A stretch of DNA of 60,413 nucleotides, counting the filler, from Stramenopiles sp. TOSAG23-6 (taxonomy: Eukaryota), in NCBI GenBank assembly GCA_900128565.1. It is 13 parts of 13 records of this genome, joined end to end, with 100 filler letters (N's around TTAATTAATTAA, not from the genome) between each part and the next. Parts side by side here need not be neighbours in the genome. Positions count along the whole stretch, not along the records: positions 1 to 4,578 come from LT637123.1; positions 4,679 to 9,246 come from LT637124.1; positions 9,347 to 13,906 come from LT637125.1; positions 14,007 to 18,566 come from LT637126.1; positions 18,667 to 23,224 come from LT637127.1; positions 23,325 to 27,876 come from LT637128.1; positions 27,977 to 32,527 come from LT637129.1; positions 32,628 to 37,176 come from LT637130.1; 5 more parts are not named here. One strand, given 5' to 3'. The translations under genes were made by a program, and so were the position numbers. The notes under the pieces were generated by a model. The model saw only the letters and a list, made by a program, of their open reading frames with translations, did no database searches and was not told where the DNA came from. This document shows, one piece after another, positions 1-60,413 of this stretch (the stretch's first letter is position 1; each line of letters opens with the position of its first letter).

Positions 1-99
1 ATGTNTTTTGNAAAAATATTTNAAAAAAAAAATTTAATTTTTGTTAGGTACAAAATGTCGTACGAAAAAAAATTCATACAAAAAAAAAATAAAACATAC
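1..99 (-). other. Family intron GT...AT (downstream exon outside window)
   Basis: AT|GTATGTTTT donor, GTACCTAAC core, ends CAAAANACAT at position 1. Confidence 0.7.
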
Positions 100-915
100 A
101 TGCACCAAATGATTCTTCGTATCTTTGAGTATGTTTATAATTAGGGTTGGGGTTTCGATTATTTTTAGACGTTTTAGATATTTTAGTATTATTTTTAGTA
201 TATCGAAATGTTGAACGAGAGTGAGTCCGATTATGAGTTCGTCGCGACCGACTTGAAGAATGCTCTGAAGATTTACTGTCTATTTTAGATTTTGTATTCT
301 TTGGATTAAAAATAAATAAAGGTACTGGGTGGGAAGGACGTTAATATTGTAGAAAAATATGTTATATTTTTGAAAAACATCGTTAGATATAAAATTTGTT
401 TTTATGAAAATGTACGATGAAAAAAAAAATGAAATAAGTGAATACAAATTCAAAAATATTTTTGAAATATTTTTTTCATAGTAAAATTTGTACCTAACAA
501 AAAAAAACAAAAAAAACAAAAAAATGAAATGTAAGTGAATACCGTACAAGTCAAAACAGATACAATCACATCCAACACCAGATCGTTTCATGCGCGCATG
601 TGTTAAATCACTCAAGTCTGTGTCAACACGAAATGTTCCATTTGAAGCTGTGAGTAGTTGAATGGTCATACCACTACTACCTAAATTTCGATCAACATAG
701 GAAACATCAAAAATATTGAGTGTGAGATTTACAGCTTCTAAAATATTACCACATGTATTGTGAAAAAAAACAAGAATTTTACAAAAAAAAAAAAATCGTT
801 AGGTACGAAATGTACTATGAAAAAAGAAAACTATAAAGTAATACATTCATGATGAAAACGTGCATTCACCCGTTGACAGAGAAACACCATTTGATTTAAG
901 CCTGTGGTGAAACGC
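100..915 (-). CDS. DEPDC5: DEPDC5/Iml1 (GATOR1 subunit), internal exons 864-915, 548-752, 100-341
   Basis: Spliced translation GNILEAVNLTLNIFDVSYVDRNL...SGVGCDCICFDLRPSHPVPLF matches the Iml1/DEPDC5 vWA-like motifs; frame is open after intron removal. Confidence 0.8.
342..547 (-). other. Non-canonical intron GT...TA with internal duplication and an inverted family core
   Basis: GAC TT|GTACGG...CAATATTA|A CGT restores CFDLRPSHP; a 2-nt upstream shift would create a TAA stop. Confidence 0.65.
753..863 (-). other. Non-canonical intron GC...AT
   Basis: GAA T|GCACGTTTTCATCATG...CGTACCTAAC...CACAATACAT|GT GGT restores GECGNILEA. Confidence 0.8.
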
Positions 916-1010
916 ATGTATTTTGGAAAAATATTTCAAAACAAAAAATTCATTAGGTACAAAATTTCGTACGAAAAAAAAAAACGAATTTGAAAAAAAA
1001 TAAAACATAC
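916..1010 (-). other. Non-canonical intron GT...AT joining a CysRS exon to a DEPDC5 exon
   Basis: CAT|GTATGT...CAAAATACAT|GCG; phase 0 on both sides but the flanking exons belong to different genes. Confidence 0.7.
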
Positions 1011-2042
1011 ATGGCCTGTATGAACAAATTGAGACACCCAGCAATTAGGTTTACACTGTAAATATGATTCACTTTGAGCTATTTCGTTGCAGTGATGAGG
1101 AAATTGTAAATCAACACCCCCACCATGTATTGTAAAAAATATGCAAAAATTTGATTTTTTTGTTAGGTACAAATTTCGTATGAAAAACAAATAAATTTGA
1201 AATTCATGATGAAAACGTATATGTAAATTAAATGTTTTCCCCAACACTTGATGACTCATAGCACTGCATTCTATATGCCAACCAGGTCTACCACGACCCC
1301 ATTTGGAATCCCAAGTCACACAACTATCCCAATTTGTTTCTTTTTTTTCGGGTATGACTTTCCAAAGGGCAAAATCACGAAAATCTTTTTTTTCTGAAAG
1401 TTCATTTTGATCTGAATGAGAATTTATATTTGGTTGAGGTTGAGTGATAGTTGGGTCATTGGATAATCTACCATAAGCGTTACCAATAGAGGCTGTATCA
1501 AAATAAACACCACTATCGAGAATATATGCGTTTCCATTATCAATAATTGTCTGAATATATTCCTGAATATCTCCAATGTGTTCACTAACACGTGTCATAT
1601 TTGGTGGCAATTCAACACCAAGAGATCGCATGTCATTCAAAAATTCTAATTCATACAGCCGAGATAACTCTCTAGCAGACATACTACGTTCTTTTGCACG
1701 TGCAACAATCTTGTCGTCGACATCAGTAATTCCCATTACAGACACTACAGGCTGTCGGAAATAATCACGAAGAATACGTTGCATTATATCCAGGCACACA
1801 TACGTTCGCGCATGTCCAAGATGTGCGCTATCATACACAGTAGGACCACAATTGTACCATCGCAATATCCCATCATCATCACATTGTAAAGGCTCTAACA
1901 TACCAGTCACAGAATTTTGAATATTAACGGGTAACGTTCTCTGCATTGAAGGTGTAGCTGCTGAAGCAAAAGACCTATGAAAGGTTCGCTTTGTAACTAT
2001 TGAAGGGACAGCTTTGTACACCATGCGCATATGCGAACCCAT
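1011..2042 (-). CDS. Cysteinyl-tRNA synthetase, N-terminal part, probably organellar
   Basis: WYNCGPTVYDSAHLGHAR (HIGH), DFALWK, GRPGWHIECSAM, spliced LHGGGVDLQFPHHCNE; KMSKS region absent; N-terminus resembles a transit peptide. Confidence 0.93.
1125..1220 (-). other. Non-canonical intron AT...AT
   Basis: TTA CAT|ATACGTTTTCATCATG...GTACCTAAC...TACAATACAT|GGT GGG restores the conserved HGGG motif; 96 nt, so the ORF track reads through it. Confidence 0.85.
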
Positions 2043-2281
2043 TAGACAGATTACTCCGAGGAATATCAACAGAATTTATTTTATCAGTACTATACTTGAC
2101 GTAGAATCTGAGAGGTACACTGCGACTGTAGTAGCTACAGTACAGGCCTGTGTAAGTTAAAGTTTTCAAGACCGCGTGTCAGGGGTCAACAGGTTTGTTT
2201 GGTGTGAATTCGAATGGCCAAAATCGGCCAATCATCAGATGAAGAAGAAGAAGAAGAAAGTCTTTTTGACATAAATTGAAT

Positions 2282-3425
2282 ATGGAAAAGACAATGATAG
2301 ACTGGACGAATACAAAGATGGAATACAGGCAATTGGGCAAAACGGGACTTAAAGTCTCCGCTCTTAGTCTAGGTTCGTGGACGACATATGGAGGGACTGA
2401 AGACTACAAAACGTGTTATGATTGCTGTACGAAAGCTCTTCAACTCGGTTGCAATTTTTTCGATTGTGCAGAGATATATGCCAACGGTGAAGCTGAACGA
2501 GTTATGGGTATACGTTTTTTATTCTACAAAACTATGACAATATTTTATGATTGAATTACTTATTTATTAGTATAATACTTTACATATTTGTTTCTAAATT
2601 GTATAGAACCATACAACGTTGGATAAAAGAGGGTCTCTGTCTTCGAAGTGACCTCGTTATTTCTACAAAAATATATTGGGGTGGTCCAATGGCAGGAATA
2701 AAAGGTAACCCGAATGCTACAGGATGCAGCCGAAAGAGAATTATTGAAGGTACAAAAGCCTCTCTTTCTCGCTTAAATTTGGATTATGTGGATCTTATAT
2801 TTTGCCATCGTGAGGACTTCCAAACACCTATTGAGGAGACCGTACGGGCCATGTCATTTATCATTGATAAAGGGTATGCAATGTATTGGGGGACATCAGA
2901 AGTACCTTATTTCTATATGATTTCGATATTGTTGAAAAAATTTAAATATACACTATATATTTATCGCTTTATCATTACTATATTAATACACTCTACACTG
3001 GTCACCTGCAGCAATTTCGAGCGCAATTGAAATAGCGAGAAAGTTAAATTTGCACGAGCCTGTTATGGAACAGCCACAATATAGTCTACTTCATCGCCAT
3101 CATTTTGAAGTGTCTCTTGATCCCATTTTTGCTGATCATCGCGTACGATTTCATCAGTTATTTCAAATTTTTATTTTTTGTAATTTCAAATTGATTTTTT
3201 TTTTTCGTAAAAACAATAACAATTTATTTTTAAATATTTTTTCATAATAAAGTATGGTTCAACCATATGGAGTCCTTTAGCATGTGGCTTACTCACTGGA
3301 AAATATTCGGGTGGTAGTTTTCCTGCTGGTTCTCGTTTAGCACATGCAAAAAATGCATGGTTGAAAAATCAACTTGAAAATGGTGAAGATGGTACCTTAC
3401 CCCTAACCCTAACCAAATATCCAAC

Positions 3426-3458
<33 letters not shown>

Positions 3459-3985
3459 GTTTGAAAATTTATATCTTGGACAAATTTATACCTAACAAAA
3501 ATATCAAATGTAAAACTATTTTTTCAAAATAAATGGGGAGGAAATGGTTTAAATGGGCTTGAAGTGAAAGATCCTCAAGAAGCTCTTGATATGTCGGATA
3601 GACTGGCAACAATTTCAAAAAAACTTAAATGCACACAAGTAAGTTTTCATGATTTTCAATTTTCAATTTCTTTTTTTTCTTTTTTTTGTATGGAAATTTT
3701 GTACCTAACAATTTTTTTTTTCGTAAAAAAAAAAAAAAATACTTCTTCATAATACACGCTCAATTAGCTTTAGCATGGTGTTTAGTAAATCGTGATGTTA
3801 GTAGTGTTATTACTGGTGCAAGTAAAGTGTCTCAAGTAATTGAAAATTTTGAAGCTCTCGATATTGTAAAAAAATTGAATCAAGATATATTACACGAAAT
3901 CGATGTTTTATTGGGAAACAAACCGATCAGACCTAAATGCTGGGGTCGAGGTCGAAAACGCATCGGATATGGTCAAAGGGCGTAA
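2282..3985 (+). CDS. Aldo-keto reductase, Kv-beta (KCNAB)-like, 6 exons
   Basis: YRQLGKTGLKVSALSLGSW, FFDCAEIY, VISTKIYWG, YWGTSEW, EQPQYSLL, AQLALAW; introns at 2510-2604, 2902-2998, 3143-3252, 3392-3534 (or 3540), 3639-3757. Confidence 0.92.
2510..2604 (+). other. Non-canonical intron AT...AT (degenerate family member)
   Basis: GGT|ATACGTTTT...AATTGTAT|AGA restores RVMGRTIQ; the adjacent GT and AG do not give an in-frame product. Confidence 0.65.
2902..2998 (+). other. Non-canonical intron GT...AC
   Basis: GAA|GTACCTT...CTCTACAC|TGG restores conserved WGTSEWS. Confidence 0.8.
3143..3252 (+). other. Family-like intron with canonical GT...AG
   Basis: CGC|GTACGATTTCATCA...CATAATAAAG|TAT restores DHRYGSTIWSP. 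Confidence 0.85.
3639..3757 (+). other. Non-canonical intron GT...AC
   Basis: CAA|GTAAGT...GTACCTAAC...CATAATACAC|GCT restores CTQAQLALAW. Confidence 0.85.
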
Positions 3986-4165
3986 TTGTTGTAGGGTATG
4001 AATACAAATATATTTTTATAGTTTTGACTTTCAAATAAATTCAAATAAAAAGGGAAAAAAAAAAAAAGTGTTGAAATTTGAGTTTTATTTCAATACAATA
4101 AAAATAGTGAAATAAAATCGTTTTTTTTTTAAATTATACAAATACAAAATATAGTAGTAAATTTT

Positions 4166-4459
4166 CTATACTAATGAATGCTTTGGAGGATTAGTCGAAT
4201 TATTCTTATTACAAGGGTCATTTGTGTTATTTGAGCCATTTGAATGAGTGTTACAACTATTAGGGTTAGGGTTTTGATGCATTTCTTCCTCAAATTCTTG
4301 AACTGTATTAGGGTTAGGGTTTTGATGCATTTCTTCCTCAAATAGTTGATGAACTTTACTGATATGATCCAATTCTTCTTGTGTAATCACTCCACTCTTC
4401 ACTTTAGCCTTTGCCGCTCTGACAGAATCTTCTAATGCTGTTTGTTCCTGTCGTCTACG
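4166..4459 (-). CDS. Hypothetical protein, last exon, with tandem FEEEMHQNPNPN repeat
   Basis: Open frame follows a family acceptor CACGATATAT; duplicated unit at about 4257-4342. Confidence 0.5.
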   Translation of the reverse strand, partial: RRRQEQTALEDSVRAAKAKVKSGVITQEELDHISKVHQLFEEEMHQNPNPNTVQEFEEEMHQNPNPNSCNTHSNGSNNTNDPCNKNNSTNPPKHSLV

Positions 4460-4578
4460 ATATATCGTGAAAAAATAACTACAAAAAAATTCAAATTTTT
4501 TGTTAGGTACACAAAATTTTCAATGAAATTTTCAATGAAATTTTTTTTTTTTTTTTTTTTTTATTTCAAAAAAAAAAA

Positions 4579-4678
4579 NNNNNNNNNNNNNNNNNNNNNN
4601 NNNNNNNNNNNNNNNNNNNNNNTTAATTAATTAANNNNNNNNNNNNNNNNNNNNNNNNNNNNNNNNNNNNNNNNNNNN
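4579..4678. other. Artificial contig spacer (also at 9247, 13907, 18567, 23225, 27877, 32528, 37177, 41826, 46474, 51121, 55768)
   Basis: Identical 100-nt N-TTAATTAATTAA-N linker about every 4.65 kb. Confidence 0.98.
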
Positions 4679-5036
4679 TAGATATTTCAAAATGAGGTCT
4701 TTGAATAACATTTTTTACATGTTTTACATCATTAGATGGTGCTGGGGATGGTGTATCATCCTTTTTGGTATTCTTATCTGGACAAATCGGGTCTTGTTTA
4801 TAACAATTTTGACACTTTGCAGGGAATCCGGAGGGTTTTTGATCATTGCAGTAACAAACTAAGTCAGCAAGCTTACATTTGTATTTAGGATTTTCTTTCT
4901 CCCTCAATTGTTTTAGATACTCTTCTACTGCTTTATCGAAATCTTCCTTGCTATAATAGCTTTTGCTTTTCACCTCTAGTGTAGTAAACAAGAAGCAAAT
5001 ACAAAACAAAACAAAACAAAAAGAGTGTTGTTTCAT
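4679..5036 (-). CDS. Secreted Cys-containing hypothetical protein, 3' truncated
   Basis: Hydrophobic N-terminal signal-like segment; open to the contig end. Confidence 0.55.
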
Positions 5037-5569
5037 TCTTTGGTACCGTAAAGTGTGTTGAATGGAATACTTTTTTTTTGTAGAGTATAGTCTGATACTA
5101 TTTAGGTATACACTGGTGAATTATTTGACCATGTAGAGTACTAAATGAGTAGCGTTTTGTGAGAGAATACAGTACAATATATTCAATATTGTGGTACTTT
5201 TGCAATTACCGGTTATTGATGACAACGAGGACACAAGTCAACGAAACGATTTTTATGACAGGTATTTGACATGCGGCATTTTGTGCCAATTTTTGTACCA
5301 ATTTTTTGTACCAATTTTTTGTACCAAAATAAATTAGAAATCGAAATCAAATCGAAATGTGTTATCGGAAATATCGGATGTTTTTGAAGTAACTGTCTTT
5401 TTTTTTTCTTTTTTCTCTTTTTTGTTTATGTGTACTGGAAAGACGTTTTATTTGACATGCGGAATTTGTACCATTTTTTGTATTTCGAATTGACTTGAGT
5501 TCAAAAATCGACTTGTATAGATCCATCACACCTGTGCCAAGGGCCAAGGTCTCGATCTCGCTGAAGAAA

Positions 5570-6694
5570 ATGACGACGACGAGCGGCCCCACAACAGTCC
5601 GCAGAGGAAGGGCGCAAGGTGCCGGAGGGGGGGGGGTTAAAACAAGTCTCTCTTCGTTTATGCTTGTTTTTGTTACATGCATCAGCAGCATGCGGGACCA
5701 CGAGGGTCGTGGCGGAGGCGGATACAGAGGCGGCAGGGGCAGATCTTGGCGAATGCGGCTTTGCAGTCACATCGGAATCGACACACTCCTCGGCGCATGC
5801 CGCGTTCAGGCAGTGCGGTTTCCTCACGTCATCAGTGCCCGTTGTGGCGGAGCGCTTCCTCGCCGCCGCACACAGCCACTTATCTCACACTTTCTCAGGC
5901 AAAAACAACCTCGTCCCTTCCCTCGTCAAGCAAGAGCAACTGCTGCCGGTGCCTGGGGGGTCCGGCCGACGCGACTACTTCCCGGCCCTTGACTACCCGT
6001 TTGACGAGACCATGTTCACGGCATTGCTGCCGAGCTTCTGGGAGCGGTTGCACGGTATCTTTGGGGACGGGTGTTGCGAGCTGGCGCAGACCTCATCCCG
6101 AGTGCCCGGCGGCCGAACGAGCAACTTTACTTCATGATCGATCTCAACGATTACCACAGCGGCGCCCTTGAGATACTCGGCGGCTGTTTCATGTATGGGG
6201 CATGGGATGATGCCAAGGCACCGGGAGCGGCGGAGACCGAGCGAAAGCGCCGATGCGGAAGTCGTTGCCACGAGTTCCTGCAAACTGATAAGCAGCTCTT
6301 AAGCCTACTGAGGACGCCGGATGATCTCTCTCTGCCGGAACGTGAAGAGGTTCAAAGGCTCTTTGCAAAACTGCAGGTCGACGAGCGCCGCTGCGGCAAG
6401 GAGACCGGGTGGCACCGGGGGGGCCGCGCCGGCCACTGGGTCGTGTACACCCCCGCGACTCTGCATCGAGGGCGGCAGCTTCTCAGTGAGCTGGACGAGC
6501 ACCGCTTCGTCCTCATGCTTGACATCGCTCGCATCGGCTCAGATTACAAGCGCTTCGTGGACATGCAGCGCCACAGTAGCACGCCCAGATTGCAAGCCAT
6601 GATGGAGCAACGCAGAGCGTGGTTTGCACAGGAGCGCGAACGGTGGTTGGCCACCACCAAGAAGCACGGTGGTGGTGGCGGGTCGGAACTCTAA
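5570..6694 (+). pseudogene. GC-rich PhyH/2OG-Fe(II) dioxygenase-like gene with an apparent frameshift near 6090-6135
   Basis: A GT-AG intron at 5619-5685 joins ATG 5570 in frame to ORF 5619-6137; ORF 6071-6694 carries AGHWVVYTPATLHRG...HRFVL, like the distal His motif of PhyH enzymes. Confidence 0.45.
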
Positions 6695-7091
6695 CATTAG
6701 TAGCCCTAGCAATCCACTGGTTGGTAGGCAGCCTCATCGACTAGTGTAGCCCATCAATCGCCCGATTGACTTGACAGCATGCCGCCGGTGTATTAAGGAT
6801 AAGAAGCAGTGTGCACCGCACAAACCCAATATAAAAACCAATATAAAACCCAAAACGGGGTAAAATAGCGGCTGTACCAAAATAAATTTAGAAATATACG
6901 AAATTTTTATACCAAATTTTTATACCAAATATTTGTAAAAACAAAAAACAACGAAATAACTACTTTATCAAACTGCGAAAAAACATCTAATAATAACACA
7001 TAATTTTAGGGCATACGTGATTACGTGATATATCATGTATTATGTATCTTATTGTCTCTTACATCTCCTACATACTACAATTTTTAATTTT

Positions 7092-7487
7092 TTACAGATA
7101 CTCGTAGCTATCATCATTTTCCCTAATCCACTTCACGTATGTCCAAACACCTCCAAGAAAGCAGACATAGCCAAAGTAAATGAGTGAAAGCTGAGCAAAC
7201 GTAAACTCGGTGACAGCGTGCCAAAAGACTAATGGTAGACAAACAAATCCACTAAGAATTAGTCCATTTATACAACTCGTCCACGCGTCACAAAGGTTTA
7301 TCCCGGTCTCGGGATCAACTGTACCAATACTCTGAAAGAGTACAGGAAGAGGAGCAAAAGCTAATACACTTAATAAAAGTAATGGTAACCAATTTTTACC
7401 TAGTACACAACTAAATACTATAGACATAACACACAACGCAAACCCAATTGATACAGGAAGCCAAGCAACATCACGACGAGACGGCAT
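7092..7487 (-). CDS. VPS55: Vps55/LEPROT family membrane protein
   Basis: 131 aa, four hydrophobic segments, NWLPLL...APLP pattern, acidic tail. Confidence 0.75.
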   Translation of the reverse strand: MPSRRDVAWLPVSIGFALCVMSIVFSCVLGKNWLPLLLLSVLAFAPLPVLFQSIGTVDPETGINLCDAWTSCINGLILSGFVCLPLVFWHAVTEFTFAQLSLIYFGYVCFLGGVWTYVKWIRENDDSYEYL

Positions 7488-7761
7488 GTTTTACTTTTCT
7501 ATATTCTATTTCGATACAGTAATTGTTTTTGTAGTCTGTCTCTCAATGAGTCAATATTGATTGAATATTCAACGCAATCAAAATCGAATTCTACACGAAA
7601 AAAAAAGAAATCTCCTAGCTAGGGTTAGGGGTTTATTATTCTGTTACAGAATCAGAGTAGAAAAAATCTCTGTGAGAGAAATCGTTACATAATATAAATC
7701 GCCTTCCCTCTTTTGTTTTTTGTGAAATCGGTTTGAGAATCTTCTTTGAAATTCATTAAAC

Positions 7762-8913
7762 ATGTTCAAGAACACATTTCAATCAGGTTTTTTATCAATT
7801 CTCTACTCTATTGGTAGCAAACCACTTCAGATATGGGACAGAAAAGTCAGAAATGGACATATCAAGAGACTTACGGGTAAGTATTTTCTACAAATGTTCG
7901 GAACTGACCATTAGTGTTTATTTTTTTTTGTCCTTTACACTTTTTAGGATTTATAGTTTGATTCCAATGTTTTTTCTTGAGTAAACTGTATCGTAATGAA
8001 AAGCAAAATATGCCATCTTCAATACTTGCCATGTATGTGTGTGCTTGCACGATATATATTGCTGGTGTTGTTCTTTCACGCTAACTTTCCCCATTGGCTC
8101 TTCAAATCTTTCTTTGTATACGAAAACGGAAGACGCCACACAATCTNNNNNNNNNCATACAACATATTGACATATATACACATAACACAGACCCTGATAT
8201 TCAATCAAGTGTATTGGAAATTCTTGGAACTAATGTCAGTACAACGTTTATAAGTTGCCCAGCTGACTCAAAAAAGACCCTAGGTATCAAGTTGCCTTTT
8301 CTTGTAATGATTATCAAAAACATGAAAAAATACTTTACATTCGAAGTACAAGTTTTGGACGATAAAAATGTGCGTCGCAGATTTCGTGCTTCAAACTACC
8401 AATCGACCACTCGTGTTAAACCTTTCATTTGCACCATGCCAATGAGACTTGACGAAGGATGGAATCAAATTCAGTGTATGTTTTATTACAATTTAAAATT
8501 TTAATTTTTTTTTCGTACGAAATTTTGTACCTAACGAATTTTTAAAAATGTTTTAAAATATTTTCCTACAATACATTTAATCTCTCTGATTTTACACGCC
8601 GAGCGTACGGTACTAACTACATTGAAACTCTTCGTGTTCAAATACATGTACGTAACCACAACCCTAATTATCGCTCAAAGAGTCCATCTTGATTTTTTTT
8701 TTTTGTACCAAATTTCGTACCTAACGATTTTACATTTTTTTTTTCTTCACAACACAGGCGAATTGTCGTATCCGTCGAATTTACTTTTCCGATCGACTTT
8801 ATTCAGAGGATGAATTACCACCTGAATTTAAGTTGTTTCTGCCTATTGCCAAAGGTGCTGAGGCACAGCCAGCTGCAGCTACCCAGCAGGTTGCTGTTGA
8901 GAATCCTGCATAA
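7762..8913 (+). CDS. CFAP20: Cilia- and flagella-associated protein 20 (BUG22), 4 exons
   Basis: [26 protein letters not shown]...[18 protein letters not shown]...[18 protein letters not shown]...VQIHANCRIRR. Confidence 0.97.
7877..8190 (+). other. Canonical GT-AG intron without the family core
   Basis: G|GTAAGT...AACACAG|AC restores KRLTDPDIQS. Confidence 0.9.
8476..8576 (+). other. Non-canonical intron GT...AT
   Basis: CAG T|GTATGT...CAATACAT|TT AAT restores conserved QIQFNL. Confidence 0.9.
8648..8757 (+). other. Family intron with canonical GT...AG, fixing the splice register
   Basis: CAT|GTACGT...CGTACCTAAC...CACAACACAG|GCG restores QIHANCR; a 2-nt shift would change the conserved His to Gln. 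Confidence 0.92.
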
Positions 8914-9527
8914 GAGTTCTAATTTTGTATAATAATTTCTTACTTGAGGTATTTTATGGTGTATTTATGGATTATCTTTTTTGTGTTTTAACAAGGATAG
9001 TTTTTTTAAATTTTATAAATTATACTATACTTTTTTTATTTGTTTTTTGTTAATAGTGTACATCTACTATATTTATTTTGTATTTGTATATTTTATTTTA
9101 CTTAGAAGTGAGACCCTTAGAGTACATCATTCTCTCTCTTTATTGTATTTTTAAGTGTTTGGAGATGTGCTGAATAAACTTCATCAACGTATTGACAATC
9201 TTTTATTCTTTTTCTTTCCTCTGTACTACTTTTTAAACGATAATTTNNNNNNNNNNNNNNNNNNNNNNNNNNNNNNNNNNNNNNNNNNNNTTAATTAATT
9301 AANNNNNNNNNNNNNNNNNNNNNNNNNNNNNNNNNNNNNNNNNNNNGTTTTCATTATGAATTTCAAATTTATTTTTTTTTCATACGAAATTTTGTACCTA
9401 AACAAAAAAGATTTTTTTTTAGTTTTTATTCAATACGTTTTCATCATGAATTTCAAGTTTACTTTTTTTTTTTTTATAAAAATTTTGTACCTAAACAATT
9501 TTTCTTGAAATATTTTTCTGTAGCACA

Positions 9528-10238
9528 GAATATTTGCAAAGCTTTCATCATGGGTAACGCCACTGAAAATATTCTTGATGATGCTGTCCGCCACTGCCAG
9601 TATGCGGTGAATGTAATTGTCCCTGTCAGTGAACGCCTATGTTGTGCTGGTGATAGTGATAGTGCGTTTCCATAATGAATTGTTTACCTACATCTTTTTT
9701 TCGTATGAAACTTTGTATCTAAGGATTTAAAAAAATATATATTTTTCACAATGTATGTGATGGTGAAAATATTAATTTAGAAAATTCTAATTGTGATAAA
9801 ATTGTTCATAGTTCTAGGCAAAATATTGTTGATAAAAGTATATCTAACCAAAATCATCAAGAAAGACATTTACATATGAGAAAGACCTTGTGTGATCTAT
9901 ACCAAACATCAAATAGTCATCATGTTTGTTTTTTTTTTTTTTTCAAATTCGATTTTTTTTTTTATAAAAATTTTGTACCTAACAAATTCTAGTTTTTTTT
10001 TTTGAAATATTTTTCCAAAATACATTCTATGAAAAAGTATAAAACATTGGATTCACTGAATAATGACCCTACCATGAATACACGTAATATTGTACACAAT
10101 ATATCACGAAATACATCAACCAGTAGTGAACTATCACAAATTTCACAGCAACAACCGTCAAAATTTGTGACTCCTGGGCCAGGTTCACAAGAAACTCCAG
10201 CATCTGGATTGTTTCTTTATACTCCAAGTGTACTATAA
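9528..10238 (+). CDS. Hypothetical protein C-terminus, possibly with a USP-like motif; GT...AT introns at 9662-9756 and 9924-10025
   Basis: Continuous frame after removing both introns; FIMGNATENIL...VNVIVP weakly resembles a USP-domain end. Confidence 0.55.
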
Positions 10239-10381
10239 CGATAACCCTAACCCTAGCAAAAATGTCATTTTGAGATTTAGATTGATTTTTTTTCTGATTG
10301 AATAAAATCGACCTCGGTCAAAAAAAAAAAATTGTGTATTACCTTTTTTTTATACGTTCAATTGAATATAAATTGATCAAA

Positions 10382-11323
10382 ATGCCTTCAAATGCTGTAG
10401 TTTTTCTCCAGGATCAAGGGATTCCCCGAAGCGATGTTGAAAAGAAACTTAGCGTTCATGGATTGAAAGCTCTCTGGCAAGCAACAAAAGATGATATGCC
10501 TGTATCAGAGTCTGATGCCAGAGAAGTCATTGCAGTAGTCACTGTCAACAAGCCAGTCACAGAAGCCGTTCTGAGAAAGTATCCAAATGCTAAAGTTCTT
10601 GCTGTTGCATTCACCGGATATGGTGTACATGATTTAAACGCGTGTAAATCTGCAGGAGTTGTAGTTTGTAATGTTCCTGACTACAGCTCTGACTCAGTCG
10701 CTGAGCTTGCAATTGGTTTAACCCTCGCCGTCTACAGAGAAATTCCATCTGGTAATGCTCTTGTTCGTAGTGGTAAGTGGGGGCTAAGTGCTGGTGGCAC
10801 TGAATTACGTGGAAAGACAGTAGGCATTGCAGGGACTGGAAATATTGGTTGCGCTGTTGCGCGTCTCTTTAAGGCGTTTGGGTGTAAAATTATTGGTTGG
10901 TCCCGCTCTAAAAACTCAAAATTTTTGGAGTTAGGCGGCACTTATGTGACCCGCGAAGACTTATTTGTACAATCTGATATCGTCAGTATTCATATACCAA
11001 ACAACACAGAAACAAAAAAGATGATAAATCGAAATGATTTTGAGCGGATGAAATCAACGGCTGTTTTTATAAACACAGCTCGAGGTCAAGTGATTGACGA
11101 AGAAGTTCTTGTGGAGTTCTTAGCAGCAGGAAAATTTCGTGCTGGTCTTGACGTGTATGATACGGAGTCTGCACCTGCGTGGGCTTCCAAGGTGAATGAA
11201 AATACTATTCTTATGCCTCATGTTGCATATAAGACAAAAGAAGCTTTAGCGAAGAGAATGGATATTACTGTTAATAATATTACTTGTGCTCTTAGTGGTA
11301 CACCAGTAAATTTGTGTACTTGA
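10382..11323 (+). CDS. D-isomer-specific 2-hydroxyacid dehydrogenase
   Basis: VCNVPDYS..SVAE, GKTVGIAGTGNIG, FINTARG, LDVY, MPHVAY. Confidence 0.93.
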   Translation: MPSNAVVFLQDQGIPRSDVEKKLSVHGLKALWQATKDDMPVSESDAREVIAVVTVNKPVTEAVLRKYPNAKVLAVAFTGYGVHDLNACKSAGVVVCNVPDYSSDSVAELAIGLTLAVYREIPSGNALVRSGKWGLSAGGTELRGKTVGIAGTGNIGCAVARLFKAFGCKIIGWSRSKNSKFLELGGTYVTREDLFVQSDIVSIHIPNNTETKKMINRNDFERMKSTAVFINTARGQVIDEEVLVEFLAAGKFRAGLDVYDTESAPAWASKVNENTILMPHVAYKTKEALAKRMDITVNNITCALSGTPVNLCT

Positions 11324-11523
11324 ATAAAAAAATACCTAATCCTTAAAAAAAAATGTTTTATCGCTCATATCAAGATATACGAAAATATGTGAATATATAT
11401 ATCAAGAGATAACGATGATATATTGTAGTTTATTTAGGTATTTTGTGCTTTAAATCAAATTGAAACTCAAAACTGACACGAGAAATAAATTCATTTCTAA
11501 ACCTAACCCTAACCCAAATATCA

Positions 11524-12628
11524 TCAATTTTTGTTTTTCTCTGCAGCAATCATTTCTCTAGCTACAATAAAACAACCAACAAGTCCACCCAACTGAATAT
11601 CTTCAGATGTTGCATGTGCCAAATGATTTTCAAGATCTGCTAGTTTTGAAGCAATATACATTTTCACTGGAGGAGGAAATACTAAATCATTAGATCGTTC
11701 AAAGACGCATTTGATGACATCTTGCATTGCAAGACCTTTCTCCCGGCGAATACACGAAATATTGCGATATGCTTTTGAAAAAGGCTCATTTAATAACTGA
11801 GTCATGATTGCATCTACATCTGCTGGGTGTGGTGTACCGGTACAGATGTATTGTGAAAAGTATTTTACATTCAATTTTTTTGTTAGGTACAAACTTTTGT
11901 ACGAAAAAAATATTTTACACTCAATTTTGGAAAACGTACATATACACATTTTCTTGATTTACTTCAGGATAAGCCATGTGACAGGACTGTAAAATATTGA
12001 GCATTTTTCGCATATCACCCTCACAAAGATTTAAAATAGACTCCATTCCATCATCAGTTATATTAACATTTTCAGCGTTAGCAATTTCTTTCAAACGTCC
12101 ACTCATTTGAAATTTCTCAAGAGGAGCAAATCGAAATCTTGTACAACGCGATTGAATAGCTGGAATAATCTTATTTGCATAGTTACAAATTAAACAGAAG
12201 CGTGTATTTTTTACGTACTTTTCAATCACACGTCGAAGAGCAAACTGTGCTGTACGGGTCAGAGCATCTGCCTCATCCAAAATTACCAACTTTACACCTG
12301 AACTAAAAAGTTTACGAGTACCAGCGAAATTCTTAATTTGATTTCGCACTACATTTATACCACGATCATCCGATGCGTTAAGCTCTAAAACCATTGAAGA
12401 AAGATTATTACCATATAGGCGCCGTGCACACGCAAGAATTGTGGACGTTTTACCGGTACCTGGAGGACCGTAAAAGAGCAAATGAGGTAAGGAGTTTGCA
12501 TCTACCAGGCGATTAATTGTCGAAATAATTTCAGTGTGGGCAATCAAATCATCAAGCGTATTAGGGCGATATTTTTCTATCCATGGAAGAGACTCAGTGG
12601 CTGTCATCTTCTTCATTGAAGGGGCCAT
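11524..12628 (-). CDS. RFC5: Replication factor C small subunit (human RFC5/yeast Rfc3 type), 2 exons
   Basis: LPWIEKYRP, YGPPGTGKTS, LELNASDDRG, DEAD, IQSRC. Confidence 0.93.
11846..11939 (-). other. Non-canonical intron GT...AT
   Basis: TAT AT|GTACGT...CACAATACAT|C TGT restores NVYICTGTPHP. Confidence 0.9.
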
Positions 12629-12843
12629 TTCTTTCTATTTTAGCTCTCTTGTGGAGAGAGGTTTTGGGGGTCGAAGTCGTCGAAATCAATCATCTCAAGA
12701 ATATTCGTGACATCAATTTGATTTTTTGACTCAAATCGAAATCCTAGTCAGCGGTCAGTAGATTTAGTCATATTGGGTGTTGTTTGTGACTTAGTGCAAC
12801 TACTACAGGATCAATCTAAGCAAGCCCTTAGAAATAAGTCACT

Positions 12844-13811
12844 ATGCATTCTTGGGAAACTGCAGAATTTCGTTCACTAAAAGCACATGTGACAGCTACC
12901 CAAAAGCTTCATTTGCGCGATCTTTTAAAAGATGATGCTCGTTGTAGCTCTATGCGTACAGAGTTTGATGGCATTACGCTTGACTATGCGAGACAACTCG
13001 TAACTTCAGAAACAATGAATAAACTGGTTAACCTTGCAAATGCTGTGAGTCTTCCTAGCAAGATAAAGTCGATGTTTGAAGGGGCCCATCTTAATACTAC
13101 TGAAGATAGGGCTGTATTACACACTGCACTTCGTGCTCCAGTTAATTCTACATGTATGCTCGATGGAGAAGACATAATTCCAAAAGTTCACGCTGTGCTT
13201 CAACAAATATGTACATTTTCCGAAAAGGTTCGTAATAGTGAATGGTTAGGTGCAACTGGAAAGGCTTTAACTGATGTGCTTTGTATTGGCATTGGTGGAA
13301 GTTATCTTGGTCCTGAGTTTGTTCATGTATGTTTTATTTTTTTTCAATTTCGAATTTATTTATTTTTCGTACGAAATTTTGTACCTAACAAATTTTACAT
13401 TTTTTTTTTCCACAATACATGAAGCATTGCGGACTGATTCTGTGGCTGCTCAAAAAGCAAAAGGTCGACGGCTTCGTTTCCTTGCAAATGTTGACCCCGT
13501 TGATGTTGAGCGCTCTCTTGAAGGCCTTGATCGTGAAAAAACTTTGGTTATAATCGTTTCTAAAACTTTCACGACTGCAGAAACGATGTATGTTTTATTT
13601 TTTTTCAAATTCGTTTTTTTTTTTATAAAAATTTTGTACCTAACAAATTGAAGTTTTTTTTTTTTCAAATATTTTTCCAAAATACATGCTTAACGCAAGA
13701 ACAGTTCGGCATTGGTTGTTAGATGGAGCGAATGAAAAACTATCAACAGACAATGTGATTAAACAACAGTTTATTGCTGTTAGTGCTGCGGTAGACTCTG
13801 CAAAAGAATTT
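12844..13811 (+). CDS. GPI: Glucose-6-phosphate isomerase, 5' part (contig ends in intron 3)
   Basis: [51 protein letters not shown]. Confidence 0.96.
13327..13420 (+). other. Non-canonical intron GT...AT
   Basis: CAT|GTATGT...TTTCGTACGAAATTTTGTACCTAAC...CACAATACAT|GAA; using the nearest downstream AG (+4) causes a frameshift. Confidence 0.92.
13588..13687 (+). other. Non-canonical intron GT...AT
   Basis: ACG AT|GTATGT...CAAAATACAT|G CTT restores TTAETMLNA. Confidence 0.92.
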
Positions 13812-14069
13812 GTATGTTTTATTTTTTTTTTAAACAAAAAAAATCGATTTTTTTTTCGTACGAAATTTTGTACCTAACGATTTTTTTTTTGAAATATTTT
13901 TCCAAANNNNNNNNNNNNNNNNNNNNNNNNNNNNNNNNNNNNNNNNNNNNTTAATTAATTAANNNNNNNNNNNNNNNNNNNNNNNNNNNNNNNNNNNNNN
14001 NNNNNNCGAAATTTTGTACCTAACATTTTTTTTTAGATTTTTTTTGAAATATTTTTTCACACTAAATGT

Positions 14070-14750
14070 ACTTCAACTTGGAATCGAAATTTTCTACTAC
14101 ATTTTTTATATAATGATATTTTAAAGCGATTATCAATACCTATTGAATTTGTTGCTCGGTTATACGTTACAATTGTAAAAATCGATCAAATCAAATCAAA
14201 AATTGGAGCAATTTCATTTCAAATGGGTTATAATCGTTCAAATTTTTTTACAGATGAGGATATATCTAATGGGAATGACAGTTTTGTACTTGGATTGGAC
14301 ATGGACCGTGAAGAATTGTCTGAAAAACAAAACTCAAATCTTTGGATTGATTCAGCAACAACACGAAATATTGGAAAAATTGAATTAAAATCTCTCCGAC
14401 CGAATGAATCTTTAGATATTTGTGTACCTATTTCAAATAATAATTTAAAAAACAATACGAATGAATTTTGTGAAAATCCTCAAAATCCTCAAAATCAAAT
14501 TTTGTTACGTTTACAATTAAAATTTGAAGCCATTACAATTGACATTGCAAAACATGAACAAAAAAAATTATCAAAATTATCTACAATTGATAGAAAAATC
14601 AATTCATCTGATAAATCAACTAATGTAGGAACAGTTGTTGGTAATGCTGGATCATTCGCTGCAAAAGCTTTTCGAAGCAAATTATATTTTGCAGGTGTAA
14701 GTGCAAAAGACGGAGCGAAAGCGATTCGAGATCAATTCGATATTTTCTAA
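14070..14750 (+). CDS. Hypothetical protein last exon, possibly C2-like; start approximate
   Basis: Long open frame following the 3' end of a family intron. Confidence 0.45.
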   Translation, partial: TSTWNRNFLLHFLYNDILKRLSIPIEFVARLYVTIVKIDQIKSKIGAISFQMGYNRSNFFTDEDISNGNDSFVLGLDMDREELSEKQNSNLWIDSATTRNIGKIELKSLRPNESLDICVPISNNNLKNNTNEFCENPQNPQNQILLRLQLKFEAITIDIAKHEQKKLSKLSTIDRKINSSDKSTNVGTVVGNAGSFAAKAFRSKLYFAGVSAKDGAKAIRDQFDIF

Positions 14751-15105
14751 AATTTTTTTTAAAAAATTAAATAAAATTGTAAAAAACTGGTATGAACAGG
14801 TTTGTTCCATTTTATAATATTTCGGTCAAAAGTGGTGCAAAAGTGGTCAAAAGTGTTTTTTTTTTGAGTTGTTGGCCTTCCTTCAAGAGGAGAGAGAGAA
14901 AAAGATCAATGATCATAAAATAAAGAAGAGCTGATTTACTGTGTTATAATCATGATTATACGTTTTATAGAATGTCTCATAGTCATACAGTAAGAGGTAT
15001 GATAGTGACTATATATCGAGGGTAAATTACACATCTTGGTATTGATTTTGTTGTTCTTTCTACAAAAGCGGTACGTCAAAAAGAACTAGTCACTACATTA
15101 GAGAA

Positions 15106-16872
15106 ATGTGGCGTGGTGATCGTTTTATTCCAAATCGAAAGACAAACATTGAAACTACTTCGTTCCTCTCAATGTTGAAAGAGAATCACGAACCATATGA
15201 CACGTTCATATTCAAGAAACAAGTTGCGTCTATTTTGTTTAACAGTTGTAATACAAGTCGCCGTGTTTTTTCTTTTACACCAAGCATAGCTAATTCACCA
15301 CGAAATACACAAAATACTTTAGAAAATATTAGGTCCTTGTACTGTAGAGGTAAACAGACGACAAAGACTCCAAAAGGTTCGCGTAATATTTCACTCGTAA
15401 AAGTTCTCGATGCGCCAGACTTATTAGACGATTATTACCTGAATCTTCTTGATTGGTCAGTCGATAATATTCTAGCAGTTGCTTTACAATCATTTCTTTT
15501 TTTGTGTATGTTTTATCTGAATTTCTAATTTAATTTTTTTTTTTGGTTTTCGTACGAAATTTCGTACCTAACGATTTTTTTTAGATTTTTTTTGAAATAT
15601 TTCTTCACAATTCGTGGAATTCTCACACAAACGAAACGGAAGAACTTTTAGAATTAGACGGTAATGACTATATTTCATCTGTGAAATTTTCAAGTGCAGA
15701 TGGAAATATTCTTGCTATAGGCACAAGTAATTATCAAATACAATTATGGGATATCAAAAAAAAAATAAGAATTCGAATTCTCACGGGGCATCTTGGACGC
15801 ATGTAAATTTTATTTTTTTTTTAAACAAAAAAATCGAGTTTTTTTTTTTTTCCAAAAAAATATTTTTTTCATATGAAATTTTGTACCTAAAAAAAAAAAA
15901 AAAAAATATTTTCAAAAAATACATATGTGGTTTAGCATGGNNNNNNNNNNNNNNNNNNNNNNNNNNNNNNNNNNNNNNNNNNNNNNNNNNNNNNNNNNNN
16001 NNNNNNNNNNNNNNNNNNNNNNNNNNNNNNNNNNNNNNNNNNNNNNNNNNNNNNNNNNNNNNNNNNNNNNNTTTTTTTTTTTTTTTTTTCCAAAAAAATA
16101 TTTTTTTCATACGAAATTTTGTACCTAAAAAAAAAAAAAAAAATATTTTCAAAAAATACATATGTGGTTTAGCATGGTCCTATGATGGAATCTCACTAGC
16201 ATCTGGAGGAAATGATAATTTGTGTTGTATCTGGGATTCACGATATTCAATGAAATGTTCTACCAATCAAAATGAACATAAAGTGCGTTGTATTCTTCGC
16301 GCGCACAAAGCTGCTGTCAAGGCCATCGCATGGTGTCCACACCAAAGTCATCTACTCGCATCAGGTATTTTTTTTTCATAGTAAATTTCGTACCTAACGA
16401 TTTTTTTATTTTTTTTCAATTTTTTATCTATATTTTTTTTTTCATAGTAAATTTCGTACCTAACGATTTTTTTGTGATTTCCTATTTTTCACAATACTTG
16501 TGGAGGCTGTAATGATAAAACAATCAAATTTTGGAATACAAGTATTTTGTCTAATGAAGCAACATGTATCAAAAGTGTTTTTACAGGTAGTCAAGTGTGT
16601 GCTCTTCTTTGGAATCAACACAGAAAAGAAATTTTATCTTCACATGTAAATTCTATTTTTTTTTAATTTTTTTTTTAAATTTTTTTTTTCATACGAAATT
16701 TCGTACCTAACGATTTTTTTTTTTTTTTACAATTTAAATTCGTATTTTTTTACAATCCATGGATATTCTGAAAATCAAATCTGTTTATGGCGGTATCCAA
16801 ATATGAAGAAAATTATAGAGTTAACTGGACATACAAAACGTGTTTTACATTTATGTACTTCTCCTGATGGAG
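15106..16872 (+). CDS. CDC20: Cdc20/Fizzy family APC/C activator (gapped; 3' end lost)
   Basis: C-box [66 protein letters not shown]. Confidence 0.9.
15506..15615 (+). other. Non-canonical intron GT...GT
   Basis: TTG T|GTATGT...CACAATTCGT|GG AAT restores LFLWNS. Confidence 0.85.
15803..15924 (+). other. Family intron GT...AT, possibly collapsed from two introns
   Basis: CGC AT|GTAAAT...AAATACAT|A TGT; its 3' half recurs after the N gap. Confidence 0.6.
16365..16499 (+). other. Non-canonical intron GT...TT with duplicated core
   Basis: TCA G|GTATTT...CACAATACTT|GT GGA GGC restores conserved LASGGG. Confidence 0.85.
16646..16760 (+). other. Non-canonical intron GT...AT
   Basis: CAT|GTAAAT...TACAATCCAT|GGA restores SSHGYS. 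Confidence 0.88.
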
Positions 16873-17362
16873 CATTGACGTGTTCGGGGGAGGCGATGAT
16901 TCAGGTAGATGGGACAAAAAAGACTTTTCGCCTTCGTTGTGGGACACTATCATCAAAGAGGTAAAGCAACGAAAGTACACTGGAATTTGCTTCGATTTGG
17001 AAAGAGGAACAGCCGAACCTCGTGATTTCGCTACACTTTTCAAGAAAGTGAAAGATGAAAACTTGACAGTAATGGTTACAGTTAGTTGGTTTGGTCAGGC
17101 AACTTGGGGTTTTACAAATCTTCCAGACCTGACCAAAAGCTTCATGAAAGACCCCAATGTTGACATTTTCTCTCCTCAACTTTATTCTGCGAATTGCGGT
17201 GAAATTTGGAATGGAGAGAATCTTCCATCTGAATCTGTTATTACAGCACTTAAAAACATGGGAAAAAGACTTATTCCTAGCGTCAACGCTGTCTCTCCCG
17301 CTGTCAAAGACTACTTTCCATCAAGTGGTGGAACAATACAATTTTGCAACACATATCGATAA
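16868..17362 (+). CDS. GH18/chitinase-like fragment lacking its N-terminus
   Basis: VFGGG, YTGICFDLE (resembles DxxDxDxE), FSPQLY. Confidence 0.55.
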   Translation, partial: WSIDVFGGGDDSGRWDKKDFSPSLWDTIIKEVKQRKYTGICFDLERGTAEPRDFATLFKKVKDENLTVMVTVSWFGQATWGFTNLPDLTKSFMKDPNVDIFSPQLYSANCGEIWNGENLPSESVITALKNMGKRLIPSVNAVSPAVKDYFPSSGGTIQFCNTYR

Positions 17363-17662
17363 TCGATTTGAACAAAAAGGATTAACAATTGAAAATGGAA
17401 TTATACCAAAACAATAATCACAAAAAATTCAAACTTTTATAACTATAACAAGAATACTACTATTTTAACAGAGAATTTTTCATTACACAAGAAACAAAGT
17501 ATCAAAATATCAATAAAAACAACTCTCGACACGAAATATTGACAAATAATATTGAAAATTAAAATAACCAATCCTGAATTATGTGAGAGTCGGTTTATTA
17601 TTTAATTCAGTAACATACCATGTAGTCTATCTAGCTTCTTTTCCGTCAACAGCCACAATTTA

Positions 17663-18538
17663 CTACGATGCCACCAATGTGAAATTCCAGCCCAACCTTT
17701 TCCTCCTGGTAAAAAAGCAAAAATTGCAAAGATATTTTTTGGAATATCTTTNNNNNNNNNNNNNNNNNNNNNNNNNNNNNNNNNCGCGGAGCTCTCTAAC
17801 TGCGAAATTCATATTTGAGCTAACACGATGGTGCACAAGAGATAAGAATATGTCTTCACCATTCCAAAGAGGTTTGGCCTCTTTTAAGCCGTGGGGTATG
17901 TCAAGTGCTTTGGCATATTCAAAAAAAAACTGAACCGCATCCGACTTCATTATCATAAATTTTGTAAGCACAACTTCACAGTTGCCATCAACATCAATAG
18001 TATCATAAAACGGCCACATATGCTGCCGTCTACCCCACTTACCGACTATTCTATTTGGATTCTTCGCAAAAATGTGCACTATTGTGTTTATAGCTGTCTT
18101 GGATGCAATTATGTCGTCATCCAGAAATAAAACCCATGGGTTGGAGGAATGTTTTACAGCTGTCTCAAAACGACTGGCAACACCAAGTCTCTCATTCGCT
18201 TCAAAATTTAGTACGTGAATTACTTTAGGATTTTGAAACTCTTTAGCAACTTCAACAGTGTCCTCGCGTCCGTGTGACACAATTACTTCTGCAATTTTAT
18301 CAGACATGACAAGTGCAGGGAGAACAAAGTCACGGAGATTTTCAGGCCGGGCCCAATTCATAACAACCACAGTAACAGGCTCAATGACACCATCATCGAT
18401 AACGGTATTTTCAAATATAGTCTTTCGCAATTGAGAAATATTGTGAAGGTGTTCATCACAAGTTTCTGTAAGTTCACAAGACAGACTGAATGCAGGTACG
18501 GATGAAAGAAGAACACAATATGTAAAGAAAGGAATCAC
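17663..18538 (-). CDS. Glycosyltransferase family 64-like protein (partial)
   Basis: VLFLDDD, NPNRIVG, VLTK, WNGEDI motifs. Confidence 0.75.
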   Translation of the reverse strand: MIPFFTYCVLLSSVPAFSLSCELTETCDEHLHNISQLRKTIFENTVIDDGVIEPVTVVVMNWARPENLRDFVLPALVMSDKIAEVIVSHGREDTVEVAKEFQNPKVIHVLNFEANERLGVASRFETAVKHSSNPWVLFLDDDIIASKTAINTIVHIFAKNPNRIVGKWGRRQHMWPFYDTIDVDGNCEVVLTKFMIMKSDAVQFFFEYAKALDIPHGLKEAKPLWNGEDIFLSLVHHRVSSNMNFAVRELRXXXXXXXXXXXXRYSKKYLCNFCFFTRRKRLGWNFTLVAS

Positions 18539-18776
18539 CCATCCTACAGTAATTATACTAATACATNNNNNNNNNNNNNNNNNNNNNNNNNNNNNNNNNN
18601 NNNNNNNNNNTTAATTAATTAANNNNNNNNNNNNNNNNNNNNNNNNNNNNNNNNNNNNNNNNNNNNATTCCGTACGAAAAAAAAATTTCAAAAAAAAAAA
18701 AAAAAAAAAAAAAAAAAACGAAAATTTTTTTTTTTTTTAAAAAAAAAGTTGGGGAAAAAAATCCCTAAAAAAAAAA

Positions 18777-18812
<36 letters not shown>

Positions 18813-18818
18813 ACGTAC

Positions 18819-20257
18819 ATTCATTTTTTTCGTATCAAAATCTATAGTTTTTCCATGTCCAAATTGTATAGTACCTCCTTTATATAAAAATGGATATTGA
18901 TCAATAGATCGAATACCAAATTTTTGTTTTTCTTGAGGAGTAGCTCCTTGAACTAAATAATAAAATATATGAAAACATCTATCACCTTGACATAAATGAG
19001 ATAATCTTGATTTTTCTAATAAATAATGTTGTACTGTAGCTCCCATGTTTTTTGTGAAAAAAAAAATTTTGAAAATTTGTTAGGTACAAAATTTCATACG
19101 AAAAAACCAAAAAAAAAAAAATTGTAAAAAAAAATTGAAATTGAAAAAAAAAAAAAATTTGAAAATTTGTTAGGTACAAAATTTTTATAAAAAACCAAAA
19201 AAAAAAAAAATTGTAAAAAAAAATTGAAATTGAAAAAAAAAAAAAGGTACTTCAGTTGACCCGTTGATGAATTGAAATAAATTTTCATAAATTTTCCAAA
19301 ACGACTTGAATTATCATTTAGATGTGATTTAGCATTCCCAAATGCTTCAAGAATTGTACTAACATTTTGTATTAATGCTGATATATCGAAATTCTTTGTT
19401 TCAAAATTTTTTGTTTCAAAATTTTTTGTTTCAATTTTTTTTGTATTTTTCGTGTTTGAGAAAAATGTTAAATATTTAATAAATAAACCACAAGTAACTG
19501 TCTTACCTGCTCCTGATTCACCGGATACTATACAACTTTGATTTTGTATATTTTGTATATTATTTTCAAATTGATTGTTATATGCACGTGCGGCAATCAC
19601 ACTAACACTTGGTCGGTGTTTTTTTTGTTTTTTTTGAATGTTTTGAATTTGCATTAATGAAGAATTGGTATGAAATTTCGTACCAAATGAATTTGGAATG
19701 TTCATATATGGATTGATGGATAATAAAACATCACCAACAAATGTATAAATATACTTTTGTTGAATATATCTACGACGAAGAATTTTTAGTAGAATAGCTT
19801 CACTAAAGGAAACAATAGTACAAATATCATCGTTTTTTTGAGTTTCCTCATTTTCTTCTTCATTTTTGTCCCCAATTGAAATTTGTCTTTGTTTGTGTGC
19901 TTCATCCCAAGGATACACATAATTACAATCCAATTCTACGATACTCCCATCACGTATCTGAATAGAATGTTTTTCAGTACCCCATTCTTTTATTTCACCC
20001 ACGTCATACAACTTTGTAACCATTGTTTGTGTCACATTATGAAGGTGACTTCCGGGGCATTGTCCACGTTTATTATAGTCACTTCTAAACTCATCCAGTG
20101 TTTGATTTAAAGATTGTAAATGTGAACGACGAAATGTAGCATCTGTTTCCATTTTGTGGAGAAATTGTGTACGTAATACATCATTTTGAACAACATCAAT
20201 ACAACGTTCAACGTTTCCCTTGAAGTTATCACCTACACGATAGTAACATTTAGCCAT
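18819..20257 (-). CDS. Myosin heavy chain, 5' part
   Basis: IYTFVGDVLLSINPY, VSGESGAGKT, LEAFGNAK, NDNSSRFGKF, YLLEKSR, FHIFY. Confidence 0.93.
19045..19250 (-). other. Non-canonical intron GT...AT made of a tandem-duplicated unit
   Basis: CTG AA|GTACCT...CACAAAAAACAT|G GGA restores GQLKGATVQHYLLEKSR; two GTACCTAAC cores. Confidence 0.8.
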
Positions 20258-20643
20258 TCTTTTATACTACAAATAAAGTGTTATACTCACTTTAATTGTT
20301 ATTTATATACATACAATTGACAATTATACTATACTTGGATGGACAATACTTGAAAGAACATCTTGTACAAATATATAAAGCATTACTATACACAATTGAA
20401 AGAAAATGTAATGGTGTATCTAAATACTTGACTGTACGTAAAAAAAACATATCTTCTTCTTGTTCGTGTTCAAGTTAGTTACCCGGGACCAATTCGGAAT
20501 ATTCAAATCCTGCGAGATGGATCGAAGAATCTATTTTGCTTTTAACTAAACTGACTATATATTAGACCGGTATACCGTGTAGTATCCCTATAACTCTTTA
20601 CTACTACGTACGTAGCTGCCCTCCATTTCAAGTCATTTATATC

Positions 20644-22131
20644 ATGCAAAAACTATTATTTTTAGCACTTTGTGCAACTTCTATTTACAAGGTATGTTCT
20701 GCAGCACACCCGGGGACTGAATCGATGGGACACAAAAGAACTTTTGACGAGATGGTCGCGACGGGCGACTCTGCTCCCAATGCCTCTGTTCCCCTTTTTT
20801 TTGAGAATGTAGTTTTTGACACTGTAGCAAGAATGTTACCAGGTGAAACAGAAGATGACAATATACTGTTCGGACAAAGAAGAGTACGCTATATAGCAGA
20901 AGAAGATGCCAAAGTCAAAGACTTGTTTGATAAAGGTTTACACGATAAAGAAATTGCAGCACAACTTGTGGGCAGGTCTGCTGAGAGTATACGGTCCAGA
21001 CGAAAAATTTTGGGACAAAGTAATGGAGAACTCTACACAGATGCTGAAGATGCCATAATCAAACACGAGTTTCATAAAGGCTCAAAAGATAAAGCAATTG
21101 CAGCACTACTTGAGGGCAGATCTGCTCAGAGTATAAAGTTCAGACGAAGATATTTGGGGCTATATATACGTAGTGTTCATAACCCCTACACAGCAACAGC
21201 AAATTCCATAATCAAAGACTTGTTTGAGAAAGGCTTAACTGATGAAGAAATTGCAGCGCAGCTTGGCAGGACTACTTCTAGTATAAAGCAACAAAGACGG
21301 AAATTGAAACTAAATAAAAATGACAGATCAGGTTTAAACAGACACAGGTACACGTCGTCAGAACTTACCACAATCAAAGACCTTTGGAACAAAGGCTTTA
21401 AGGATAAAGCAATTGCAGAACAACTTGGTAGACCGATGAATGGTATAAGGCTTCATAGACAAAAGAATGGTTGGGTAAACAGAAGGACAGAAAAATATGC
21501 AGCACAGTCTAGAGGACCATATAATGGAAAAGGGGGACAAAACTGCGGCTACTCAGCAGCAGAAGATGTCACAATCAAAGCCATGTTTGAGAAAGGCTCA
21601 TCCGATGAAGCAATTGCAGCAGAACTTGAGGGCAGATCTGCTGATGCTATAAAGAAACGACGACAGAGATTGAGACTAAAACGTACCCATCCGGGTAACA
21701 GCTACACGTCGTCAGAAATTACCACAATCAAAGACCTTTGGAACAAAGGCTTTACGGATAAAGAAATTGCAGAACAACTTGAGTGTAGAACGGCGAATTG
21801 TATAATGGTCCATAGACAATATACTAGTTTGATAAAGCGCAACAAAGTGACAGAAGAAAATGCGACACAACTTGAAGAAGCAGCAGCAGGAGCATCAGCA
21901 TCAGCAGGTGCAACAGCAGCAGCAACAACAACGATAACACCAGCCGCAACACGAACATCACCAGCAGCAGCAGCAACAACACCAGCAGCAGCAGGTACAA
22001 ACACTCTTGGTATAATGTCCAGTTCAAGAACACAACCCGACAAAACAGCAGAAGCAAATGCCATACTCCCAGACATATTTCATAAAGGGTTTTTAGAACT
22101 AAGTAATGTAAAATGGGAATTTCCCATTTAA
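20644..22131 (+). CDS. Protein with signal-peptide-like leader and six tandem Myb/HTH-like repeats
   Basis: Repeat YTxxEdxxIKdLfxKGxxDxxIAxxLxGRsxxsIxxrR; intronless; Ala/Thr-rich linker. Confidence 0.75.
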   Translation: MQKLLFLALCATSIYKVCSAAHPGTESMGHKRTFDEMVATGDSAPNASVPLFFENVVFDTVARMLPGETEDDNILFGQRRVRYIAEEDAKVKDLFDKGLHDKEIAAQLVGRSAESIRSRRKILGQSNGELYTDAEDAIIKHEFHKGSKDKAIAALLEGRSAQSIKFRRRYLGLYIRSVHNPYTATANSIIKDLFEKGLTDEEIAAQLGRTTSSIKQQRRKLKLNKNDRSGLNRHRYTSSELTTIKDLWNKGFKDKAIAEQLGRPMNGIRLHRQKNGWVNRRTEKYAAQSRGPYNGKGGQNCGYSAAEDVTIKAMFEKGSSDEAIAAELEGRSADAIKKRRQRLRLKRTHPGNSYTSSEITTIKDLWNKGFTDKEIAEQLECRTANCIMVHRQYTSLIKRNKVTEENATQLEEAAAGASASAGATAAATTTITPAATRTSPAAAATTPAAAGTNTLGIMSSSRTQPDKTAEANAILPDIFHKGFLELSNVKWEFPI

Positions 22132-22573
22132 CAGAAAATGTCGATGCCATAATCAAATACATGTTTAATAAAGGCTCAAATGATAACAAAACGTCAGATA
22201 ATGAAGCTGTTACAATGGCAACAGATACTGGTATATATGAAAGCGCTTATGCTAGTGAAGGTGTTGATGATCATAAAGATAATAATGATACTGATGATAA
22301 TGCTAAACAATGGTTGTAAAACTGTGATAATGCATGGATCTGATCCTAACGATGTGGCATAGTTGTTATTAGATGAGGGTAACAAAAAGTAGAAAGAGAA
22401 GAAATTCTACGCCTTGACAAAGAGATGAATCATCACGCCGAGAATGTATACTTCACTTACTATACACAATCTCAAATCTAAATACGTAACTACAATTCTC
22501 AAAATAAAAAAAATAAAAGTTTAAAAAAAATTTCAAATATTTTTTTTTTTTAAATATATTTTTCAATATACAT

Positions 22574-23129
22574 TTATATATTTTTTTCATTATATGATCG
22601 CATTGTCATTTCAATTTCTAAATTATCTTCTTTTAACTCTCTTTTTGAGTCACATTGTACAGTTTCATACAATAAAGAACGCTTGACTGAATTCCCTAAC
22701 CCTAATGGACGTTTGACATTTCGTGATTCTGGAGAATATGGGAATGTCATCGACACATCATCATTTTCATGGGTACCTGGTAACAAATCACCAGGTGTTG
22801 ATGACGTCACTTTTGTATATTCTGTTGTACTTCGAGACACTGATCGAAATCGACCATTTGAATCATCATTTAGACTATTACGAGGACTTGTTGTATATAT
22901 TGTAAAGAAATATGTTTGTTTTTTATGTATAACAATTTGTTAGGTATAAAAAAAAAATTTCAAAAAAAAAATTTCAAAAAAAAAATTTCAAAAAAATAAT
23001 TCAATTTTGTAAACATACATGACAGCCTGTAGTCACTACATTTGTCATTGATGGTGATTTAATCATTATAAATAGACCAACAAACATTGTAAAACTACCA
23101 AGTGAAAACATCATAATCATTTTTGTTGT
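22574..23129 (-). CDS. Hypothetical membrane protein C-terminus; GT...AT intron at 22895-23018
   Basis: CAT|GTATGT...CAATATAT|ACA joins a hydrophobic exon in frame to ORF 22574-22840. Confidence 0.55.
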
Positions 23130-23367
23130 ATGTATTGTCAAAAAAAAATTCCAAAAATTTTACTTTTTTTTTTTTTTTTGGTAAAAAATTCTCTACAAAA
23201 AAAAAAAAAAAAAAAAAAAAAAAANNNNNNNNNNNNNNNNNNNNNNNNNNNNNNNNNNNNNNNNNNNNTTAATTAATTAANNNNNNNNNNNNNNNNNNNN
23301 NNNNNNNNNNNNNNNNNNNNNNNNTCATGAAATTTTAATTTTTTTTTTGGTACGAAAGTTTGTACCA

Positions 23368-24165
23368 ATGATGTCAAATATTCCACGTAGATACTCATAC
23401 TCTCGACAAGTTCGTCAATCTGATGGTGCTGGAGGAGTAAGAGCATTGGTGAAGAACAAAAAAGGTGAATATGTATCTGATGATTATGAAGGTGATAGAC
23501 ACAGGACCTGGGCTTCAGGATTTGGTTCTTCTGCGGCAATAAAATCGAATGGCGCAGCAACATTACGGAGAGTACGTGCCCGAACGGAAAGTGGTGCAAA
23601 TATGGTACACATGGCTAATTCATTATCAATGCAGTCACATGTATCCTCCCTTGCTTCACCACGTGTAGGATTTATGCAGAGGCCGAATTCATTTTCTTGT
23701 GATGGTATTGAGAGTGTTTTACAAGCAGCTGATCTTGAAAAAGCTGTGACTGATAAACTTCGTACATCTCCTGTATCCGTTCCCCCGATACAAAATTCTC
23801 TTTCCACAACATATAATAATTTATGTGCGCGTGCGCCTATCCTGGTTCCTCGCATTAGTCGCAAACGAAGCTTATCTACTCCACACGTTGATGATACTGA
23901 TTTAAGCTATCGAAGCACAAATTATTCTAGTCCAGAGAATAATGCTTCTAATGGTGGCGCTGCACCAAGAAGAGATTCACTTGCATCAGTGGCTGATAGA
24001 TTTATGGAACTGGTTACTGATCAAAGTATTGGTGCTGGTACAACGAGTACTCCGAATGCTTTAAGTAATGCCATTAATAGTGCAAATAAGGAAATGAAGG
24101 ACACGAAATCAGTCGTTGCAGATCTGGATGTGGCTAAACTTCTCTGCGGGTTTGCTGCTCCCTGA
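23368..24165 (+). CDS. Hypothetical Ser-rich protein, likely 5' truncated
   Basis: Open frame of about 265 codons; no recognised domain. Confidence 0.55.
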   Translation: MMSNIPRRYSYSRQVRQSDGAGGVRALVKNKKGEYVSDDYEGDRHRTWASGFGSSAAIKSNGAATLRRVRARTESGANMVHMANSLSMQSHVSSLASPRVGFMQRPNSFSCDGIESVLQAADLEKAVTDKLRTSPVSVPPIQNSLSTTYNNLCARAPILVPRISRKRSLSTPHVDDTDLSYRSTNYSSPENNASNGGAAPRRDSLASVADRFMELVTDQSIGAGTTSTPNALSNAINSANKEMKDTKSVVADLDVAKLLCGFAAP

Positions 24166-24276
24166 AGAATGCCGGCGTTACATGAGATGAGTATAGAAAA
24201 ATTGTACCATTTTAGATAAGAATTAACATTATAAAACAAACTAAAACTTATTAGTGCTTATTAAATTTATGTAAGT

Positions 24277-25719
24277 TTATTTAGGATTATTTGATAACCA
24301 TTTTCTGAGTTGATCTACGTCACTTTCTAGTAGATATTCGTTTTTCACAAGGTCTTTTTTGATTACAGTATTATTTTCACTTGAGATATCTTGTATTTTA
24401 TCATCAATACTTTTTTTGTTATTTTCATCATCAAATTTTTTTAAAAGAGCAATAAACATTGATACTTGATGTGATTTATACATTTTATATCCTCCACTAG
24501 ATGACCACAAATCACNCACTTGAGTTTTAGACAATTCAAAATGTTCAGATTGAGACAGAGTGATGAACTTGTTTTCTCTTCTTTCATTACAAAAGTTNAT
24601 TTCATCATCCAAAACCAAAGTGTTATTATTACTATCATTATTATCCAAAAACAAAGTGTTATTATTACTATCATTATTAATGCTACTATCATCATCCAAA
24701 ACCAAAGTGTTATCATTACTATCATTATTACTGTTATTATTATCATTTCCTTCCTTTAATACTAATTTCCCAATTGAATTTCGATGCAATGCAACAACAG
24801 GAAGTCCGACAGAAGCAAGAAGTCTTCTAACAATTCTATTACGACCAATTTTAATACAAACTTTAACTCGAGATTTCATTCTATGATATACTTTTGTTGG
24901 TACTTTTTCCGATCGTTGTTTATTAGCTAACCGTCGGTGATGCTTTTTTCCATTCATGTGTATATTATATTGCTTTTCAGAATCGCATGTGATTGAACAG
25001 GTAGAACAGGTATACTGAGTGAGTTTATCTGTAACCACAGTTTTTTGTCTCTGTCGTTTTCTTTTACCCAATTTTTGACCACTCTTTACACGAGTTGAGA
25101 ATACTTCAGTATTCAATACTTTCACTGATTCAAAGCGAGCTGTTCCATCTGATAACTCAATTCCATCTACTAATGCTTCTATTTGTTGTATTGTAGGAAC
25201 CCCAAGAACTATTGCAGTATATTCCTTTATGCAAGCATGTGGTTGAAGGACTTGTTGAACAAAATGACCATCATTTGTTATGAACAGTAAACCAGATGTA
25301 TATTTATCTAAACGTCCCACTTGAAACAAACGCAAGGGTTCACCACTAGTAATTGCGGCTGAGGTAGAAATATCGTTTATCCATTCCTTAAAACAAGGTC
25401 TTCGCTTGAGAGTATGAAGGGAAGAAATAGGGACAACATTGCCTACAGCAGCACACTCCATACCCAAAGGCTTGTGCAGTGCCCACACGCGACAATGTTT
25501 AGAAGAATTGAATACGGGAACATGTGACCAAAAATCACCAACTTTCACGTCAACTGTATCACCAGGGAAAACGATACGCAGTGTACGAGTTTCTATCTCA
25601 CCGTTCACCCTAATCCGACTTTGACTAATCAACTCAGTGCAAACGTTATCTTTTGTCTTTTGTAAACCGCGAGAAACATAACTTAAAAGAAATATAGGAA
25701 TTTCCAATAATTCATCCAT
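24277..25719 (-). CDS. RsuA/RluB-family pseudouridine synthase with S4-like domain and inserted C2H2 zinc finger
   Basis: LHKPLG, VGRLDKYTSGLL, GIELSDG, GRNRIVRRLL; insert CSITCDSEKQYNIHMNGKKH. Confidence 0.88.
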   Translation of the reverse strand: MDELLEIPIFLLSYVSRGLQKTKDNVCTELISQSRIRVNGEIETRTLRIVFPGDTVDVKVGDFWSHVPVFNSSKHCRVWALHKPLGMECAAVGNVVPISSLHTLKRRPCFKEWINDISTSAAITSGEPLRLFQVGRLDKYTSGLLFITNDGHFVQQVLQPHACIKEYTAIVLGVPTIQQIEALVDGIELSDGTARFESVKVLNTEVFSTRVKSGQKLGKRKRQRQKTVVTDKLTQYTCSTCSITCDSEKQYNIHMNGKKHHRRLANKQRSEKVPTKVYHRMKSRVKVCIKIGRNRIVRRLLASVGLPVVALHRNSIGKLVLKEGNDNNNSNNDSNDNTLVLDDDSSINNDSNNNTLFLDNNDSNNNTLVLDDEXNFCNERRENKFITLSQSEHFELSKTQVXDLWSSSGGYKMYKSHQVSMFIALLKKFDDENNKKSIDDKIQDISSENNTVIKKDLVKNEYLLESDVDQLRKWLSNNPK

Positions 25720-25971
25720 CGTATTCAAGTTTGCGGCAGTTTTAGCCACTATCTACAGCAGATAAATAGATATTATTTGTGTATTAGTATTCAATAAGAC
25801 TTGCTGCTTGTAGAGTAGTAGTAAGAACTACACGCAGCCTATATATAACAAAAAAGAGTGTTTTGACATGTTGATGTGTGCTGAATCTAAAAAAAAATTT
25901 AAAATAACGCTAAAATCCCTAAAATCCCATTTTTTTTTATCAAATCTATATTTAATATTATAATAGATACA

Positions 25972-26378
25972 TTATCGCTTAGCTTTCAGCATTGCGAGTA
26001 CTTCTTTCTTCACATCATCATGTTCGCTTTGGGTAATGAGACCATCATTTAGCATACTCTTTGCTGTTTTTAATTTTTCTAGCATTTCGGATCTTGTTAA
26101 TTTTTTGAACCGTGGTATTTGTTCTTCGTTCGATGAAGGTTGTACTGTTTCAAATGAGCAACTAACAGGTACATTTGAATTCCCCGTATCTAAACCAAAT
26201 AGAGAATCCAACGAATCTTTACTTTTACTATCATCCTCTGGACTCTTTTTTATAAGCTTATTACTGTTAGAGCAATTTATAGCATCATTGTTTGTACTAG
26301 AATTATTAGGTTCTAATACCATATTGAAGAATATACCTTCTTCTGTATTTATATCCAGTGTATCCTTACTTTTCAATA

Positions 26379-26410
<32 letters not shown>

Positions 26411-27652
26411 TTAACATCTATAAGATTGCTCTCTTCTACATTTTTTTTACTTTCAGGTACATCACAGTTGGTATCATCTGCAATTATTTCAGCAGAAGCA
26501 TTCACTACATTACTAGAGCCAACATCTGCTGATCTACCTTGTTGATCGCTAGGAAGATTTTGTGTGTGTAGTCCAGCAGCAAGAATTTCTCTGCGAATTT
26601 CTTCTGGTAATGCGGCAAGAAACGATTCTTCTTCTATTTTTTTTTTTTTTTTTGTTCTGTTTCGTTTGTATTGTAGTATTTTGAGAATTTTTAACAAAAT
26701 TCGAGCTATCGACACGGATAATAATTTCTTCTCCTGCTTCAATTCCAAGTGGAATTTTAACCAAAGCAGAATAACCATTAGAGACTTTTACCTTCACTGT
26801 CCTATTACCCTCTTGTAAATTATCAGGAACACGAAAACGAACAAGTTTATGTGTTTGAAGAGGAAATTGAAAAGTTTGTCCTGGAAGGACACCAGGAGGA
26901 ATAGTCACTGCAACAGTGCCATGTCCAGGTACAGCAACAGATATAATTTGTCCACAAAAACCACCAGGAGGAACTTGAACAGCAACAACTGGACTATTAT
27001 TAACCCCATTGAAACCTTGTAAAGAATTACTATTAAAGTAACTTGGTGATCTCATATTACTCACACCTGAACGCTGTGCTTCTTTCTTGGAAAGTTCTAT
27101 CGCCAAGGCCAAGTCAGCTTCTTCTCTGCTCTGTCTAGCCTTGTGCTGTAATAGATACCGATCTTCCTCTGCTTTCATACGATTAATAAATTGTGCATTA
27201 TTCGCCTTTTGCTTTGCAAGTGCTGCGGCACGAACTTTAGCACGTCTCGCAGATTCTTTGGGATTCATTTGAGCGCCACCCACTGCAAATCCATCAACAC
27301 CTGTACCAGATTGTACACTATACTTTTCACGTAATTCACCAGCACTCAAGTGATCGTCAGCACAGGAACTTAAAGGGACTGCATGATATGTATCCCGCTG
27401 AGGCATTGATTTACCAAGACTGATCACACCAGGACATGTAATTGGTGCGTATGCATCATCTTCAATATCTGAAGTACCAAAGCCCCCGCCTGTTAGAGGC
27501 ATTTCTTCTACTGACGTTGCAGTAGCTGTTGCGAAAATTGGTGTGTCGTCATCATCATCATGAAGAAGAGATACATTCAATACAGTAGATGCACGTGGTT
27601 CATCACTCGATCGTCTCTTTTCCAAGAAACGATTCTTAATTTTATCAAACAT
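25972..27652 (-). CDS. Protein with UIM-like, UBM-like and SHOCT-like motifs; frameshift in poly-A at about 26640
   Basis: EEADLALAIELSKKE, FLAALPEEIRREIL, LKTAKSMLNDGLITQSEHDDVKKEVL. Confidence 0.65.
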
Positions 27653-27976
27653 TGTACATTCAAATAGTTTAAACAAACAATAGTTAACAAAACATTTCGA
27701 CAAGGAGATCTTTTATTTTTTGTTCTATTATCAGGGTAAATAAATACACATTCTTCGGTGATTCTGGAAAATTCAAAAGCGTTACACGAAAAAACGAAAA
27801 AAAAATTGATTTTTTTTTTCTTTTTTTTCTTTAATCTAATCTCGAATAACGACAAAATTTACGACAAATTCAAAAGNNNNNNNNNNNNNNNNNNNNNNNN
27901 NNNNNNNNNNNNNNNNNNNNTTAATTAATTAANNNNNNNNNNNNNNNNNNNNNNNNNNNNNNNNNNNNNNNNNNNN

Positions 27977-28135
27977 GTGCCAAGACAAAACTGTGCTTTC
28001 ATGTGGCCTTGTTTTGCAGCTCTTGTAAACCATTTTACAGCATTTTTATAACTTTTAATGACACCATCACCTTGCAAATAAGATACACCACGTAAGAATT
28101 GTGCGTTCATGTGGCCTTGATCTGCGGCTTTCGTA
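27977..28135 (-). CDS. Sel1-repeat protein fragment
   Basis: AQFLRGVSYLQGDGVIKSYKNAVKWFTRAAKQGHMKAQF. Confidence 0.75.
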
Positions 28136-28376
28136 TGTACTCGAATAAGAAATGTTATTAGTCTCCTTGTTTGAATGAATTATAGCAGGGAAGTTACAAC
28201 AGCCGGTATACGTTAGAACTTTCCTGAAACGACTAATGTCTCTGAAACCCTAACCCTAGCTACGTACCTTTTTTCATCGCTTTGAACCGAACTTGAAGAG
28301 GAATGGAGTGGAATTGAGTGTTTTTTTTCATTTTTTACGAGAGAACCCAGGTAGTAGCTTATAAATAGCTATTACG

Positions 28377-30506
28377 ATGGCAAAACCAATTCAGTATGAT
28401 GATGAGAACTTTTACGTTGTTGTAATTGTGTCTTTATTTTTTATACTTACACCATTTTCTTTGTTGAAATTATATTGGCTTTGTACGTGCAAGCGTCGTA
28501 GAAAGAAAGATTCTTTCTTTGGAATACGTAATTTGTCTTCAATAGTTATTTTAGCTATGTTTTGGTATATGTGGTTTCAGTTAGTTAATCAGGTAATGCG
28601 CCGTGAGGATGACTTCTTCGACCCGTATGTTATTCTCGGTATAAGCCCTAGTGCTGAACAAGCCCAAATACGAAAGGCGTATAGAAAATTAGGTTTGGCA
28701 ATGCATCCCGACAAATGTAAAAAGTGTGACCCTGAAGCTTATATTCGAGTCGTAAAGGCGTATGAATGTCTAACAGATCCTACAGCAAAGAAAAATTTTC
28801 AGTTACATGGACATCCCGATGGTCCTCAGCACCTTGATGTATCTATCGCTTTACCATCTTTTTTATCTGACAAGGGAAATGCGGTCTATGTATTATTAGC
28901 ATACTTGACAGCTTTTATAGCTGGTTTTCCACTGCTATGTTACGTTTTCAATTTGTTGCTAGGTAGTACTACTAGGAGTCAAAAAGTCTCGATGGAAACA
29001 CATGATATGTTTTTTAAAGTGTTCAATGCCCCAGCGTATCGTGAACATGCCACAAGAGATGTATGTTTTCATATTTTATTTCAAATTTTGTTTTTGTACC
29101 AAATGTTGTACCTAACAAATTTCAAAAATTAAAAATTATATTTTCCAAAAATACATGACCACATCGTTCTCATTTCTTCAGCAAAAGAATTTGATGTATT
29201 TAGTAGTAAAGACAAAAACGACGGTATTGCTTCCTATCCAACTCACGATGAAATCAGAACTCTTGCAAAAGTTTTAAAATCATCTGGTGCACGAAATGTC
29301 AAAATTCCTTATTCAAATCCAAATAAGAAAGATACAAAAAATAATACAAAACGTATTGATGAAGACTTGAGAGCTTGGAAAAGTGCTGCAAGGGTATGTG
29401 TACTTCTTGCTCATTGTATGCAATCAAAACCTAAAGTTGCAGCAGGTATCACGGGAAAAGAATTTGGAACTGCATTTTCTTCTGGTTTGTCTTTTCTAAA
29501 AAGCAAAAAAGGTTCGAAATCATTGAGAAGATTATTAGACGCTTTTGTTGGTGCTGCTGGTGGTACTGGAGCTGGTAAAATATTTCGGAGTGACATGAGT
29601 GTTGTATCTACTGCTATTGATACATGTATGTTTTATTTTTATTTTTCAAATTCGATTTTTTTTCGTACGAAATTTTGTACCTAACGATTTTTCTTTCAAA
29701 TATTTTTCCAAAATACATGTAATTGCATTATTCAAGGGAAATGGTTAAACACTAAAACAGGTAAAAGTAGTGGTGTTGATTCAACAGATACAATAGATAC
29801 AACAGATAAAACAAAAAGTGTCACTATTATTGATGCTGCTGTATGCACACTTGATGAAGATGAAGTTCATTGTAATGACCTTGTCACCTGTACTTTTACT
29901 GTTGAAAGGCCACATATAAAAAAAGGTACAGTATTGCCATCAACTGTATATGATATTGACGATGATGAGGAGTTATACCCTGAAGGTTGGTGGGTACTAG
30001 TTGGTGCAGATGTTAAAGTAACCCAAGTTGGTACTACTCATTTGATGAATGGAAAAACGAAAAAATCAAAAGAAACAAAAAAATTAAAAGAAACAAAAGA
30101 AACAAAAGTTCAGGAAGAAATGTTGAAGCGAACGACATCTGGACATTCATTACACCCACAAGGTCGGAAACCTCCACCCCCACCCACCGAAAACAACCCT
30201 AACAACCCTAACACTAATAATCGACAAACAATTATACAAAAAAAAAATGGACTGTCTGAGAAAAGTAATACATTACAAATCGCTGTACCGAATATAAGAA
30301 TTCGATCTCTAAAGAAAATTATGGGCGGCAAAAATAAAGAACAATGTAAATTTACATTTTATGCCCCCTCTCGGCCAGGATATTGGAAAGTTCTAGTTGT
30401 TGTAAAGAGTGCAGACAATGGCAATATTGGCACGAGTAAGTGGTTATCTGTTAAAGTCGTCACTCCTCCTATTAGTGATGACGAATACAGTGAAACTGAA
30501 AAATAA
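28377..30506 (+). CDS. SEC63: Sec63-like translocon J-domain protein; GT...AT introns at 29061-29156 and 29626-29718
   Basis: IQYDDENF start, TM segments, FDPYVILG...HPDK...GHPDGP, IALP; frame continuous after removing both introns. Confidence 0.8.
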
Positions 30507-30675
30507 AGAAATAATGTTTTCTGTTTATTCAAATAAATCACATTACACAGTTCCACGTATGAAGTAGAACTCAATTCGATGCCTTTCACAACTTCAAAAA
30601 TAATCTATATATATTTTGTGTTGCCAGACAGCTATTATTTGTACCTAAAATTTTCTTTAGTGTTGCAATCTGAAA

Positions 30676-31401
30676 TCATGCTGCGAAAGAGTTCAATAAG
30701 ACACCTCCAACAAGAAGAAGGACCAAAACAAACACTTGAGATGTTTGACAACTATCACTTGTACCTAAAAACTTCTTCAGTTTTGCATTTACAGCTTCAA
30801 AACGATTTTGAGCACTATCCATATCACCCTGCAATTTGTCTAGTACCTCATTTTGCTTCTCTACAGTTGTATAGATATCATCTGCTTTCACTTTTAACTC
30901 TCCAATTTTATCCTCAATTTGATCCATCATGTCGTCTTGCTGTGTAACAAGGTCTCTTCTTTCATCATAAAGTTGTCTGTTCGTGTAATTGCTTCTATCT
31001 ACTTTAACAGCGGCTCCACCCAAAAGTGAATTACGCGCACGGCGGTTTATTACAGCATCCCCTTGTTGGCATTTTTTTTGCACCTGCTTGAGTTTATCAC
31101 GTGTTTGCTTTACATACGCTTTGTAGGTATCTAAGTCTTTCGGGGTAATATTTCGGTAATCCCCTGGATTTTCCTCTACATTTATAATAGTATTTCTTTC
31201 TAGATCATTGATGTCTTCGCGACACTGTCTTACAAGACTTTTTAATTTATTGTTCTGGGCCTCAAAATCACTATTGTGGCCGTCTCCCGTTGTCTCCACT
31301 TTCATCGCCGTTGTCCATTTCTGAAGAGTTCCACCGATATTTACAAGCTTTTTTTCAATGGGTCTTGTGAACGAATTAAAGTGATCTTTGCCACCACTCA
31401 T
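30676..31401 (-). CDS. Qc-SNARE, syntaxin-6/SYP6-like
   Basis: Helical N-terminus with DINDLE, SNARE motif QQDDMMD...QNEVLD, C-terminal TM. Confidence 0.75.
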   Translation of the reverse strand: MSGGKDHFNSFTRPIEKKLVNIGGTLQKWTTAMKVETTGDGHNSDFEAQNNKLKSLVRQCREDINDLERNTIINVEENPGDYRNITPKDLDTYKAYVKQTRDKLKQVQKKCQQGDAVINRRARNSLLGGAAVKVDRSNYTNRQLYDERRDLVTQQDDMMDQIEDKIGELKVKADDIYTTVEKQNEVLDKLQGDMDSAQNRFEAVNAKLKKFLGTSDSCQTSQVFVLVLLLVGGVLLNSFAA

Positions 31402-31688
31402 TTTTTAAAGAAATGATGCTTTACTCTTTCTATAACTCTTAGAATAAATAGTGATTTTTTCCAGAAAATCTCGCGACAAACAAACAAAACAAAAACAAAA
31501 TAAGGCGACGACTCAACTTCGACTTCAAGAATTTTGCGATTGACAATTTTCGCGAGTTTCAATTTTTTTTGCGTTACCGGGTATCCGGGTTCCCATGGAT
31601 CAAGGAAATTTCCTGTGAGAATCGGCACAGGTAGTAGAACCAGCAGGTAAGAAGAGAATGATTAGTTGAGTTGTTTTATTTTGTTACA

Positions 31689-32183
31689 ATGTATCATAGA
31701 GAAACTAAAAGGAAAACTCAAGGTGCTTCATTTATAGTTGAAAAGGAGTTACCTGATATCGTTTTTGCAGTAGTTGAGAATGATAGAAAACTAGTTAAAG
31801 AAATGTTAATTGAAGAAGCAGACATTGATGAACGGGACAAATCTGGTCGGAGTAGCCTTCAGCACGCTGTAAATCTTGGTTATATTCCCATGATAAGACT
31901 TTTATTACAATCAGGAGCTTTCATAGATGCAAAAGACGATAATGGTGAGACCGCGCTACATCACGCGTGTCGAAGAGCAAATGGCGTTGAGCTTGCAACA
32001 ATACTGATTGATGAAGGTTTATCTTCAATTGAGACGAGAGATAAACGAGGAATTACACCTTTAATGGTTGCTGCTGATAAAGGCAATGAATCATTAGTTT
32101 GGATGCTATTACAACGCGTCCCAAGACCAAAGTCACCTCCACAATGGTGGTTACCACCAAACGCTCGATGGAGAACCATTTAG
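31689..32183 (+). CDS. Ankyrin-repeat protein
   Basis: GRSSLQHA, GETALHHA, GITPLMVA. Confidence 0.85.
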   Translation: MYHRETKRKTQGASFIVEKELPDIVFAVVENDRKLVKEMLIEEADIDERDKSGRSSLQHAVNLGYIPMIRLLLQSGAFIDAKDDNGETALHHACRRANGVELATILIDEGLSSIETRDKRGITPLMVAADKGNESLVWMLLQRVPRPKSPPQWWLPPNARWRTI

Positions 32184-33465
32184 ATGTCCGTTTTTAGGTA
32201 TGGAAATTTGTACTAAAATGTCGTGTTTTTAGGTATAGAAATTTTTACTAAAAACGTCGCATTTCTAGGTTAAAAATGTCATGTTTTAGAATGTAGATTG
32301 TAGATTTGACCAAAGGAGTTATAAGAAAGAAAACACTTTTTGTTTTCAATATTTTTAGAATGAATGTCTCAAATTCTTTTTCATAAAAGTTTTTTTCAAT
32401 ATTTTTAGAATGAATGTCTCAAATTCTTTTTCATAGAGTTTGTGTGTTGAATCACAAAAAAACATTTTGTAGGCATGTATTTTGGAAAAATATTTCAAAA
32501 AAAAATTCGTTAGGTACAAAATTTCGTNNNNNNNNNNNNNNNNNNNNNNNNNNNNNNNNNNNNNNNNNNNNTTAATTAATTAANNNNNNNNNNNNNNNNN
32601 NNNNNNNNNNNNNNNNNNNNNNNNNNNTTGTACCTAACAAATTTTTTAAGATTTTTTTTGAAATATTTTTCCAAAATACATGGTGCTAAACATTTCAATA
32701 CACCTAAACACAAAAAGTCACCATTTCAAAAAATCTTTCAAATCTTTCAAATCTCTAATGTTTTCCATTTAATCTGCTTTGGATTTGGAATTGTGTTGAT
32801 ATTAGGGTTAGGGTTTTATCTACGATGTAGAAAATATCGAATTCAATTCAAGCGTAAACAGTCTCTGTAGTCTTCAGTATTGTTGTACGCATTGTGATAT
32901 TCGTGATATTCCGTACCATTTTTTACATACGATGCTTCATTTAAAAAAATAATTTTATTTTTCTTCAAAATACAATTACTTTTGAAGTGTATATATCTTC
33001 TTTTTTTTTTAAATTTATTATGATTCACTTTGAATTGTGTCATCAGTTTTCCAAATATTTCTTTTCCATTTGCTTTATGGTCTTGAAGAAACCTGCAGGC
33101 GCCATCCAATGTGTGATGTGTGTAGCTAAGGCCGATTTCATCAGTGCAGCATAAGTCATATGACTTATGACGTTTTTTTTATGATTTTATAGACTTATGT
33201 TTCTGTGCAGTTCATCAGCAATTGTCATAACCTAGGTGGACTCGAACCCTCGACCTTATGAATTATTAAAATTCAACTTTTGACCACTCATTTTTGATAT
33301 TTTATTTTAAACATCATTTTTGTTCTGTGGTGTGTACGCTTTGACCAAGTAGTAGTAGTCGTCGTCGTTGTCTTCCTTTTCAATAATACCAAGTTGATTC
33401 CCTCTTATACAACTGCATCATATTATTGTTTGAATAGAGAAACACAGAATTATCATAGAGTCCTG

Positions 33466-34377
33466 ATGGCTGAAAATAATCATGGTGAAATTGATGCTGA
33501 GCCCTTGCCCTTGTCCTTGCCTAAAACAAAAAAAAGAAAACGAAGATCTAACTTTACGACTGATGAACTTCCACTTATTCTAAGGGCTGGGTATGCAGCA
33601 AGTCACAATAACAAGGGTTCAGATAATAAGACGTCGACACTTGAAGAATTGATTGAAGCCAATTTCAAGAAACTCAGACCTTCTTCAGTAAGAACTGGCG
33701 ATGCACTTTGGACAAAGTTCAAAAATCTCAAAAGAGATTGCGGTAAGTACTATACTATTTACTGTACTTTAAAGAGAGCTAAGAAGTCAGGTTGGGAAGA
33801 GGAAACATACTATCACGAATCAATTAAAGCTATGAAGAAGAATTTCAGTACTACACCTGCCTTTTCTCAAGAAGTTTATGCTATCTACAAAGAGATGCAT
33901 GAAATGCACGAAACAGCAACTGTGAAAAAAGGCACCAGCGGAAGAAACAAAATTCGAGCAATTGACAAGGCAAAGAAAGGTGTACAGCAAATTATTGATC
34001 TTACAAAAAAAGAAACAAAACACCAGCAAAAGGCCATGTTAGATGCCCAGAGAGATCGTTCAGCAGCAGTTCAGCAGATGTCCCAAGTTATGTTCATGAG
34101 GCAAATACGATCTTCACCACCGGGTAGTGAAAACAGTAAATTTCTGGAATTCATTGAGGGAAATCAAAGAAAACTTATGATGATGCAGATGGAAGAGAGC
34201 CTGCTTAGACAGCAGGATAAGATTGATAAACTAAAGAAGAAAATAAACAATGGCAAAGAAAGTAAGGACAAAGAAAACAATGAAGAAAACAATGAAGAAA
34301 ACAGCAATGAAGAAAGCAATGGCGACAAAGAAAAAGACGAAGAAAACAACGAAGAAGACGAACTTCTTGTCTCATAG
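33466..34377 (+). CDS. Harbinger Myb/SANT-like accessory protein
   Basis: NFTTDE...LRAG...RTGDALWTKFKNLKRDC...KKSGW; lies inside the TIRs. Confidence 0.85.
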   Translation: MAENNHGEIDAEPLPLSLPKTKKRKRRSNFTTDELPLILRAGYAASHNNKGSDNKTSTLEELIEANFKKLRPSSVRTGDALWTKFKNLKRDCGKYYTIYCTLKRAKKSGWEEETYYHESIKAMKKNFSTTPAFSQEVYAIYKEMHEMHETATVKKGTSGRNKIRAIDKAKKGVQQIIDLTKKETKHQQKAMLDAQRDRSAAVQQMSQVMFMRQIRSSPPGSENSKFLEFIEGNQRKLMMMQMEESLLRQQDKIDKLKKKINNGKESKDKENNEENNEENSNEESNGDKEKDEENNEEDELLVS

Positions 34378-34564
34378 AAAAATATCGTTAGGTACAAAAT
34401 TTCGTATGAAAATGTTACATGTATACGTTACTTTTTTATCTTTCATATTCTACATTAATTTTATATCTTTCCTATTGCACATCTAGATAAAAAGAATAGC
34501 AATAAAAAGAATAAAAATGATAAAAGAAAATTATTTTGAAATTCAAATCATCTTTATAATAAAA

Positions 34565-36037
34565 TTAATATTGGGAAATTAATGCATCTCTAAGTTTGAA
34601 ATGGGCACTCTTACTACAGATTGATGAGTATCTTTGCTGAATTAAATCTGCAATTGTTATTCCTTCAGCTTCAGCAAGTAGGTCTAGCACTGTATCGACG
34701 CATTTTCCTTCAAGAAAAGCTTTTAGATCAGGGTCTCTTTCTTCTTCTATTTCTGCATTGTAAAGGTCTCCTTCAAATTCTGAACCGAAAAAAAGAACAT
34801 CGCAATTGTTTGCAACTATCATATTATGCATCAAAAAACAAAATTTTATCATTGTTCTCAAGTCTTCAATGTTTTGGTAATAAGCTGCAGATCGCATGAA
34901 TGCAAACCTCTTCTGAATTACCCCAAAAAGACGTTCAACATCTTTTCTGATTGCTTCATGGCATTTAACATATTTTTTTTGTGATGTTGATATTGGGTTC
35001 ATTGATATTGCATAACAGGCCCACTTTGGGTACACACCATCGCCTAATCTATATTGAATAGAAAATTCAGATTGCTCACCTGACTTTGATTTAATAAAAA
35101 ACTGTTTTTCACCGAATTCTCCTCGTAGAAATGCACCAAGCATCGGATCACGCTCCGCAACACGGTTGTCTGGTTCTGTCCCGAGCCCTGAAAGATTAAG
35201 ATGTGCACACCACAAATTACTGTGGCTGACTGCACTGACTTTTACACCACAACCTTTGTCACCCTTGAACTGTGCCTGGAGTATTTTAGGGCACGCATCC
35301 CATCTCACAACCATGCAGTCTTCAGACCCATGACAACCTGGAAATCCTGCTAACTCTTTTGATTTCAACTCTCTTTTCATCATATCCAGATGCAAAGGGT
35401 GTTGTGAAAAAATCTGTGGTAGATACTTGTCTCCTAGATTTTTTACAGTAGCACGTGCTACTTGAAGAATCTTCTTCCCAATTGCTGATTTTCCAAATCC
35501 AACTGGACACTCTAATTGAATATCAGCTACTGCAGTCCGTACCTTTTTTAGTAAAGCTAGCAGTCCTAGATCAGCAGACATTCCAAATTTTCCAGTGGCA
35601 TTGGGTTTAGCTGCGCAATCATCTTTAATATTGATGAGAACTTCTTCGTAAACTTCTTTTGGTACGCCAAAATGCTGATGGAATTCAAGATCAGTGTAAA
35701 GTTGTGTGTTATTCTCAGTGGCGAAGAATTCTTTGAACCAATTAGTTGGTGTTCTTTTTCTTTTTTTCCCTCCTGGTTTGCTACCACCTCGTCTGTCACG
35801 TTTAACTTCTGCTTCCCATTGTTGAAAGTTACATATATAATTTTGACTACTTGTATCTAATGCAAACTCATCATTATCTGTAGCTATTAGCATAGCAGCT
35901 AGTTCTTCTTCATCAGATGTGTCCATTGTATTACATAAGTTGAAAACTACGCAAGACTTGTCACACGATTGTACACGACGACGAAGTTCATTCGACTCGA
36001 CACGTTTTGATGTTTGACCGATGATTCTATATAGCAT
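34565..36037 (-). CDS. Harbinger DDE transposase (HARBI1-like)
   Basis: GFPGCHGSEDC, LGDGVYP, RKDVERLFGVIQKRF, LMHNMIV. Confidence 0.92.
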   Translation of the reverse strand: MLYRIIGQTSKRVESNELRRRVQSCDKSCVVFNLCNTMDTSDEEELAAMLIATDNDEFALDTSSQNYICNFQQWEAEVKRDRRGGSKPGGKKRKRTPTNWFKEFFATENNTQLYTDLEFHQHFGVPKEVYEEVLINIKDDCAAKPNATGKFGMSADLGLLALLKKVRTAVADIQLECPVGFGKSAIGKKILQVARATVKNLGDKYLPQIFSQHPLHLDMMKRELKSKELAGFPGCHGSEDCMVVRWDACPKILQAQFKGDKGCGVKVSAVSHSNLWCAHLNLSGLGTEPDNRVAERDPMLGAFLRGEFGEKQFFIKSKSGEQSEFSIQYRLGDGVYPKWACYAISMNPISTSQKKYVKCHEAIRKDVERLFGVIQKRFAFMRSAAYYQNIEDLRTMIKFCFLMHNMIVANNCDVLFFGSEFEGDLYNAEIEEERDPDLKAFLEGKCVDTVLDLLAEAEGITIADLIQQRYSSICSKSAHFKLRDALISQY

Positions 36038-36403
36038 TTCGTGTTTTATTGAAGTTATGACGCGAGATAAAGTTAATAAAAAAAAGACAATTTATCATAA
36101 AATGCAAAAAAAAACATAAAGTTATGACAAAAATTTATGATTATCATAACTTTTTTTACTGATGAATCCGGTAATCATAACTTTTTGTCATAAGTTACCC
36201 GGGAACCATACTTATGCTGTACCGATGAAACCGGCCTAATGGTATAAGTTATATAATAATATTATATGACGATGACGTCATTGGTTTTGATTGACTTCGT
36301 TTTTTTCAAATCTTTGACTGGCCGATCTGATCTGGCCGATGAGAAAGTTTCTCCATGTGTGGCAATAATAAACATAGTTTTGTAGCAACAAACGTTTCTA
36401 AAA

Positions 36404-37117
36404 ATGCGTTCTTTGGTTTCAGAAACTTTTGTCCATGTATTGGCAATATTAGCTGTTAGTACTGCTCAAGTGTCTGATATTTTCTCATCTGTTGATCAAG
36501 AGCTTGCTATGAATGTTGCAAGGCTTACACTTGCCAATTCATCTGACACGTGGGACCTTGCAAAGGCTTCTACTATTTTGCACCTCACAGATGGACAATC
36601 GAAAAGTGTAATTACATGCTCTATGGCAACAGATGCACTTCGTGTTGCGGAAAGTGCTTCGGATATCCATGCTGCTGTGGTAATTGAACAGGTGGCAGGT
36701 GGGTGTGGTATCAAGTTGGAAGATTCCATGGTGAATACTTTAATCAAGGCCTCAGAGTCAAGTGTTCTTATGGATATTTACCACGGAGTGAAAGCACTTC
36801 ATCAAACGGGTAAGACAATAAATAGTAACACTGTAACAGAAAATGTAATTTCATTGATGGAAGAAGATGGGGCATTTCGAGAAGCGGCGGATAGTGATTA
36901 CTCTTCGGAGCTTAACGCTGGTTATGCATATGAAATTCTTTCGATTACGTACCCAAAACTAGAATCCAAGTGGATATCGTCCAAGAAAGATAAAACGGAA
37001 ACAACTCCAGAAGCTACGAAAATATTTAATCTATTGGAAAATATCGATACTGTAGTTGATGGCATTGGCACTATACTTGATGCTTCGGAAAAAGTCGATA
37101 TGTCTCTCTCGATAAAT
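36404..37117 (+). CDS. Probable ribophorin II N-terminal part (contig ends in a family intron)
   Basis: Signal peptide plus helical lumenal region resembling RPN2; assignment by resemblance only. Confidence 0.5.
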
Positions 37118-38114
37118 GTATGTTTTATTTTTTTTCAATTTCGAATTTATTTTTCGTACGAAATTTTGTACCTAACNNNNNNNNNNNNNNNNNNNNNNNN
37201 NNNNNNNNNNNNNNNNNNNNTTAATTAATTAANNNNNNNNNNNNNNNNNNNNNNNNNNNNNNNNNNNNNNNNNNNNTTGTACCTAACAAATTTTTTAAGA
37301 TTTTTTTTGAAATATTTTTCCAAAATACATGGTGCTAAACATTTCAATACACCTAAACACAAAAAGTCACCATTTCAAAAAATCTTTCAAATCTTTCAAA
37401 TCTCTAATGTTTTCCATTTAATCTGCTTTGGATTTGGAATTGTGTTGATATTAGGGTTAGGGTTTTATCTACGATGTAGAAAATATCGAATTCAATTCAA
37501 GCGTAAACAGTCTCTGTAGTCTTCAGTATTGTTGTACGCATTGTGATATTCGTGATATTCCGTACCATTTTTTACATACGATGCTTCATTTAAAAAAATA
37601 ATTTTATTTTTCTTCAAAATACAATTACTTTTGAAGTGTATATATCTTCTTTTTTTTTTAAATTTATTATGATTCACTTTGAATTGTGTCATCAGTTTTC
37701 CAAATATTTCTTTTCCATTTGCTTTATGGTCTTGAAGAAACCTGCAGGCGCCATCCAATGTGTGATGTGTGTAGCTAAGGCCGATTTCATCAGTGCAGCA
37801 TAAGTCATATGACTTATGACGTTTTTTTTATGATTTTATAGACTTATGTTTCTGTGCAGTTCATCAGCAATTGTCATAACCTAGGTGGACTCGAACCCTC
37901 GACCTTATGAATTATTAAAATTCAACTTTTGACCACTCATTTTTGATATTTTATTTTAAACATCATTTTTGTTCTGTGGTGTGTACGCTTTGACCAAGTA
38001 GTAGTAGTCGTCGTCGTTGTCTTCCTTTTCAATAATACCAAGTTGATTCCCTCTTATACAACTGCATCATATTATTGTTTGAATAGAGAAACACAGAATT
38101 ATCATAGAGTCCTG

Positions 38115-39026
38115 ATGGCTGAAAATAATCATGGTGAAATTGATGCTGAGCCCTTGCCCTTGTCCTTGCCTAAAACAAAAAAAAGAAAACGAAGATCTAA
38201 CTTTACGACTGATGAACTTCCACTTATTCTAAGGGCTGGGTATGCAGCAAGTCACAATAACAAGGGTTCAGATAATAAGACGTCGACACTTGAAGAATTG
38301 ATTGAAGCCAATTTCAAGAAACTCAGACCTTCTTCAGTAAGAACTGGCGATGCACTTTGGACAAAGTTCAAAAATCTCAAAAGAGATTGCGGTAAGTACT
38401 ATACTATTTACTGTACTTTAAAGAGAGCTAAGAAGTCAGGTTGGGAAGAGGAAACATACTATCACGAATCAATTAAAGCTATGAAGAAGAATTTCAGTAC
38501 TACACCTGCCTTTTCTCAAGAAGTTTATGCTATCTACAAAGAGATGCATGAAATGCACGAAACAGCAACTGTGAAAAAAGGCACCAGCGGAAGAAACAAA
38601 ATTCGAGCAATTGACAAGGCAAAGAAAGGTGTACAGCAAATTATTGATCTTACAAAAAAAGAAACAAAACACCAGCAAAAGGCCATGTTAGATGCCCAGA
38701 GAGATCGTTCAGCAGCAGTTCAGCAGATGTCCCAAGTTATGTTCATGAGGCAAATACGATCTTCACCACCGGGTAGTGAAAACAGTAAATTTCTGGAATT
38801 CATTGAGGGAAATCAAAGAAAACTTATGATGATGCAGATGGAAGAGAGCCTGCTTAGACAGCAGGATAAGATTGATAAACTAAAGAAGAAAATAAACAAT
38901 GGCAAAGAAAGTAAGGACAAAGAAAACAATGAAGAAAACAATGAAGAAAACAGCAATGAAGAAAGCAATGGCGACAAAGAAAAAGACGAAGAAAACAACG
39001 AAGAAGACGAACTTCTTGTCTCATAG
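38115..39026 (+). CDS. Harbinger Myb/SANT-like protein (duplicate)
   Basis: Identical translation to 33466-34377. Confidence 0.85.
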   Translation: MAENNHGEIDAEPLPLSLPKTKKRKRRSNFTTDELPLILRAGYAASHNNKGSDNKTSTLEELIEANFKKLRPSSVRTGDALWTKFKNLKRDCGKYYTIYCTLKRAKKSGWEEETYYHESIKAMKKNFSTTPAFSQEVYAIYKEMHEMHETATVKKGTSGRNKIRAIDKAKKGVQQIIDLTKKETKHQQKAMLDAQRDRSAAVQQMSQVMFMRQIRSSPPGSENSKFLEFIEGNQRKLMMMQMEESLLRQQDKIDKLKKKINNGKESKDKENNEENNEENSNEESNGDKEKDEENNEEDELLVS

Positions 39027-39213
39027 AAAAATATCGTTAGGTACAAAATTTCGTATGAAAATGTTACATGTATACGTTACTTTTTTATCTTTCATATTCT
39101 ACATTAATTTTATATCTTTCCTATTGCACATCTAGATAAAAAGAATAGCAATAAAAAGAATAAAAATGATAAAAGAAAATTATTTTGAAATTCAAATCAT
39201 CTTTATAATAAAA

Positions 39214-40686
39214 TTAATATTGGGAAATTAATGCATCTCTAAGTTTGAAATGGGCACTCTTACTACAGATTGATGAGTATCTTTGCTGAATTAAATCTGC
39301 AATTGTTATTCCTTCAGCTTCAGCAAGTAGGTCTAGCACTGTATCGACGCATTTTCCTTCAAGAAAAGCTTTTAGATCAGGGTCTCTTTCTTCTTCTATT
39401 TCTGCATTGTAAAGGTCTCCTTCAAATTCTGAACCGAAAAAAAGAACATCGCAATTGTTTGCAACTATCATATTATGCATCAAAAAACAAAATTTTATCA
39501 TTGTTCTCAAGTCTTCAATGTTTTGGTAATAAGCTGCAGATCGCATGAATGCAAACCTCTTCTGAATTACCCCAAAAAGACGTTCAACATCTTTTCTGAT
39601 TGCTTCATGGCATTTAACATATTTTTTTTGTGATGTTGATATTGGGTTCATTGATATTGCATAACAGGCCCACTTTGGGTACACACCATCGCCTAATCTA
39701 TATTGAATAGAAAATTCAGATTGCTCACCTGACTTTGATTTAATAAAAAACTGTTTTTCACCGAATTCTCCTCGTAGAAATGCACCAAGCATCGGATCAC
39801 GCTCCGCAACACGGTTGTCTGGTTCTGTCCCGAGCCCTGAAAGATTAAGATGTGCACACCACAAATTACTGTGGCTGACTGCACTGACTTTTACACCACA
39901 ACCTTTGTCACCCTTGAACTGTGCCTGGAGTATTTTAGGGCACGCATCCCATCTCACAACCATGCAGTCTTCAGACCCATGACAACCTGGAAATCCTGCT
40001 AACTCTTTTGATTTCAACTCTCTTTTCATCATATCCAGATGCAAAGGGTGTTGTGAAAAAATCTGTGGTAGATACTTGTCTCCTAGATTTTTTACAGTAG
40101 CACGTGCTACTTGAAGAATCTTCTTCCCAATTGCTGATTTTCCAAATCCAACTGGACACTCTAATTGAATATCAGCTACTGCAGTCCGTACCTTTTTTAG
40201 TAAAGCTAGCAGTCCTAGATCAGCAGACATTCCAAATTTTCCAGTGGCATTGGGTTTAGCTGCGCAATCATCTTTAATATTGATGAGAACTTCTTCGTAA
40301 ACTTCTTTTGGTACGCCAAAATGCTGATGGAATTCAAGATCAGTGTAAAGTTGTGTGTTATTCTCAGTGGCGAAGAATTCTTTGAACCAATTAGTTGGTG
40401 TTCTTTTTCTTTTTTTCCCTCCTGGTTTGCTACCACCTCGTCTGTCACGTTTAACTTCTGCTTCCCATTGTTGAAAGTTACATATATAATTTTGACTACT
40501 TGTATCTAATGCAAACTCATCATTATCTGTAGCTATTAGCATAGCAGCTAGTTCTTCTTCATCAGATGTGTCCATTGTATTACATAAGTTGAAAACTACG
40601 CAAGACTTGTCACACGATTGTACACGACGACGAAGTTCATTCGACTCGACACGTTTTGATGTTTGACCGATGATTCTATATAGCAT
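39214..40686 (-). CDS. Harbinger transposase (duplicate)
   Basis: Identical translation to 34565-36037. Confidence 0.92.
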   Translation of the reverse strand: MLYRIIGQTSKRVESNELRRRVQSCDKSCVVFNLCNTMDTSDEEELAAMLIATDNDEFALDTSSQNYICNFQQWEAEVKRDRRGGSKPGGKKRKRTPTNWFKEFFATENNTQLYTDLEFHQHFGVPKEVYEEVLINIKDDCAAKPNATGKFGMSADLGLLALLKKVRTAVADIQLECPVGFGKSAIGKKILQVARATVKNLGDKYLPQIFSQHPLHLDMMKRELKSKELAGFPGCHGSEDCMVVRWDACPKILQAQFKGDKGCGVKVSAVSHSNLWCAHLNLSGLGTEPDNRVAERDPMLGAFLRGEFGEKQFFIKSKSGEQSEFSIQYRLGDGVYPKWACYAISMNPISTSQKKYVKCHEAIRKDVERLFGVIQKRFAFMRSAAYYQNIEDLRTMIKFCFLMHNMIVANNCDVLFFGSEFEGDLYNAEIEEERDPDLKAFLEGKCVDTVLDLLAEAEGITIADLIQQRYSSICSKSAHFKLRDALISQY

Positions 40687-41052
40687 TTCGTGTTTTATTG
40701 AAGTTATGACGCGAGATAAAGTTAATAAAAAAAAGACAATTTATCATAAAATGCAAAAAAAAACATAAAGTTATGACAAAAATTTATGATTATCATAACT
40801 TTTTTTACTGATGAATCCGGTAATCATAACTTTTTGTCATAAGTTACCCGGGAACCATACTTATGCTGTACCGATGAAACCGGCCTAATGGTATAAGTTA
40901 TATAATAATATTATATGACGATGACGTCATTGGTTTTGATTGACTTCGTTTTTTTCAAATCTTTGACTGGCCGATCTGATCTGGCCGATGAGAAAGTTTC
41001 TCCATGTGTGGCAATAATAAACATAGTTTTGTAGCAACAAACGTTTCTAAAA

Positions 41053-41766
41053 ATGCGTTCTTTGGTTTCAGAAACTTTTGTCCATGTATTGGCAATATTA
41101 GCTGTTAGTACTGCTCAAGTGTCTGATATTTTCTCATCTGTTGATCAAGAGCTTGCTATGAATGTTGCAAGGCTTACACTTGCCAATTCATCTGACACGT
41201 GGGACCTTGCAAAGGCTTCTACTATTTTGCACCTCACAGATGGACAATCGAAAAGTGTAATTACATGCTCTATGGCAACAGATGCACTTCGTGTTGCGGA
41301 AAGTGCTTCGGATATCCATGCTGCTGTGGTAATTGAACAGGTGGCAGGTGGGTGTGGTATCAAGTTGGAAGATTCCATGGTGAATACTTTAATCAAGGCC
41401 TCAGAGTCAAGTGTTCTTATGGATATTTACCACGGAGTGAAAGCACTTCATCAAACGGGTAAGACAATAAATAGTAACACTGTAACAGAAAATGTAATTT
41501 CATTGATGGAAGAAGATGGGGCATTTCGAGAAGCGGCGGATAGTGATTACTCTTCGGAGCTTAACGCTGGTTATGCATATGAAATTCTTTCGATTACGTA
41601 CCCAAAACTAGAATCCAAGTGGATATCGTCCAAGAAAGATAAAACGGAAACAACTCCAGAAGCTACGAAAATATTTAATCTATTGGAAAATATCGATACT
41701 GTAGTTGATGGCATTGGCACTATACTTGATGCTTCGGAAAAAGTCGATATGTCTCTCTCGATAAAT
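41053..41766 (+). CDS. Probable ribophorin II N-terminal part (duplicate)
   Basis: Identical translation to 36404-37117. Confidence 0.5.
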
Positions 41767-41925
41767 GTATGTTTTATTTTTTTTCAATTTCGAATTTATT
41801 TTTCGTACGAAATTTTGTACCTAACNNNNNNNNNNNNNNNNNNNNNNNNNNNNNNNNNNNNNNNNNNNNTTAATTAATTAANNNNNNNNNNNNNNNNNNN
41901 NNNNNNNNNNNNNNNNNNNNNNNNN

Positions 41926-43657
41926 CATTGCGTTTAGGAACATCTTTAAATATCCCAGTTAAATGCTTTATTAAAGTTTCTCCTGTAAAACCAAAACCCC
42001 TGACGAAAATATCAAAACCTGCTATCGAAGCAAACATTGAGAGTTCTGGACGAGTTAAACTTTCACGAATATATCATACGCAAGATGACCATGATACAAA
42101 TGTTGAAAAGAAAGATCGTGTATCAGCTTATAGATATGGAAAGGAAACAGTTCCATTTAATAAAACTGATGAAGTTGCGTCCAAGTGGACATCAGAGAAA
42201 ACTTTAACTATACTTGGTTTTGTACCAAAGAAATCTGTTTCACGACACATGTACGTATCTGCGCCTTATACTGTTATTCCAGACACTAATATAAGTGCAG
42301 CAATAGTTGGATTCTCGTCATTGCGTTTAGCAATGATTTTGGAAAAGAAAATAGCCATTGTACGTTTAGTTAAAAAGATAAACGCCCACCCAATGTTAGG
42401 ATGTTTGGTGCCAAGTTCATCAAATAACCAAACAACAGAAGATGGTTGTCTTTATTTTCTACAACTTCCAATGTCAGATGACATGCGTCGATATCATTTT
42501 GCTTCATTACTACCAAGTAAAACAGAGAGTAATCCTAATAATTCATTATTTCCAAGTTATGAACAATTGGATGTAGCTGGGAGATTAATTGATGCTATGG
42601 ACTGCTCAAATATCACACATACAGTATCCATACAGAATAAAGTAATTTCAGCAGAAATACCATCATCAACATCAACAATATCGACATCAACACAAAATAA
42701 AACAATAGCTAATAAATTGAATGATATAAATAATCAAATTCCAGTACCAGATAATGCAGCAAATCCGTTTTTACATCGGTATGCAACTGCTATATATAAT
42801 CGATCTAAAGAAGCGGGTTGTCCAATTGCTGGTGATGATGAATTTTCGACAGTGATGGTTCCACAAAATGCACTTATGAGAAAATGTCAAGTACAAATAA
42901 ATGATTTCATATCAAAATTTCCAATGAAAAATAATAATTTGGATAGAAAAGGAAATATTAATGGATTCAAGAAACGGAAGTATTGGAGTGACGTTACAAA
43001 TTCTACTGCTGGAATAGATGCAAAAACATTGCCGAAAGATGATTGCTCAAAAGGTATTATACAGGAAGGAGCTTCTTCTAAAAGGGTAAAATCATTCGAC
43101 GATGAATCAACGTATGGTAATACAAATGTTTCGGAGAATTCGCTAAATGATTTGACATTTTGTGCAAATGTTGATTTTAATAATGAAAAGTTTTTGCGCG
43201 AGCATTTGAATTAATGCAATCAGCTATGAATGGTATGAAAGAACAAATAAAAAATATGGTAAAACATGATGTATGTTATCATGAGAAAGCAATATCTTGT
43301 TTATCCGTAATGAGACAAAATGTAGTTGACTGGTCAAGACGAAAATGTAATGAAATTTGTAGATTAGATGTGAAAACATTTAATTCATTTGTCAAAACTT
43401 TTAAAGATAACATTTTCTTATCTCAGAATTCAAGTACCACTAATGGTAATGATGATGCTATGAAACAAATATTTTGGAAACTTCTCATTAAACATCAAAT
43501 AAATCTAATTTCAACTTCTGAGCGTTCAGACTCTGACGTCACACTTGAAGAGGCTTCGACATTTCTGAGTCAAAAACAAAAGGAAGCAAGTGATATTAGT
43601 ATTGGGCAAAATTGTACAATAGATGATGATGAAGATTTATTTGATGATATGGAGTAA
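41926..43657 (+). CDS. XRCC5: Ku80, 5' truncated, with a frame break at about 43190-43214
   Basis: AYRYGKETVPF, LTILGF, AIVRLV, LQLPMSDDMRRYHF, NPFLHR; second ORF has KAISCL...FWKLL...LISTSE...DLFDDME typical of the Ku80 C-terminus. Confidence 0.85.
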
Positions 43658-43738
43658 TACAACTTATCTGTTGAATAATACATTCATGAATAATATCCCA
43701 GAAGCAGAATGAATTAGACTTTGCACATTGATGGAATT

Positions 43739-46430
43739 TTATAAATCAATTTTTTCATAATTGTCATCTAACTTATTTTTTTTATTCTGAAACTTCGATA
43801 CTTCTTCGTCGAGCTCAGTCCAGCTTTCTTCAAAATGTTCAGCACTAATAATACGTCGGGCCATGTCCAACTTTGCTTCTTTGTGCCTTGGGTTATTACA
43901 TAAGTCCACTGCTTTTGCCTCCAAAAGTGACGATGCAGAACACCAAGATTCGCACCATAACCAAGACTGTGGTAAAGTAAATATTGGGACCATGTGCTGT
44001 GTATAGTTTGGTAAATCTTGATCAAGATTTGATAGAGATTGAGGATCTCTGCTTAAATGATCATACACGGATCTTAATTTATCACCGATTCCGCGATGTC
44101 TGAAAAGTACGAGATCAACAACGTACAAAGCTGATATGTGATAGGGTAATCCACGTAAGTGATCTTTCCAAAACCCTTCATTCCAGAATTGATACCCTAA
44201 AGTTTCAGTATTTGTCTGACAGAAAGGAGCATACGCGTATACATGATTATCTAGATCTAAATCCCAAAGTTCTTTTATATCAGTGCGAATTATAGTATCA
44301 GCATCTATATATATAACTTTTTTTACATGTAAAGGAAATAAAACATCAAGAAATAATATCTTATAGCCCCAAATAATTCTTTGTTTTACAGTTTGTTTAC
44401 GTAACCATGAGGGCCAAGTATACGTCACAAGATCAACTTCAAATCTATATGAAATAGAAAGTTTTTTCACATCATTTATAAATCCTGGCGATAAAAAGTT
44501 CTCTAATAACCAAAATTTGATATTCGACTTTGTTCGCTTTACTACTGAAAGCATCATAATTTTGAGAAATCTTTCATATAAATGACCCGTCGCAACCGAA
44601 AAAATATGTATAGTATCGGATCCATTATTTATGAAAGGAAGATTGGAATGATCTTTCACTTCTTCCATCATGATAGATCCAATAACACTAGACATTAAAT
44701 TCATTGCTTGATTTGTAGCCTTTTTTACTCCTTTTTTTACTTTTGTTACTCCTTGTGTGACTTGAGAAAAAAAACCATTACTTTCAGTATCTTCAGTCTC
44801 AACGTCTTCATCAATTACATCCAATAAATTACGATTCTCCATTCCTCTACGTCTAACTACATTAAGTTGTTCCATTTGTGGACTAAACTTTCGCATAACT
44901 ATGACCATTTGTAGAGAATTAGTAGAAATACTTGGTTGGAGAGTAAATTCTTCGAATTCATCAAATACATTTTCTTTGCTATTATCAATCTGAGTAGTAA
45001 AAGAATTAGATACATTGTGTATAGCATATATTTCGGGTGTAATACCTTTTGATAAATGAAGCGACCATATGCCAGGATTACTCTTCAATTGCCAATATCC
45101 TAAATTTTGCATAACAACCGTATCTGATCGTTCATTATCACTAAAATCATTAGAAAATACATCAGCGTTTTTGATAAATATTTGAACTCCATTCGCTGCT
45201 CGATTATTTGTCAAATCCATACAATGACCAGCAAGAAGCAAATGCTTTAATTGTAAACCCACATCAATAGAATCATGTAAAGATAATTGTATATTATCAG
45301 TATCTACTGGAGACTCAGTTTGTATAATATTCCAACTCTCTGGTGTCTCAATTGATAAAGTCAGAATATGTTTCATAGGTAAAACGTCCTTAAAAGACAC
45401 AAATCCAACAGAAGTAGATGAACGATAAAATCTTTTTAGTGGAAGCTCCTTTGTTTCTTGCTTAGGATTGAAATGCACTAATATTGAAAGCCTAGGAATT
45501 CGTGTGTCAATGTCAACATCTTGAATATCTTTATCAGCAAAAATATTATACAAAGTCATTAATATATCTGAAATACGCTGAGCAGATGAAGATAATGGAT
45601 TAATAATAGCAACAACCTCAATAGACGCAGTCTCAGTAATTAAACGACCATTTTTAGTTTTCTTACTAGAATTTTGAGGTTCTACATACGATGTGCTCAA
45701 ATACTTATCATATATTTTATGCGCAGAAAAATGTTGACGTGTTGACATTGAATACACTCCAGCAAATGATGCTGCTTGCATAACGTCATTACTCGTTGCA
45801 TCCATGGGTAACAAACTATTCAAATAGGACGCTCTTCGTGATCTTTCAATACTATCCATTAAACTAAAATCTAAAGCTTCAAATTGCACAAGATTGTTTT
45901 CAAGATTTGTTCTGTGATTTATTTCGTGATTTTGGAAAACAAATGGAATAGTGACTAACCAACCATTTGCACAAACAGCTGTACCACCTGGAGATATACC
46001 AAGCATTTTTACGACATCATTATACAAAAGCTTTGTATCTTTTGAATAATTTTCATTTGATTGTTTTGAATTTCCTATCTGTGATGAACCAAAAGTCTCT
46101 CGCAAGTTTTTAACAGATATTTCTAGCATTTCCAATGAATTTGCGTAATCGATCATTGTTCGTTTTTTTACGTCCGATTTATTAGATCGATCAGCAGCAA
46201 GAAACGGGTTTAATGAACTAGATTTACTAATTAAATTATGAAGAGCGTGGAGACTTTTAGATTTCACATCTTCCATATTATTTTGTTTTGGGTTATGAAT
46301 AAAAGTTACACGCGTCGTAGTTGGTATAGATGTTCTTATGGCATAAATAGCTTCCTCAATTAGTGACAAACCTGGTAGAGTATTCATATCAACGACTACG
46401 AATATACTCACTGCTGCTCGATTTTCATGT
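43739..46430 (-). CDS. UGGT: UDP-glucose:glycoprotein glucosyltransferase, 3' part
   Basis: IHIFSVATGHLYERFLKIMM, QRIIWGYKILFLDVLFP, DAD, NLDQDLPN, WLWCESWC. Confidence 0.96.
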
Positions 46431-46631
46431 AGAACTTTTTTTTTTTTTTTTTTTTTGACTTTTTTTTTTTTTTNNNNNNNNNNNNNNNNNNNNNNNNNNN
46501 NNNNNNNNNNNNNNNNNTTAATTAATTAANNNNNNNNNNNNNNNNNNNNNNNNNNNNNNNNNNNNNNNNNNNNTTTCATACGAAATTTCGTACCTAACGA
46601 TTTTTTTTTGAAATATTTTTTCACAATACGT

Positions 46632-49140
46632 TTATGGACTTTATTGTCCTGGGGACCCACATGGATATACAAATGCTGTCACAGGATATCCACAATTATG
46701 TAAAGGGGGTTACTATTGCCCATCTCCAGCGAAGCAAATCATTTGTCCAAAAGGATATGCTTGTCGTCCTGGATCATCTGAACCTTCTCTATGTGTTTTT
46801 TTTCATGAGTGTCCCAAGGGATCTTCTCGACCAAATGGTAGTTTTATTGGTGTAGTTTCTGTCGTTATTTTGTTTTTATTTGTCCATTCTTTTAAATATA
46901 TATATCTTTGCATTCGAAATGGAAATAGAATTGCTAGAGAAACTACACCAAGTTCGAAATATTGGCGACGTGCAATGTCTTATGTACCATCTTGGCGTAA
47001 AATCAAAAATATTAATGGTGAAGATAGACCTTTATTAAATGTATTGAATCATGATATGCAAAACGCCTTTGATGATGAAAATTCAGAAAATGTACCAATA
47101 ATACCATTAATGACTGCTGAACCTTTGTTACGTTCTGAAAATAGTGAAAAAGTTTCGATTATTTTTCATCGTATTACAGTAAAGTTGGAGCCTAATTGTA
47201 CATCTTTAGTAAAACATGACAAAAGAATAGAAAAAATAATTATCAAAGATGTAACTGGAACTCTTAGAAGTTCACGACTCACTGCAATTATGGGTCAATC
47301 GGGATGTGGTAAAACGACTTTATTGAATGCCCTTTGTAACCGAATAATTCGTCCAGCGAAATTGTATGGAGATGTCTATGTAAATGGTACTCTAATGCCT
47401 AGTGGGATATCAAAAGATATAACAGGTTATGTTCCACAAGATGATACAATGCATACTGAACTAACAATACGTCAGTGTCTTTGGTTTTACTTAGAATTGA
47501 AAGGAAATCCGCAAAAAACATTTCGTGAAAAAAAAATGCATTTGAATAATATACTTACAGTGTTAGGTCTATATAATATTCGACATTCTATTATTGGAGA
47601 TACAGAGACACGTGGTATTAGTGGTGGGCAAAGGAAGAGAGTAAATGTAGGTATTGAACTTCTAGCTGACCCAACAGTTCTCATGCTGGATGAACCTACA
47701 TCGGGGTTGGATAGTACTACATCTGCAGATCTCATCTCAACTCTTTCAAATTTGGCAAAGACAGGGCTTACTATAGGGATGGTCATTCATCAACCACGAC
47801 CAGAAATTTTAGACATGACTGATGTGCGTTTTCAAAATTGAATGTATAATTTTGTTTTTTGTAATTTGTATCTAACAAAACAAATGAATGTAAAGTATTT
47901 TTCTAATATGCATGATTTGATATTACTCCAACGTGGACGATTGGTGTATTGTGGTCTTTGTGACAATGCCAATGCTTACTTTGAATCTTTAGGTTATGTT
48001 TTACCTTCTAGAACAAGTCCTGCAGATTTTTATCTTGATTTACTAGTAAGTACAGCAACATATGAAAATGAGGAAAGATGTCTCTATAATCAATGGAATC
48101 AGAAAACATTTAGAGAACAGTTGAATTTGGATACAAAAGAGGATACTATAAATCATTCAGATGATGTTGTATCACTCATTTCTTCAATGTTTTCCTCTAC
48201 AGATTCACCTCCGAAATCAAGAAAAAAACCTTCATTTACAGCACAATTTATTACCATAATTAAGAGGGGTCTTGTTCAACATGGTTGGCCCACGAGTTCT
48301 TTCCTTGGAGATGCATGTACATTTTTTTTTCATTTTTGAATGTATTAATATTTTTTTTATAGAGAATTTCGCATTCAAAACAAATGAAATTTGAAATATT
48401 TTTTCACAAATTATTATTGCTTGTATTTTCTGGTGCATTACTTGGTGCTGTATTTTCCTCAGGTAGTACCAATGAGCTTACAATGCGGTTTCTTTTATCT
48501 TCACTTGCAATTGGTTTAACAGGCACTCAATCTGCTATTACAATTTTCGGTGGAAAAGAAAAAGTTATTTTTTTACGCGAATCTGCATCTGGTATTAAAG
48601 TAACAGCGTATTTCTGGGGCAAGTTAGTATCGTATCTTGTTCGTATCCTTACGGCACCTGCTTTTTTTCTGTTGCTTTATTATCCTCTGTCAGCTCCAAG
48701 ATTCTCTTTTTTTGTATATTATCAAATATTGTTATGGACAAATTTAACAGCGATGTCAATAGGAGTTTTAATATCCCTCTTATTTTCACGAAATTCGGCG
48801 TTTTTTTGCGGGAGTCATTGTTTCCTTAATATCTATATTATTTTCTGGTATGCAACCACCCGTCAAGGAATTGGAAACCACCATTTTTGGTCAGATTGGA
48901 ATGTCACTTTCATACGCTCGTTGGACAACAGAAGCTCAATTTTTTATGGAGCTCAGTGCATATCCTCCATCAGCATATAAATTAAATGTTGTGAGTGGCA
49001 TTATAAATTTCTTAGGCTATGGTCAAAACCATACACTTAATTTAGAAACTGTTTATGAACTGTGTATTGTTCAATTACTATATATTACTGTGGCTTGTTT
49101 GTTAATATCATATATAATTTTACTACGAAATGCAAGATAA
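46632..49140 (+). CDS. ABCG half transporter with Cys-rich extracellular N-region; GT...AT introns at 47824-47913 and 48317-48414; homopolymer frameshift at about 48805
   Basis: GQSGCGKTT, ISGGQRKRV, LDEPTSGLDS, IHQPR; spliced DMTDDLILL; FLRESASG. Confidence 0.9.
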
Positions 49141-49250
49141 AAAATAAAGTATAAAATAGTCCAGCATATATAAAATAAAATCTTTTTTCATAATATTTGA
49201 CCTGATTTTATATTTTCACCATAAAATAAAAACTTTTTCATACTAATATT

Positions 49251-49876
49251 TCACTTCACTTTTTTAGATTTCTGTTGAGCACGCCAGGTTTTCCATTGTT
49301 TAGAGCCTACAAAACTTGTTCCGCAAAGGATATCCATGTTTCCTCCAACACCAAAATTATAATTAAAAAATTGATGATGAAAGTCATGATTCTCAGCACC
49401 AAAAAATACATAGCCGGAATGGGCAAGAGAAGTTGCCATTAAACTAAAGCAAAACCAGAAGTAACCAGTGTACGGATGACAATTTGTGACGGCTACACCA
49501 ATTGCGACGCCGCCTAAATTGCCTATTGCGTATTCGACTGGGTGAGCGTACAACGCTGCTACAGCAGTTGGTGCTTTGAAGCGATGGTGAAGTTTATGGA
49601 TCGCTTTATACACTCCTTTCACATGCAAAAAGATATGAGTCACATAAAACCAAACATCAACAAGCACAGCACAGCACAAGAACTTGAAAATTTCTACCTT
49701 TGGAACCCAAGGGTCTGATTCCAGTGCAACATTTTCGCCATGTAAGAAGACGACTAGCCACTGAACAAGTGGAATGCAAGTCCAGCTAACAACTAGTAGA
49801 TTAAACATAGAAAGACTAAAGGCTTCCAGCCACTCCGATACCGTGAATCGTGATCGATTTCTGGATTGCTTATTTA
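49251..49876 (-). CDS. Fatty acid hydroxylase/sterol desaturase family protein (start uncertain)
   Basis: His boxes THIFLH, HKLHH, AHP, HSGY, HDFHH. Confidence 0.85.
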
Positions 49877-50162
49877 TAAGTTATATGATGCTCCCAAAAT
49901 GGGAGCTTTTGGCTTTCTAGAGGAATTGTTACCGTTTACTGACTTTATTCCTACTGCATTACTATGTTGGGCCCAAAAATATCTTTTCTCTTCATCAAAT
50001 CATCAGTACAGACGACCGCCTGTAGAAGTAGATTAAATAAAATATCATACTTTTTGAAAGACCATAGAAAAAAATACTCCAAATAAAAAATATTGTTCAT
50101 AGCTTGTACACCTAAAAAATATTCTTTATAGTGTACAGTATTTATTATTGAAACAAAACAAA

Positions 50163-51059
50163 TTAGGTTACAACAGCCATCACTACTGTAATATCATCCA
50201 TTTTGCCACCTTCAAATTCATAACCGCATTGTCTTGCATTTCTACTAAAAGGACTTGGTTTGGAGGTTGACTTTGCATTAACTAGTGCTAACTTTGCAAT
50301 AATTTCAGCTAGTTTATCTATGAGTAATCCATGTATAAGTCCGTTTTTAATGGTCTCTTTCTCTGATTTATTTACTGGAATACCACAGGATCCTCCAACT
50401 GAAGTAACATCATCTAACAAAGATGTTATTTCGTTGTTCCAGACATTATCAAATAGCCCATCAGTGGCGGCTAAAATAAGGTCACCTGGCTTTACTAACA
50501 ATTTATATGAGTCCGCGTCTTCCACCGTATCACTAGATCCAGTGCCTAATTGATTAGGAAAATTAAACCCTTTAAGTTGATTTGACTCACATGATTTCAT
50601 TACGATACCCCAAGGTTTGCTTTGATACGTATCTTCTTTATAATCTTTTTCCTCAGAGCTATTTTTTCTTGTCATGCAATCTCTTACAAAATCCATAAAA
50701 ACCTGTTTTTTTTTTAACTTTTTTGAACCATCTATATATCCACGCCGTAGAACCATAAATCCAGAATCCCCCAGAACAACTGCGTCTAGAGCTTTCTTTT
50801 CGGCATCATGTATTGTGAAAATATTTGTAATTTGAAATTCGTAAGGTACAAAAGGAATTTTTAGGTACAAATTTTTTATGAAAAAAAATTAATGATGAAA
50901 ACGTACATACGTTAAAATACAAGCTGTAGAAGAACCTTTGGCTTGTACCTTTTTCGCAGCTTTGGAAAGAATTTGATTTGGAGAGAATAATGTTTCCGAC
51001 ATAGCGAATGATTTTGCATGATCTAAGAGTTCTCTTGAATAAGCACCTGAATCTACCCC
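50163..51059 (-). CDS. PTC7: PTC7-type PP2C phosphatase, 3' part; GT...AT intron at 50808-50906
   Basis: GVDSGAYSRELL, GSSTAC, LGDSGF, ATDGLFDN, GGKMDDITV. Confidence 0.88.
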
Positions 51060-51275
51060 ATGTAATTTGGAAAAATATTTCAAAAAAAATCTAAAAAAAT
51101 TGTTAGGTACAAAATTTCGTNNNNNNNNNNNNNNNNNNNNNNNNNNNNNNNNNNNNNNNNNNNNTTAATTAATTAANNNNNNNNNNNNNNNNNNNNNNNN
51201 NNNNNNNNNNNNNNNNNNNNCGTACGAAATTTTGTACCTAACGATTTTTTTTGAAATATTTTTCCAAAATGCATG

Positions 51276-51823
51276 ATGCAGGTGATCCGATGACTGTTTG
51301 GGAAATAATACATGAACATTACGCACAGCCTGTTTTATACCACATGAAAACGATTCGTAGGTATGGACCTGTTCTATTTCTTTCTCAAAAAATGGTGACA
51401 GATCAAAATTATACAACGACGAAGGATCGAGATGACATGAAAAAACTAAAAGAAGATAGAATAAGTCAATTAAAACTGGAATACTCTCAAAGAAAAAGGG
51501 AAGTGTTTCCCAACAAATTGCCCAGTATTTTAGTAAAAGAAAAAAAAAATATTCGATTTTGGGATAGAAAAACAAATGCAAAAGTTGTACCCGTTGTAGA
51601 GATGAAAAAAGAACATTTACAAGTTGTTCACGAGAATACAGATATTATAATAGGTGATAGCTTAGTCCCTGTTGGGAAAGATGATTCAAAAAATATCCCC
51701 ATCATTCCACCACAAAAAATAGAACTTAGAATAGACTCGAATGATGGTATGGCATATAATATGACACAGTTTAAAGAATGTTATGGTGGTTTAGTTGAGT
51801 GGAATAATTCTCAACCAGTTTAA
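51276..51823 (+). CDS. Hypothetical protein last exon
   Basis: Open frame after family acceptor CCAAAATGCAT. Confidence 0.55.
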
Positions 51824-52015
51824 AACAATGAATAAATTAAAAACATTATTTAATTTTAGTTTTCTAAAAAAAGTTACATTATTTATTTTTTAGCTTTCTC
51901 AAAAAGTTTAAAATCTCTGATTCATTGTCGCGTTTGCTTCTATTTCCTCCATATCCCTCCTTATGTCGATGTGTTGATTTCAACAACAGTAGCTTTGGAA
52001 TTGCTTCACATTCAT

Positions 52016-52471
52016 CTAATAATTATCGAGAATGTTTTGTAGTTTAAATAAAATACACAATAAAATTAAAGACAATAACAAAAGTGAAAACCAATGCCCA
52101 CAACAGCAATCATATGTAAGACATTTGCAATATCCACATATACCTTTCTTTGACCATCGAAGTATCGTACGAGCTCTATTTGAAACACGCTCCATCAGGC
52201 TTGTAGATTGTTCGACTTCAACGTCGAGTTTTTCTATCACCTGTTTCTGATAGTCCATCTCGAGATCAAGAGATCGACTCAAACCAAGCAAATTATTCAA
52301 ACCTGTATCTAATATATCTAGTCCTGAGTCCTGTTTTTTTAAAAAATCTTTTTGTTTTGCTAATACTTCACGTACCTTCATAGCTTTTCTTTCACTTTCA
52401 TCATCAGAAAAATCTTCTAAGAGGGCTTTACGTTCTAATGAATGTTCCGAATAGTTTCTATGTCTTGGCAT
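52016..52471 (-). CDS. Qc-type SNARE protein
   Basis: KQDSGLDIL...EMDYQKQVIEKLD motif and C-terminal TM. Confidence 0.7.
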   Translation of the reverse strand: MPRHRNYSEHSLERKALLEDFSDDESERKAMKVREVLAKQKDFLKKQDSGLDILDTGLNNLLGLSRSLDLEMDYQKQVIEKLDVEVEQSTSLMERVSNRARTILRWSKKGICGYCKCLTYDCCCGHWFSLLLLSLILLCILFKLQNILDNY

Positions 52472-52802
52472 TGTATAAATATAACGTGGGCAATGTTACT
52501 TTAATCTTTGTCTGTATAGTTACAACATTGATTGATATCCAAGAGGATTTTTATAGGCTTTTAAATTTTATCTCATGTAAAAAACAAGACTATTCAAAAT
52601 TTCAAATAATATTGACACGACACACACACACACACACACAGGAGCGCTTTTGTATTTAAATACGTACTATTTAGGGTTAGGGTTCAGAATGAAACTGTCT
52701 CCCCAAGCAAAGCCATGCTATCGATCGTCGTCGTCGGATCGAAAAAAGTGGAACACAGACGTTCAAAATAATTTCCTTGACAAAGTACATCTTGAATTAA
52801 CC

Positions 52803-53537
52803 ATGTCGTTTTATGATGTTTTGGGTGTATCTAAAACAGCCACTACGCGTGACATCAAAAAGGCATTTCGCAAATTAGCTCTCAAGGAGCACCCTGACAA
52901 AGGCGGAGATCCTGAACGTTTTAAGCAAATTGCTCAGGCATATGAGACACTTGTTGATGACGCAAAAAGAAGGGATTATGATCAAGTTGGGAGTACAAGC
53001 AATATGGGTGGTGGCTTCCAATCGAGGGGTTTCCATACTCCATTTTCATTCCAAAGAGCAGAAGATGTCTTTGCCGCTTTTTTCGGTAATGATGATTTTA
53101 TGAGAGGTAGTAGTTTTTCGGGTTTTGGTGGTGATGACTTCTTTGGAGGCACAAATAGAAGCACAAATAGAAGCACTAATAGAAACACCAATGATAATAG
53201 AAGTATGATGTTTCCCGGTTTTGGTGGTGGTTTTTTTGGTAGAAGTGCTTTTGATATGTCTCCTTTTGGTGGTGATCCTTTCGGTGGTGATTCGTTTGGG
53301 CGTGGTTTTCATAGTAGTGGGATGAGTAGTTTTGCATCGTCCAGTAGTAGTTCTAATAGAGGTGGTTATTCAAAATCTGTTTCTACCCGCTCCCATATTG
53401 GCCCAGACGGACGTCGTATCACAACAACTACCACTACTGTTCGACATCCCGATGGTAGGGAGGAAACAGATACAACTACAACTACAAATGGACCATCTTT
53501 GGAAAATACTAGTGGTAGACGTGGCTTGCTGCAGTGA
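52803..53537 (+). CDS. DnaJ protein, DNAJB6/B2-like
   Basis: J domain with HPDK, G/F-rich region, S/T-rich SKSVST...TTTT C-terminus. Confidence 0.9.
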
Positions 53538-53811
53538 TTTTATTCTTTTTGGAGGTTTATTTTTCAATTGGTATAAAGTATATTTAAATTTTTTTATTAA
53601 TTGTATGATTGAATCGACACAGAAACTTGGATTTTGATCTCTTGAAACAGTGAGGCATTGTGAGATTCCGTACCATTTTTTTGTATCTAATTTTCAATTC
53701 TAAATATCGAAATCGAAATTTTTGACTTTTTTGAGAATTTTTTTGCGACCTTCCCATAAAAGTCCAAAAAAAACAACATTACTTTGTAGAAGTACGACAT
53801 CACAATCAGCG

Positions 53812-55186
53812 ATGCCGAAATCATCATCATCGAAAGCACAAAAGGGAGCTAGATCAAGCTCGAGAAAACCTCGGAAAGGATCAAGAAAAACCCAGAAAGG
53901 TGATAAAAAGAAAGTACGAAAGAGAACAAGATCAAGAACAAGATCAAGGACAAGATCAAGAACAAGATCAAGAAAAAAACCACGAAAAAAACAGAAAGAT
54001 GAAAAAGAGGTGTACCCTGGTGTCACTATTCACAACCTGCCTCTCTTTATAGTATCTGTATTTTGTATGGTTTGTATTAAATTCCTGATTATGTCTCGTT
54101 GGTACAGCCCTCAGGATACAGAACTCCTTCTGAATGTTTGTTTATTTCCCATGGTACTTGCTGTTTATTCTTTGTCACCAATCGAGCAACCAGAGGCATA
54201 CCACAATTTTGCTGACCAAAGAGTATTATGTGGCTGCCTTCCAAATTACATGGATGTATTGTCGAATATTCCCTTTGCAATTTTTGGTATACTGGGAGTA
54301 GTTGCTATAGCAGATGACACACGGCTTACTATTGATTCTGAAATGGAGCGCAAGGCTTGGATTTCTTTCTTCGTTGGGATTACAGGCATTTCCATAGGCT
54401 CAGCATACTACCACTGGTATCGTACTTCACCTACTCTTGTATGGGATAGATTGCCAATGACTGTCGCATTTCTTTCAGCCCTCAATATTCAGTACATGTA
54501 CGTTTTTATCAACTCCAACTTGATTATTTTTCATACAAAATTCCGTACCTAACATATATTTTTTCTAAAAATATTTTTTCACGATATATGGAACGAATTT
54601 CGATTACATACGGCCAATATCTATATGCATTTATTTTTTTTGGATTATTCAGTGTATTCTCATGGCAATTTACGAAGGATCTGCGACTGTATGTCATTGC
54701 GCAGTTTTACCCTACTATAATCATTCCTATAATGATGTACGTTTTCATCATCAATTTCAAATTTATTATTTTTCGTACCAAATTTCGTACCTAATAATTT
54801 TGAAAAAAATTTAAATATTTTTCACAATATATGTATTCACTTGAACCAAAATATTCGAGACCGGATCTACTCCTACTTGCCTTCTCCTTTAATATAGCTT
54901 GCAAAATATCTGAATCATTAGATAAACAAATTTTTACGTTGACCAATGGAATCATAAGTGGACATACATTGAAGCATATGTACATTTTCAAAGTTGAATT
55001 TCGAATTTATTTTTTTTGTACCACATTTTGTACCTAACAATTTTTTTTTTTTTTACGAAAAAAAAAAAAAATATTTTTTCACAATATATTTTAGCTTCGT
55101 TGACTCCTCTAACAGCACTGTATTATCTTCAGGAAAGAGAACTACAAATAGCCGATAGCATGGGTCATGAAAGATTAGTAATGTAG
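53812..55186 (+). CDS. Alkaline-ceramidase-like (CREST) membrane protein; GT...AT introns at 54498-54589, 54737-54832, 54980-55089
   Basis: YHNFADQR, VLSNIPF, GSAYYH, WDRLPMT, SGHTLKH; all three junctions are AT|GTAC...ATATAT and restore the frame. Confidence 0.85.
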
Positions 55187-55867
55187 ATGAATCGATGAAC
55201 TTTATCTTCTTTAGATTTTTGAAATTTTGAAATTTTGAAATTTTGAAATTTTTCTGTTCAACAAAAGAATGATAATATATATTTTTTTTGTTTTTTTTGT
55301 TTTTTGGTTAGGTACAAAATTTACTACGAAAAAANNNNNNNNNNNNNNNNNNNNNNNNNNNNNNNNNNNNNNNNNNNNNNNNNNNNNNNNNNNNNNNNNN
55401 NNNNNNNNNNNNNNNNNNNNNNNNNNNNNNNNNNNNNNNNNNNNNNNNNNNNNNNNNNNNNNNNNNNNNNNNNNNNNNNNNNNNNNNNNNNNNNNNNNNN
55501 NNNNNNNNNNNNNNNNNNNNNNNNNNNNNNNNNNNNNNNNNTTTTTTTACTCTAAAAAAAAAAAAAAAAAAAAATATTTTTTCACAATATATTGGGATAG
55601 AATAAAAAACGTCGCAATGCTAGAAGATGATATAAAAACAGCAAATTTAGCAAAAGAAGCATTTGTAACTGCAGATTATCGACGAAATACTTTTTTTCAA
55701 CTTCAAAATTGGAATGGAAAGCATGATAGTTGGATGCGATGGATTAAGTAATAAAAAAGAATTCTATNNNNNNNNNNNNNNNNNNNNNNNNNNNNNNNNN
55801 NNNNNNNNNNNTTAATTAATTAANNNNNNNNNNNNNNNNNNNNNNNNNNNNNNNNNNNNNNNNNNNN

Positions 55868-56607
55868 AGAGGTTTGTGCCCTAATACTGAGGCACCCAAG
55901 CGTAAAGTATTTTGTCTTCTTATACCATCCAATTTTTGCGTGCAATTTGACCAGAACTCTGTTGAAGAAATTACACCAGAAACAACCATATTTACAAAAG
56001 ATGTATAAACGTCCAAATTCATTTCCAATAACTGTAGTTGTGTTTTTGTAAGTTTTTTCTTTATGGCATCAGTGAGTTGGACTCGGTGTTGCCCTTTTTG
56101 TTTTTTTATACTATTTTTTATAATTGGTTCAAACGATGATTGTCTATTAGACATAGAAGTGTTTGTATCATTTCGATGTGTAGACTCTGTATTTGCAGCA
56201 GAAATTACAGCAGCAGAGCTTCTATTTTTCAATCTAGGCTGATACTGAGACATCTTTCTTCCTGGTTTTCCATGAATAAGTTTTCCAGCAGTAATGTCAG
56301 CATCTTTCAATGAACGTTGAACATGACTCTTAAAGCAAAATGTGATATTTTTCTTAGACGCTTTACCAGTATTATTGGGCGACTTCAAGATAAAACGAAT
56401 CATGCCTTTAGACTTTTGTACCATGTGTTTCTTGATATTGCTGAATGTTTCAGCAATATGACGCGACTTATCTGCCGACTCCCACAATATACGCTGGGAG
56501 GAAAGAATTAGAGTACCTGGCGTTTCAATATGACTTTGGCACATGCTTGTGCTTGATATTCGCAACTTAATGCGTTCCTGCGGAAGTAGAGTGGGCCACA
56601 GTGGCAT
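55868..56607 (-). CDS. GTF2H1: TFIIH p62/Tfb1-like, 5' part
   Basis: PH-like GTLIL...ILW region followed by BSD-like VSGVISSTEFW. Confidence 0.6.
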
Positions 56608-57070
56608 TATTCTTTCACAACTTCTAGTTTTGGTTCCATGTATTGTATTCGTCAACTAAATTGAAAGTAATTATTAGTTGTTGGAAGTTCACGCATTTCC
56701 CTTATCTTCTGTATATAGCAAGATATTAAACTAAAGCGATCTAACTTAATTGAAATCCATTTATCAAACCCAACTTATTGTGTGTTCATAAGAAAAACGT
56801 GCAACTTCGACTTGTTGTATTACTACACTATCTTTTTGCTGTAAAATTTGATCTCAAAAATCGAAATAATCGGAAAATCTCGGCCAACACTAAATGATGA
56901 AATCGAAATGCAACTTCAACTCTTCAAAGATAGTATCATCAAAGTAACAAACAAACAATAATACTTTTCAATTAAACAGAAATTTAAACGTTGAAGAATT
57001 TCCGAAGAAGCGTTTATTTCAAATTTAACAAGTATCACATTAAAATTTCAGAAAAAAGAAGCAAAATAGC

Positions 57071-57976
57071 TTAAAAGTCTCCAAGATCAAAACCCAACCC
57101 AAACTTGGTTTCTGTTGGCGACGAAGTATTTTGCATAAATTCCATGTTCACAGTAGCTGATGCAGTCACTTTGAGTGCTGGTCGGACAAGATGAGAACAG
57201 GATAATGATAAATCAGCTTTTTCATCAAGCATTCCTTGAAATACTACATTTTTATCCAACACATATTTGCCTCCCATTTTGGTAGACACTGCCGATTCTT
57301 TAGGTCGTGTAAAGTCATAGGAGCACAAACTCGCAAAAGTCACTTTATCAGAGTATTTATGGAACATAGAAAAGACACCAGTGTTCTTTGATGAAGTTTT
57401 AGTATAGCGAAAATTCATGTTGTACCCTGGACCGTGATAACCTACAAGACCGCCATAAGCCTTGATAGGGAATGGCTTCGAAGTATTACCAAAAAGAGTA
57501 TTTACACTGGCACCAAAAGCAAATTTTTTGTATGAACTGAGAAAATTTGCATTAAGGGTCCCATTGACTGGGTCAACCTTCAGAATACTCATTGATGGTC
57601 CCATCTGGTATTCCAGACCAACTTCACTTTTTTCATCTTTGCCATTCTGGAGAATATCCTTCAATACAACGTCAAGTGTAAATTTCGCTCCTTTAGCTGC
57701 ACCATTGAGAGAGAGGTTGCTGGTAAAAGTATGATCTGATTTCACTTCGACTTTTTCGACGTGAAAGCCACTAGCATCCTTGTATTTCGCGGCAAGTTTT
57801 CCAACAACACCTTTACTGGTCTGCTTGATTTCCTTAGTAAAAGTGACACCGTCTTTCGATGTTGCTTTCATAGTAGCTCGTTGACCATCTAAGTCATAGC
57901 CGCGTTTGAAAATATCAGAAGCACACTTATCAGCATCCTCATACTTTGTAGGTTTTCCTTGGCAGCATTTTCCCAT
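57071..57976 (-). CDS. VDAC: VDAC/mitochondrial porin
   Basis: YEDADKCASDIFKRGY N-helix, amphipathic beta strands, C-terminal KFGLGFDL. Confidence 0.85.
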   Translation of the reverse strand: MGKCCQGKPTKYEDADKCASDIFKRGYDLDGQRATMKATSKDGVTFTKEIKQTSKGVVGKLAAKYKDASGFHVEKVEVKSDHTFTSNLSLNGAAKGAKFTLDVVLKDILQNGKDEKSEVGLEYQMGPSMSILKVDPVNGTLNANFLSSYKKFAFGASVNTLFGNTSKPFPIKAYGGLVGYHGPGYNMNFRYTKTSSKNTGVFSMFHKYSDKVTFASLCSYDFTRPKESAVSTKMGGKYVLDKNVVFQGMLDEKADLSLSCSHLVRPALKVTASATVNMEFMQNTSSPTETKFGLGFDLGDF

Positions 57977-58313
57977 TTTAATTTATTTGTGATATATAAT
58001 ATTGTGTTTTCGAGTTTGTACGACGTGGTGTTTGCGGAAGAATTGATAATTTTGTCAATTATCTACTTTTTTGTCCAGTGATTTGCTATTATTCTACGGT
58101 ACGACCAGCAACGCAAAACACGAAATAATTTTCGTGGGCAAACACGAAATAATTTTCGTGGGCAGTCTCTCGAATTCTCGAGATCTCGCGTAACGCAGAA
58201 ATTTCTGTGCTTTTGTTTTTGGCCTTGTGTTGTATGTACTATTATATACTTTTTGTGCGAGTTTCGATTCGTCTAAATTAATCAAATCGATTAATTCAAA
58301 AGAAGATTTTACA

Positions 58314-59388
58314 ATGTCTAAAGCAAGACAATCATCCGAACCTAGTTTATGTATTGGTGGATGTATGTTCTTTGGGTAAGTTGAATTTATCGTAATTTGG
58401 GTTTACTTTTCTTTGTTGCTTCTCGTGCGCGTTTTTTTTGTTTCCGTTGAGGATGCATAGGTTTATGAGACATATTTTTTCCTCTGTATTGTTTCATTCA
58501 AAGTTATATGAGTATTACAGAACTAGATAGAAGCTGATTAAATATGAAATGCGTGTCCGTGAATCATTTCATACATATATTTAATCAGAAAAATCTCTTT
58601 TTTACCTTGTACTCTATTTCTCATTGTTTCTCCAAAAAAGTCCCGGTTCCATTCCTTCTCAAAAAATCTAAATCCAAGCACTGAAATCACTCAATTTATA
58701 TCTGAATATATATACCTTTTAATACAGTAATCCTGCCACTGAAGGATATTGCTCAAAATGTTATCGCGAAAAGCAGTCAACAGAAGCTGGGGATGCACCA
58801 TCAGTTTCTTCTTCTACAACTGAAGTTGCTTCGGTAGAAAGTGCTCCAAAGTTCCCGACTTCTTCCGACGTCTGTCCTCCAACTCTTCCAGAAAAAGAAA
58901 AACCAGCTGCTCCTATGGAAGGAATACATATTGATACAAATCCTACGGAAGTTAGAAATAATGACACAACTGTAGATGATTCTTCAGCGCCACCTTCAAA
59001 GCTAGTCGCCACTTCTCCTTCTTTTGTTCCCGAGAAGTCAAGACAAATTGAGCCACTAGACGTTGATGTATCACCTGTAACACCTGTACCCAAAGAGACG
59101 GTAAAGTCTGACGAAATGTGTGTTGATGAAAAAACACCAAAAGTGGTGGACACAACAGACAAACCTACTGTAGAAAAGAAACGGAAGAAGAAGAAAAAAA
59201 ACAGATGTAAAGTATGTCGAAAGAAACTAACTTTAACAGCGATAAAGTGCCGTTGTGATTTTTTCTTCTGTTCTCAGCACAGATACCCTGATAGTCACGA
59301 ATGTACATTCGACTACCGATCCATGCAGAACACAAACCTTTCGAAAGCTAATCCTGTGTGTGCTCCGAAACAACTTCAATCCATTTAG
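58314..59388 (+). CDS. A20/AN1 zinc-finger protein; canonical intron at 58376-58727
   Basis: Spliced LCIGGCMFFGNPATEGYCSKC (A20) and NRCKVCRKKL...CSQHRYPDSHECTFDY (AN1); GG|GTAAGT...AATACAG|T. Confidence 0.93.
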
Positions 59389-59596
59389 AATTGTACTGAA
59401 GCTAATGAAATTCATTCCCTTAAGCAATGGTTTCCCTCAGACATATTTTTGTAATATAGCAATGGTAAATCCACTATAAGATATTTAATGGGTAAAGTAA
59501 TTATAGAAATACTTTACAAATATAACCATTACAAATTTGTCTGGAAATAAAATATTTATAAGAAAAGTCTAAAGTTTTGTCTTTATTTTTATGTTT

Positions 59597-60034
59597 TCAA
59601 GTTTTCAAGGAAAATACAAAAACTAAAAGAATGGGGATTGTCACTGATACGAAATAGTCATGCAATGGTAACAAATATCCCTGGAAGGAAGGAATCACTG
59701 TAAAAGCAAAAAAGAAAAACGACACGACGAAACTTGAGTTACACATAAATAAGGCTTGCATTGTTGCTTCCCAAGAAATAGCATTCTTTCTTGCAGTTAA
59801 AGCTTTCTGGCGCTCTATACCTTTCTTTGCACCTAAAGGTTTTCTCTCCATTATCCAAGAAATACGTCGAGAATATTTTTTTACTAAGTTAGTATAAGAA
59901 CAATACATTATTACCATCATGAAAAAAGAAACTGCACCAAGCACCTTCTGTTTTTGTATCACGGCTATTTTATACGTAGGAAATGAAAATATCAGTGGCG
60001 GGAGGAAGCTCATAATGGCTGCAATTGGAAGCAT
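59597..60034 (-). CDS. SSR3: TRAP-gamma-like protein (may extend upstream)
   Basis: SYTNL..K, EATMQALFMCN and TM spacing resemble TRAP-gamma. Confidence 0.6.
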   Translation of the reverse strand: MLPIAAIMSFLPPLIFSFPTYKIAVIQKQKVLGAVSFFMMVIMYCSYTNLVKKYSRRISWIMERKPLGAKKGIERQKALTARKNAISWEATMQALFMCNSSFVVSFFFFAFTVIPSFQGYLLPLHDYFVSVTIPILLVFVFSLKT

Positions 60035-60413
60035 AATATATCCTTGACGTTTTGATGATATTAAAATAGTAAGCGATGATTATGATAAATAAATGTTGAA
60101 AAATTAGTCAGAGAATAGAAGGTTTTAATATTTTAAGTGGAGAACGTACTAAAACCAGTTATACTATTATTCATCTTCATTTTCATACGCATGGAACACA
60201 GATAATGTCACGCTGCAACAATTAAATAAAGTATTTTATCTAATCTAAGTCTCTGAATGAGCTTTTTTACACAAAAACTTGGACAATATTTGATTTTTAT
60301 GAAAGCAAAAGAAAAGGCGAAACGAATGCGGCGAAATTTCAAATTTCAAATTTATTATCTTTTTTTTTTTTTTTTTTTTGTTTTTTTTGGTTTTTTTTAA
60401 AAATTTTTTACCT

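What the first reader, a model, noticed from the sequence alone, without database searches (positions are those of the whole stretch)
753..55089. Dominant intron class lacks the AG acceptor: GT...AT introns with a conserved branch-point core
Seen: conserved genes (GPI, RFC5, CFAP20, Cdc20, CysRS, Sec63, ABCG, PTC7, myosin) are interrupted by mostly 90-120 nt inserts with consensus GTAYGTTTT...TTTCGTACGAAATTTTGTACCTAAC...(about 30-45 nt)...AAATATTTTTYCACAATAC-NN. Of 30 placed at both ends by hand, NN is AT in 22, AC in 2, GT, TT and TA once each, AG in 2, and 1 is ambiguous. The register is fixed by CFAP20 8648-8757 (AG; conserved His), Cdc20 16365-16499 (TT; SGGG) and DEPDC5 342-547 (shift gives a stop). 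Established: U2 introns almost always end in YAG, and U12 introns use RTATCCTT donors, which are absent here. Non-canonical introns are known from Fritillaria, Amoebophrya and euglenids. Inference: a major-type spliceosome that sets the 3' site by the branch point and a CAATAC motif rather than by AG. I do not recognise this GT-AT pattern as described.
Basis: partly seen in the sequence, partly recalled or inferred. Interest (0 to 1): 0.96.

Follow-up and report, generated by a model that had tools for sequence, protein, structure and literature searches.

The report
Repeated-element introns that end in AT
Most introns in these marine-protist genes are copies of one ~100-base repeated element that is removed from the RNA at a normal GT start but at an AT end instead of the near-universal AG, and this has misled at least one public gene model.

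Summary
I placed 24 introns of one family at both ends. With the cut before GTAYGT, 22 start GT, 1 GC and 1 AT. They end AT in 20 and AC, AG, GT and TT in 1 each. Junctions are exact against solved homologues for GPI, CysRS and Cdc20, and against transcript-derived RFC5 relatives. Seawater RNA contigs join across CFAP20 intron 8476-8576 and keep G8474. That excludes the AT..AC register there.

First, the introns are a repeat family: median pairwise identity is 0.70, and up to 0.94 between unrelated genes. This looks like an introner-type mobile element, not only splicing signals. Second, 18 of 24 are preceded by exonic AT (P = 4e-14). Their register is therefore ambiguous, and the AT looks like a 2-bp target duplication.

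Best reading: the elements carry their own GTAYGT donor and TACCTAAC branch-like box, and are cut 2 nt past their terminal ATAC, without an AG. The splicing machinery could not be tested because no genome is held.

This is a new variant of a known kind (Fritillaria, Amoebophrya, diplonemids). My literature searches found no description of it.

The parts
753..863 (-). family intron, GC..AT in the GT register (AT..AC also possible)
   Evidence: joins open frames of 60 and 80 codons; registers
916..1010 (-). family intron, GT..AT (ambiguous register)
   Evidence: 0.94 identical to intron 29626-29718 in another gene
1125..1220 (-). family intron in CysRS, donor ATACGT: AT..AT or AT..AC; no register gives a GT start or an AG end
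   Evidence: junction contiguous in 3tqo_A 227|228, 8qhp_A 236|237, 1li5_A 224|225; registers
3392..3534 (+). divergent family intron in the aldo-keto reductase gene, GT..AT; contains CCCTAA repeats
   Evidence: boundaries by motif only, not run through the frame test
3639..3757 (+). family intron, GT..AC
   Evidence: joins open frames of 58 and 75 codons; downstream exon matches Aldo_ket_red
7877..8190 (+). non-family canonical GT..AG intron of CFAP20 (314 nt)
   Evidence: RNA contigs of X1 and X4 join 7875 to 8190, GT..AG with cut +1; sequence
8476..8576 (+). family intron of CFAP20, GT..AT (or TG..CA); the AT..AC-type register is excluded
   Evidence: table 8: X1 record 6 = 8309-8474 + 72 letters + 8758-8942; X4 record 29 ends at 8475; side 72 at the next joint. 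The tool dropped this joint row at a flagged repeat, so the excision is inferred from the letter counts
8648..8757 (+). family intron of CFAP20 with an AG end (ACACAG), GT..AG
   Evidence: RNA joint 8647 to 8758 in X1 and X4
9924..10025 (+). family intron, GT..AT (ambiguous)
   Evidence: 0.94 identical to GPI intron 13588-13687
11846..11939 (-). family intron of RFC5, GT..AT (ambiguous)
   Evidence: spliced product aligns without a gap to 6 of 6 relatives other than P0002; public model P0002 is mis-spliced here
13327..13420 (+). family intron of GPI, GT..AT (ambiguous)
   Evidence: 7e77_A 165|166 and 3ujh_A 170|171
13588..13687 (+). family intron of GPI, GT..AT (ambiguous)
   Evidence: frame continuity only; the next exon found no solved chain
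15506..15615 (+). family intron of Cdc20, GT..GT, preceded by exonic GT
15803..15924 (+). family intron of Cdc20, GT..AT (ambiguous)
   Evidence: the downstream exon runs into an assembly gap
16365..16499 (+). family intron of Cdc20 with a duplicated core, GT..TT (TA..TG and AT..GT also possible)
   Evidence: one residue between the exons in 5g04_R (372/375) and 4aez_A (276/279)
16646..16760 (+). family intron of Cdc20, GT..AT (ambiguous)
   Evidence: junction SSH|GYS read from the sequence, corrected coordinates not re-run through the frame test
19045..19250 (-). family intron of a myosin gene with a tandemly duplicated core, GT..AT
   Evidence: upstream exon matches Myosin_head
22895..23018 (-). 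family intron, GT..AT (ambiguous)
   Evidence: coordinates corrected after and not re-tested for frame
29061..29156 (+). family intron in a DnaJ-domain gene, GT..AT (ambiguous)
   Evidence: open frames of 80 and 80 codons; DnaJ
29626..29718 (+). family intron in the same gene, GT..AT (ambiguous)
47824..47913 (+). family intron in an ABC transporter gene, GT..AT (3' ATGCAT)
   Evidence: ABC_tran; corrected 3' end not re-tested for frame
50808..50906 (-). family intron, GT..AT (ambiguous)
   Evidence: open frames of 80 and 80 codons
54498..54589 (+). family intron, GT..AT (3' ATATAT)
54737..54832 (+). family intron, GT..AT (3' ATATAT)
54980..55089 (+). family intron, GT..AT (3' ATATAT)
2902..2998 (+). 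non-family intron in the aldo-keto reductase gene, GT..AC (TSE|WSP)
   Evidence: read from the sequence and ORF frames; not checked against homologues
3143..3252 (+). degenerate family-like intron, probably GT..AG (ATAAAG)
   Evidence: read from the sequence and ORF frames; an in-frame alternative 3' site 3 nt upstream is not excluded

Best explanation
The window is a chain of ~4.5 kb contigs from an uncultured marine stramenopile. Its genes are peppered with copies of one ~95-nt element, about 35 full or partial copies in 60 kb. The element behaves as an intron.

Each copy brings its own yeast-like donor GTAYGT(TTT), a palindromic box TTTCGTACGAAA, a branch-site-like box TTTTGTACCTAAC, a T-rich tract and a terminal ..CAAAATAC. 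It sits in an exonic AT|G site so that AT flanks both ends: AT-[GTAYG...ATAC]-AT-G. This is what a 2-bp target duplication of a small terminal-inverted-repeat element would leave.

To restore the reading frame the RNA must lose the element plus one AT. The cell does this by cutting before GT and 2 nt after ATAC, so the intron ends ..ACAT and not ..YAG.

I infer that the major spliceosome does this with a relaxed 3' rule. A at -2 is kept in 22 of 24. The last base is mostly U but can be C or G. The site is probably positioned by the ATAC context, which is complementary to the AT|GTAT donor region.

Shown: exact excision, non-AG ends, the repeat-family nature and the AT flank. Inferred: mobility, the target duplication, use of the major spliceosome, branching at CCTAAC and any role of the end helix.
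For: Exact excision:
- Frame continuity in 20 of the 23 candidates as entered. Three needed a corrected end and were not re-run.
- Contiguous homologue coordinates at 4 junctions.
- RNA contigs of two runs join across 8648-8757. By letter count they also join across 8476-8576 and keep G8474.

Non-AG ends:
- 23 of 24 family introns do not end in AG in the GT register.
- 1125-1220 has no GT start and no AG end in any register.
- Two unspliced contigs from independent runs (X2 record 13, X3 record 19) cover 8571-8576. The tool lists no other letter there, so the AT is not an assembly error.

Repeat family:
- Median pairwise identity is 0.70. Best pairs reach 0.94 between unrelated genes, and there are two donor subfamilies.
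- The cores attract hundreds of RNA-run contigs, with summed depth of about 1280-2460 in three of the four runs (17.5 in X1), against about 11-14 for the contigs covering the CFAP20 exons.

Target-duplication-like flank:
- Exonic AT in 18 of 24 against 9.6% background, P = 4e-14.
- G after the intron in 17 of 24, P = 9e-8.
- The 3 placed non-family introns have GG, AA and GC instead.

Complementary ends: the five central pairs are formed in 21-22 of 24 introns. A terminal helix appears in the MFE and centroid of 5 of 8 folds.

Not U12-like: RTATCCTT is found 8 times against 4.1 expected and never at a family intron. The CTAAC box lies 21-53 nt from the 3' end in 23 of 24; in ABCG the script's last CTAA match, at 7 nt, is not the main box.
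Against: - No direct proof of mobility: no empty site, no insertion polymorphism and no copy clearly outside a transcript. The inverted termini are short (GTAT/ATAC plus a T/A run).
- The flanking repeat fails in 6 of 24 introns. Only 1 of the 7 cases that are not AT/AT is an exact direct repeat, whereas 3 of 7 are complementary.
- There is no covariation between the two ends. The observed 128 pairs compare with a permutation mean of 128.6, and 3418 of 5000 permutations were at least as good.
- Fold z-scores are weak (-2.66 to +0.80), and 3 of 8 folds show no end helix.
- RNA support for a non-AG end rests on one intron. It is read from piece coordinates, because the tool dropped that joint row at a flagged repeat. 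The contigs differ from the window by about 2%, so they come from a close relative or strain.
- No snRNA or splicing factor could be inspected: no genome is held and the window has 0 Rfam matches.
- Two metagenome scans found no further copies.
Confidence: 0.62

Rival explanations
1. The introns are AT..AC introns. The true cut lies 2 nt upstream at both ends (ATGTAYG...ATAC). They are spliced like known AT-AC introns, by a minor-type or a major-type spliceosome.
For: 18 of 24 introns have exonic AT, so the mRNA is the same in this register. CysRS 1125-1220 starts with AT in either register and reads AT..AC at -2. An A-first/C-last pair is an established compatible combination (recalled knowledge). 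Rare GT-AT and AT-AN ends are documented for U12-type introns (PMC1557818, passages read).
Against: - Only 11 of 24 introns permit AT..AC.
- At 8476-8576 this register would give CAATTT, but the RNA contigs keep G8474.
- At 16365-16499 it would replace the first G of what I recall as a conserved GGG motif (recall).
- No RTATCCTT donor is at any family intron.
- The CCTAAC box is 21-53 nt from the 3' end in 23 of 24, not the 10-20 nt recalled for U12 introns.
Confidence: 0.08
2. The excision is not spliceosomal. As proposed for euglenid and hemistasiid-diplonemid nonconventional introns, a helix between the two intron ends brings the exons together, and another machinery cuts with a 2-nt stagger and ligates.
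For: AT|GTAT and ATAC-AT are complementary in most copies. A terminal helix appears in 5 of 8 folds. The 3' end lacks AG. Precedents: PMC12621601 (abstract read) and the review PMC11282704 (passages read).
Against: - GT is kept at the 5' end in 22 of 24, within a yeast-like GTAYGT, together with a UACUAAC-like box and a T-rich tract. These are unneeded in such a model.
- Family members with an ordinary AG end exist and are spliced (8648-8757).
- No covariation supports the helix, and the fold z-scores are weak.
Confidence: 0.12
3. These are ordinary vertically inherited introns whose long conserved motifs are unusually extended splicing signals. No mobile element is involved.
For: The conserved blocks include plausible donor, branch and acceptor signals. 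Almost all copies lie in the sense orientation inside genes. There is no proof of transposition.
Against: - Identity of up to 0.94 extends over the whole length, including spacers, in unrelated genes.
- Discrete subfamilies differ in non-signal parts.
- There are tandem and nested copies: 9347-9530, 16365-16499, 19045-19250, and an antisense core at 480-498 inside another intron.
- The AT flank is specific to the family.
Confidence: 0.12
4. The pattern is an artefact: amplification chimeras or assembly errors in a single-cell assembly, or the AG is created by RNA editing.
For: The assembly is fragmentary, with many gaps and one duplicated contig.
Against: The same ends recur in 24 independent introns. 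Independent environmental RNA-run contigs reproduce both the unspliced sequence, with AT, and the spliced form. Exons rejoin exactly against homologues.
Confidence: 0.02

Closest known systems
Non-canonical MITE-derived introns of the tunicate Fritillaria borealis (AG-AC, AG-AT; review PMC11282704, passages read; 'AG-A(N)' in PMC7789003)
   Same: It is a dominant, lineage-specific intron class with transposon hallmarks. A short exonic repeat forms part of the 3' splice site. A is kept at -2 while the last base is free. Excision is reported to be by an adapted major spliceosome.
   Different: Here the 5' end stays canonical (GT in 22 of 24, within GTAYGT) and only the 3' end deviates. The flank is AT, not TAC. 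The host is a stramenopile protist. The family carries a strong UACUAAC-like box.
Introner elements of Micromonas pusilla and Aureococcus anophagefferens (review PMC11282704; PMC7789003)
   Same: These are short, multi-copy, sequence-similar introns in unrelated genes. They have short inverted termini and a short target duplication. One splice site is carried by the element and the other is linked to the duplication.
   Different: Those families are described as using canonical splice motifs. Here the duplication supplies AT, so the 3' site is not AG. Mobility is not shown here.
Non-canonical introners of Amoebophrya (PMC7789003, passages read)
   Same: More than half of the introns are non-canonical. 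There are repeated families with inverted repeats joining the intron ends and 3-5 nt direct repeats across the boundaries. The host is a marine protist. Standard gene predictors fail.
   Different: Amoebophrya shows no dominant dinucleotide pair, has 8-20 nt inverted repeats and apparently lacks U1. Here one pair (GT..AT) dominates, the donor is canonical and the complementary ends are only about 6 nt.
Nonconventional introns of euglenids and hemistasiid diplonemids (PMC11282704; PMC12621601 abstract)
   Same: They have non-AG ends, and the intron ends can base-pair and bring the exons together.
   Different: Those lack conserved GT, a polypyrimidine tract and a branch box. The present family has all three.
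Rare GT-AT introns of animals (U2-type DGCR2; U12-type GT-AT, 7 cases; PMC1557818, passages read)
   Same: They have the same terminal dinucleotides, which shows that both spliceosomes can occasionally use AT.
   Different: Those are isolated exceptions, under 0.01% of introns. Here GT..AT is the majority class, and U12 donors are absent from the family.

Membership tests
U2-type (major) spliceosomal intron | 5' GT (or GC) within a donor consensus | tested here: met
   GT in 22 of 24, GC in 1, AT in 1; consensus GTAYGT
U2-type (major) spliceosomal intron | 3' end YAG | tested here: not met
   AG in 1 of 24 family introns; AT 20, AC 1, GT 1, TT 1
U2-type (major) spliceosomal intron | branch site and pyrimidine tract upstream of the 3' end, with a lariat formed there | tested here: inconclusive
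   The CTAAC box lies 21-53 nt from the 3' end in 23 of 24, followed by a T-rich tract. No lariat joint was seen.
U2-type (major) spliceosomal intron | removal by U1/U2/U4/U5/U6 snRNPs | not testable with these tools
   no genome held; 0 Rfam matches in the window
U12-type (minor) intron | donor RTATCCTT | tested here: not met
   0 of 24 family introns; 8 matches in the window against 4.1 expected, none at a family intron (the motif is recalled)
U12-type (minor) intron | branch box TCCTTAAC about 10-20 nt from the 3' end (recalled) | tested here: not met
   The box is ACCTAAC and lies mostly 32-50 nt from the 3' end.
U12-type (minor) intron | AT-AC or GT-AG termini | tested here: not met
   AT..AC is possible in 11 of 24 and GT..AG in 1 of 24. 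RNA excludes the AT..AC register at 8476-8576.
Introner / MITE-derived intron family | many sequence-similar introns in unrelated genes | tested here: met
   24 complete copies; median identity 0.70, best pairs 0.94; core depth in RNA runs
Introner / MITE-derived intron family | target site duplication at the boundaries | tested here: inconclusive
   AT flanks both ends in 17 of 24 and GT both ends in 1. The same pattern is also explained by end complementarity.
Introner / MITE-derived intron family | terminal inverted repeats | tested here: inconclusive
   Only GTAT/ATAC plus a T/A run; with the flank it makes 6 complementary positions.
Introner / MITE-derived intron family | evidence of mobility (empty sites, polymorphism, autonomous partner) | tested here: inconclusive
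   No empty site is available. The one transposase found (Harbinger, 33130-36237) has unrelated ends and a TAA duplication.
Euglenid/diplonemid nonconventional intron | variable borders without GT, and no pyrimidine tract | tested here: not met
   GT in 22 of 24 and a T-rich tract is present
Euglenid/diplonemid nonconventional intron | stable helix joining the intron ends | tested here: inconclusive
   helix in 5 of 8 folds with z from -2.66 to +0.80; no covariation

The most novel reading that the evidence does not exclude
This lineage's spliceosome has given up the terminal G of the 3' splice site. The last intron base is normally U. U can pair with either G or A at intron position +1, and both occur (GTAYGT in 22 introns, ATACGT in 1). 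The 3' site would be picked by a short helix between the intron's terminal ATAC-AU and the 5' exon/donor AU|GUAU, not by scanning for AG. A mobile element exploiting this rule would then have populated most genes. If so, this is an independent, protist counterpart of the Fritillaria case and a natural system for studying how the second catalytic step chooses its site.
Probability: 0.3. Interest if true: 0.9.

Novelty: new variant of a known kind. Interest (0 to 1): 0.78.

Why it matters
First, it would add a fourth or fifth independent lineage in which a burst of element-derived introns goes with a changed splice-site rule. Here the change is unusually clean: the donor and the branch-like box stay intact and only the terminal AG is lost. 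That makes 3' site choice directly testable.

Second, it has a practical cost. The public gene model for RFC5 (P0002) forces GT-AG mini-introns through the element and yields a wrong peptide. Proteomes predicted for this lineage with standard tools are therefore probably corrupted at most introns. This would affect the phylogenomic and metatranscriptomic reference sets that use them.

Third, the conserved core is so abundant in seawater RNA contigs that it could serve as a marker for these organisms.

Tried and rejected
- Whole genome: not held, so there is no snRNA or splicing-factor inventory.
- Rfam on the window: 0 matches.
- Metagenome scans. The exact 22-nt core gave 0 hits. This shows only that the JGI/ENA contig set as scanned does not supply copies. 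It is not evidence of absence.
- Earlier findings of this scan: nothing by place, words or sequence.
- Covariation between the two intron ends: none.
- The GPI exon after 13687 gave no solved-structure hit.
- The PTC7 label was not confirmed: that ORF has no Pfam hit at E 0.001.
- The exons around 753-1010 do not show a clear KMSKS motif. The gene assignment of those two introns (CysRS, or the next gene) is open and only frame continuity supports them.
- Intron 2510-2604/2606 of the aldo-keto reductase gene could not be resolved between AT..AT and TA..AG.
- I looked for lariat-type back-joints. The one backward joint (8725 to 8551, X3) looks like another family copy, not a lariat.
- A link between the family and the Harbinger transposon was considered and dropped, because its ends and target duplication differ.

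Full report
**What the window is.** The 60,413 bases are about 13 contigs of roughly 4.55 kb. They are joined by N runs and a TTAATTAATTAA linker, and GC is about 33%. One contig is present twice (32628-37176 = 37277-41825).

The long RFC5 exon is 100% identical to a 228-aa database protein (P0001). Over the parts that are correctly modelled it is identical to entry eukprot:GSMAST32.ASY1.ANO1.2171.1 (P0002). The next relatives are oomycetes, Incisomonas and other stramenopiles at about 70%. I read this as an uncultured marine stramenopile. The 'MAST-3' meaning of the label is my recollection. No whole genome is held.

**The observation.** TGTACCTAAC (up to 1 mismatch) occurs 49 times against 2.9 expected. 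Aligning on this box shows one recurrent unit:

exon..AT | GTAYGTTTT .. T-rich .. TTTCGTACGAAATTTTGTACCTAAC .. T/A-rich .. GAAATATTTTTCCAAAATAC AT | G..exon

I placed 24 units at both ends. Of the 23 candidates, 20 joined two open frames as entered. Three needed a corrected end and were not re-run, and 3392-3534 was added later without a frame test.

Gene identities were checked by Pfam or solved structures:
- Confirmed: PGI, RFC/AAA, CFA20, aldo-keto reductase, myosin, ABC transporter, DnaJ; CysRS; Cdc20/Fizzy.
- Not confirmed: the 'PTC7' ORF gave no Pfam hit.

Junctions are exact where homologues allow a test:
- GPI 13327-13420: 7e77_A 165|166 and 3ujh_A 170|171.
- CysRS 1125-1220: 227|228, 236|237 and 224|225 in three chains.
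- Cdc20 16365-16499: one split codon between the exons.
- RFC5 11846-11939: no gap against 6 of 6 relatives other than P0002.

In the GT register the ends are GT 22, GC 1, AT 1 at the 5' side. At the 3' side they are AT 20 and AC, AG, GT, TT 1 each.

**The register problem.** In 18 of 24 introns the two exonic bases before GT are also AT (background 9.6%, P = 4e-14). The base after the intron is G in 17 of 24 (P = 9e-8). The same mRNA therefore results from GT..AT, TG..CA or AT..AC cuts. GT..AT is possible in 18 introns, TG..CA in 13 and AT..AC in only 11.

Three introns break the tie:
1. CFAP20 8476-8576 is preceded by GT. In seawater RNA contigs, X1 record 6 (423 nt) lies on 8309-8474, then has 72 letters, then lies on 8758-8942. 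The next joint reports 72 letters on its left side, that is 8576-8647. X4 record 29 runs to 8475, and X4 record 30 has 103 = 31 + 72 letters before 8758. So 101 nt are removed and G8474 stays in the mRNA. An AT..AC-type register would give A there. The tool did not list this joint itself, because it dropped rows at a flagged repeat (8484-8514). This is my reading of its piece table.
2. CFAP20 8648-8757 is listed as a GT..AG joint in X1 and X4.
3. Cdc20 16365-16499 (AG|GT..TT|GT) keeps one codon between the exons only in the GT register or its +1/+2 equivalents. That the codon must be Gly (a GGG motif) is recalled.

CysRS 1125-1220 is the odd one. Its donor is ATACGT, and no register gives a GT start or an AG end.

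**Not an artefact.** Unspliced contigs in two other runs (X2 record 13, 8516-8725; X3 record 19, 8550-8722) cover the ATACAT end. The tool lists no differing letter there. A canonical 314-nt GT..AG intron (7877-8190) in the same gene is joined by the same contigs, so the organism also splices ordinary introns.

A MAFFT alignment of the 24 introns gives a median pairwise identity of 0.70. Identity reaches 0.94 between introns of unrelated genes (916-1010 against 29626-29718; 9924-10025 against 13588-13687). The similarity runs through the spacers, not only the signals.

Two donor subfamilies are visible: GTATGTTTTATTTTTTTTCAAATTCG.. and GTACGTTTTCATCATGAATTTCAAATTTAT... There are tandem or internally duplicated copies (9347-9530, 16365-16499, 19045-19250) and an antisense core inside another intron (480-498).

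In the RNA runs the conserved cores attract hundreds of contigs. Their summed depth is about 1280-2460 in three of four runs (17.5 in X1), against about 11-14 for the contigs on the CFAP20 exons. This fits thousands of copies in these or related organisms.

The three non-family introns I could place (7877-8190, 2902-2998, 3143-3252) are preceded by GG, AA and GC. The exonic AT is therefore a property of the family. It is what a 2-bp target duplication of an element GTAYG...ATAC would leave. Removing the element plus one AT necessarily puts one splice site outside a GT-AG frame.

**Alternative meaning of the AT.** AT|GTAT is the reverse complement of ATAC-AT. The five central pairs are possible in 21-22 of 24 introns. 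A terminal helix joining the two splice sites appears in the MFE and centroid of 5 of 8 folded introns, and is absent in 3 of 8 (z = -2.05, +0.80, -1.09, -1.43, -2.66 for the five).

Among the 7 introns whose flank and end are not both AT, 3 are complementary at both positions and 1 is an exact direct repeat. A permutation test finds no covariation (128 pairs observed, 128.6 expected). The data cannot separate a relic of inverted termini and target duplication from a functional helix.

**Mechanism.** The canonical yeast-like donor, the UACUAAC-like box, the T-rich tract and the coexistence of AG-ending family members argue for spliceosomal removal.

U12-type features are absent. No RTATCCTT donor is at any family intron, and the box lies 21-53 nt from the 3' end in 23 of 24.

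A is kept at -2 in 22 of 24 and C at -3 in most, so the 3' site reads CA-N. This is the usual YAG with its last base freed.

Four introns carry an AG about 10 nt after the box that is not used. The rule is therefore not 'first AG'.

All statements about which snRNPs act, where the branch forms and how the site is measured are inference.

**Comparison and novelty.** Element-derived, non-canonical majority introns are known from:
- Fritillaria (AG-AC and AG-AT, with an exonic TAC repeat);
- Amoebophrya (inverted and direct repeats, no dominant pair);
- euglenids and hemistasiid diplonemids (end pairing).

Classical introners keep canonical motifs. GT-AT is documented only as a rare exception in animals.

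I found no description of this class:
- 'MAST-3' + introns + non-canonical gave 0 papers.
- Marine stramenopiles + MAST + splice site + intron gave 1 unrelated paper.
- A paper on single-cell assemblies of such stramenopiles has 2 occurrences of 'intron' and none of 'splice' or 'non-canonical' (passages read).
- The 2022 introner survey has no occurrence of 'stramenopile' or 'MAST' in its main text.
- Supplements were closed.

The public model P0002 reads ..ENVYIVKYFFRTKVSDVD.. where the six other aligned relatives and exact excision give ..ENVYICTGTPHPADVD... By my reading of the sequence, the predictor forced two GT-AG mini-introns through the element. So the annotation did not recognise the class.

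**Verdict.** This is a new variant of a known kind: a GT..AT (CA-N) introner-like family dominating the genes of a marine stramenopile. The main weaknesses are the small sample (one 60-kb window), RNA support for a non-AG end at a single intron, and no access to the splicing machinery.

Noticed in passing
window 33130-36237 (and the duplicate contig, about 37779-40886): An apparently intact PIF/Harbinger DNA transposon. It has 28-nt inverted ends (89% complementary) flanked by TAA on both sides. It holds a 508-aa ORF on the minus strand matching Plant_tran (E 1e-36) and DDE_Tnp_4, and a second 359-aa ORF without a Pfam hit. A fragment of the intron-family core lies between the two ORFs (34387-34412). 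Its ends and 3-bp duplication differ from the intron family.
   Followed up: partly
P0002 against window 11524-12634 (-): The public gene model of RFC5 is mis-spliced at the family intron (IVKYFFRTKVS instead of ICTGTPHPA). It also lacks 20 residues (RCTRFRFAPLEKFQMSGRLK) inside an uninterrupted exon, which suggests a second forced intron.
   Followed up: partly
window 32628-37176 and 37277-41825: Two contigs of identical length carry the same ORFs in the same order. This is a duplicated entry in the assembly or a recent duplication.
   Followed up: no
window 3392-3420: Telomere-like CCCTAA repeats (GTACCTTACCCCTAACCCTAACC) sit at the 5' end of an intron in the aldo-keto reductase gene.
   Followed up: no
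window 5400-6700: This stretch has markedly higher GC (0.44 in the 2-kb bin) and long overlapping ORFs on both strands. The one ORF tested (6005-6691) has no Pfam hit. RNA contigs cover parts of it. Its nature is unknown.
   Followed up: no
window 9347-9530: Two tandem family copies lie upstream of an ATG (9551). They end in ..CTGTAGCACAG, so this is possibly a 5'-UTR intron with an AG end. The junction between the copies reads CAATAC|GTTTTC.
   Followed up: no
window 2510-2606: The first intron of the aldo-keto reductase gene starts ATACGTTTT, like the CysRS intron at 1125-1220. It can be read as AT..AT (keeping an Arg) or TA..AG. This is unresolved.
   Followed up: partly
window 20566-22128: A 521-aa uninterrupted ORF has repeated Myb/HTH-like segments and a match to the bacterial GcrA family (E 2e-15). 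This is unusual for a eukaryotic gene.
   Followed up: no
loose ends at 8473: Several RNA contigs match the CFAP20 exon up to 8473 and continue with a relative's next exon (CAA TTC AAC..). Close relatives with CAA at this codon are therefore present in the same seawater samples. This fits an original AT at the insertion site.
   Followed up: no

Follow-up and report, generated by a model that had tools for sequence, protein, structure and literature searches.

Can an intron that starts with ATACGT or GCACGT and ends with AT be removed by a spliceosome, and what would this mean for how an intron's first base interacts with its last? The question is raised by three introns, in genes for CysRS, an AKR (Kv-beta type) and an IML1/DEPDC5-like protein, found in 60,413 nucleotides of Stramenopiles sp. 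TOSAG23-6 (this whole stretch is referred to as the window). A preliminary description read their termini as AT-AT and GC-AT and proposed that the constraint on the terminal bases is loosened at both ends.

The window consists of 13 short eukaryotic contigs with N-linkers between them. Its proteins are closest to stramenopile proteins in a protein search, and the GC content here is 32%. The first result led us to discard a tunicate host, which the Y-A-Y intron ends had suggested, and the second to discard Amoebophrya. Judging by the name GSMAST32, carried by an identical predicted protein in one source, the host is a marine MAST-3-like stramenopile. Reads of three RNA runs (X7, a non-polyA RNA library; X9; and X10, polyA RNA) and one environmental DNA run (X3) were aligned to positions 23-4578.

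The census comprises 28 introns, which were placed by hand, partly guided by motifs, and cover a part of the introns of the window; those discussed individually are collected in Table 1. GT forms the first two letters in 25 of the 28, as in the usual donor consensus, and the donors are GTAYGT-like, with G at +5 in 21 and T at +6 in 26 introns. The usual intron end is AT or AC, not AG (25/28): the termini are GT-AT (19), GT-AC (3), GT-AG (2), GT-GT (1), AT-AT (2) and GC-AT (1), so the set does not conform to the canonical GT-AG/GC-AG pattern. The last three bases are Y-A-Y in 23 introns (CAT 15, TAT 6, CAC 2); directly upstream of the donor Y-A-Y is found in 13 (CAT 10, TAT 3) and N-A-T in 18. 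A CTAAC-type box lies 32-53 nt from the intron end in 25 of the 28 and is followed by T-runs; a donor of the major-type consensus, a branch site and a pyrimidine run are present. With the model borders, all 27 testable introns keep a frame that is open across ±60 nt, a number that falls to 10-13 of 27 on shifting the 3' border by 1, 2 or 4 nt; the intron lengths modulo 3 are distributed as 8/6/12. The borders are anchored by the GT-AC join seen in RNA, by AKR intron 2, which has no room to slide, and by the CFAP20 copy ending with AG.

Table 1. Introns discussed in the text (positions along the window)
Intron	Position	Strand	Description
IML1/DEPDC5-like intron	753..863	-	111 nt element copy, GCACGT...ACAT; gene assigned to Pfam PF12257
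CysRS intron 2	916..1010	-	typical element copy, GTATGT...ACAT
CysRS intron 1	1125..1220	-	96 nt element copy, ATACGT...ACAT; interrupts the catalytic-domain motif H|GGG
AKR intron 1	2510..2604	+	95 nt, ATACGT...TGTAT; family-like ends, no clear core
AKR intron 2	2902..2998	+	GT-AC, unambiguous borders
AKR intron 3	3143..3252	+	GT-AG
AKR intron 4	3392..3534	+	GT-AT (or TA-TG); residues across the join match homologs
AKR intron 5	3639..3757	+	GT-AC element copy; join seen in RNA
CFAP20 intron b	8648..8757	+	element copy, ...ACAG where siblings have ...ACAT; fixes the family's 3' border
Intron with GTGCGT start	9662..9756	+	GT-AT
Intron with GTTTGT start	9924..10025	+	GT-AT, element copy
Intron with GTGCGT start	47824..47913	+	GT-AT

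The majority of the introns are copies, about 100 nt long, of a single high-copy element. According to the family alignment, it starts with GTAYGT, contains the branch-like core TACCTAAC and ends with ...AYAT; 20 introns can be aligned, with the ends and the core conserved, and the 8-letter core occurs 44 times within the window. Near-identical copies serve as introns in unrelated genes (CysRS, IML1, AKR, RFC, CFAP20, an ABC-like protein and others), which is what is expected of introners and MITEs, and the 5649 X3 contigs aligned to contig 1 (4556 bases) are stacked on the copies. The protein interrupted at 8648..8757 we take to be CFAP20/Bug22. A direct repeat of at least 2 nt is found across the borders of 18 of the 28 introns; it is usually AT, and in one intron GT stands on either side; by our arithmetic, a 2-nt repeat is expected by chance in about 1 of 16 cases. 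A target-site duplication with one copy left in the mRNA is again a trait of introners, and by eye the element ends appear as imperfect inverted repeats. The family includes one copy with GT-GT termini by our model and another ending with ...ACGT. Introns outside the family, with varied donors, likewise end with AC or AT.

The letters ATACGT (CysRS and AKR), GCACGT (IML1/DEPDC5), GTGCGT and GTTTGT are present where the preliminary description placed them, and after removal of the introns one open frame runs across each join. It also considered +5G and +6T as kept. They do stand at all six sites, but not beyond chance: most placed introns have these letters, and their presence in three of three non-GT introns therefore says little. 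A scan on donor letters +3 to +8 added no further non-GT donor; the other AT and GC matches examined fall within coding or leader sequence or on the antisense strand and were therefore rejected.

The borders of the three introns lie inside direct repeats; hence several placements give the same mRNA, and the termini are not uniquely readable. There are six placements for CysRS intron 1 (AT-AT and AT-AC among them), three for AKR intron 1 (AT-AT or TA-TA) and four for the IML1 intron (GC-AT, AT-AC, TG-CA and CA-TG). None of these 13 starts with GT, and to this extent the earlier reading of the termini stands; its choice of AT-AT and GC-AT is one of several, as the CysRS and IML1 introns can equally be read as AT-AC.

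In CysRS, H-GGG is contiguous in the 62%-identical homolog P0002 and in every homolog listed, and the stored predicted CDS of the locus runs into the intron and misses the catalytic motif. In AKR, the invariant G and the next residue at the intron 1 join are contiguous in 7 of 7 homologs, and all five joins match homologs residue by residue; by eye, a reading of intron 1 from GT (2508) to AG (2606) shifts the frame into a stop. A transcript protein from the same species was found for neither gene, the best non-self matches being 62% (CysRS) and 76% (AKR) identical, and 29 bases of AKR exon 1, searched as an exact string, have no match in JGI contigs. A search with the IML1 exon found no relatives.

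Between the window and an independent environmental DNA contig (X3 record 12, covering places 1193-2700) there are differences at 9 letters and 8 gap letters, with none at 1215-1220, 2508-2515 and 2599-2606. This contig confirms the letters at both ATACGT sites, with A and not G at +1 of CysRS intron 1 and of AKR intron 1, as the preliminary description supposed. A population variant of AKR intron 1 has a net -1 indel within the intron; in general, population indels are confined to introns or intergenic DNA, and the exon differences between the window and the X3 contig are for the most part silent. Sibling copies diverge from CysRS intron 1 at place 1219, where the loose end opens with C, i.e., G at +1 on the gene strand. 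Positions 858-863 (GCACGT) are covered by no unique contig among the matches listed, and the base call at the IML1 donor is thus unverified. As far as the sequence can tell, the statement that CysRS and AKR, two conserved genes, have non-GT donors in their DNA, and that GT placements would be incompatible with the conserved protein, is supported.

As to RNA, a contig of the polyA run (X10 record 5) joins 3638 to 3758, with 104 and 98 letters on the two sides. Together with the prevailing AT and AC ends, this single GT-AC join indicates that G-G pairing of the first and last bases is not the rule in the organism. At 2998, the last base of AKR intron 2, the window reads C, and both X7 and X3 read T. 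The joints 1124|1221, 752|864 and 2509|2605 are absent among those listed for X7, X9, X10 and X3, where exon RNA cover is nil or thin (a depth of 0-3.3 in the CysRS exon that lies upstream of intron 1) and element copies dominate.

We think it probable that these are real spliceosomal introns, mostly copies of a MITE-like introner, and that the copies with non-GT donors are still spliced. The element would supply its own donor GTAYGT, the branch-site-like TACCTAAC at a distance of 32-53 nt from the intron end, as well as a T-run, and would sit between two short copies of a target repeat, usually AT. The excised intron would then be the element plus one repeat copy, with the host frame restored exactly; such excision would lead to a Y-A-Y end (mostly CAT) and not to AG. 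Against this background, G at +1 seems to have changed to A in CysRS intron 1 and in the family-like AKR intron 1, and T at +2 to C in the IML1 intron. Since the copies with mutated donors persist in conserved genes, they are most likely still spliced. Splicing of the three introns, the exact position of the cuts inside the direct repeats and the role of the major spliceosome as the agent are our inferences.

It is tempting to look for ordinary donors nearby. The IML1 intron could start at GTGAAT, an in-frame alternative 6 nt upstream (864-869), at the cost of two residues, and AKR intron 1 could run from GT at 2508 to an end at 2602 with GT-GT termini; by eye, the frame is kept in both cases, and the GT-GT copy and the ...ACGT end within the family provide a precedent. 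In AKR, however, D would replace the invariant G shared by all 7 homologs and matched in Kv-beta structures. In IML1 the sole opposing evidence is the family alignment, which sets the start of the element at GCACGT, after the usual AT. We consider such hidden GT donors unlikely, with some chance of being right.

A cut two bases upstream at both ends would turn the CysRS and IML1 introns into AT-AC introns; the classical A-C pair would then be kept, and the changed letters would fall at +3/+4, where they would have little effect. Such a cut gives the same mRNA for both introns, as it does for 11 of the 28 overall, and the repeat that enables it, with AT both preceding the donor and closing the intron, is systematic, direct repeats of at least 2 nt being present in 18 of the 28. 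It is impossible, though, for the other 17, which include AKR intron 1, the GT-AC intron seen in RNA and the CFAP20 copy ending with AG, and GT as the first letters suits 25 of the 28 introns and the usual donor consensus. We regard this alternative as distinctly unlikely.

The minor (U12-type) spliceosome, or a transformed minor-like one, could also be proposed for the family. The U12-type donor is RTATCCTT, and the U12-type branch motif TTCCTTRAC lies about 10-20 nt from the 3' end. Introns of this type tolerate A or G at +1 as well as AT-AT and GT-AT termini (PMC1557818 and a Physarum preprint, in the excerpts used), and 66 non-canonical termini cited in the first source include AT-AT (12) and GT-AT (7). 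These tolerated termini are similar to ours, the donor is long and conserved here, and the core resembles CCTAAC. The donor, the branch motif and the distance from branch to end do not fit: none of the 28 introns starts with RTATCC, and in 25 of the 28 the branch-like A is located 32-53 nt before the intron end, with T-runs after it. Furthermore, the non-family introns with varied donors also end with AC or AT, and an Rfam search of the window gave no matches and hence no snRNA. Altogether, this explanation appears improbable.

We find it just as improbable that the mutated donors are plain defects, i.e., that the copies are retained or mis-spliced, that the CysRS insert is perhaps translated, or that the loci are dying or mis-assembled. 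Spliced reads are missing among the joints listed, and X7 record 18, the only RNA-library contig listed across AKR intron 1, is unspliced. X7 contigs are likewise unspliced over AKR introns 2 and 3 (records 19 and 20), so this library may hold DNA or pre-mRNA. Among 27 introns, CysRS intron 1 alone has no in-frame stop and keeps the frame, so that its sequence by itself would permit translation. Contig 1 is probably chimeric, with a switch from CysRS to the IML1-like gene inside CysRS intron 2: the KMSKS region, which comes next in the CysRS homolog, is missing in the contig, and X10 record 4 departs from the window at 1009. Nevertheless, the same letters occur in the independent DNA contig, the exon differences are mostly silent with indels restricted to introns and intergenic DNA, the insert would break the H-GGG that is whole in every homolog listed, and the five AKR joins match homologs.

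Removal from DNA, as in ciliates, or by an end-joining RNA fold, as in the nonconventional introns of Euglena, would agree with the short border repeats, one copy of which is kept, and with the imperfect terminal inverted repeats, but is very improbable, given that the introns are present in environmental DNA contigs (X3 records 12 and 13), that RNAalifold found no consensus pair across 20 introns, that the two aligned copies altered at +1 or +2 lack a corresponding change at the 3' end, and that the donor, the branch-like box and the T-run are of the spliceosomal type.

Returning to spliceosomal introner copies, we are inclined, with less assurance, to think that the splice-site code was re-set independently in this marine stramenopile lineage: the introner would have made Y-A-Y (AT, then AC, then AG) the normal end, and A at +1 would be tolerated where the last base is not G. 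The loosened constraint at both ends, as proposed earlier, is borne out insofar as non-GT donors exist in the DNA and AT or AC ends prevail; the pairs of first and last bases (G..T 21, G..C 3, G..G 2, A..T 2) fit a loosened and a changed constraint alike, and the two are indistinguishable.

If the donors are used as read, introns of the A..T and G..T types are routinely spliced in the host, which would bear on how strict the pairing of the first and last bases is in the second catalytic step. If the code is re-set, gene models built on the GT-AG rule would contain systematic errors in genomes of this kind. Standard gene finders do not cope with them, as the CysRS prediction without its catalytic motif illustrates; therefore, we presume that gene counts and genes considered "lost" or "decayed" may partly be artefacts.

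The kind of introns reported here is known from Fritillaria and Amoebophrya; for non-canonical splicing in MAST-type stramenopiles, or in this lineage, our literature search found no report ("splice" and "non-canonical" both occur 0 times in PMC5778133, and "intron" 0 times in PMC12614181). The nonconventional introns of Euglena differ in the base pairing that joins their ends, of which there is no sign here (no consensus pairs in the 20 introns). Details of the introners of Micromonas and Aureococcus were reportedly given by Huff et al. in 2016. In these introners one splice site comes from the element and the other from the target duplication, and the frame is restored (PMC11282704, in the excerpt used). 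The logic is the same as ours; their ends are canonical GT-AG, and the stramenopile case is so described in the consulted part of PMC7789003, whereas here the duplicated target supplies AT. The introners of Amoebophrya have direct repeats of 3-5 nt at the borders, inverted end repeats, ambiguous termini and a MITE-like nature (PMC7789003, same part), and we observe repeated introns, border repeats, ambiguous termini and MITE-like traits as well. That part of the source reports for them no dominant terminal pair or family-wide motif and a GC content above 50%; here there is one family with clear GT...AT ends, a low GC content and no consensus hairpin.

The closest parallel is with the fritillariid tunicates Fritillaria borealis and F. 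pellucida, described in the following respects in the excerpted text of PMC13326754. Most of their U2-type introns escape GT/AG. Y-A-Y makes up the final three bases of the intron and frequently stands before the donor too, ambiguous borders were mapped by this rule, and a link to introner transposons was proposed. The commonest 3' end is AT (34% and 44%), A..T and A..C first/last pairs are common, and the pairing of the first and last bases is already discussed for F. borealis (section 30). Our introns agree with both features of the rule, Y-A-Y being found at the end in 23 of 28 and before the donor in 13 of 28, and have one transcript-supported junction. They differ in belonging to a stramenopile and in having a GT donor in 25 of 28 cases, whereas in F. 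borealis the leading types are AG/AC and AG/AT, according to the same excerpts. If our reading is true, this would be the second distant lineage, after Fritillaria, in which the spliceosome was re-tuned following an introner invasion, and a convergence between a tunicate and a protist known chiefly from environmental and single-cell data.

The donor letters given in the preliminary description (ATACGT, GCACGT, GTGCGT and GTTTGT) are all read in the sequence at the positions tabulated here. Its proposal that donors other than GT are used stands for CysRS intron 1 and AKR intron 1, where it is well supported by DNA and homology, and only weakly for the IML1 intron. The exact termini are provisional, and the loosened first/last pairing that it infers is one possible reading. 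The host genes are those of a class I CysRS (PF01406), an IML1/DEPDC5-type protein (PF12257) and a Kv-beta type aldo-keto reductase (AKR; PF00248).

Questioned introns and variant donors in the window
Feature	Position	Strand	Opening letters	Basis
CysRS intron 1	1125-1220	minus	ATACGT	
AKR intron 1	2510-2604	plus	ATACGT	
IML1/DEPDC5 intron	753-863	minus	GCACGT	
GTGCGT donors	9662, 47824		GTGCGT	from sequence
GTTTGT donor	9924		GTTTGT	from sequence

CysRS intron 1 is a copy of the repeated introner family, and its sibling copies carry GTACGT. Its removal brings H next to GGG, the same as in the homolog with 62% identity and in others; six border placements are available, including AT-AT and AT-AC, and none of them starts with GT. 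Alone among 27 introns, it has an in-frame reading with no stop codon. For AKR intron 1, the join makes an invariant G contiguous with the next residue, as in all seven aligned homologs, and this G is matched in Kv-beta structures; the placements are AT-AT or TA-TA, with no others. Two further readings of this intron fare worse: GT(2508)...AG(2606) shifts the frame into a stop, and GT-GT would turn the invariant G into D. The IML1 intron is a family copy with GC where the family has GT; an alternative in-frame GTGAAT lies 6 nt upstream of its donor, and the protein search found no IML1 relatives to choose between the two.

At the DNA level, record 12 of an independent DNA run (X3) covers 1193-2700 and differs from the window by 9 substitutions and 8 gap letters, all listed, none of which falls at either ATACGT or at the end of AKR intron 1. 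Contigs of sibling copies part from the window at 1219, where their loose end starts with C, which reads as G at +1 in the orientation of the gene. The population variant carries a net -1 indel inside AKR intron 1; in exons, differences from the window are mostly silent. The RNA cover is thin, and junction reads for the three questioned introns are absent among the joints listed. AKR intron 1 is unspliced in one contig of the non-polyA RNA library; since AKR introns 2 and 3, one of them GT-AG, are unspliced in the same library, this material is probably DNA or pre-mRNA. Record 21 of this library (X7; 3278-3392) tracks AKR exon 4 to 3392 and continues with 36 unplaced letters, a loose end that would fit splicing of the GT-AT AKR intron 4. 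A telomere-like CCCTAA repeat of about two and a half units is found at 3404-3420, just inside the start of that intron.

The protein closest to the CysRS frame is the stored predicted CDS (P0001; source name GSMAST32...), identical in 283 of 284 aligned residues; the next-best matches are at 62% (eukaryote protein set) and 43% (oomycete). These matches place the organism among marine stramenopiles and led to a tunicate origin, considered at first, being dropped. P0001 (1013-2075, minus) lacks a 20-residue coding stretch, ends within intron 2, runs into intron 1 and is without the GGG...HH catalytic stretch; the last two features suggest that the introns were unrecognised when the gene model was built. 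The CysRS stops after ...HTGH, with the KMSKS region missing, and IML1/DEPDC5-like exons come next. The change from one gene to the other falls inside an element copy at 916-1010 (minus), within which contig 1 seems to be chimeric; a polyA RNA contig (X10 record 4) matches the CysRS exon as far as 1009, after which 60 further letters disagree with the window.

The window has a GC content of about 32% and consists of 13 contigs (4578 down to 4546 bases) with linkers N44-TTAATTAATTAA-N44 (4579-4678, 9247-9346 and onward). One pair of contigs (32628-37176 and 37277-41825) has the same sequence along its full 4549 bases. The three questioned introns belong to contig 1 (1-4578). Twenty aligned introns form one family with the start GTAYGTTTT, the core TTTGTACCTAAC and the end ...CACAATACAT or ...CAAAATACAT. 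The window contains 44 occurrences of an 8-letter core, versus about two expected for a random 8-mer, and 5649 contigs of the independent seawater DNA run map to contig 1 (4.5 kb), stacked at element copies. Of the 26 contig ends, no fewer than 12 fall within element copies, so this repeat is where the assembly breaks. Tandem or nested copies, with two cores per single intron, are observed at 9347-9528, 16370-16498 and 19045-19250, and an internal copy at 9433 also has an ATACGT start. IML1-like intron 3 (340-542, minus; GT-AC, ending AAC) has an antisense element core beside a sense TATCTAAC box. Apart from the element, a GC-rich island at 5400-6800 (contig GC 0.40 vs about 0.32-0.35 elsewhere) carries long open frames that overlap, on either strand, and Pfam gives no match; foreign DNA or a gene of low complexity may account for it.

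The census, hand-made and partial for the window, contains 28 introns placed by coordinates, of which 23 are family-like. Model borders were set at the family GT position and after the last AT, AC or AG. With these borders the frame is open over +-60 nt in all 27 testable introns, and only 10-13 of them keep it once an out-of-frame shift is applied to the 3' border; the 28th, CysRS intron 2, is outside this test because the next intron begins 52 nt downstream, and its frame is open that far. The termini are GT-AT (19), GT-AC (3), GT-AG (2), GT-GT (1), AT-AT (2) and GC-AT (1), and the final three bases are CAT (15), TAT (6), CAC (2) or others (5). In 25 of the 28, a CTAAC-type box is found 32-53 nt before the intron end, and in four introns an AG a few bases past the branch-like box, 31-34 nt from the 3' end, is bypassed. 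U12-type splicing would account for both A or G at +1 and the AT ends; however, the U12 donor is absent from all 28 introns, and their branch distance does not suit this type. A fold-guided mechanism finds no support, as 20 introns share no consensus pairs. Elimination of the elements from DNA is contradicted by the environmental DNA contigs, which contain the introns.

In 18 of 28 introns at least two bases before the donor copy the last intron bases (mostly AT, once GT on both sides); judged from the sequence, this direct repeat looks like a target-site duplication, and it lets the borders slide with no change of the mRNA. An AT-AC reading is possible for 11 introns and excluded for the other 17. 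A start at GT and a cut after AT are favoured by three anchors: in a polyA RNA contig (X10 record 5), 3638 is followed directly by 3758, with sides of 104 and 98 letters, as GT-AC; AKR intron 2 is GT-AC with zero slide, its join agreeing with homologs; and the family copy in a protein that we take to be CFAP20 ends with AG at the exact place of its siblings' AT. At 2998, where AKR intron 2 ends, the window has C, and the X3 DNA contig and the X7 RNA-library contig both have T; this AC/AT is a natural difference at an intron end.

We found no report of this splicing pattern in MAST-type stramenopiles. The introns of Fritillariidae are very close (PMC13326754): Y-A-Y both closes the intron and precedes the donor, AT is the commonest 3' end, borders are ambiguous, and the isostericity of the first and last bases is discussed there. 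The Amoebophrya introners (PMC7789003) are also alike. The introns reported here differ in that their donor mostly stays GT.

Follow-up and report, generated by a model that had tools for sequence, protein, structure and literature searches.

The window analysed here, a 60,413-nt stretch from Stramenopiles sp. TOSAG23-6, is made up of 13 short unlinked contigs joined by N44-TTAATTAATTAA-N44 linkers, and carries intron-bearing genes for a Cys-tRNA synthetase, an aldo-keto reductase, CFAP20, an RFC small subunit, glucose-6-phosphate isomerase (GPI), Cdc20, a myosin and an ABC transporter (Table 1). The host is an AT-rich marine eukaryote, whose closest proteins mark it as stramenopile-like. The assembly is fragmented, with one duplicated contig, N runs and a doubtful gap in the Cdc20 region. 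As contigs 32628-37176 and 37277-41825 are identical, element copies on them were counted once. The curated set comprised 29 introns for which both ends are visible; 26 of these belong to one sequence family (degenerate ones included) and 3 do not. Family-only statistics and the alignment used 24 full copies. The family spans window base 1 to about 55315, so that the range of 8476-55089 given in the first-pass annotation was too narrow.

Table 1. Introns and element copies in the window. Ends are the first and last intron bases, followed by the preceding exon bases where noted; ^ marks an exon junction.
Feature	Position	Strand	Ends	Remarks
Family intron, Cys-tRNA synthetase	753-863	-	GC..AT, exon AT	ORF restored, 60/157 codons; upstream ORF Pfam tRNA-synt_1e
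Family intron	916-1010	-	GT..AT, exon AT	
Family intron	1125-1220	-	ATACG..ACAT	First base A, no GT reading possible; NLH^GGGVDLQFPHH in frame, HGGG..FPHH presumably the class I synthetase signature; 5-nt repeat TACAT on both borders
Non-family intron, aldo-keto reductase	2508-2605	+	GT..TA, equivalently TA..AG	3' border uncertain; no in-frame GT-AG solution; one-residue gap against relatives
Non-family intron, aldo-keto reductase	2902-2998	+	GT..AC	YWGTSE^WSPAAI gapless against 7 relatives
Degenerate family intron, aldo-keto reductase	3143-3252	+	GT..AG	
Family intron, aldo-keto reductase	3392-3534	+	GT..AT, exon TG	CCCTAA repeats near 5' end; GEDG^GGNGLNG equals relatives' GEDGGGNGLNG
Family intron, aldo-keto reductase	3639-3757	+	GT..AC, exon AA	CTQ^AQLALAWC gapless
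Non-family intron, CFAP20	7877-8190	+	GT..AG	RLT^DPDIQ; alignment of next exon starts at chain residue 41
Family intron, CFAP20	8476-8576	+	GT..AT or GT..AC, exon GT	Protein junction fixed: chain residues 133, F134, 135 contiguous
Family intron, CFAP20	8648-8757	+	GT..AG, canonical (CACAACACAG)	Chain residues 157, 158 contiguous
Two tandem copies	9347-9528	+		First truncated at contig start, second ending in CACAG; likely a 5'-UTR intron, upstream of ORF starting at 9549
Family intron	9662-9756	+	GTGCG..ATGTAT, exon TA	ORF 104/78 codons
Family intron	9924-10025	+	GT..AT, exon AT	91% identical to 13588-13687
Family intron, RFC small subunit	11846-11939	-	GT..AT, exon AT	NVYI^CTGTPHPADVD fits relatives' NVYxCTGxPxP
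Family intron, GPI	13327-13420	+	GT..AT, exon AT	7e77_A residues 165, 166 contiguous
Family intron, GPI	13588-13687	+	GT..AT	Interrupts ATG codon
5' part of copy, contig end	13812-13906	+	exon TT	
3' part of copy, contig start	14007-14067	+	ends AAAT	
Family intron, Cdc20	15506-15615	+	GT..GT	5g04_R residues 208, W209, 210 contiguous
Family intron, Cdc20	15803-15924	+	GT..AT	93% identical second copy at 16072-16161, past N run
Family intron, Cdc20	16365-16499	+	GT..TT, exon AG	Internal tandem duplication; 5g04_R residues 373, G374, 375 contiguous
Family intron, Cdc20	16646-16760	+	GT..AT	
Family intron, myosin	19045-19250	-	GT..AT, exon AA	~90-nt internal tandem duplication; GQLK^GATVQHYLLEKSR in frame; Pfam Myosin_head
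Family intron	29061-29156	+	GT..AT, exon AT	
Family intron	29626-29718	+	GT..AT	9-nt repeat ATACATGTA on both borders
3' part of copy, contig end	32475-32527	-		
3' part of copy, contig start	32628-32681	+		Same as 37277-37330
5' part of copy, contig end	37118-37176	+	exon AT	Same as 41767-41825
3' part of copy, contig start	46574-46631	+	ends ACGT	
Family intron, ABC transporter	47824-47913	+	GTGCG..ATGCAT, exon AT	MTD^DLILLQRGRLVY in frame; Pfam ABC_tran
Degenerate family intron	48317-48414	+	GT..AT	3' border set by family anchor only
Family intron	50808-50906	-	GT..AT, exon AT	
3' part of copy, contig end	51060-51120	-		
3' part of copy, contig start	51221-51281	+	ends GCAT	
Family intron	54498-54589	+	GTACG..ATATAT, exon AT	
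Family intron	54737-54832	+	GTACG..ATATAT, exon AT	
Family intron	54980-55089	+	GTACA..ATATAT, exon AT	

For all family copies tested, excision of exactly GTAYG..(CACAATAC)NN reopened the reading frames that flank them. In GPI, RFC, aldo-keto reductase (where four of five junctions align to relatives without a gap), Cdc20 and CFAP20, gapless homologue alignment placed 11 junctions with codon precision, and the 3' ends at these junctions are AT, AC, TT, GT and AG. The register is fixed as well, since a shift by 2 alters conserved residues at the validated introns with unequal dinucleotides (2902, 3392, 3639 and 16365). In polyA metatranscriptomes, two contigs (contigs, not reads) lose their match at the predicted borders 11845 in RFC and 13323 in GPI, the latter being the leftmost placement of a 4-nt CATG repeat. 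RNA runs X7 and X8 yielded 1,230 and 1,339 matching contigs, many carrying elements, a sign of unspliced RNA or carried-over DNA.

The donor is nearly uniform among the 29 curated introns (GT 27, GC 1, AT 1), and the last two bases are AT in 21, AG in 3, AC in 2, and TA, GT and TT in one each; A occupies position -2 in 26/29 and T is preferred at -1. Within the family, degenerate copies included, 21/26 end in AT. The donor GTAYGT is strongly conserved, as is a branch-site-like TACCTAAC located 32-53 nt from the 3' end. Between this motif and the 3' end, AG occurs 4 times against 13.4 expected, a comparison of related copies that is no independent test; AG could perhaps still be read as acceptor where present. 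Two of the three non-family introns also have a non-AG acceptor: 2902-2998, a validated GT-AC intron, and 2508-2605. As judged from these intron sequences, non-AG acceptors appear to be general in this host, whose spliceosome would thus follow a rule for the 3' splice site that is relaxed or shifted. An Rfam search of the window, which says nothing on the whole genome, returned no U12-type snRNA and no other family.

The family consensus of ~100 nt reads GTAYGTTTT ... TTTCGTACGAAATTTYGTACCTAAC ... CACAATACAT, and element length is about 90-140 nt. The 24 full copies in the window can be aligned along their entire length, beyond the splice signals, which speaks against a likeness limited to those signals. 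Median pairwise identity is 0.61 compared to 0.51 (maximum 0.605) in shuffled copies, and the best pairs from unrelated genes reach 0.81-0.91; the similarity initially noticed between the introns at GPI 13327 and 37118 amounts to a difference of one 4-nt indel only over 59 visible bases. Repeat families D3, D5, D6, D14, D15, D19 and D20 were found in the window, and 13 of 26 contig ends fall inside a copy. In seawater metagenome run X3, 8,553 contigs match a 4.56-kb stretch at a level of at least 92%, nearly all of them on elements, with a summed depth of 14,000-57,000 on elements versus about 7.9 on unique sequence. All 29 curated copies lie sense to their gene, which fits RNA-level spread and selection alike. 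The window yielded no autonomous element whose ends match those of the family, and no empty insertion site was observed; the sole transposase in the window is that of a PIF/Harbinger element, with a TAA duplication and 28-nt inverted repeats unrelated to the family.

Copy identity, in-frame removal and the 3' end counts support the original claim of a multi-copy introner-like intron family with a non-AG acceptor. We consider it somewhat probable (about 55%) that one high-copy introner-like element, together with a relaxed acceptor rule, has colonised most intron-bearing genes of this host. Each copy brings complete spliceosomal signals, namely the yeast-like donor GTAYGT and the branch-site-like motif, followed by a T/A-rich spacer, the fixed 3' block and two final bases, mostly AT but AC, TT, GT or AG in the remaining copies. 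Cuts would fall before GT and directly after these two bases, the 3' site probably being set by the conserved block or by its distance from the branch site and not by AG. As to the route of spread, we tentatively prefer, at a little below even odds, DNA-level insertion that duplicates a 2-bp AT at C-AT-G-like sites; the exonic AT and the intron's terminal AT would then be two copies of the target.

The sites of insertion bear on this route. An exonic AT precedes 18 of the 29 curated introns, close to the 19 of 30 counted earlier, and the downstream exon begins with G in 20/29, as had been noted for most; C at exon position -3 in 13/27, together with G at +1, permits the reading of a palindromic C-AT-G site. 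The non-family introns follow GG, AA and GG (n=3), so exonic AT is not a general need of splicing. The last two bases of exon and intron are identical in 18/29 (permutation mean 13.25, p=0.0013), and within the family in 17/24 (permutation mean 14.3, p=0.022; Fisher 0.059). The proposed AT target duplication thus retains the non-random AT/AT pairing in its favor, but among the 12 introns with non-AT on either side only one has identical dinucleotides: 15506 in Cdc20, where GT indeed stands both before the intron and at its end. The other pairs (exon/intron) are TG/AT, GT/AT, TA/AT, AA/AT, AA/AC (twice), AG/TT, AT/AG, GC/AG, GG/AG and GG/TA. Covariation of the terminal bases in these 29 introns is therefore above chance, but almost wholly that of AT with AT. 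The synonymous difference reported at CFAP20 8476 was confirmed, as GT..AT gives CAG^T+TT and GT..AC gives CA+ATTT, both encoding Q-F. Since non-AG acceptors also occur without a matching exonic copy, and in 2/3 non-family introns, a duplicated AT standing in for AG cannot wholly explain splicing.

Self-complementary ends, likewise described before, are present in full (AT^GTAT...ATACAT^) in 5/29 introns (1010-916, 13327-13420, 13588-13687, 29061-29156 and 29626-29718) and in the shorter form AT^GT...AT^ in 15/29; of two further AT/AT introns, 863-753 begins with GC and 1220-1125 with AT. The suggested terminal inverted repeat GTAY...ATAC did not hold up as stated: it measures 4-5 nt only, and the GTACG...ATAT subfamily lacks it. 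In 19-22 of the 24 copies, 5 positions of the consensus ends AT^GTA...TACAT^ can pair, and complementarity within copies is no higher than between copies (p=0.55-0.60).

The main alternative to AT duplication is insertion without it, which we regard as unlikely. The same mobile family, with the same relaxed acceptor, would have spread by reverse splicing, in which excised introns enter other transcripts at AT^G-like sites and are copied back into DNA, or as an element with a terminal ..ACAT of its own that prefers insertion at AT^G. The sense orientation of all 29 copies with complete splice signals and the negligible inverted termini are consistent with this, as are 4 of 20 AT-ending family introns that follow a non-AT exon (TG, GT, TA, AA), to be expected if AT belongs to the element; excerpts from PMC9860276 also describe some introner families without duplications or inverted repeats. 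However, the exonic AT in 17/24 family copies then requires a separate site preference and the GT/GT copy at 15506 is left unexplained, while an antisense element fragment within an intron of the Cys-tRNA synthetase gene and a short copy within the Harbinger element suggest DNA-level movement.

Other readings fare worse. Budding yeast, with an intron-poor genome and the strict signals GTATGT/TACTAAC, resembles this host in its GTATGT donor and TAC(C)TAAC branch-site motif, and strong conservation of GTAYGT and the branch-site-like motif would fit old, non-mobile introns kept alike by very strict donor, branch-site and acceptor signals. This reading is improbable and already disfavoured, as the likeness covers non-signal parts (TTTTATTTTTTTTCAAATTCG, the TTTCGTACGAAATTT arm, GAAATATTTTTCC) and, for copies from unrelated genes, attains 91% identity along some 100 nt, contig ends break inside copies, metagenome contigs match by the thousands, the acceptor is not YAG, and non-family introns lack the TACCTAAC block. 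Nor is it probable that the borders are off by two and the introns are AT-AC introns (ATGTAT...ATAC), U12-type or U2-type. Such introns share non-AG 3' ends and tolerate flexible 3' dinucleotides, A-C is a known compatible pair of first and last intron bases, the mRNA is identical in either register for 17 AT/AT introns, and copy 1220-1125 can be read as AT..AC. But the shifted register is contradicted at the validated junctions with unequal dinucleotides, it would leave the intron's opening dinucleotide variable (AT, GT, AA, TG, TA, AG) with GTAYGT fixed just inside, and the terminal AT is retained where the preceding AC is lost (ATATAT in three copies, ATGTAT, ATCCAT, ATGCAT); moreover, the donor does not match the U12-type consensus RTATCCTT, and the branch-like motif does not lie 10-20 nt from the 3' end. 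Removal without the ordinary spliceosome, whether as structure-guided nonconventional introns like those of euglenids and some diplonemids or by ciliate-like DNA excision, is very improbable. The 5-position end complementarity would agree with it, and a 2-nt direct repeat with a short inverted repeat recalls the TA-bounded sequences that ciliates eliminate at the DNA level; against it stand the conserved U1/U6-type donor and branch site, the missing within-copy covariation of the ends, and predicted folding, which gave no unusually stable structure in 10/10 copies (z -2.02 to +0.70, 9/10 above -1.1). Further against it, DNA contigs of an independent 2024 metagenome (records 4 and 7) retain introns 13327 and 13588, and hemistasiid introns have GC-rich, variable ends according to an excerpt from PMC12621601 (section 5). 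Least probable of all are chimeric insertions by amplification or assembly: the fragmented assembly, duplicated contig, N runs and doubtful Cdc20 gap would allow for them, but a 2,966-nt contig from an independent seawater metagenome differs from 10393-13350 by 12 letters and continues into the intron, a copy with the same borders occurs in an unrelated public metagenome contig (L003), and in none of the genes tested is a copy out of frame.

Introners or introner-like elements, reportedly the subject of Huff et al. 2016, occur in Micromonas, Aureococcus, dinoflagellates, fungi and haptophytes. Like the present family, they place nearly identical introns in genes that are unrelated, are found at high copy number in aquatic protist hosts, and are removed in frame without altering the mRNA. 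In excerpts from PMC9860276, a Chrysochromulina element brings its own donor, and a 4-bp target duplication supplies the acceptor, the same logic as that first proposed for this window. Borders of published families are given there and in excerpts from PMC12130899 as GY-AG, rarely AC; the latter, a 2025 screen, lists AG and AC as the only 3' sites and dropped families with unfamiliar sites lacking transcript support. Compared to the introners in these excerpts, 21/26 family copies here end in AT, the inverted termini are 4-5 nt, and the putative duplication is 2 bp rather than the reported 3-9 bp.

Henriet et al. 2019 reportedly proposed that the non-canonical introns of Fritillaria derive from small transposons. 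Excerpts on Fritillaria borealis describe such introns together with a divergent U2AF (PMC13326754), and an 'AG-A(N)' pattern as quoted in PMC7789003. As here, A-N acceptors replace AG, there across most of the genome; in contrast, Fritillaria is an animal, has lost the GT donor kept here, and its introns are, in the excerpts, not one dominant sequence family. By analogy, duplicated U2AF subunits as in Fritillaria are candidates for the means by which non-AG 3' ends are recognised. The marine protist Amoebophrya, as excerpted from PMC7789003, has >60% non-canonical introns, and its repeated introns share with ours short direct repeats overlapping the borders and complementary ends. There, however, the direct repeats measure 3-5 nt, no dinucleotide pair dominates, 8-20 nt inverted repeats form hairpins and U1 was undetected, whereas here GT is nearly invariant, the branch-site motif is strong, and end pairing does not exceed 5 nt, with no stable fold predicted. 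The usual AT acceptor suggests an unusual splicing rule that public gene models have apparently overlooked; one public gene model splices one of these introns wrongly.

The curated set comprised 29 introns with both ends visible: 24 clear members of one family, 2 degenerate members and 3 unrelated introns. Searching the window with the core motif of the family returned 56 matches, about 40 of which lay within a recognisable element, while the remainder were chance hits to the weaker variant of the motif within coding sequence. Family copies are 90-206 nt long (median about 100 nt) with a GC content of 11-33%, and align over their whole length as GTAYGTTTT(ATTTTTTTTCAAATTCG or CATCATGAATTTCAAATT)...TTTTTTTCGTACGAAATTTYGTACCTAAC(G/A)A...GAAATATTTTTC(C/A)(A/C)AATACAT. 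The first-pass annotation had proposed an AT...AT border pattern and an acceptor other than AG. Both held, the second more broadly than anticipated: an exonic AT precedes 18 of the 29 introns, G is the first downstream exon base in 20, and the 3’ ends read AT in 21, AG in 3, AC in 2, and TA, GT and TT in one each, with A at intron position -2 in 26. Three further details of that annotation were likewise confirmed, namely GT as both exon and intron dinucleotide at the Cdc20 intron 15506-15615, the synonymous ambiguity at the CFAP20 intron starting at 8476, and the near-identity of the introns at 13327 and 37118. Intron starts were GT (27 of 29), GC (1) and AT (1). Among the 26 family copies the donor is GT or GC in 25 and the acceptor AG in 2, and the family thus departs from canonical GY-AG borders. 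The copy at 1220-1125 starts with ATACG, which makes a GT reading impossible. Within an intron of about 200 nt in the Cys-tRNA synthetase gene (345-545, minus strand), a 5’ block (GTATTCACTTA..) is duplicated, and a fragment of the core in antisense and a degenerate copy in sense orientation are also present; the 3’ border of this intron is ambiguous.

Removal of the copies was evaluated with the first cut placed before the G of GTAYG and the second two bases past the CACAATAC block. With these borders long open frames were regained for every family copy tested, and 11 junctions were contiguous with homologues, the exons of conserved proteins abutting without gap or overlap (see table). Six of the seven relatives used for the aldo-keto reductase were 72-77% identical to the query exon, and these six appear to sit on mRNA-sized contigs or a EukProt model. 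At intron 1 of the same gene (2508-2605) the junction was one residue off compared to the relatives, and no in-frame GT-AG solution existed. RNA support came from two polyA metatranscriptome contigs whose match to the genome ends at 11845 and 13323, the leftmost positions of predicted joints, with 37-38 more letters per RNA contig beyond the match; this evidence is thin but consistent with the predicted borders. We regard the non-AG acceptor as real. A protein search recovered no full-length spliced GPI protein of this organism above 62% identity.

Introns with homologue-supported junctions and components of the PIF/Harbinger transposon (slashes within residue strings mark the junction; 7e77_A and 5g04_R are homologous chains for GPI and Cdc20)
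Feature	Position	Strand	Intron ends	Junction or detail
GPI	13327-13420		GT-AT	7e77_A residue 165 then 166
RFC	11939-11846		GT-AT	NVYI/CTGTPHPADVD vs NVYxCTGxPxP
Aldo-keto reductase	2902-2998		GT-AC	gapless vs seven relatives
Aldo-keto reductase	3143-3252		GT-AG	gapless vs seven relatives
Aldo-keto reductase	3392-3534		GT-AT	gapless vs seven relatives
Aldo-keto reductase	3639-3757		GT-AC	gapless vs seven relatives
Cdc20	15506-15615		GT-GT	5g04_R 208/W209/210
Cdc20	16365-16499		GT-TT	5g04_R 373/G374/375
CFAP20	8476-8576		GT-AT	chain residues 133/F134/135
CFAP20	8648-8757		GT-AG	chain residues 157/158
CFAP20	7877-8190		GT-AG	RLT/DPDIQ; next exon aligned from chain residue 41
PIF/Harbinger inverted repeats, 28 nt	33129-33156 / 36210-36237			89% complementary; TAA on both flanks
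PIF/Harbinger transposase ORF	34568-36091	-		Plant_tran, DDE_Tnp_4
PIF/Harbinger second ORF	33298-34374	+		without family match

In two metatranscriptome runs (X7 and X8), 1,230 and 1,339 contigs, respectively, match elements of the window segment 9347-13906, and the ratio of element to exon depth is about as high as in DNA. These element-rich RNA contigs may stem from unspliced RNA, from excised introns that are stable, or from carry-over of DNA. In Cdc20, 41 residues (5g04_R 272-312, about one WD40 blade) are absent between exon 2 and exon 3 (15925-16161). An N run (15941-16071) sits in this gap, flanked by two intron copies that are 93% identical and followed by the same 16 bases each. Either an exon is hidden here, with another intron at the corresponding position of the following blade, or the scaffolding has produced an overlap.

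The copies behave as a dispersed repeat. The best full-length pairs from unrelated genes are 81-91% identical (9924 with 13588; 1010 with 13588 and 29626), and over 276 pairs the median identity is 61%, compared to a median of 51% and a maximum of 60.5% after shuffling. Similarity is hence not confined to the splice signals; the first-pass annotation had named such a confinement as an outcome that would speak against its reading. The 60 kb hold 24 full copies and 2 degenerate ones, and 13 of the 26 contig ends lie inside a copy, as would be expected had the assembler broken at a high-copy repeat. When the contig at 9347-13906 was compared to one seawater metagenome, matches of 92% identity or more were found in 8,553 contigs, and summed depth reached 14,000-57,000 on elements versus about 7.9 on unique sequence; as depth is not copy number, we limit the claim to thousands of matching contigs. 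An independent 2,966-nt metagenome contig confirmed this locus with the intron present, the metagenome DNA contigs matched to this segment retain the introns, and among the matches listed none showed presence/absence polymorphism. Joints linking one repeat to another, with sides shorter than 32 letters, were disregarded. A pattern scan of metagenomes gave four loci, of which one, on an unrelated public metagenome contig (L003), held a true copy with the same borders, AT/GTATG...ACAT/G. Whole-length similarity, high copy number and in-frame removal together support the first-pass reading of a multi-copy introner-like intron family.

Where AT both precedes and ends the intron, readings as GT..AT, TG..CA and AT..AC all yield an identical mRNA. 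Four validated introns have unequal exon and intron dinucleotides (2902, 3392, 3639 and 16365), and in these the GT register alone preserves the conserved residues TSEWS, GEDGGGN, CTQAQL and SGGG, respectively. GTAYGT is constant at this register throughout the family alignment, and the terminal AT is retained even in copies with an altered AC before it (ATATAT, ATGTAT, ATCCAT, ATGCAT). On these three grounds we read the family as GT..AT.

The donors are GTATGT, GTACGT, GTGCGT and similar sequences, the first two yeast-like, as is the branch-like motif TACCTAAC, found 32-53 nt from the 3’ end. In all family copies the 3’ cut falls exactly two bases past CA(C/A)AAT(A)C, whichever two bases these are. 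In four introns the branch motif is followed after 9-19 nt by an AG that is not used; at 15506 this AG comes after eight T’s. AG between branch motif and 3’ end was observed 4 times versus 13.4 expected from shuffles; since the copies are related by descent, this scarcity is not independent evidence and selection is not claimed. The spliceosome acting on these introns would be of the ordinary U2 type but freed from the AG requirement when choosing the acceptor in the second step, with either the conserved block or distance fixing the 3’ site. A published precedent for reading non-AG ends comes from Fritillaria, whose U2AF subunits are divergent (PMC13326754). No stable fold was predicted in any of the 10 copies folded (z -2.02 to +0.70). 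A hairpin at GTACGAAATTTYGTAC occurred in only 2 of 10 minimum-energy folds with non-significant stability, and is not claimed because variants such as GTACCAAATTTCGTACC break the pairing. The intron ends AT/GTA and TACAT/ are complementary in the consensus over at most 5 positions, and a helix joining the two ends was rejected, pairing within copies being no higher than between copies (p=0.55-0.60).

U12-type introns have the donor RTATCCTT and the branch site TCCTTAAC 10-20 nt from the 3’ end; the family differs from them in its donors and in the greater distance of its branch-like motif. The nonconventional introns of euglenids and diplonemids, with variable borders, no U1-type donor and a stable end-joining structure, also differ from the introns here, of which 27 of 29 start with GT, while none of the 10 folded copies has a predicted stable fold and the ends show no covariation. 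Intron ends of hemistasiid diplonemids are described as GC-rich and variable (PMC12621601). The repeated non-canonical introns of Amoebophrya are variable at both borders and carry hairpin-forming repeats of 8-20 nt (PMC7789003); compared to their 8-20-nt inverted and 3-5-nt direct repeats, the family has at most 5 complementary positions and a typical direct repeat over the borders of 2-4 nt (2-3 on the left plus 0-1 on the right). In Fritillaria the GT donor is lost too (PMC13326754), whereas the family keeps it. Published introners have GY-AG borders and some draw one splice site from a 3-9-bp duplication, as in Chrysochromulina, where a 4-bp duplication supplies the acceptor (PMC9860276 for both). 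In the largest introner screen, AG and AC were the sole 3’ sites and families with unfamiliar sites were dropped unless supported by transcripts (PMC12130899). The family resembles published introners in whole-length sharing among unrelated genes and in-frame removal, but differs in that its acceptor is rarely AG. A literature search, supplements aside, found no paper on GT-AT introns or a GT..AT-dominated intron set, and none on introners in MAST-type stramenopiles; in the main text of PMC5778133, the words ‘splice’ and ‘canonical’ are both absent.

How the family spreads is less clear-cut. The first-pass annotation had suggested that insertion duplicates a 2-bp AT target and that the copy serves as acceptor, and had proposed covariation of intron-end and exon-end bases as a check. 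In the 29 introns of the window, exon and intron dinucleotides are equal in 18 (permutation mean 13.25, p=0.0013), and among the family in 17 of 24 (p=0.022; Fisher 0.059). Exon position -3 is C in 13 of 27 introns and position +1 is G in 20 of 29, together outlining a palindromic C-AT-G site. Before the three non-family introns the exon ends in GG, AA and GG, which implies that an exonic AT is not required for splicing. These observations fit the duplication model, and AT duplication at insertion is plausible, if unproven. Several points count against it. Among the 12 introns in which exon or intron dinucleotide is not AT, only one has a matching pair (GT/GT). The inverted termini, moreover, amount to just GTAT/ATAC (4-5 nt), are absent from the GTACG...ATAT subfamily and show no within-copy excess. 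No autonomous partner with matching ends was detected in the window, and no empty site was observed. The short inverted termini and the lack of such a partner in the window set the family apart from introners derived from DNA transposons and from MITEs, which carry inverted repeats at both ends and have a cognate autonomous counterpart.

The sole transposase in the window belongs to a complete PIF/Harbinger transposon at about 33126-36240. It was rejected as autonomous partner of the family because its ends are unrelated 28-nt repeats and its TAA duplication differs. A short introner-like fragment lies between its two ORFs (about 34380-34500, minus strand).

A serious alternative is that no duplication takes place on insertion, the copies spreading through reverse splicing or as an element with an AT of its own. 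Sequence alone does not tell the two routes apart, since AT equals its reverse complement and either route adds the same net length. In the most far-reaching reading, the acceptor rule of this marine stramenopile-like lineage would have shifted from AG to A-T (..ACAT/G) while donor and branch site stayed yeast-like, along with invasion by one transposon-like intron, now about nine in ten introns, whose 2-bp AT duplication scar would have become the new consensus acceptor. We give this composite a probability of roughly one in four. If true, a transposon would have rewritten a core splicing signal.

Few signals in eukaryotic gene expression are as strongly conserved as the intron-terminal AG. 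Of the introns sampled here, about 90% (26 of 29) lack it and mostly end in AT. A free-living protist with this pattern would be a natural experiment: as the textbook donor and branch site are kept, recognition and choice of the 3’ splice site in the second catalytic step are isolated. The divergent U2AF of Fritillaria offers a comparison case. With respect to intron gain, most introns in a genome appear to stem from one element family. Published screens begin with annotated GY-AG introns and would miss such a family (PMC12130899).

A public gene model, P0122, illustrates the consequence for annotation. Compared to the window (11527-12634, minus strand) its RFC exons are identical, but the model is spliced wrongly: part of the RFC intron is kept as coding sequence, giving VKYFFRTKVS where relatives and the proposed splice give CTGTPHPA, so that 10 unrelated residues stand in for 8 conserved ones. 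Elsewhere the model drops 21 conserved residues (RCTRFRFAPLEKFQMSGRLKE). This indicates annotation ignorant of the splice rule. Since a public gene model is wrong at such an intron, predicted proteomes of the lineage, and surveys using them, are likely corrupted wherever family introns occur.

The source name of P0122 begins with GSMAST32; after this identical sequence the nearest RFC relatives are marine sequences (72-81%) and oomycetes (67-73%). The named proteins nearest to those of the window are stramenopile, and the window DNA was found again in seawater metagenomes of 2024, with small shares also in marine metatranscriptomes. We consider the host a marine heterotrophic stramenopile-like flagellate. 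The 60,413 bases represent more than one locus, as 13 contigs of 4,546-4,578 bases, ordered by falling length, are merely joined by linkers of the form N44-TTAATTAATTAA-N44 (4579-4678, 9247-9346, then every ~4,650 bases), so genes on either side of a linker are not linked. Two contigs (32628-37176 and 37277-41825) are identical, with 0 differences. The coding content is eukaryotic and compact, including genes for Cys-tRNA synthetase, a Kv-beta-like aldo-keto reductase, CFAP20, 2-hydroxyacid dehydrogenase, an RFC small subunit, glucose-6-phosphate isomerase, Cdc20, myosin, UGGT, an ABC transporter, VDAC, Ku and others. An Rfam search of the window gave 0 matches, with no snRNA or rRNA, and a tRNA scan gave 0 genes.

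GC content ranges from 27 to 44% in 2-kb windows. The segment 5400-6700 is GC-rich (about 44% versus about 32% elsewhere), with several frames open on both strands and three long ORFs without Pfam match. Long same-strand ORFs overlap out of frame at 43187-43211 (Ku-domain gene) and 48772-48977 (ABC transporter) without a recognisable family copy, and may represent further introns or frameshifts. A 521-aa ORF (20566-22128, plus strand) contains five or six tandem repeats of about 48-51 aa matching GcrA, HTH and Myb-like DNA-binding models, which is unusual for a eukaryote. Telomere-like CCCTAA repeats occur inside or beside introns: at 3402-3415 and 8655-8668 they lie close to the 5’ ends of the introns at 3392-3534 and 8648-8757, respectively, and at 10244-10258 just past an ORF end near 10235.

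Follow-up and report, generated by a model that had tools for sequence, protein, structure and literature searches.

Introners have been described in the marine protists Micromonas, Aureococcus, Polarella and Amoebophrya as near-identical short introns in unrelated genes, with short inverted termini, junctions in direct repeats and an excised segment that includes one flank copy (PMC11282704). Published surveys of introners begin with annotated introns, and in PMC12130899 the accepted 5' ends are GT, GC, GA or AT and the accepted 3' ends only AG or AC. In the tunicate Fritillaria borealis, most introns depart from the AG rule, are derived from MITEs and are assumed to be removed by a U2-type pathway, with divergent U2AF paralogues binding the non-canonical 3' ends (PMC13326754 and PMC11282704). 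Nonconventional or noncanonical introns of euglenids and hemistasiid diplonemids have non-GT-AG borders, short direct repeats at the junctions and ends capable of pairing (PMC12621601). According to PMC11282704, euglenid nonconventional introns have neither GT-AG borders, U1 complementarity nor a pyrimidine tract, and positions +4 to +6 pair with -8 to -6. Non-AG 3' ends are also tolerated by U12-type (AT-AC) introns, among them those of the Physarum expansion. In canonical introns, a known exception concerns AGs less than ~12-15 nt from the branch point, which may be bypassed (PMC1431707), and yeast can mask proximal AGs (PMC3239191).

The introns described here lie in a window of 60,413 nucleotides from Stramenopiles sp. 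TOSAG23-6 (GenBank assembly GCA_900128565.1), in which 13 parts of 13 records are joined end to end. They resemble introners in being many near-identical short introns in unrelated genes of a marine protist, and may also be comparable in their termini, junction repeats and excised segment, but carry a canonical 5' site and branch motif and end mostly in AT; and whereas intron ends in Amoebophrya are variable, one fixed motif is found here. Fritillaria introns have lost the 5' GT and end diversely, as AG-AC or AG-AT, whereas here GT, the 5' hexamer and the branch motif are retained and the last base of YAG is changed. Unlike the nonconventional or noncanonical introns of euglenids and diplonemids, which are without U1-complementary 5' sites, branch motifs, T-tracts and conserved terminal dinucleotides, the present introns have a GT hexamer and T-tracts, and their host is a stramenopile. 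An AT..AC reading fits most copies, but the U12-type 5' consensus and branch-to-3' distance do not match the family. In canonical AG bypass the final acceptor is still AG, unlike here. We found no published description of introns that start with GT and end mostly in AT in such a host. The host belongs to the stramenopiles and lies close to a MAST-3 relative. Noncanonical introns are reported for marine diplonemid single cells; a diplonemid origin was rejected, as UGGT has its best relatives among stramenopiles.

A sequence-only reading of the window had singled out two AGs, at 13652-13653 in the glucose-6-phosphate isomerase (GPI) gene and at 15583-15584 in the Cdc20 gene, as lying between branch motif and acceptor without being used. 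Both AGs were present at these positions (Table 1). Counting from the second A of CTAAC, the G of the first lies 10 nt downstream; its use would keep 34 extra nucleotides (mod 3 = 1) and, as had been claimed, shift the frame to a stop, here after 13 codons. The second stands behind eight T, downstream of the putative branch motif GTACCTAAC at 15564-15572; its use would keep 31 nt (mod 3 = 1) and, again as claimed, lead to TGA, here as the fourth codon. The GPI relatives belong to Pfam family PF00342, and neither GPI junction was gapped in tblastn alignments (5 of at least 120 homologues listed), which places the true acceptor of intron 2 after ..ACAT at 13687. In two full-length Cdc20 homologues, residue 136 pairs with the codon whose last base is 15504 and residue 137 with the one that 15616-15617 complete, and this continuity places the true acceptor after ..TCGT at 15615. 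These alignments confirm that the acceptors are non-AG (AT and GT) and that the internal AGs are unused in the product required by homology. The T12 run behind the AG ending at 13653 is covered by no unique independent contig. GPI intron 1 contains zero AG from branch A to acceptor. The end of GPI intron 1 was corrected to 13420.

Table 1. Positions, in the coordinates of the window, of exons, family introns and related features (slash, splice junction).
Feature	Position	Strand	Basis
GPI exon 1	12844..13326	+	tblastn of P0001, P0004, P0006, P0008 and P0015 ends at 13323-13326
GPI intron 1, 94 nt, GT..AT	13327..13420	+	homologue residues ungapped over junction
GPI exon 2	13421..13587	+	tblastn of homologues
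GPI intron 2, 100 nt, GT..AT, holds bypassed AG	13588..13687	+	homologues; split Met codon at (13586-13587) + g (13688)
GTACCTAAC, putative branch site in GPI intron 2, with 13643 as branch A	13636..13644	+	family motif and YTRAY/TACTAAC consensus
Bypassed AG, GPI intron 2, 10 nt past putative branch A	13652..13653	+	use gives frameshift and stop
GPI exon 3	13688..13811	+	tblastn of homologues
Further family intron after GPI exon 3	starts 13812, cut by contig end 13906	+	sequence
CFAP20 intron, 101 nt, GT..AT	8476..8576	+	P0392 residues 115 and 116 adjoin; allowed registers -1..0 only
CFAP20 family intron ending AG (..CACAACACAG/), same motif register	8648..8757	+	P0392 residues 139 and 140 adjoin
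RFC5 intron, 94 nt, GT..AT	11846..11939	-	6vvo_C residues 236 and 238 flank split codon
Cysteinyl-tRNA synthetase (CysRS) intron, 96 nt, A for G at +1, AT..AT in family register	1125..1220	-	9yru_A
Diverged family member, ABCG transporter gene (GTGCGT.., GTATCTAAC, ..ATGCAT/)	47821..47913	+	sequence and frames only
Cdc20 exon 1	15106..15505	+	P0124 and P0128 align to 15504
Cdc20 intron, 110 nt, GT..GT, holds bypassed TAG	15506..15615	+	P0124 residues 136 and 137, P0128 residues 150 and 151, adjoin across
Bypassed AG (T8-AG), 13 nt past putative branch A at 15571	15583..15584	+	use gives TGA at codon 4
Cdc20 intron, 135 nt, GT..TT, internal duplication giving two branch motifs	16365..16499	+	homologues
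Cdc20 intron, 115 nt, GT..AT	16646..16760	+	P0124 residues 342 and 343

Both AGs probably lie inside one highly amplified family of short spliceosomal introns with mostly non-AG ends. The stereotyped introns of the window follow the formula (C)AT/GTA[TC]GTTTT.., a T-run, CGTACGAAATTTYGTACCTAAC, T-runs, and ATATTTTTYCA[CA]AATACAT/G. The block GTACCTAA had 44 matches in the window against 1.2 expected by chance (2 of the 44 were without family flanks and 4 were assembly duplicates); since both AG-bearing introns are also family members, the pattern is not due to chance. Non-AG ends were found in 19 of the 21 complete copies in the window and in a further copy on metagenome contig L003, the one family member among four loci recovered when metagenome contigs were scanned with the branch block. 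A scan of genome contigs gave no family flanks at any of 42 branch-block matches. Across 22 copies, the 3' terminal AG of U2-type introns was absent in 20 (AT in 17, and GT, TT or AC in the rest) and present in 2. By contrast with the 3' end, the U2-type 5' GT was retained, with G at +1 in 20/22 and T at +2 in 21/22 (consensus GTA[TC]GT; the copies at 863 and 1220, both on the minus strand, deviate with GC and AT). This 5' site is yeast-like, GTATGT or GTACGT, and corresponds to a U1/U6-type hexamer. The branch motif was CTAAC in 17/22 and CTAAA or CTAAT in the remainder, with T-runs on both sides, and position counts over the 22 copies gave near-invariant 5', branch and 3' blocks. A palindrome overlapping GTACCTAAC decays among copies without compensating changes.

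Family introns are 92-135 nt long and were found in many unrelated genes (GPI, Cdc20, RFC5, CysRS, CFAP20, DnaJ, AKR and ABCG). They occur about once per 1.5 kb of the essential single-copy genes GPI, RFC5, CysRS, Cdc20 and CFAP20, always in gene-sense orientation, and contigs of the assembly often break inside them. Because the copies share a common descent, counts taken over them are not independent of one another. GTAT..ATAC termini with AT on both flanks were present in 18/22 copies, although both flanks match the consensus anyway; when the exon closes with letters other than AT, the repeat holds at only 4 of 8 positions. No autonomous partner was found for the family in the window, whose sole transposase (PIF/Harbinger, 34568-36091) has unrelated 28-nt inverted repeats. 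An Rfam scan of the window gave no matches and no snRNA.

Next to the GPI and Cdc20 alignments, several lines of evidence bear on the junction positions. Eight non-AG junctions were residue-exact by homology (two in GPI, three in Cdc20 and one each in CFAP20, CysRS and RFC5); the CysRS intron appears as a 32-residue insert between residues 271 and 272 of 9yru_A. When the 19 non-AG copies were excised as defined by the motif, the frame was rejoined in 11 of the 12 that were testable, that is, with clear reading frames on both sides (P=4.7e-5). The single miss was the short CFAP20 exon, where the homologue alignment settles the junction. Excision of the L003 copy joined open runs of 151 and 46 codons. 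The register GT..NT was the only one that fitted all copies, with 8476-8576 allowing -1 to 0 and 16365-16499 allowing 0 to +2. The GT..AC end of intron 3639-3757 was placed by frame only, and a PDB search with the AKR exon upstream of it gave no usable relative. In intron 9924-10025, a TAG at 9991-9992 keeps the frame open and may be an alternative acceptor. The ends of copy 9433-9528, which is among those counted, are predicted only, because it lies in a probable 5' UTR. The open reading frames flanking 47821-47913 belong to Pfam ABC_tran/ABC2.

Independent contigs were also consulted. In seawater DNA set X3, 8553 contigs aligned to 9347-13906, and the summed contig depth in seawater runs reached thousands in the intron bins compared with 2-8 in unique flanks. 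One of these contigs, X3 record 4, spans the RFC5 intron and differs from it by a single substitution, without indels. In poly(A)-RNA set X6, record 12 stops at 13323, the start of the 4-nt CATG junction ambiguity at GPI exon 1, and record 9 stops at 11845, the RFC5 exon edge; their 37 and 38 further letters were absent among the pieces listed. No junction match for the GPI or RFC5 introns was present among the 15 matches listed (307 more exist). These two RNA contig ends at predicted exon edges are a weak hint of non-AG splicing. Searches with exon 1 of GPI, of Cdc20 and of CFAP20 gave no near-identical protein across a junction except the mis-spliced P0121. This public gene model, 100% identical over Cdc20 exon 1, forces GT-AG, drops conserved residues and translates the intron.

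We then considered what sets the acceptor. In 27 copies, seven AGs were found between branch A and acceptor, and six of them were only 10-13 nt from branch A. AG was ~3-fold depleted downstream of the branch site (3 versus 10.0 expected, P=0.003), with no depletion upstream (5 versus 6.7 expected). In two to three family members the intron ends in AG, at an unchanged register of the motif. The depletion together with the AG-ending members suggests that AG may still be a usable, avoided acceptor, and the splicing machinery may still prefer AG when present. The earlier proposal that first-AG scanning does not apply was therefore not upheld, as six of the seven intervening AGs fall within the known skip range and AG is depleted downstream. 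The terminal motif CA[CA]AAT occupies -10 to -5, followed by N-Y-A-T/, and 20-21 of 22 copies keep this fixed register. Between branch site and acceptor the spacing varied from 32 to 53 nt, so the sequence comparison favours the terminal motif, rather than distance, as the signal that specifies the acceptor. Of the two alternatives offered by the sequence-only reading, motif or distance, the first thus gained support and the second did not; overall, its non-AG acceptors and motif were borne out, while a fixed distance and an exemption from scanning were not. The real anomaly is YAT as the normal acceptor, not two skipped AGs.

Ordinary GT-AG splicing could produce this picture if the non-AG ends were homopolymer or assembly errors and internal or nearby AGs were the real acceptors. 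The assembly does contain N gaps, duplicated stretches and long T-runs; one T fewer would put each of the two AGs in frame, a frame-preserving AG lies within +60 nt in 10/19 non-AG copies, and P0121 uses such AGs. However, 16 of the 19 have no AG between branch A and junction and 9 have no viable AG up to +60, the AG alternatives add or remove residues where five GPI, two Cdc20, two full-length CFAP20, one CysRS and one RFC5 relatives are ungapped, and the independent contig confirms the RFC5 intron, which makes this explanation highly improbable. It is equally hard to credit that the elements are unspliced transposon insertions breaking genes: the repeat is high-copy, has short inverted termini and often contains contig breaks, but the genes hit are essential and single-copy, all copies are in sense orientation, and removal restores both frame and residue colinearity.

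Two further explanations accept that the elements are removed but assign the removal to other machinery. Removal by a structure-guided pathway instead of the major spliceosome, like that of nonconventional introns in euglenids, or at the DNA level is unlikely, though less so than the others. The ends can pair, with CATGTAT and ATACATG closing the minimum-energy fold in 5/8 copies and 6 of 8 informative positions pairing, and the junctions fall within direct repeats of 2-5 nt, a trait also of noncanonical introns in euglenids and diplonemids (PMC11282704 and PMC12621601). Yet GT stands in a U1/U6-type hexamer in 20/22 copies and CTAA[CAT] with T-tracts in all, features absent from euglenid nonconventional introns, and the fold z-scores are weak: against shuffles they lie between -1.44 and +0.56 in 7/8 copies (-3.25 in one), so a stable whole-intron fold is unsupported. 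That the elements occur in the bulk DNA of independent metagenomes, and in RNA libraries too, speaks against routine DNA excision. The other explanation reads most copies two bases to the left as AT-AC introns (/ATGTATGT..AATAC/), with a minor (U12-type) spliceosome, or one that tolerates AT-AC ends, as the machinery. AT precedes GT and also ends the intron in 18/22 copies, so the -2 register yields the same mRNA; copy 1125-1220 has A for G at +1, and CCTAAC resembles the U12 branch consensus. The U12-type 5' consensus is [AG]TATCCTT and the U12 branch site lies 10-20 nt from the 3' end. Here, the 5' end is GTA[TC]GT rather than [AG]TATCC, positions +4 to +6 are [TC]GT rather than CCT, and 32-53 nt separate the branch motif from the end. 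Copies 8476-8576, 16365-16499 (where only 0 to +2 is permitted) and 3639-3757 cannot take the -2 register, and in 15506-15615 it gives GT..TC; we regard this reading as very unlikely.

For the preferred reading, a spliceosomal family with non-AG ends, we propose that a U2-type spliceosome would remove the introns, with GTACCTAAC as the putative branch site, and ligate the exons directly after the terminal motif TTTTTYCA[CA]AATACAT/ (11-15 nt). The 3' splice site would then be Y-A-T (rarely YGT, YTT or YAG) in place of Y-A-G, presumably positioned by the extended terminal motif. AGs 10-13 nt behind branch A would be too near for use, and a short helix between the 5' junction (AT/GTAT) and the intron end (ATACAT/) may assist. 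In its sequence, the family looks like a MITE-derived introner, with GTAT..ATAC termini and AT flanks within a CATG-like site, and excision would take the element and one flank copy. Of the introns observed in these 60 kb, about 85-90% have T as their last base. More tentatively, it is possible that in this MAST-3-like host the default 3' site of the major spliceosome moved from YAG to YAU, that all copies come from one MITE-like introner inserting at AT in CATG-like sites, and that the acceptor is set by an 11-nt motif. The G(+1)-G(-1) contact is universal in splicing; a G(+1)-U(-1) contact, or the 6-bp helix between 5' junction and intron end, may replace it.

Because these introns end in AT, GT or TT instead of AG, standard gene prediction misreads the genes that carry them. 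Gene models of the host and its relatives in which GT-AG is enforced would be systematically wrong, with P0121 as a checked example, and mis-modelled genes distort functional and comparative studies of uncultured marine grazers that are abundant. The family would escape any introner survey based on annotated introns. The family also offers a natural case in which only the last intron base is off canon, making the first-last nucleotide contact, U2AF and second-step factors directly testable. If the more tentative reading is true, an introner invasion would have carried a whole genome's splice code along while the 5' and branch sites stayed canonical.

Both AGs in question, one in the GPI gene and one in the Cdc20 gene, lie where the sequence-only reading had placed them, and their use breaks the frame as it had stated. 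Splicing at the GPI AG would add 34 bases, with a stop after 13 codons, and at the Cdc20 AG 31 bases, with a stop after 3 codons. In a tblastn comparison with five full-length GPI relatives, chosen from 120 listed, both GPI junctions were crossed without a gap by all five, and the Cdc20 junction 15504/15616 was crossed without a gap by two Cdc20 relatives. Because these relatives align ungapped over the junctions, the predicted true acceptors are ..ACAT/ in GPI intron 2 and ..TCGT/ in the Cdc20 intron, not AG (/ marks the intron/exon cut). Removal of one T would bring each AG into frame, yet ~10 residues would then be inserted where no aligned relative has a gap.

Bypassed AGs and the introns that contain them
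Feature	AG	Intron	Position relative to CTAAC
GPI intron 2 AG	13652-13653	13588-13687	10 nt past second A
Cdc20 intron AG	15583-15584	15506-15615	13 nt past second A, behind eight T

The two introns are members of a single family. In the window, 44 matches to GTACCTAA were counted where 1.2 would be expected; those at 30641 and 30761 lack family flanks, and those at 16121, 37279, 41817, and 39044 are repeats of one assembly stretch. Position counts cover 22 copies: 21 are complete copies within the window, and one lies on a metagenome contig (L003). On the exon side, A at -2 and T at -1 were each found in 19/22 and C at -3 in 12/22. The introns, 92-135 nt long, start with GTA[TC]GTTTT (G at +1 in 20/22, T at +2 in 21/22), continue with a T run and CGTACGAAATTT[TC]GTACCTAAC, and end with further T-runs, often GAAATATTTTT, followed by [TC]CA[CA]AATACAT/, the next base being G in 16/22. 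Diverged members with changed branch blocks were found in the ABCG and AKR genes.

In the CysRS gene, 1125-1220 (-) and 753-863 (-) carry natural 5' splice-site variants, A for G at +1 and GC for GT, respectively; both have the usual ..ACAT/ end. Doubled element copies, from tandem or internal duplication, were observed at 9347-9530, 16365-16499, and 19000-19260 (-), with either two branch blocks in a single intron or two head-to-tail elements; the 9347-9530 pair is probably within a 5' UTR. Three introns carry telomere-like CCCTAA units just within their 5' portion (8655-8680, 3393-3425, and 60-100 (-)). A PIF/Harbinger-type transposon (33129-36237; 28-nt inverted repeats, 89% complementary) carries two ORFs, one of the DDE_Tnp_4/Plant_tran type at 34568-36091 (-) and one without a Pfam match at 33298-34374 (+). 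The transposon ends show no relationship to the intron family, but a fragment of the family branch block lies inside the transposon at 34387-34412.

A non-AG end was found in 19 of the 21 window copies (16 AT, 1 GT, 1 TT, and 1 AC, the last, at 3639-3757, assigned by frame only), and the L003 copy ends in AT. Comparison with homologues placed eight non-AG junctions to the residue, two in GPI, three in Cdc20, and one each in CFAP20, CysRS, and RFC5; the CysRS intron appears as a 32-residue insert against its homologue. The ends of copy 9433-9528, which precedes a probable start codon, are putative. The frame was unambiguous on both sides in 12 of the 19 non-AG copies, and motif-defined excision linked 11 of these 12 (P=4.7e-5); the miss, a 23-codon CFAP20 exon, was resolved by homology. 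No AG lies between branch motif and junction in 16/19 copies, and no frame-preserving AG is present up to 60 nt into the exon in 9/19. In the remaining 10, alternative AGs remove conserved residues in every case with a homologue available. In most copies the cut could be moved by 2-5 bases, since both the exon flank and the intron end usually read AT; GT..NT is the only register fitting every copy. The AG-ending members 8648-8757 (by homology) and 3149-3253 (by frame) share the same motif register.

A fourth Cdc20 intron (15803-15924) adjoins an N gap. The same intron tail and the same next 16 bases stand on either side of this gap (15941-16071), which hides ~40 Cdc20 residues, one WD40 blade, relative to homologues; at 15803-16180 the assembly has probably collapsed two similar introns and lost the exon between them. 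At 16880-16895, the Cdc20 frame seems to slip by a single base after a G run, ahead of the final WD40 repeat; this may be a homopolymer error of assembly.

We next consider how the acceptor is specified. The sequence-only reading had concluded that first-AG scanning does not apply. The two AGs, however, lie only 10 and 13 nt past the inferred branch A (taken as the second A of CTAAC), a range known for bypass: canonical systems can skip an AG that stands within ~12-15 nt of the branch point (PMC1431707), and yeasts vary in their tolerance and can mask proximal AGs (PMC3239191). Since canonical introns also bypass near AGs, these two do not demonstrate a loss of AG recognition. Moreover, over 27 family copies (19 complete and eight 3' halves), AG was rarer than expected from composition after the branch A (7 vs 15.5; P=0.003, a value that overstates the evidence because the copies are related by descent). 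The 19 complete copies contained 3 AGs vs 10.0 expected downstream of the branch and 5 vs 6.7 upstream. Six of the seven AGs fall at 10-13 nt from this A, and a single subfamily accounts for four of these six, all in the same T-run-AG-A-T-run block; the seventh, at 24 nt, is in the copy at 4510 (-), which lacks an upstream exon. This depletion hints that AG is still usable as an acceptor.

Of the two specifiers proposed in place of scanning, the terminal motif held up and distance did not. The spacing from inferred branch A to acceptor varies from 32 to 53 nt, whereas CA[CA]AAT keeps to -10..-5 in almost every copy, with N-Y-A-T as the final four bases. CAT/TAT triplets upstream of the acceptor, for example in GAAATAT, are skipped, so the three terminal bases alone would be insufficient. 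These results favour an extended terminal motif over distance as the acceptor signal. The 5' junction AT/GTAT is also complementary to the intron end ATACAT/. These ends were paired in 5/8 folds, but only one of the eight folds was better than its shuffles; where the exon does not end in AT, 6/8 positions are still pairable (P=0.036) and 4/8 are direct repeats (P=0.11). Neither a helix between the ends nor target duplication is established.

Contig mapping covered the GPI/RFC5 contig. Summed contig depth in bins with family introns was 100 to 57,000 in four runs, far exceeding the ~2-8 on unique sequence; the family is thus very abundant in DNA, and it is present in RNA libraries. Among the matches listed, no junction rows were found for the introns of this contig. 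Two poly(A)-RNA contigs of one seawater run (X6) end at 11845 and 13323, which are predicted exon edges after reassigning the 2 and 4 letters compatible with both pieces, with 37 and 38 letters left over; a DNA contig of another run (X3) is continuous through both positions. These RNA contig ends are a weak hint of non-AG splicing.

The window (60,413 bases, ~33% G+C) consists of ~4.65 kb contigs joined by N44-TTAATTAATTAA-N44 linkers (4579-4678, 9247-9346, 13907-14006, and onward) and ordered by falling length. The consecutive contigs 32628-37176 and 37277-41825 appear to be the same sequence, as motif matches, flanks, and ORF lengths recur at a 4649-base offset. At least 11 contig ends fall inside family copies; the repeat thus breaks the assembly and limits it. 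The window ORFs encode ordinary eukaryotic proteins: GPI, Cdc20, RFC5, cysteinyl-tRNA synthetase, CFAP20, UGGT, Ku, VDAC, an ABCG transporter, myosin, and DnaJ proteins. The catalytic part of UGGT shares 90% identity with a EukProt model that has 'MAST32' in its source label, and its next named relatives are from labyrinthulomycetes, oomycetes, and pelagophytes; these relationships place the host among heterotrophic marine stramenopiles close to MAST-3. Seawater metagenomes of 2024 contain near-identical DNA, and poly(A) metatranscriptomes contain parts of it.

The public Cdc20 gene model (P0121; 15106 onward) is 100% identical over exon 1, yet enforces GT-AG, leaves out conserved residues downstream of 15505, and reads part of intron 16646-16760 as coding, so annotation has missed family introns. 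Searches of openly available article text, papers on MAST included, turned up no account of introns lacking a terminal AG in MAST or any other stramenopile. Fritillaria introns have AG-AC and AG-AT ends, in contrast to the mostly GT..AT ends here (PMC13326754, PMC11282704), Amoebophrya and hemistasiid diplonemids have variable ends, unlike this family, and euglenid nonconventional introns are without the GT, branch motif, and T-tracts that it contains (PMC11282704, PMC12621601). Published introner surveys start from annotations and allow only AG or AC as the 3' end (PMC12130899). The sequence evidence points to an introner-like family with GT..AT ends, to which nearly all introns seen in the window belong; the family behaves like an introner, which is already known, and is new in its 3' end, which distinguishes it from the described cases.
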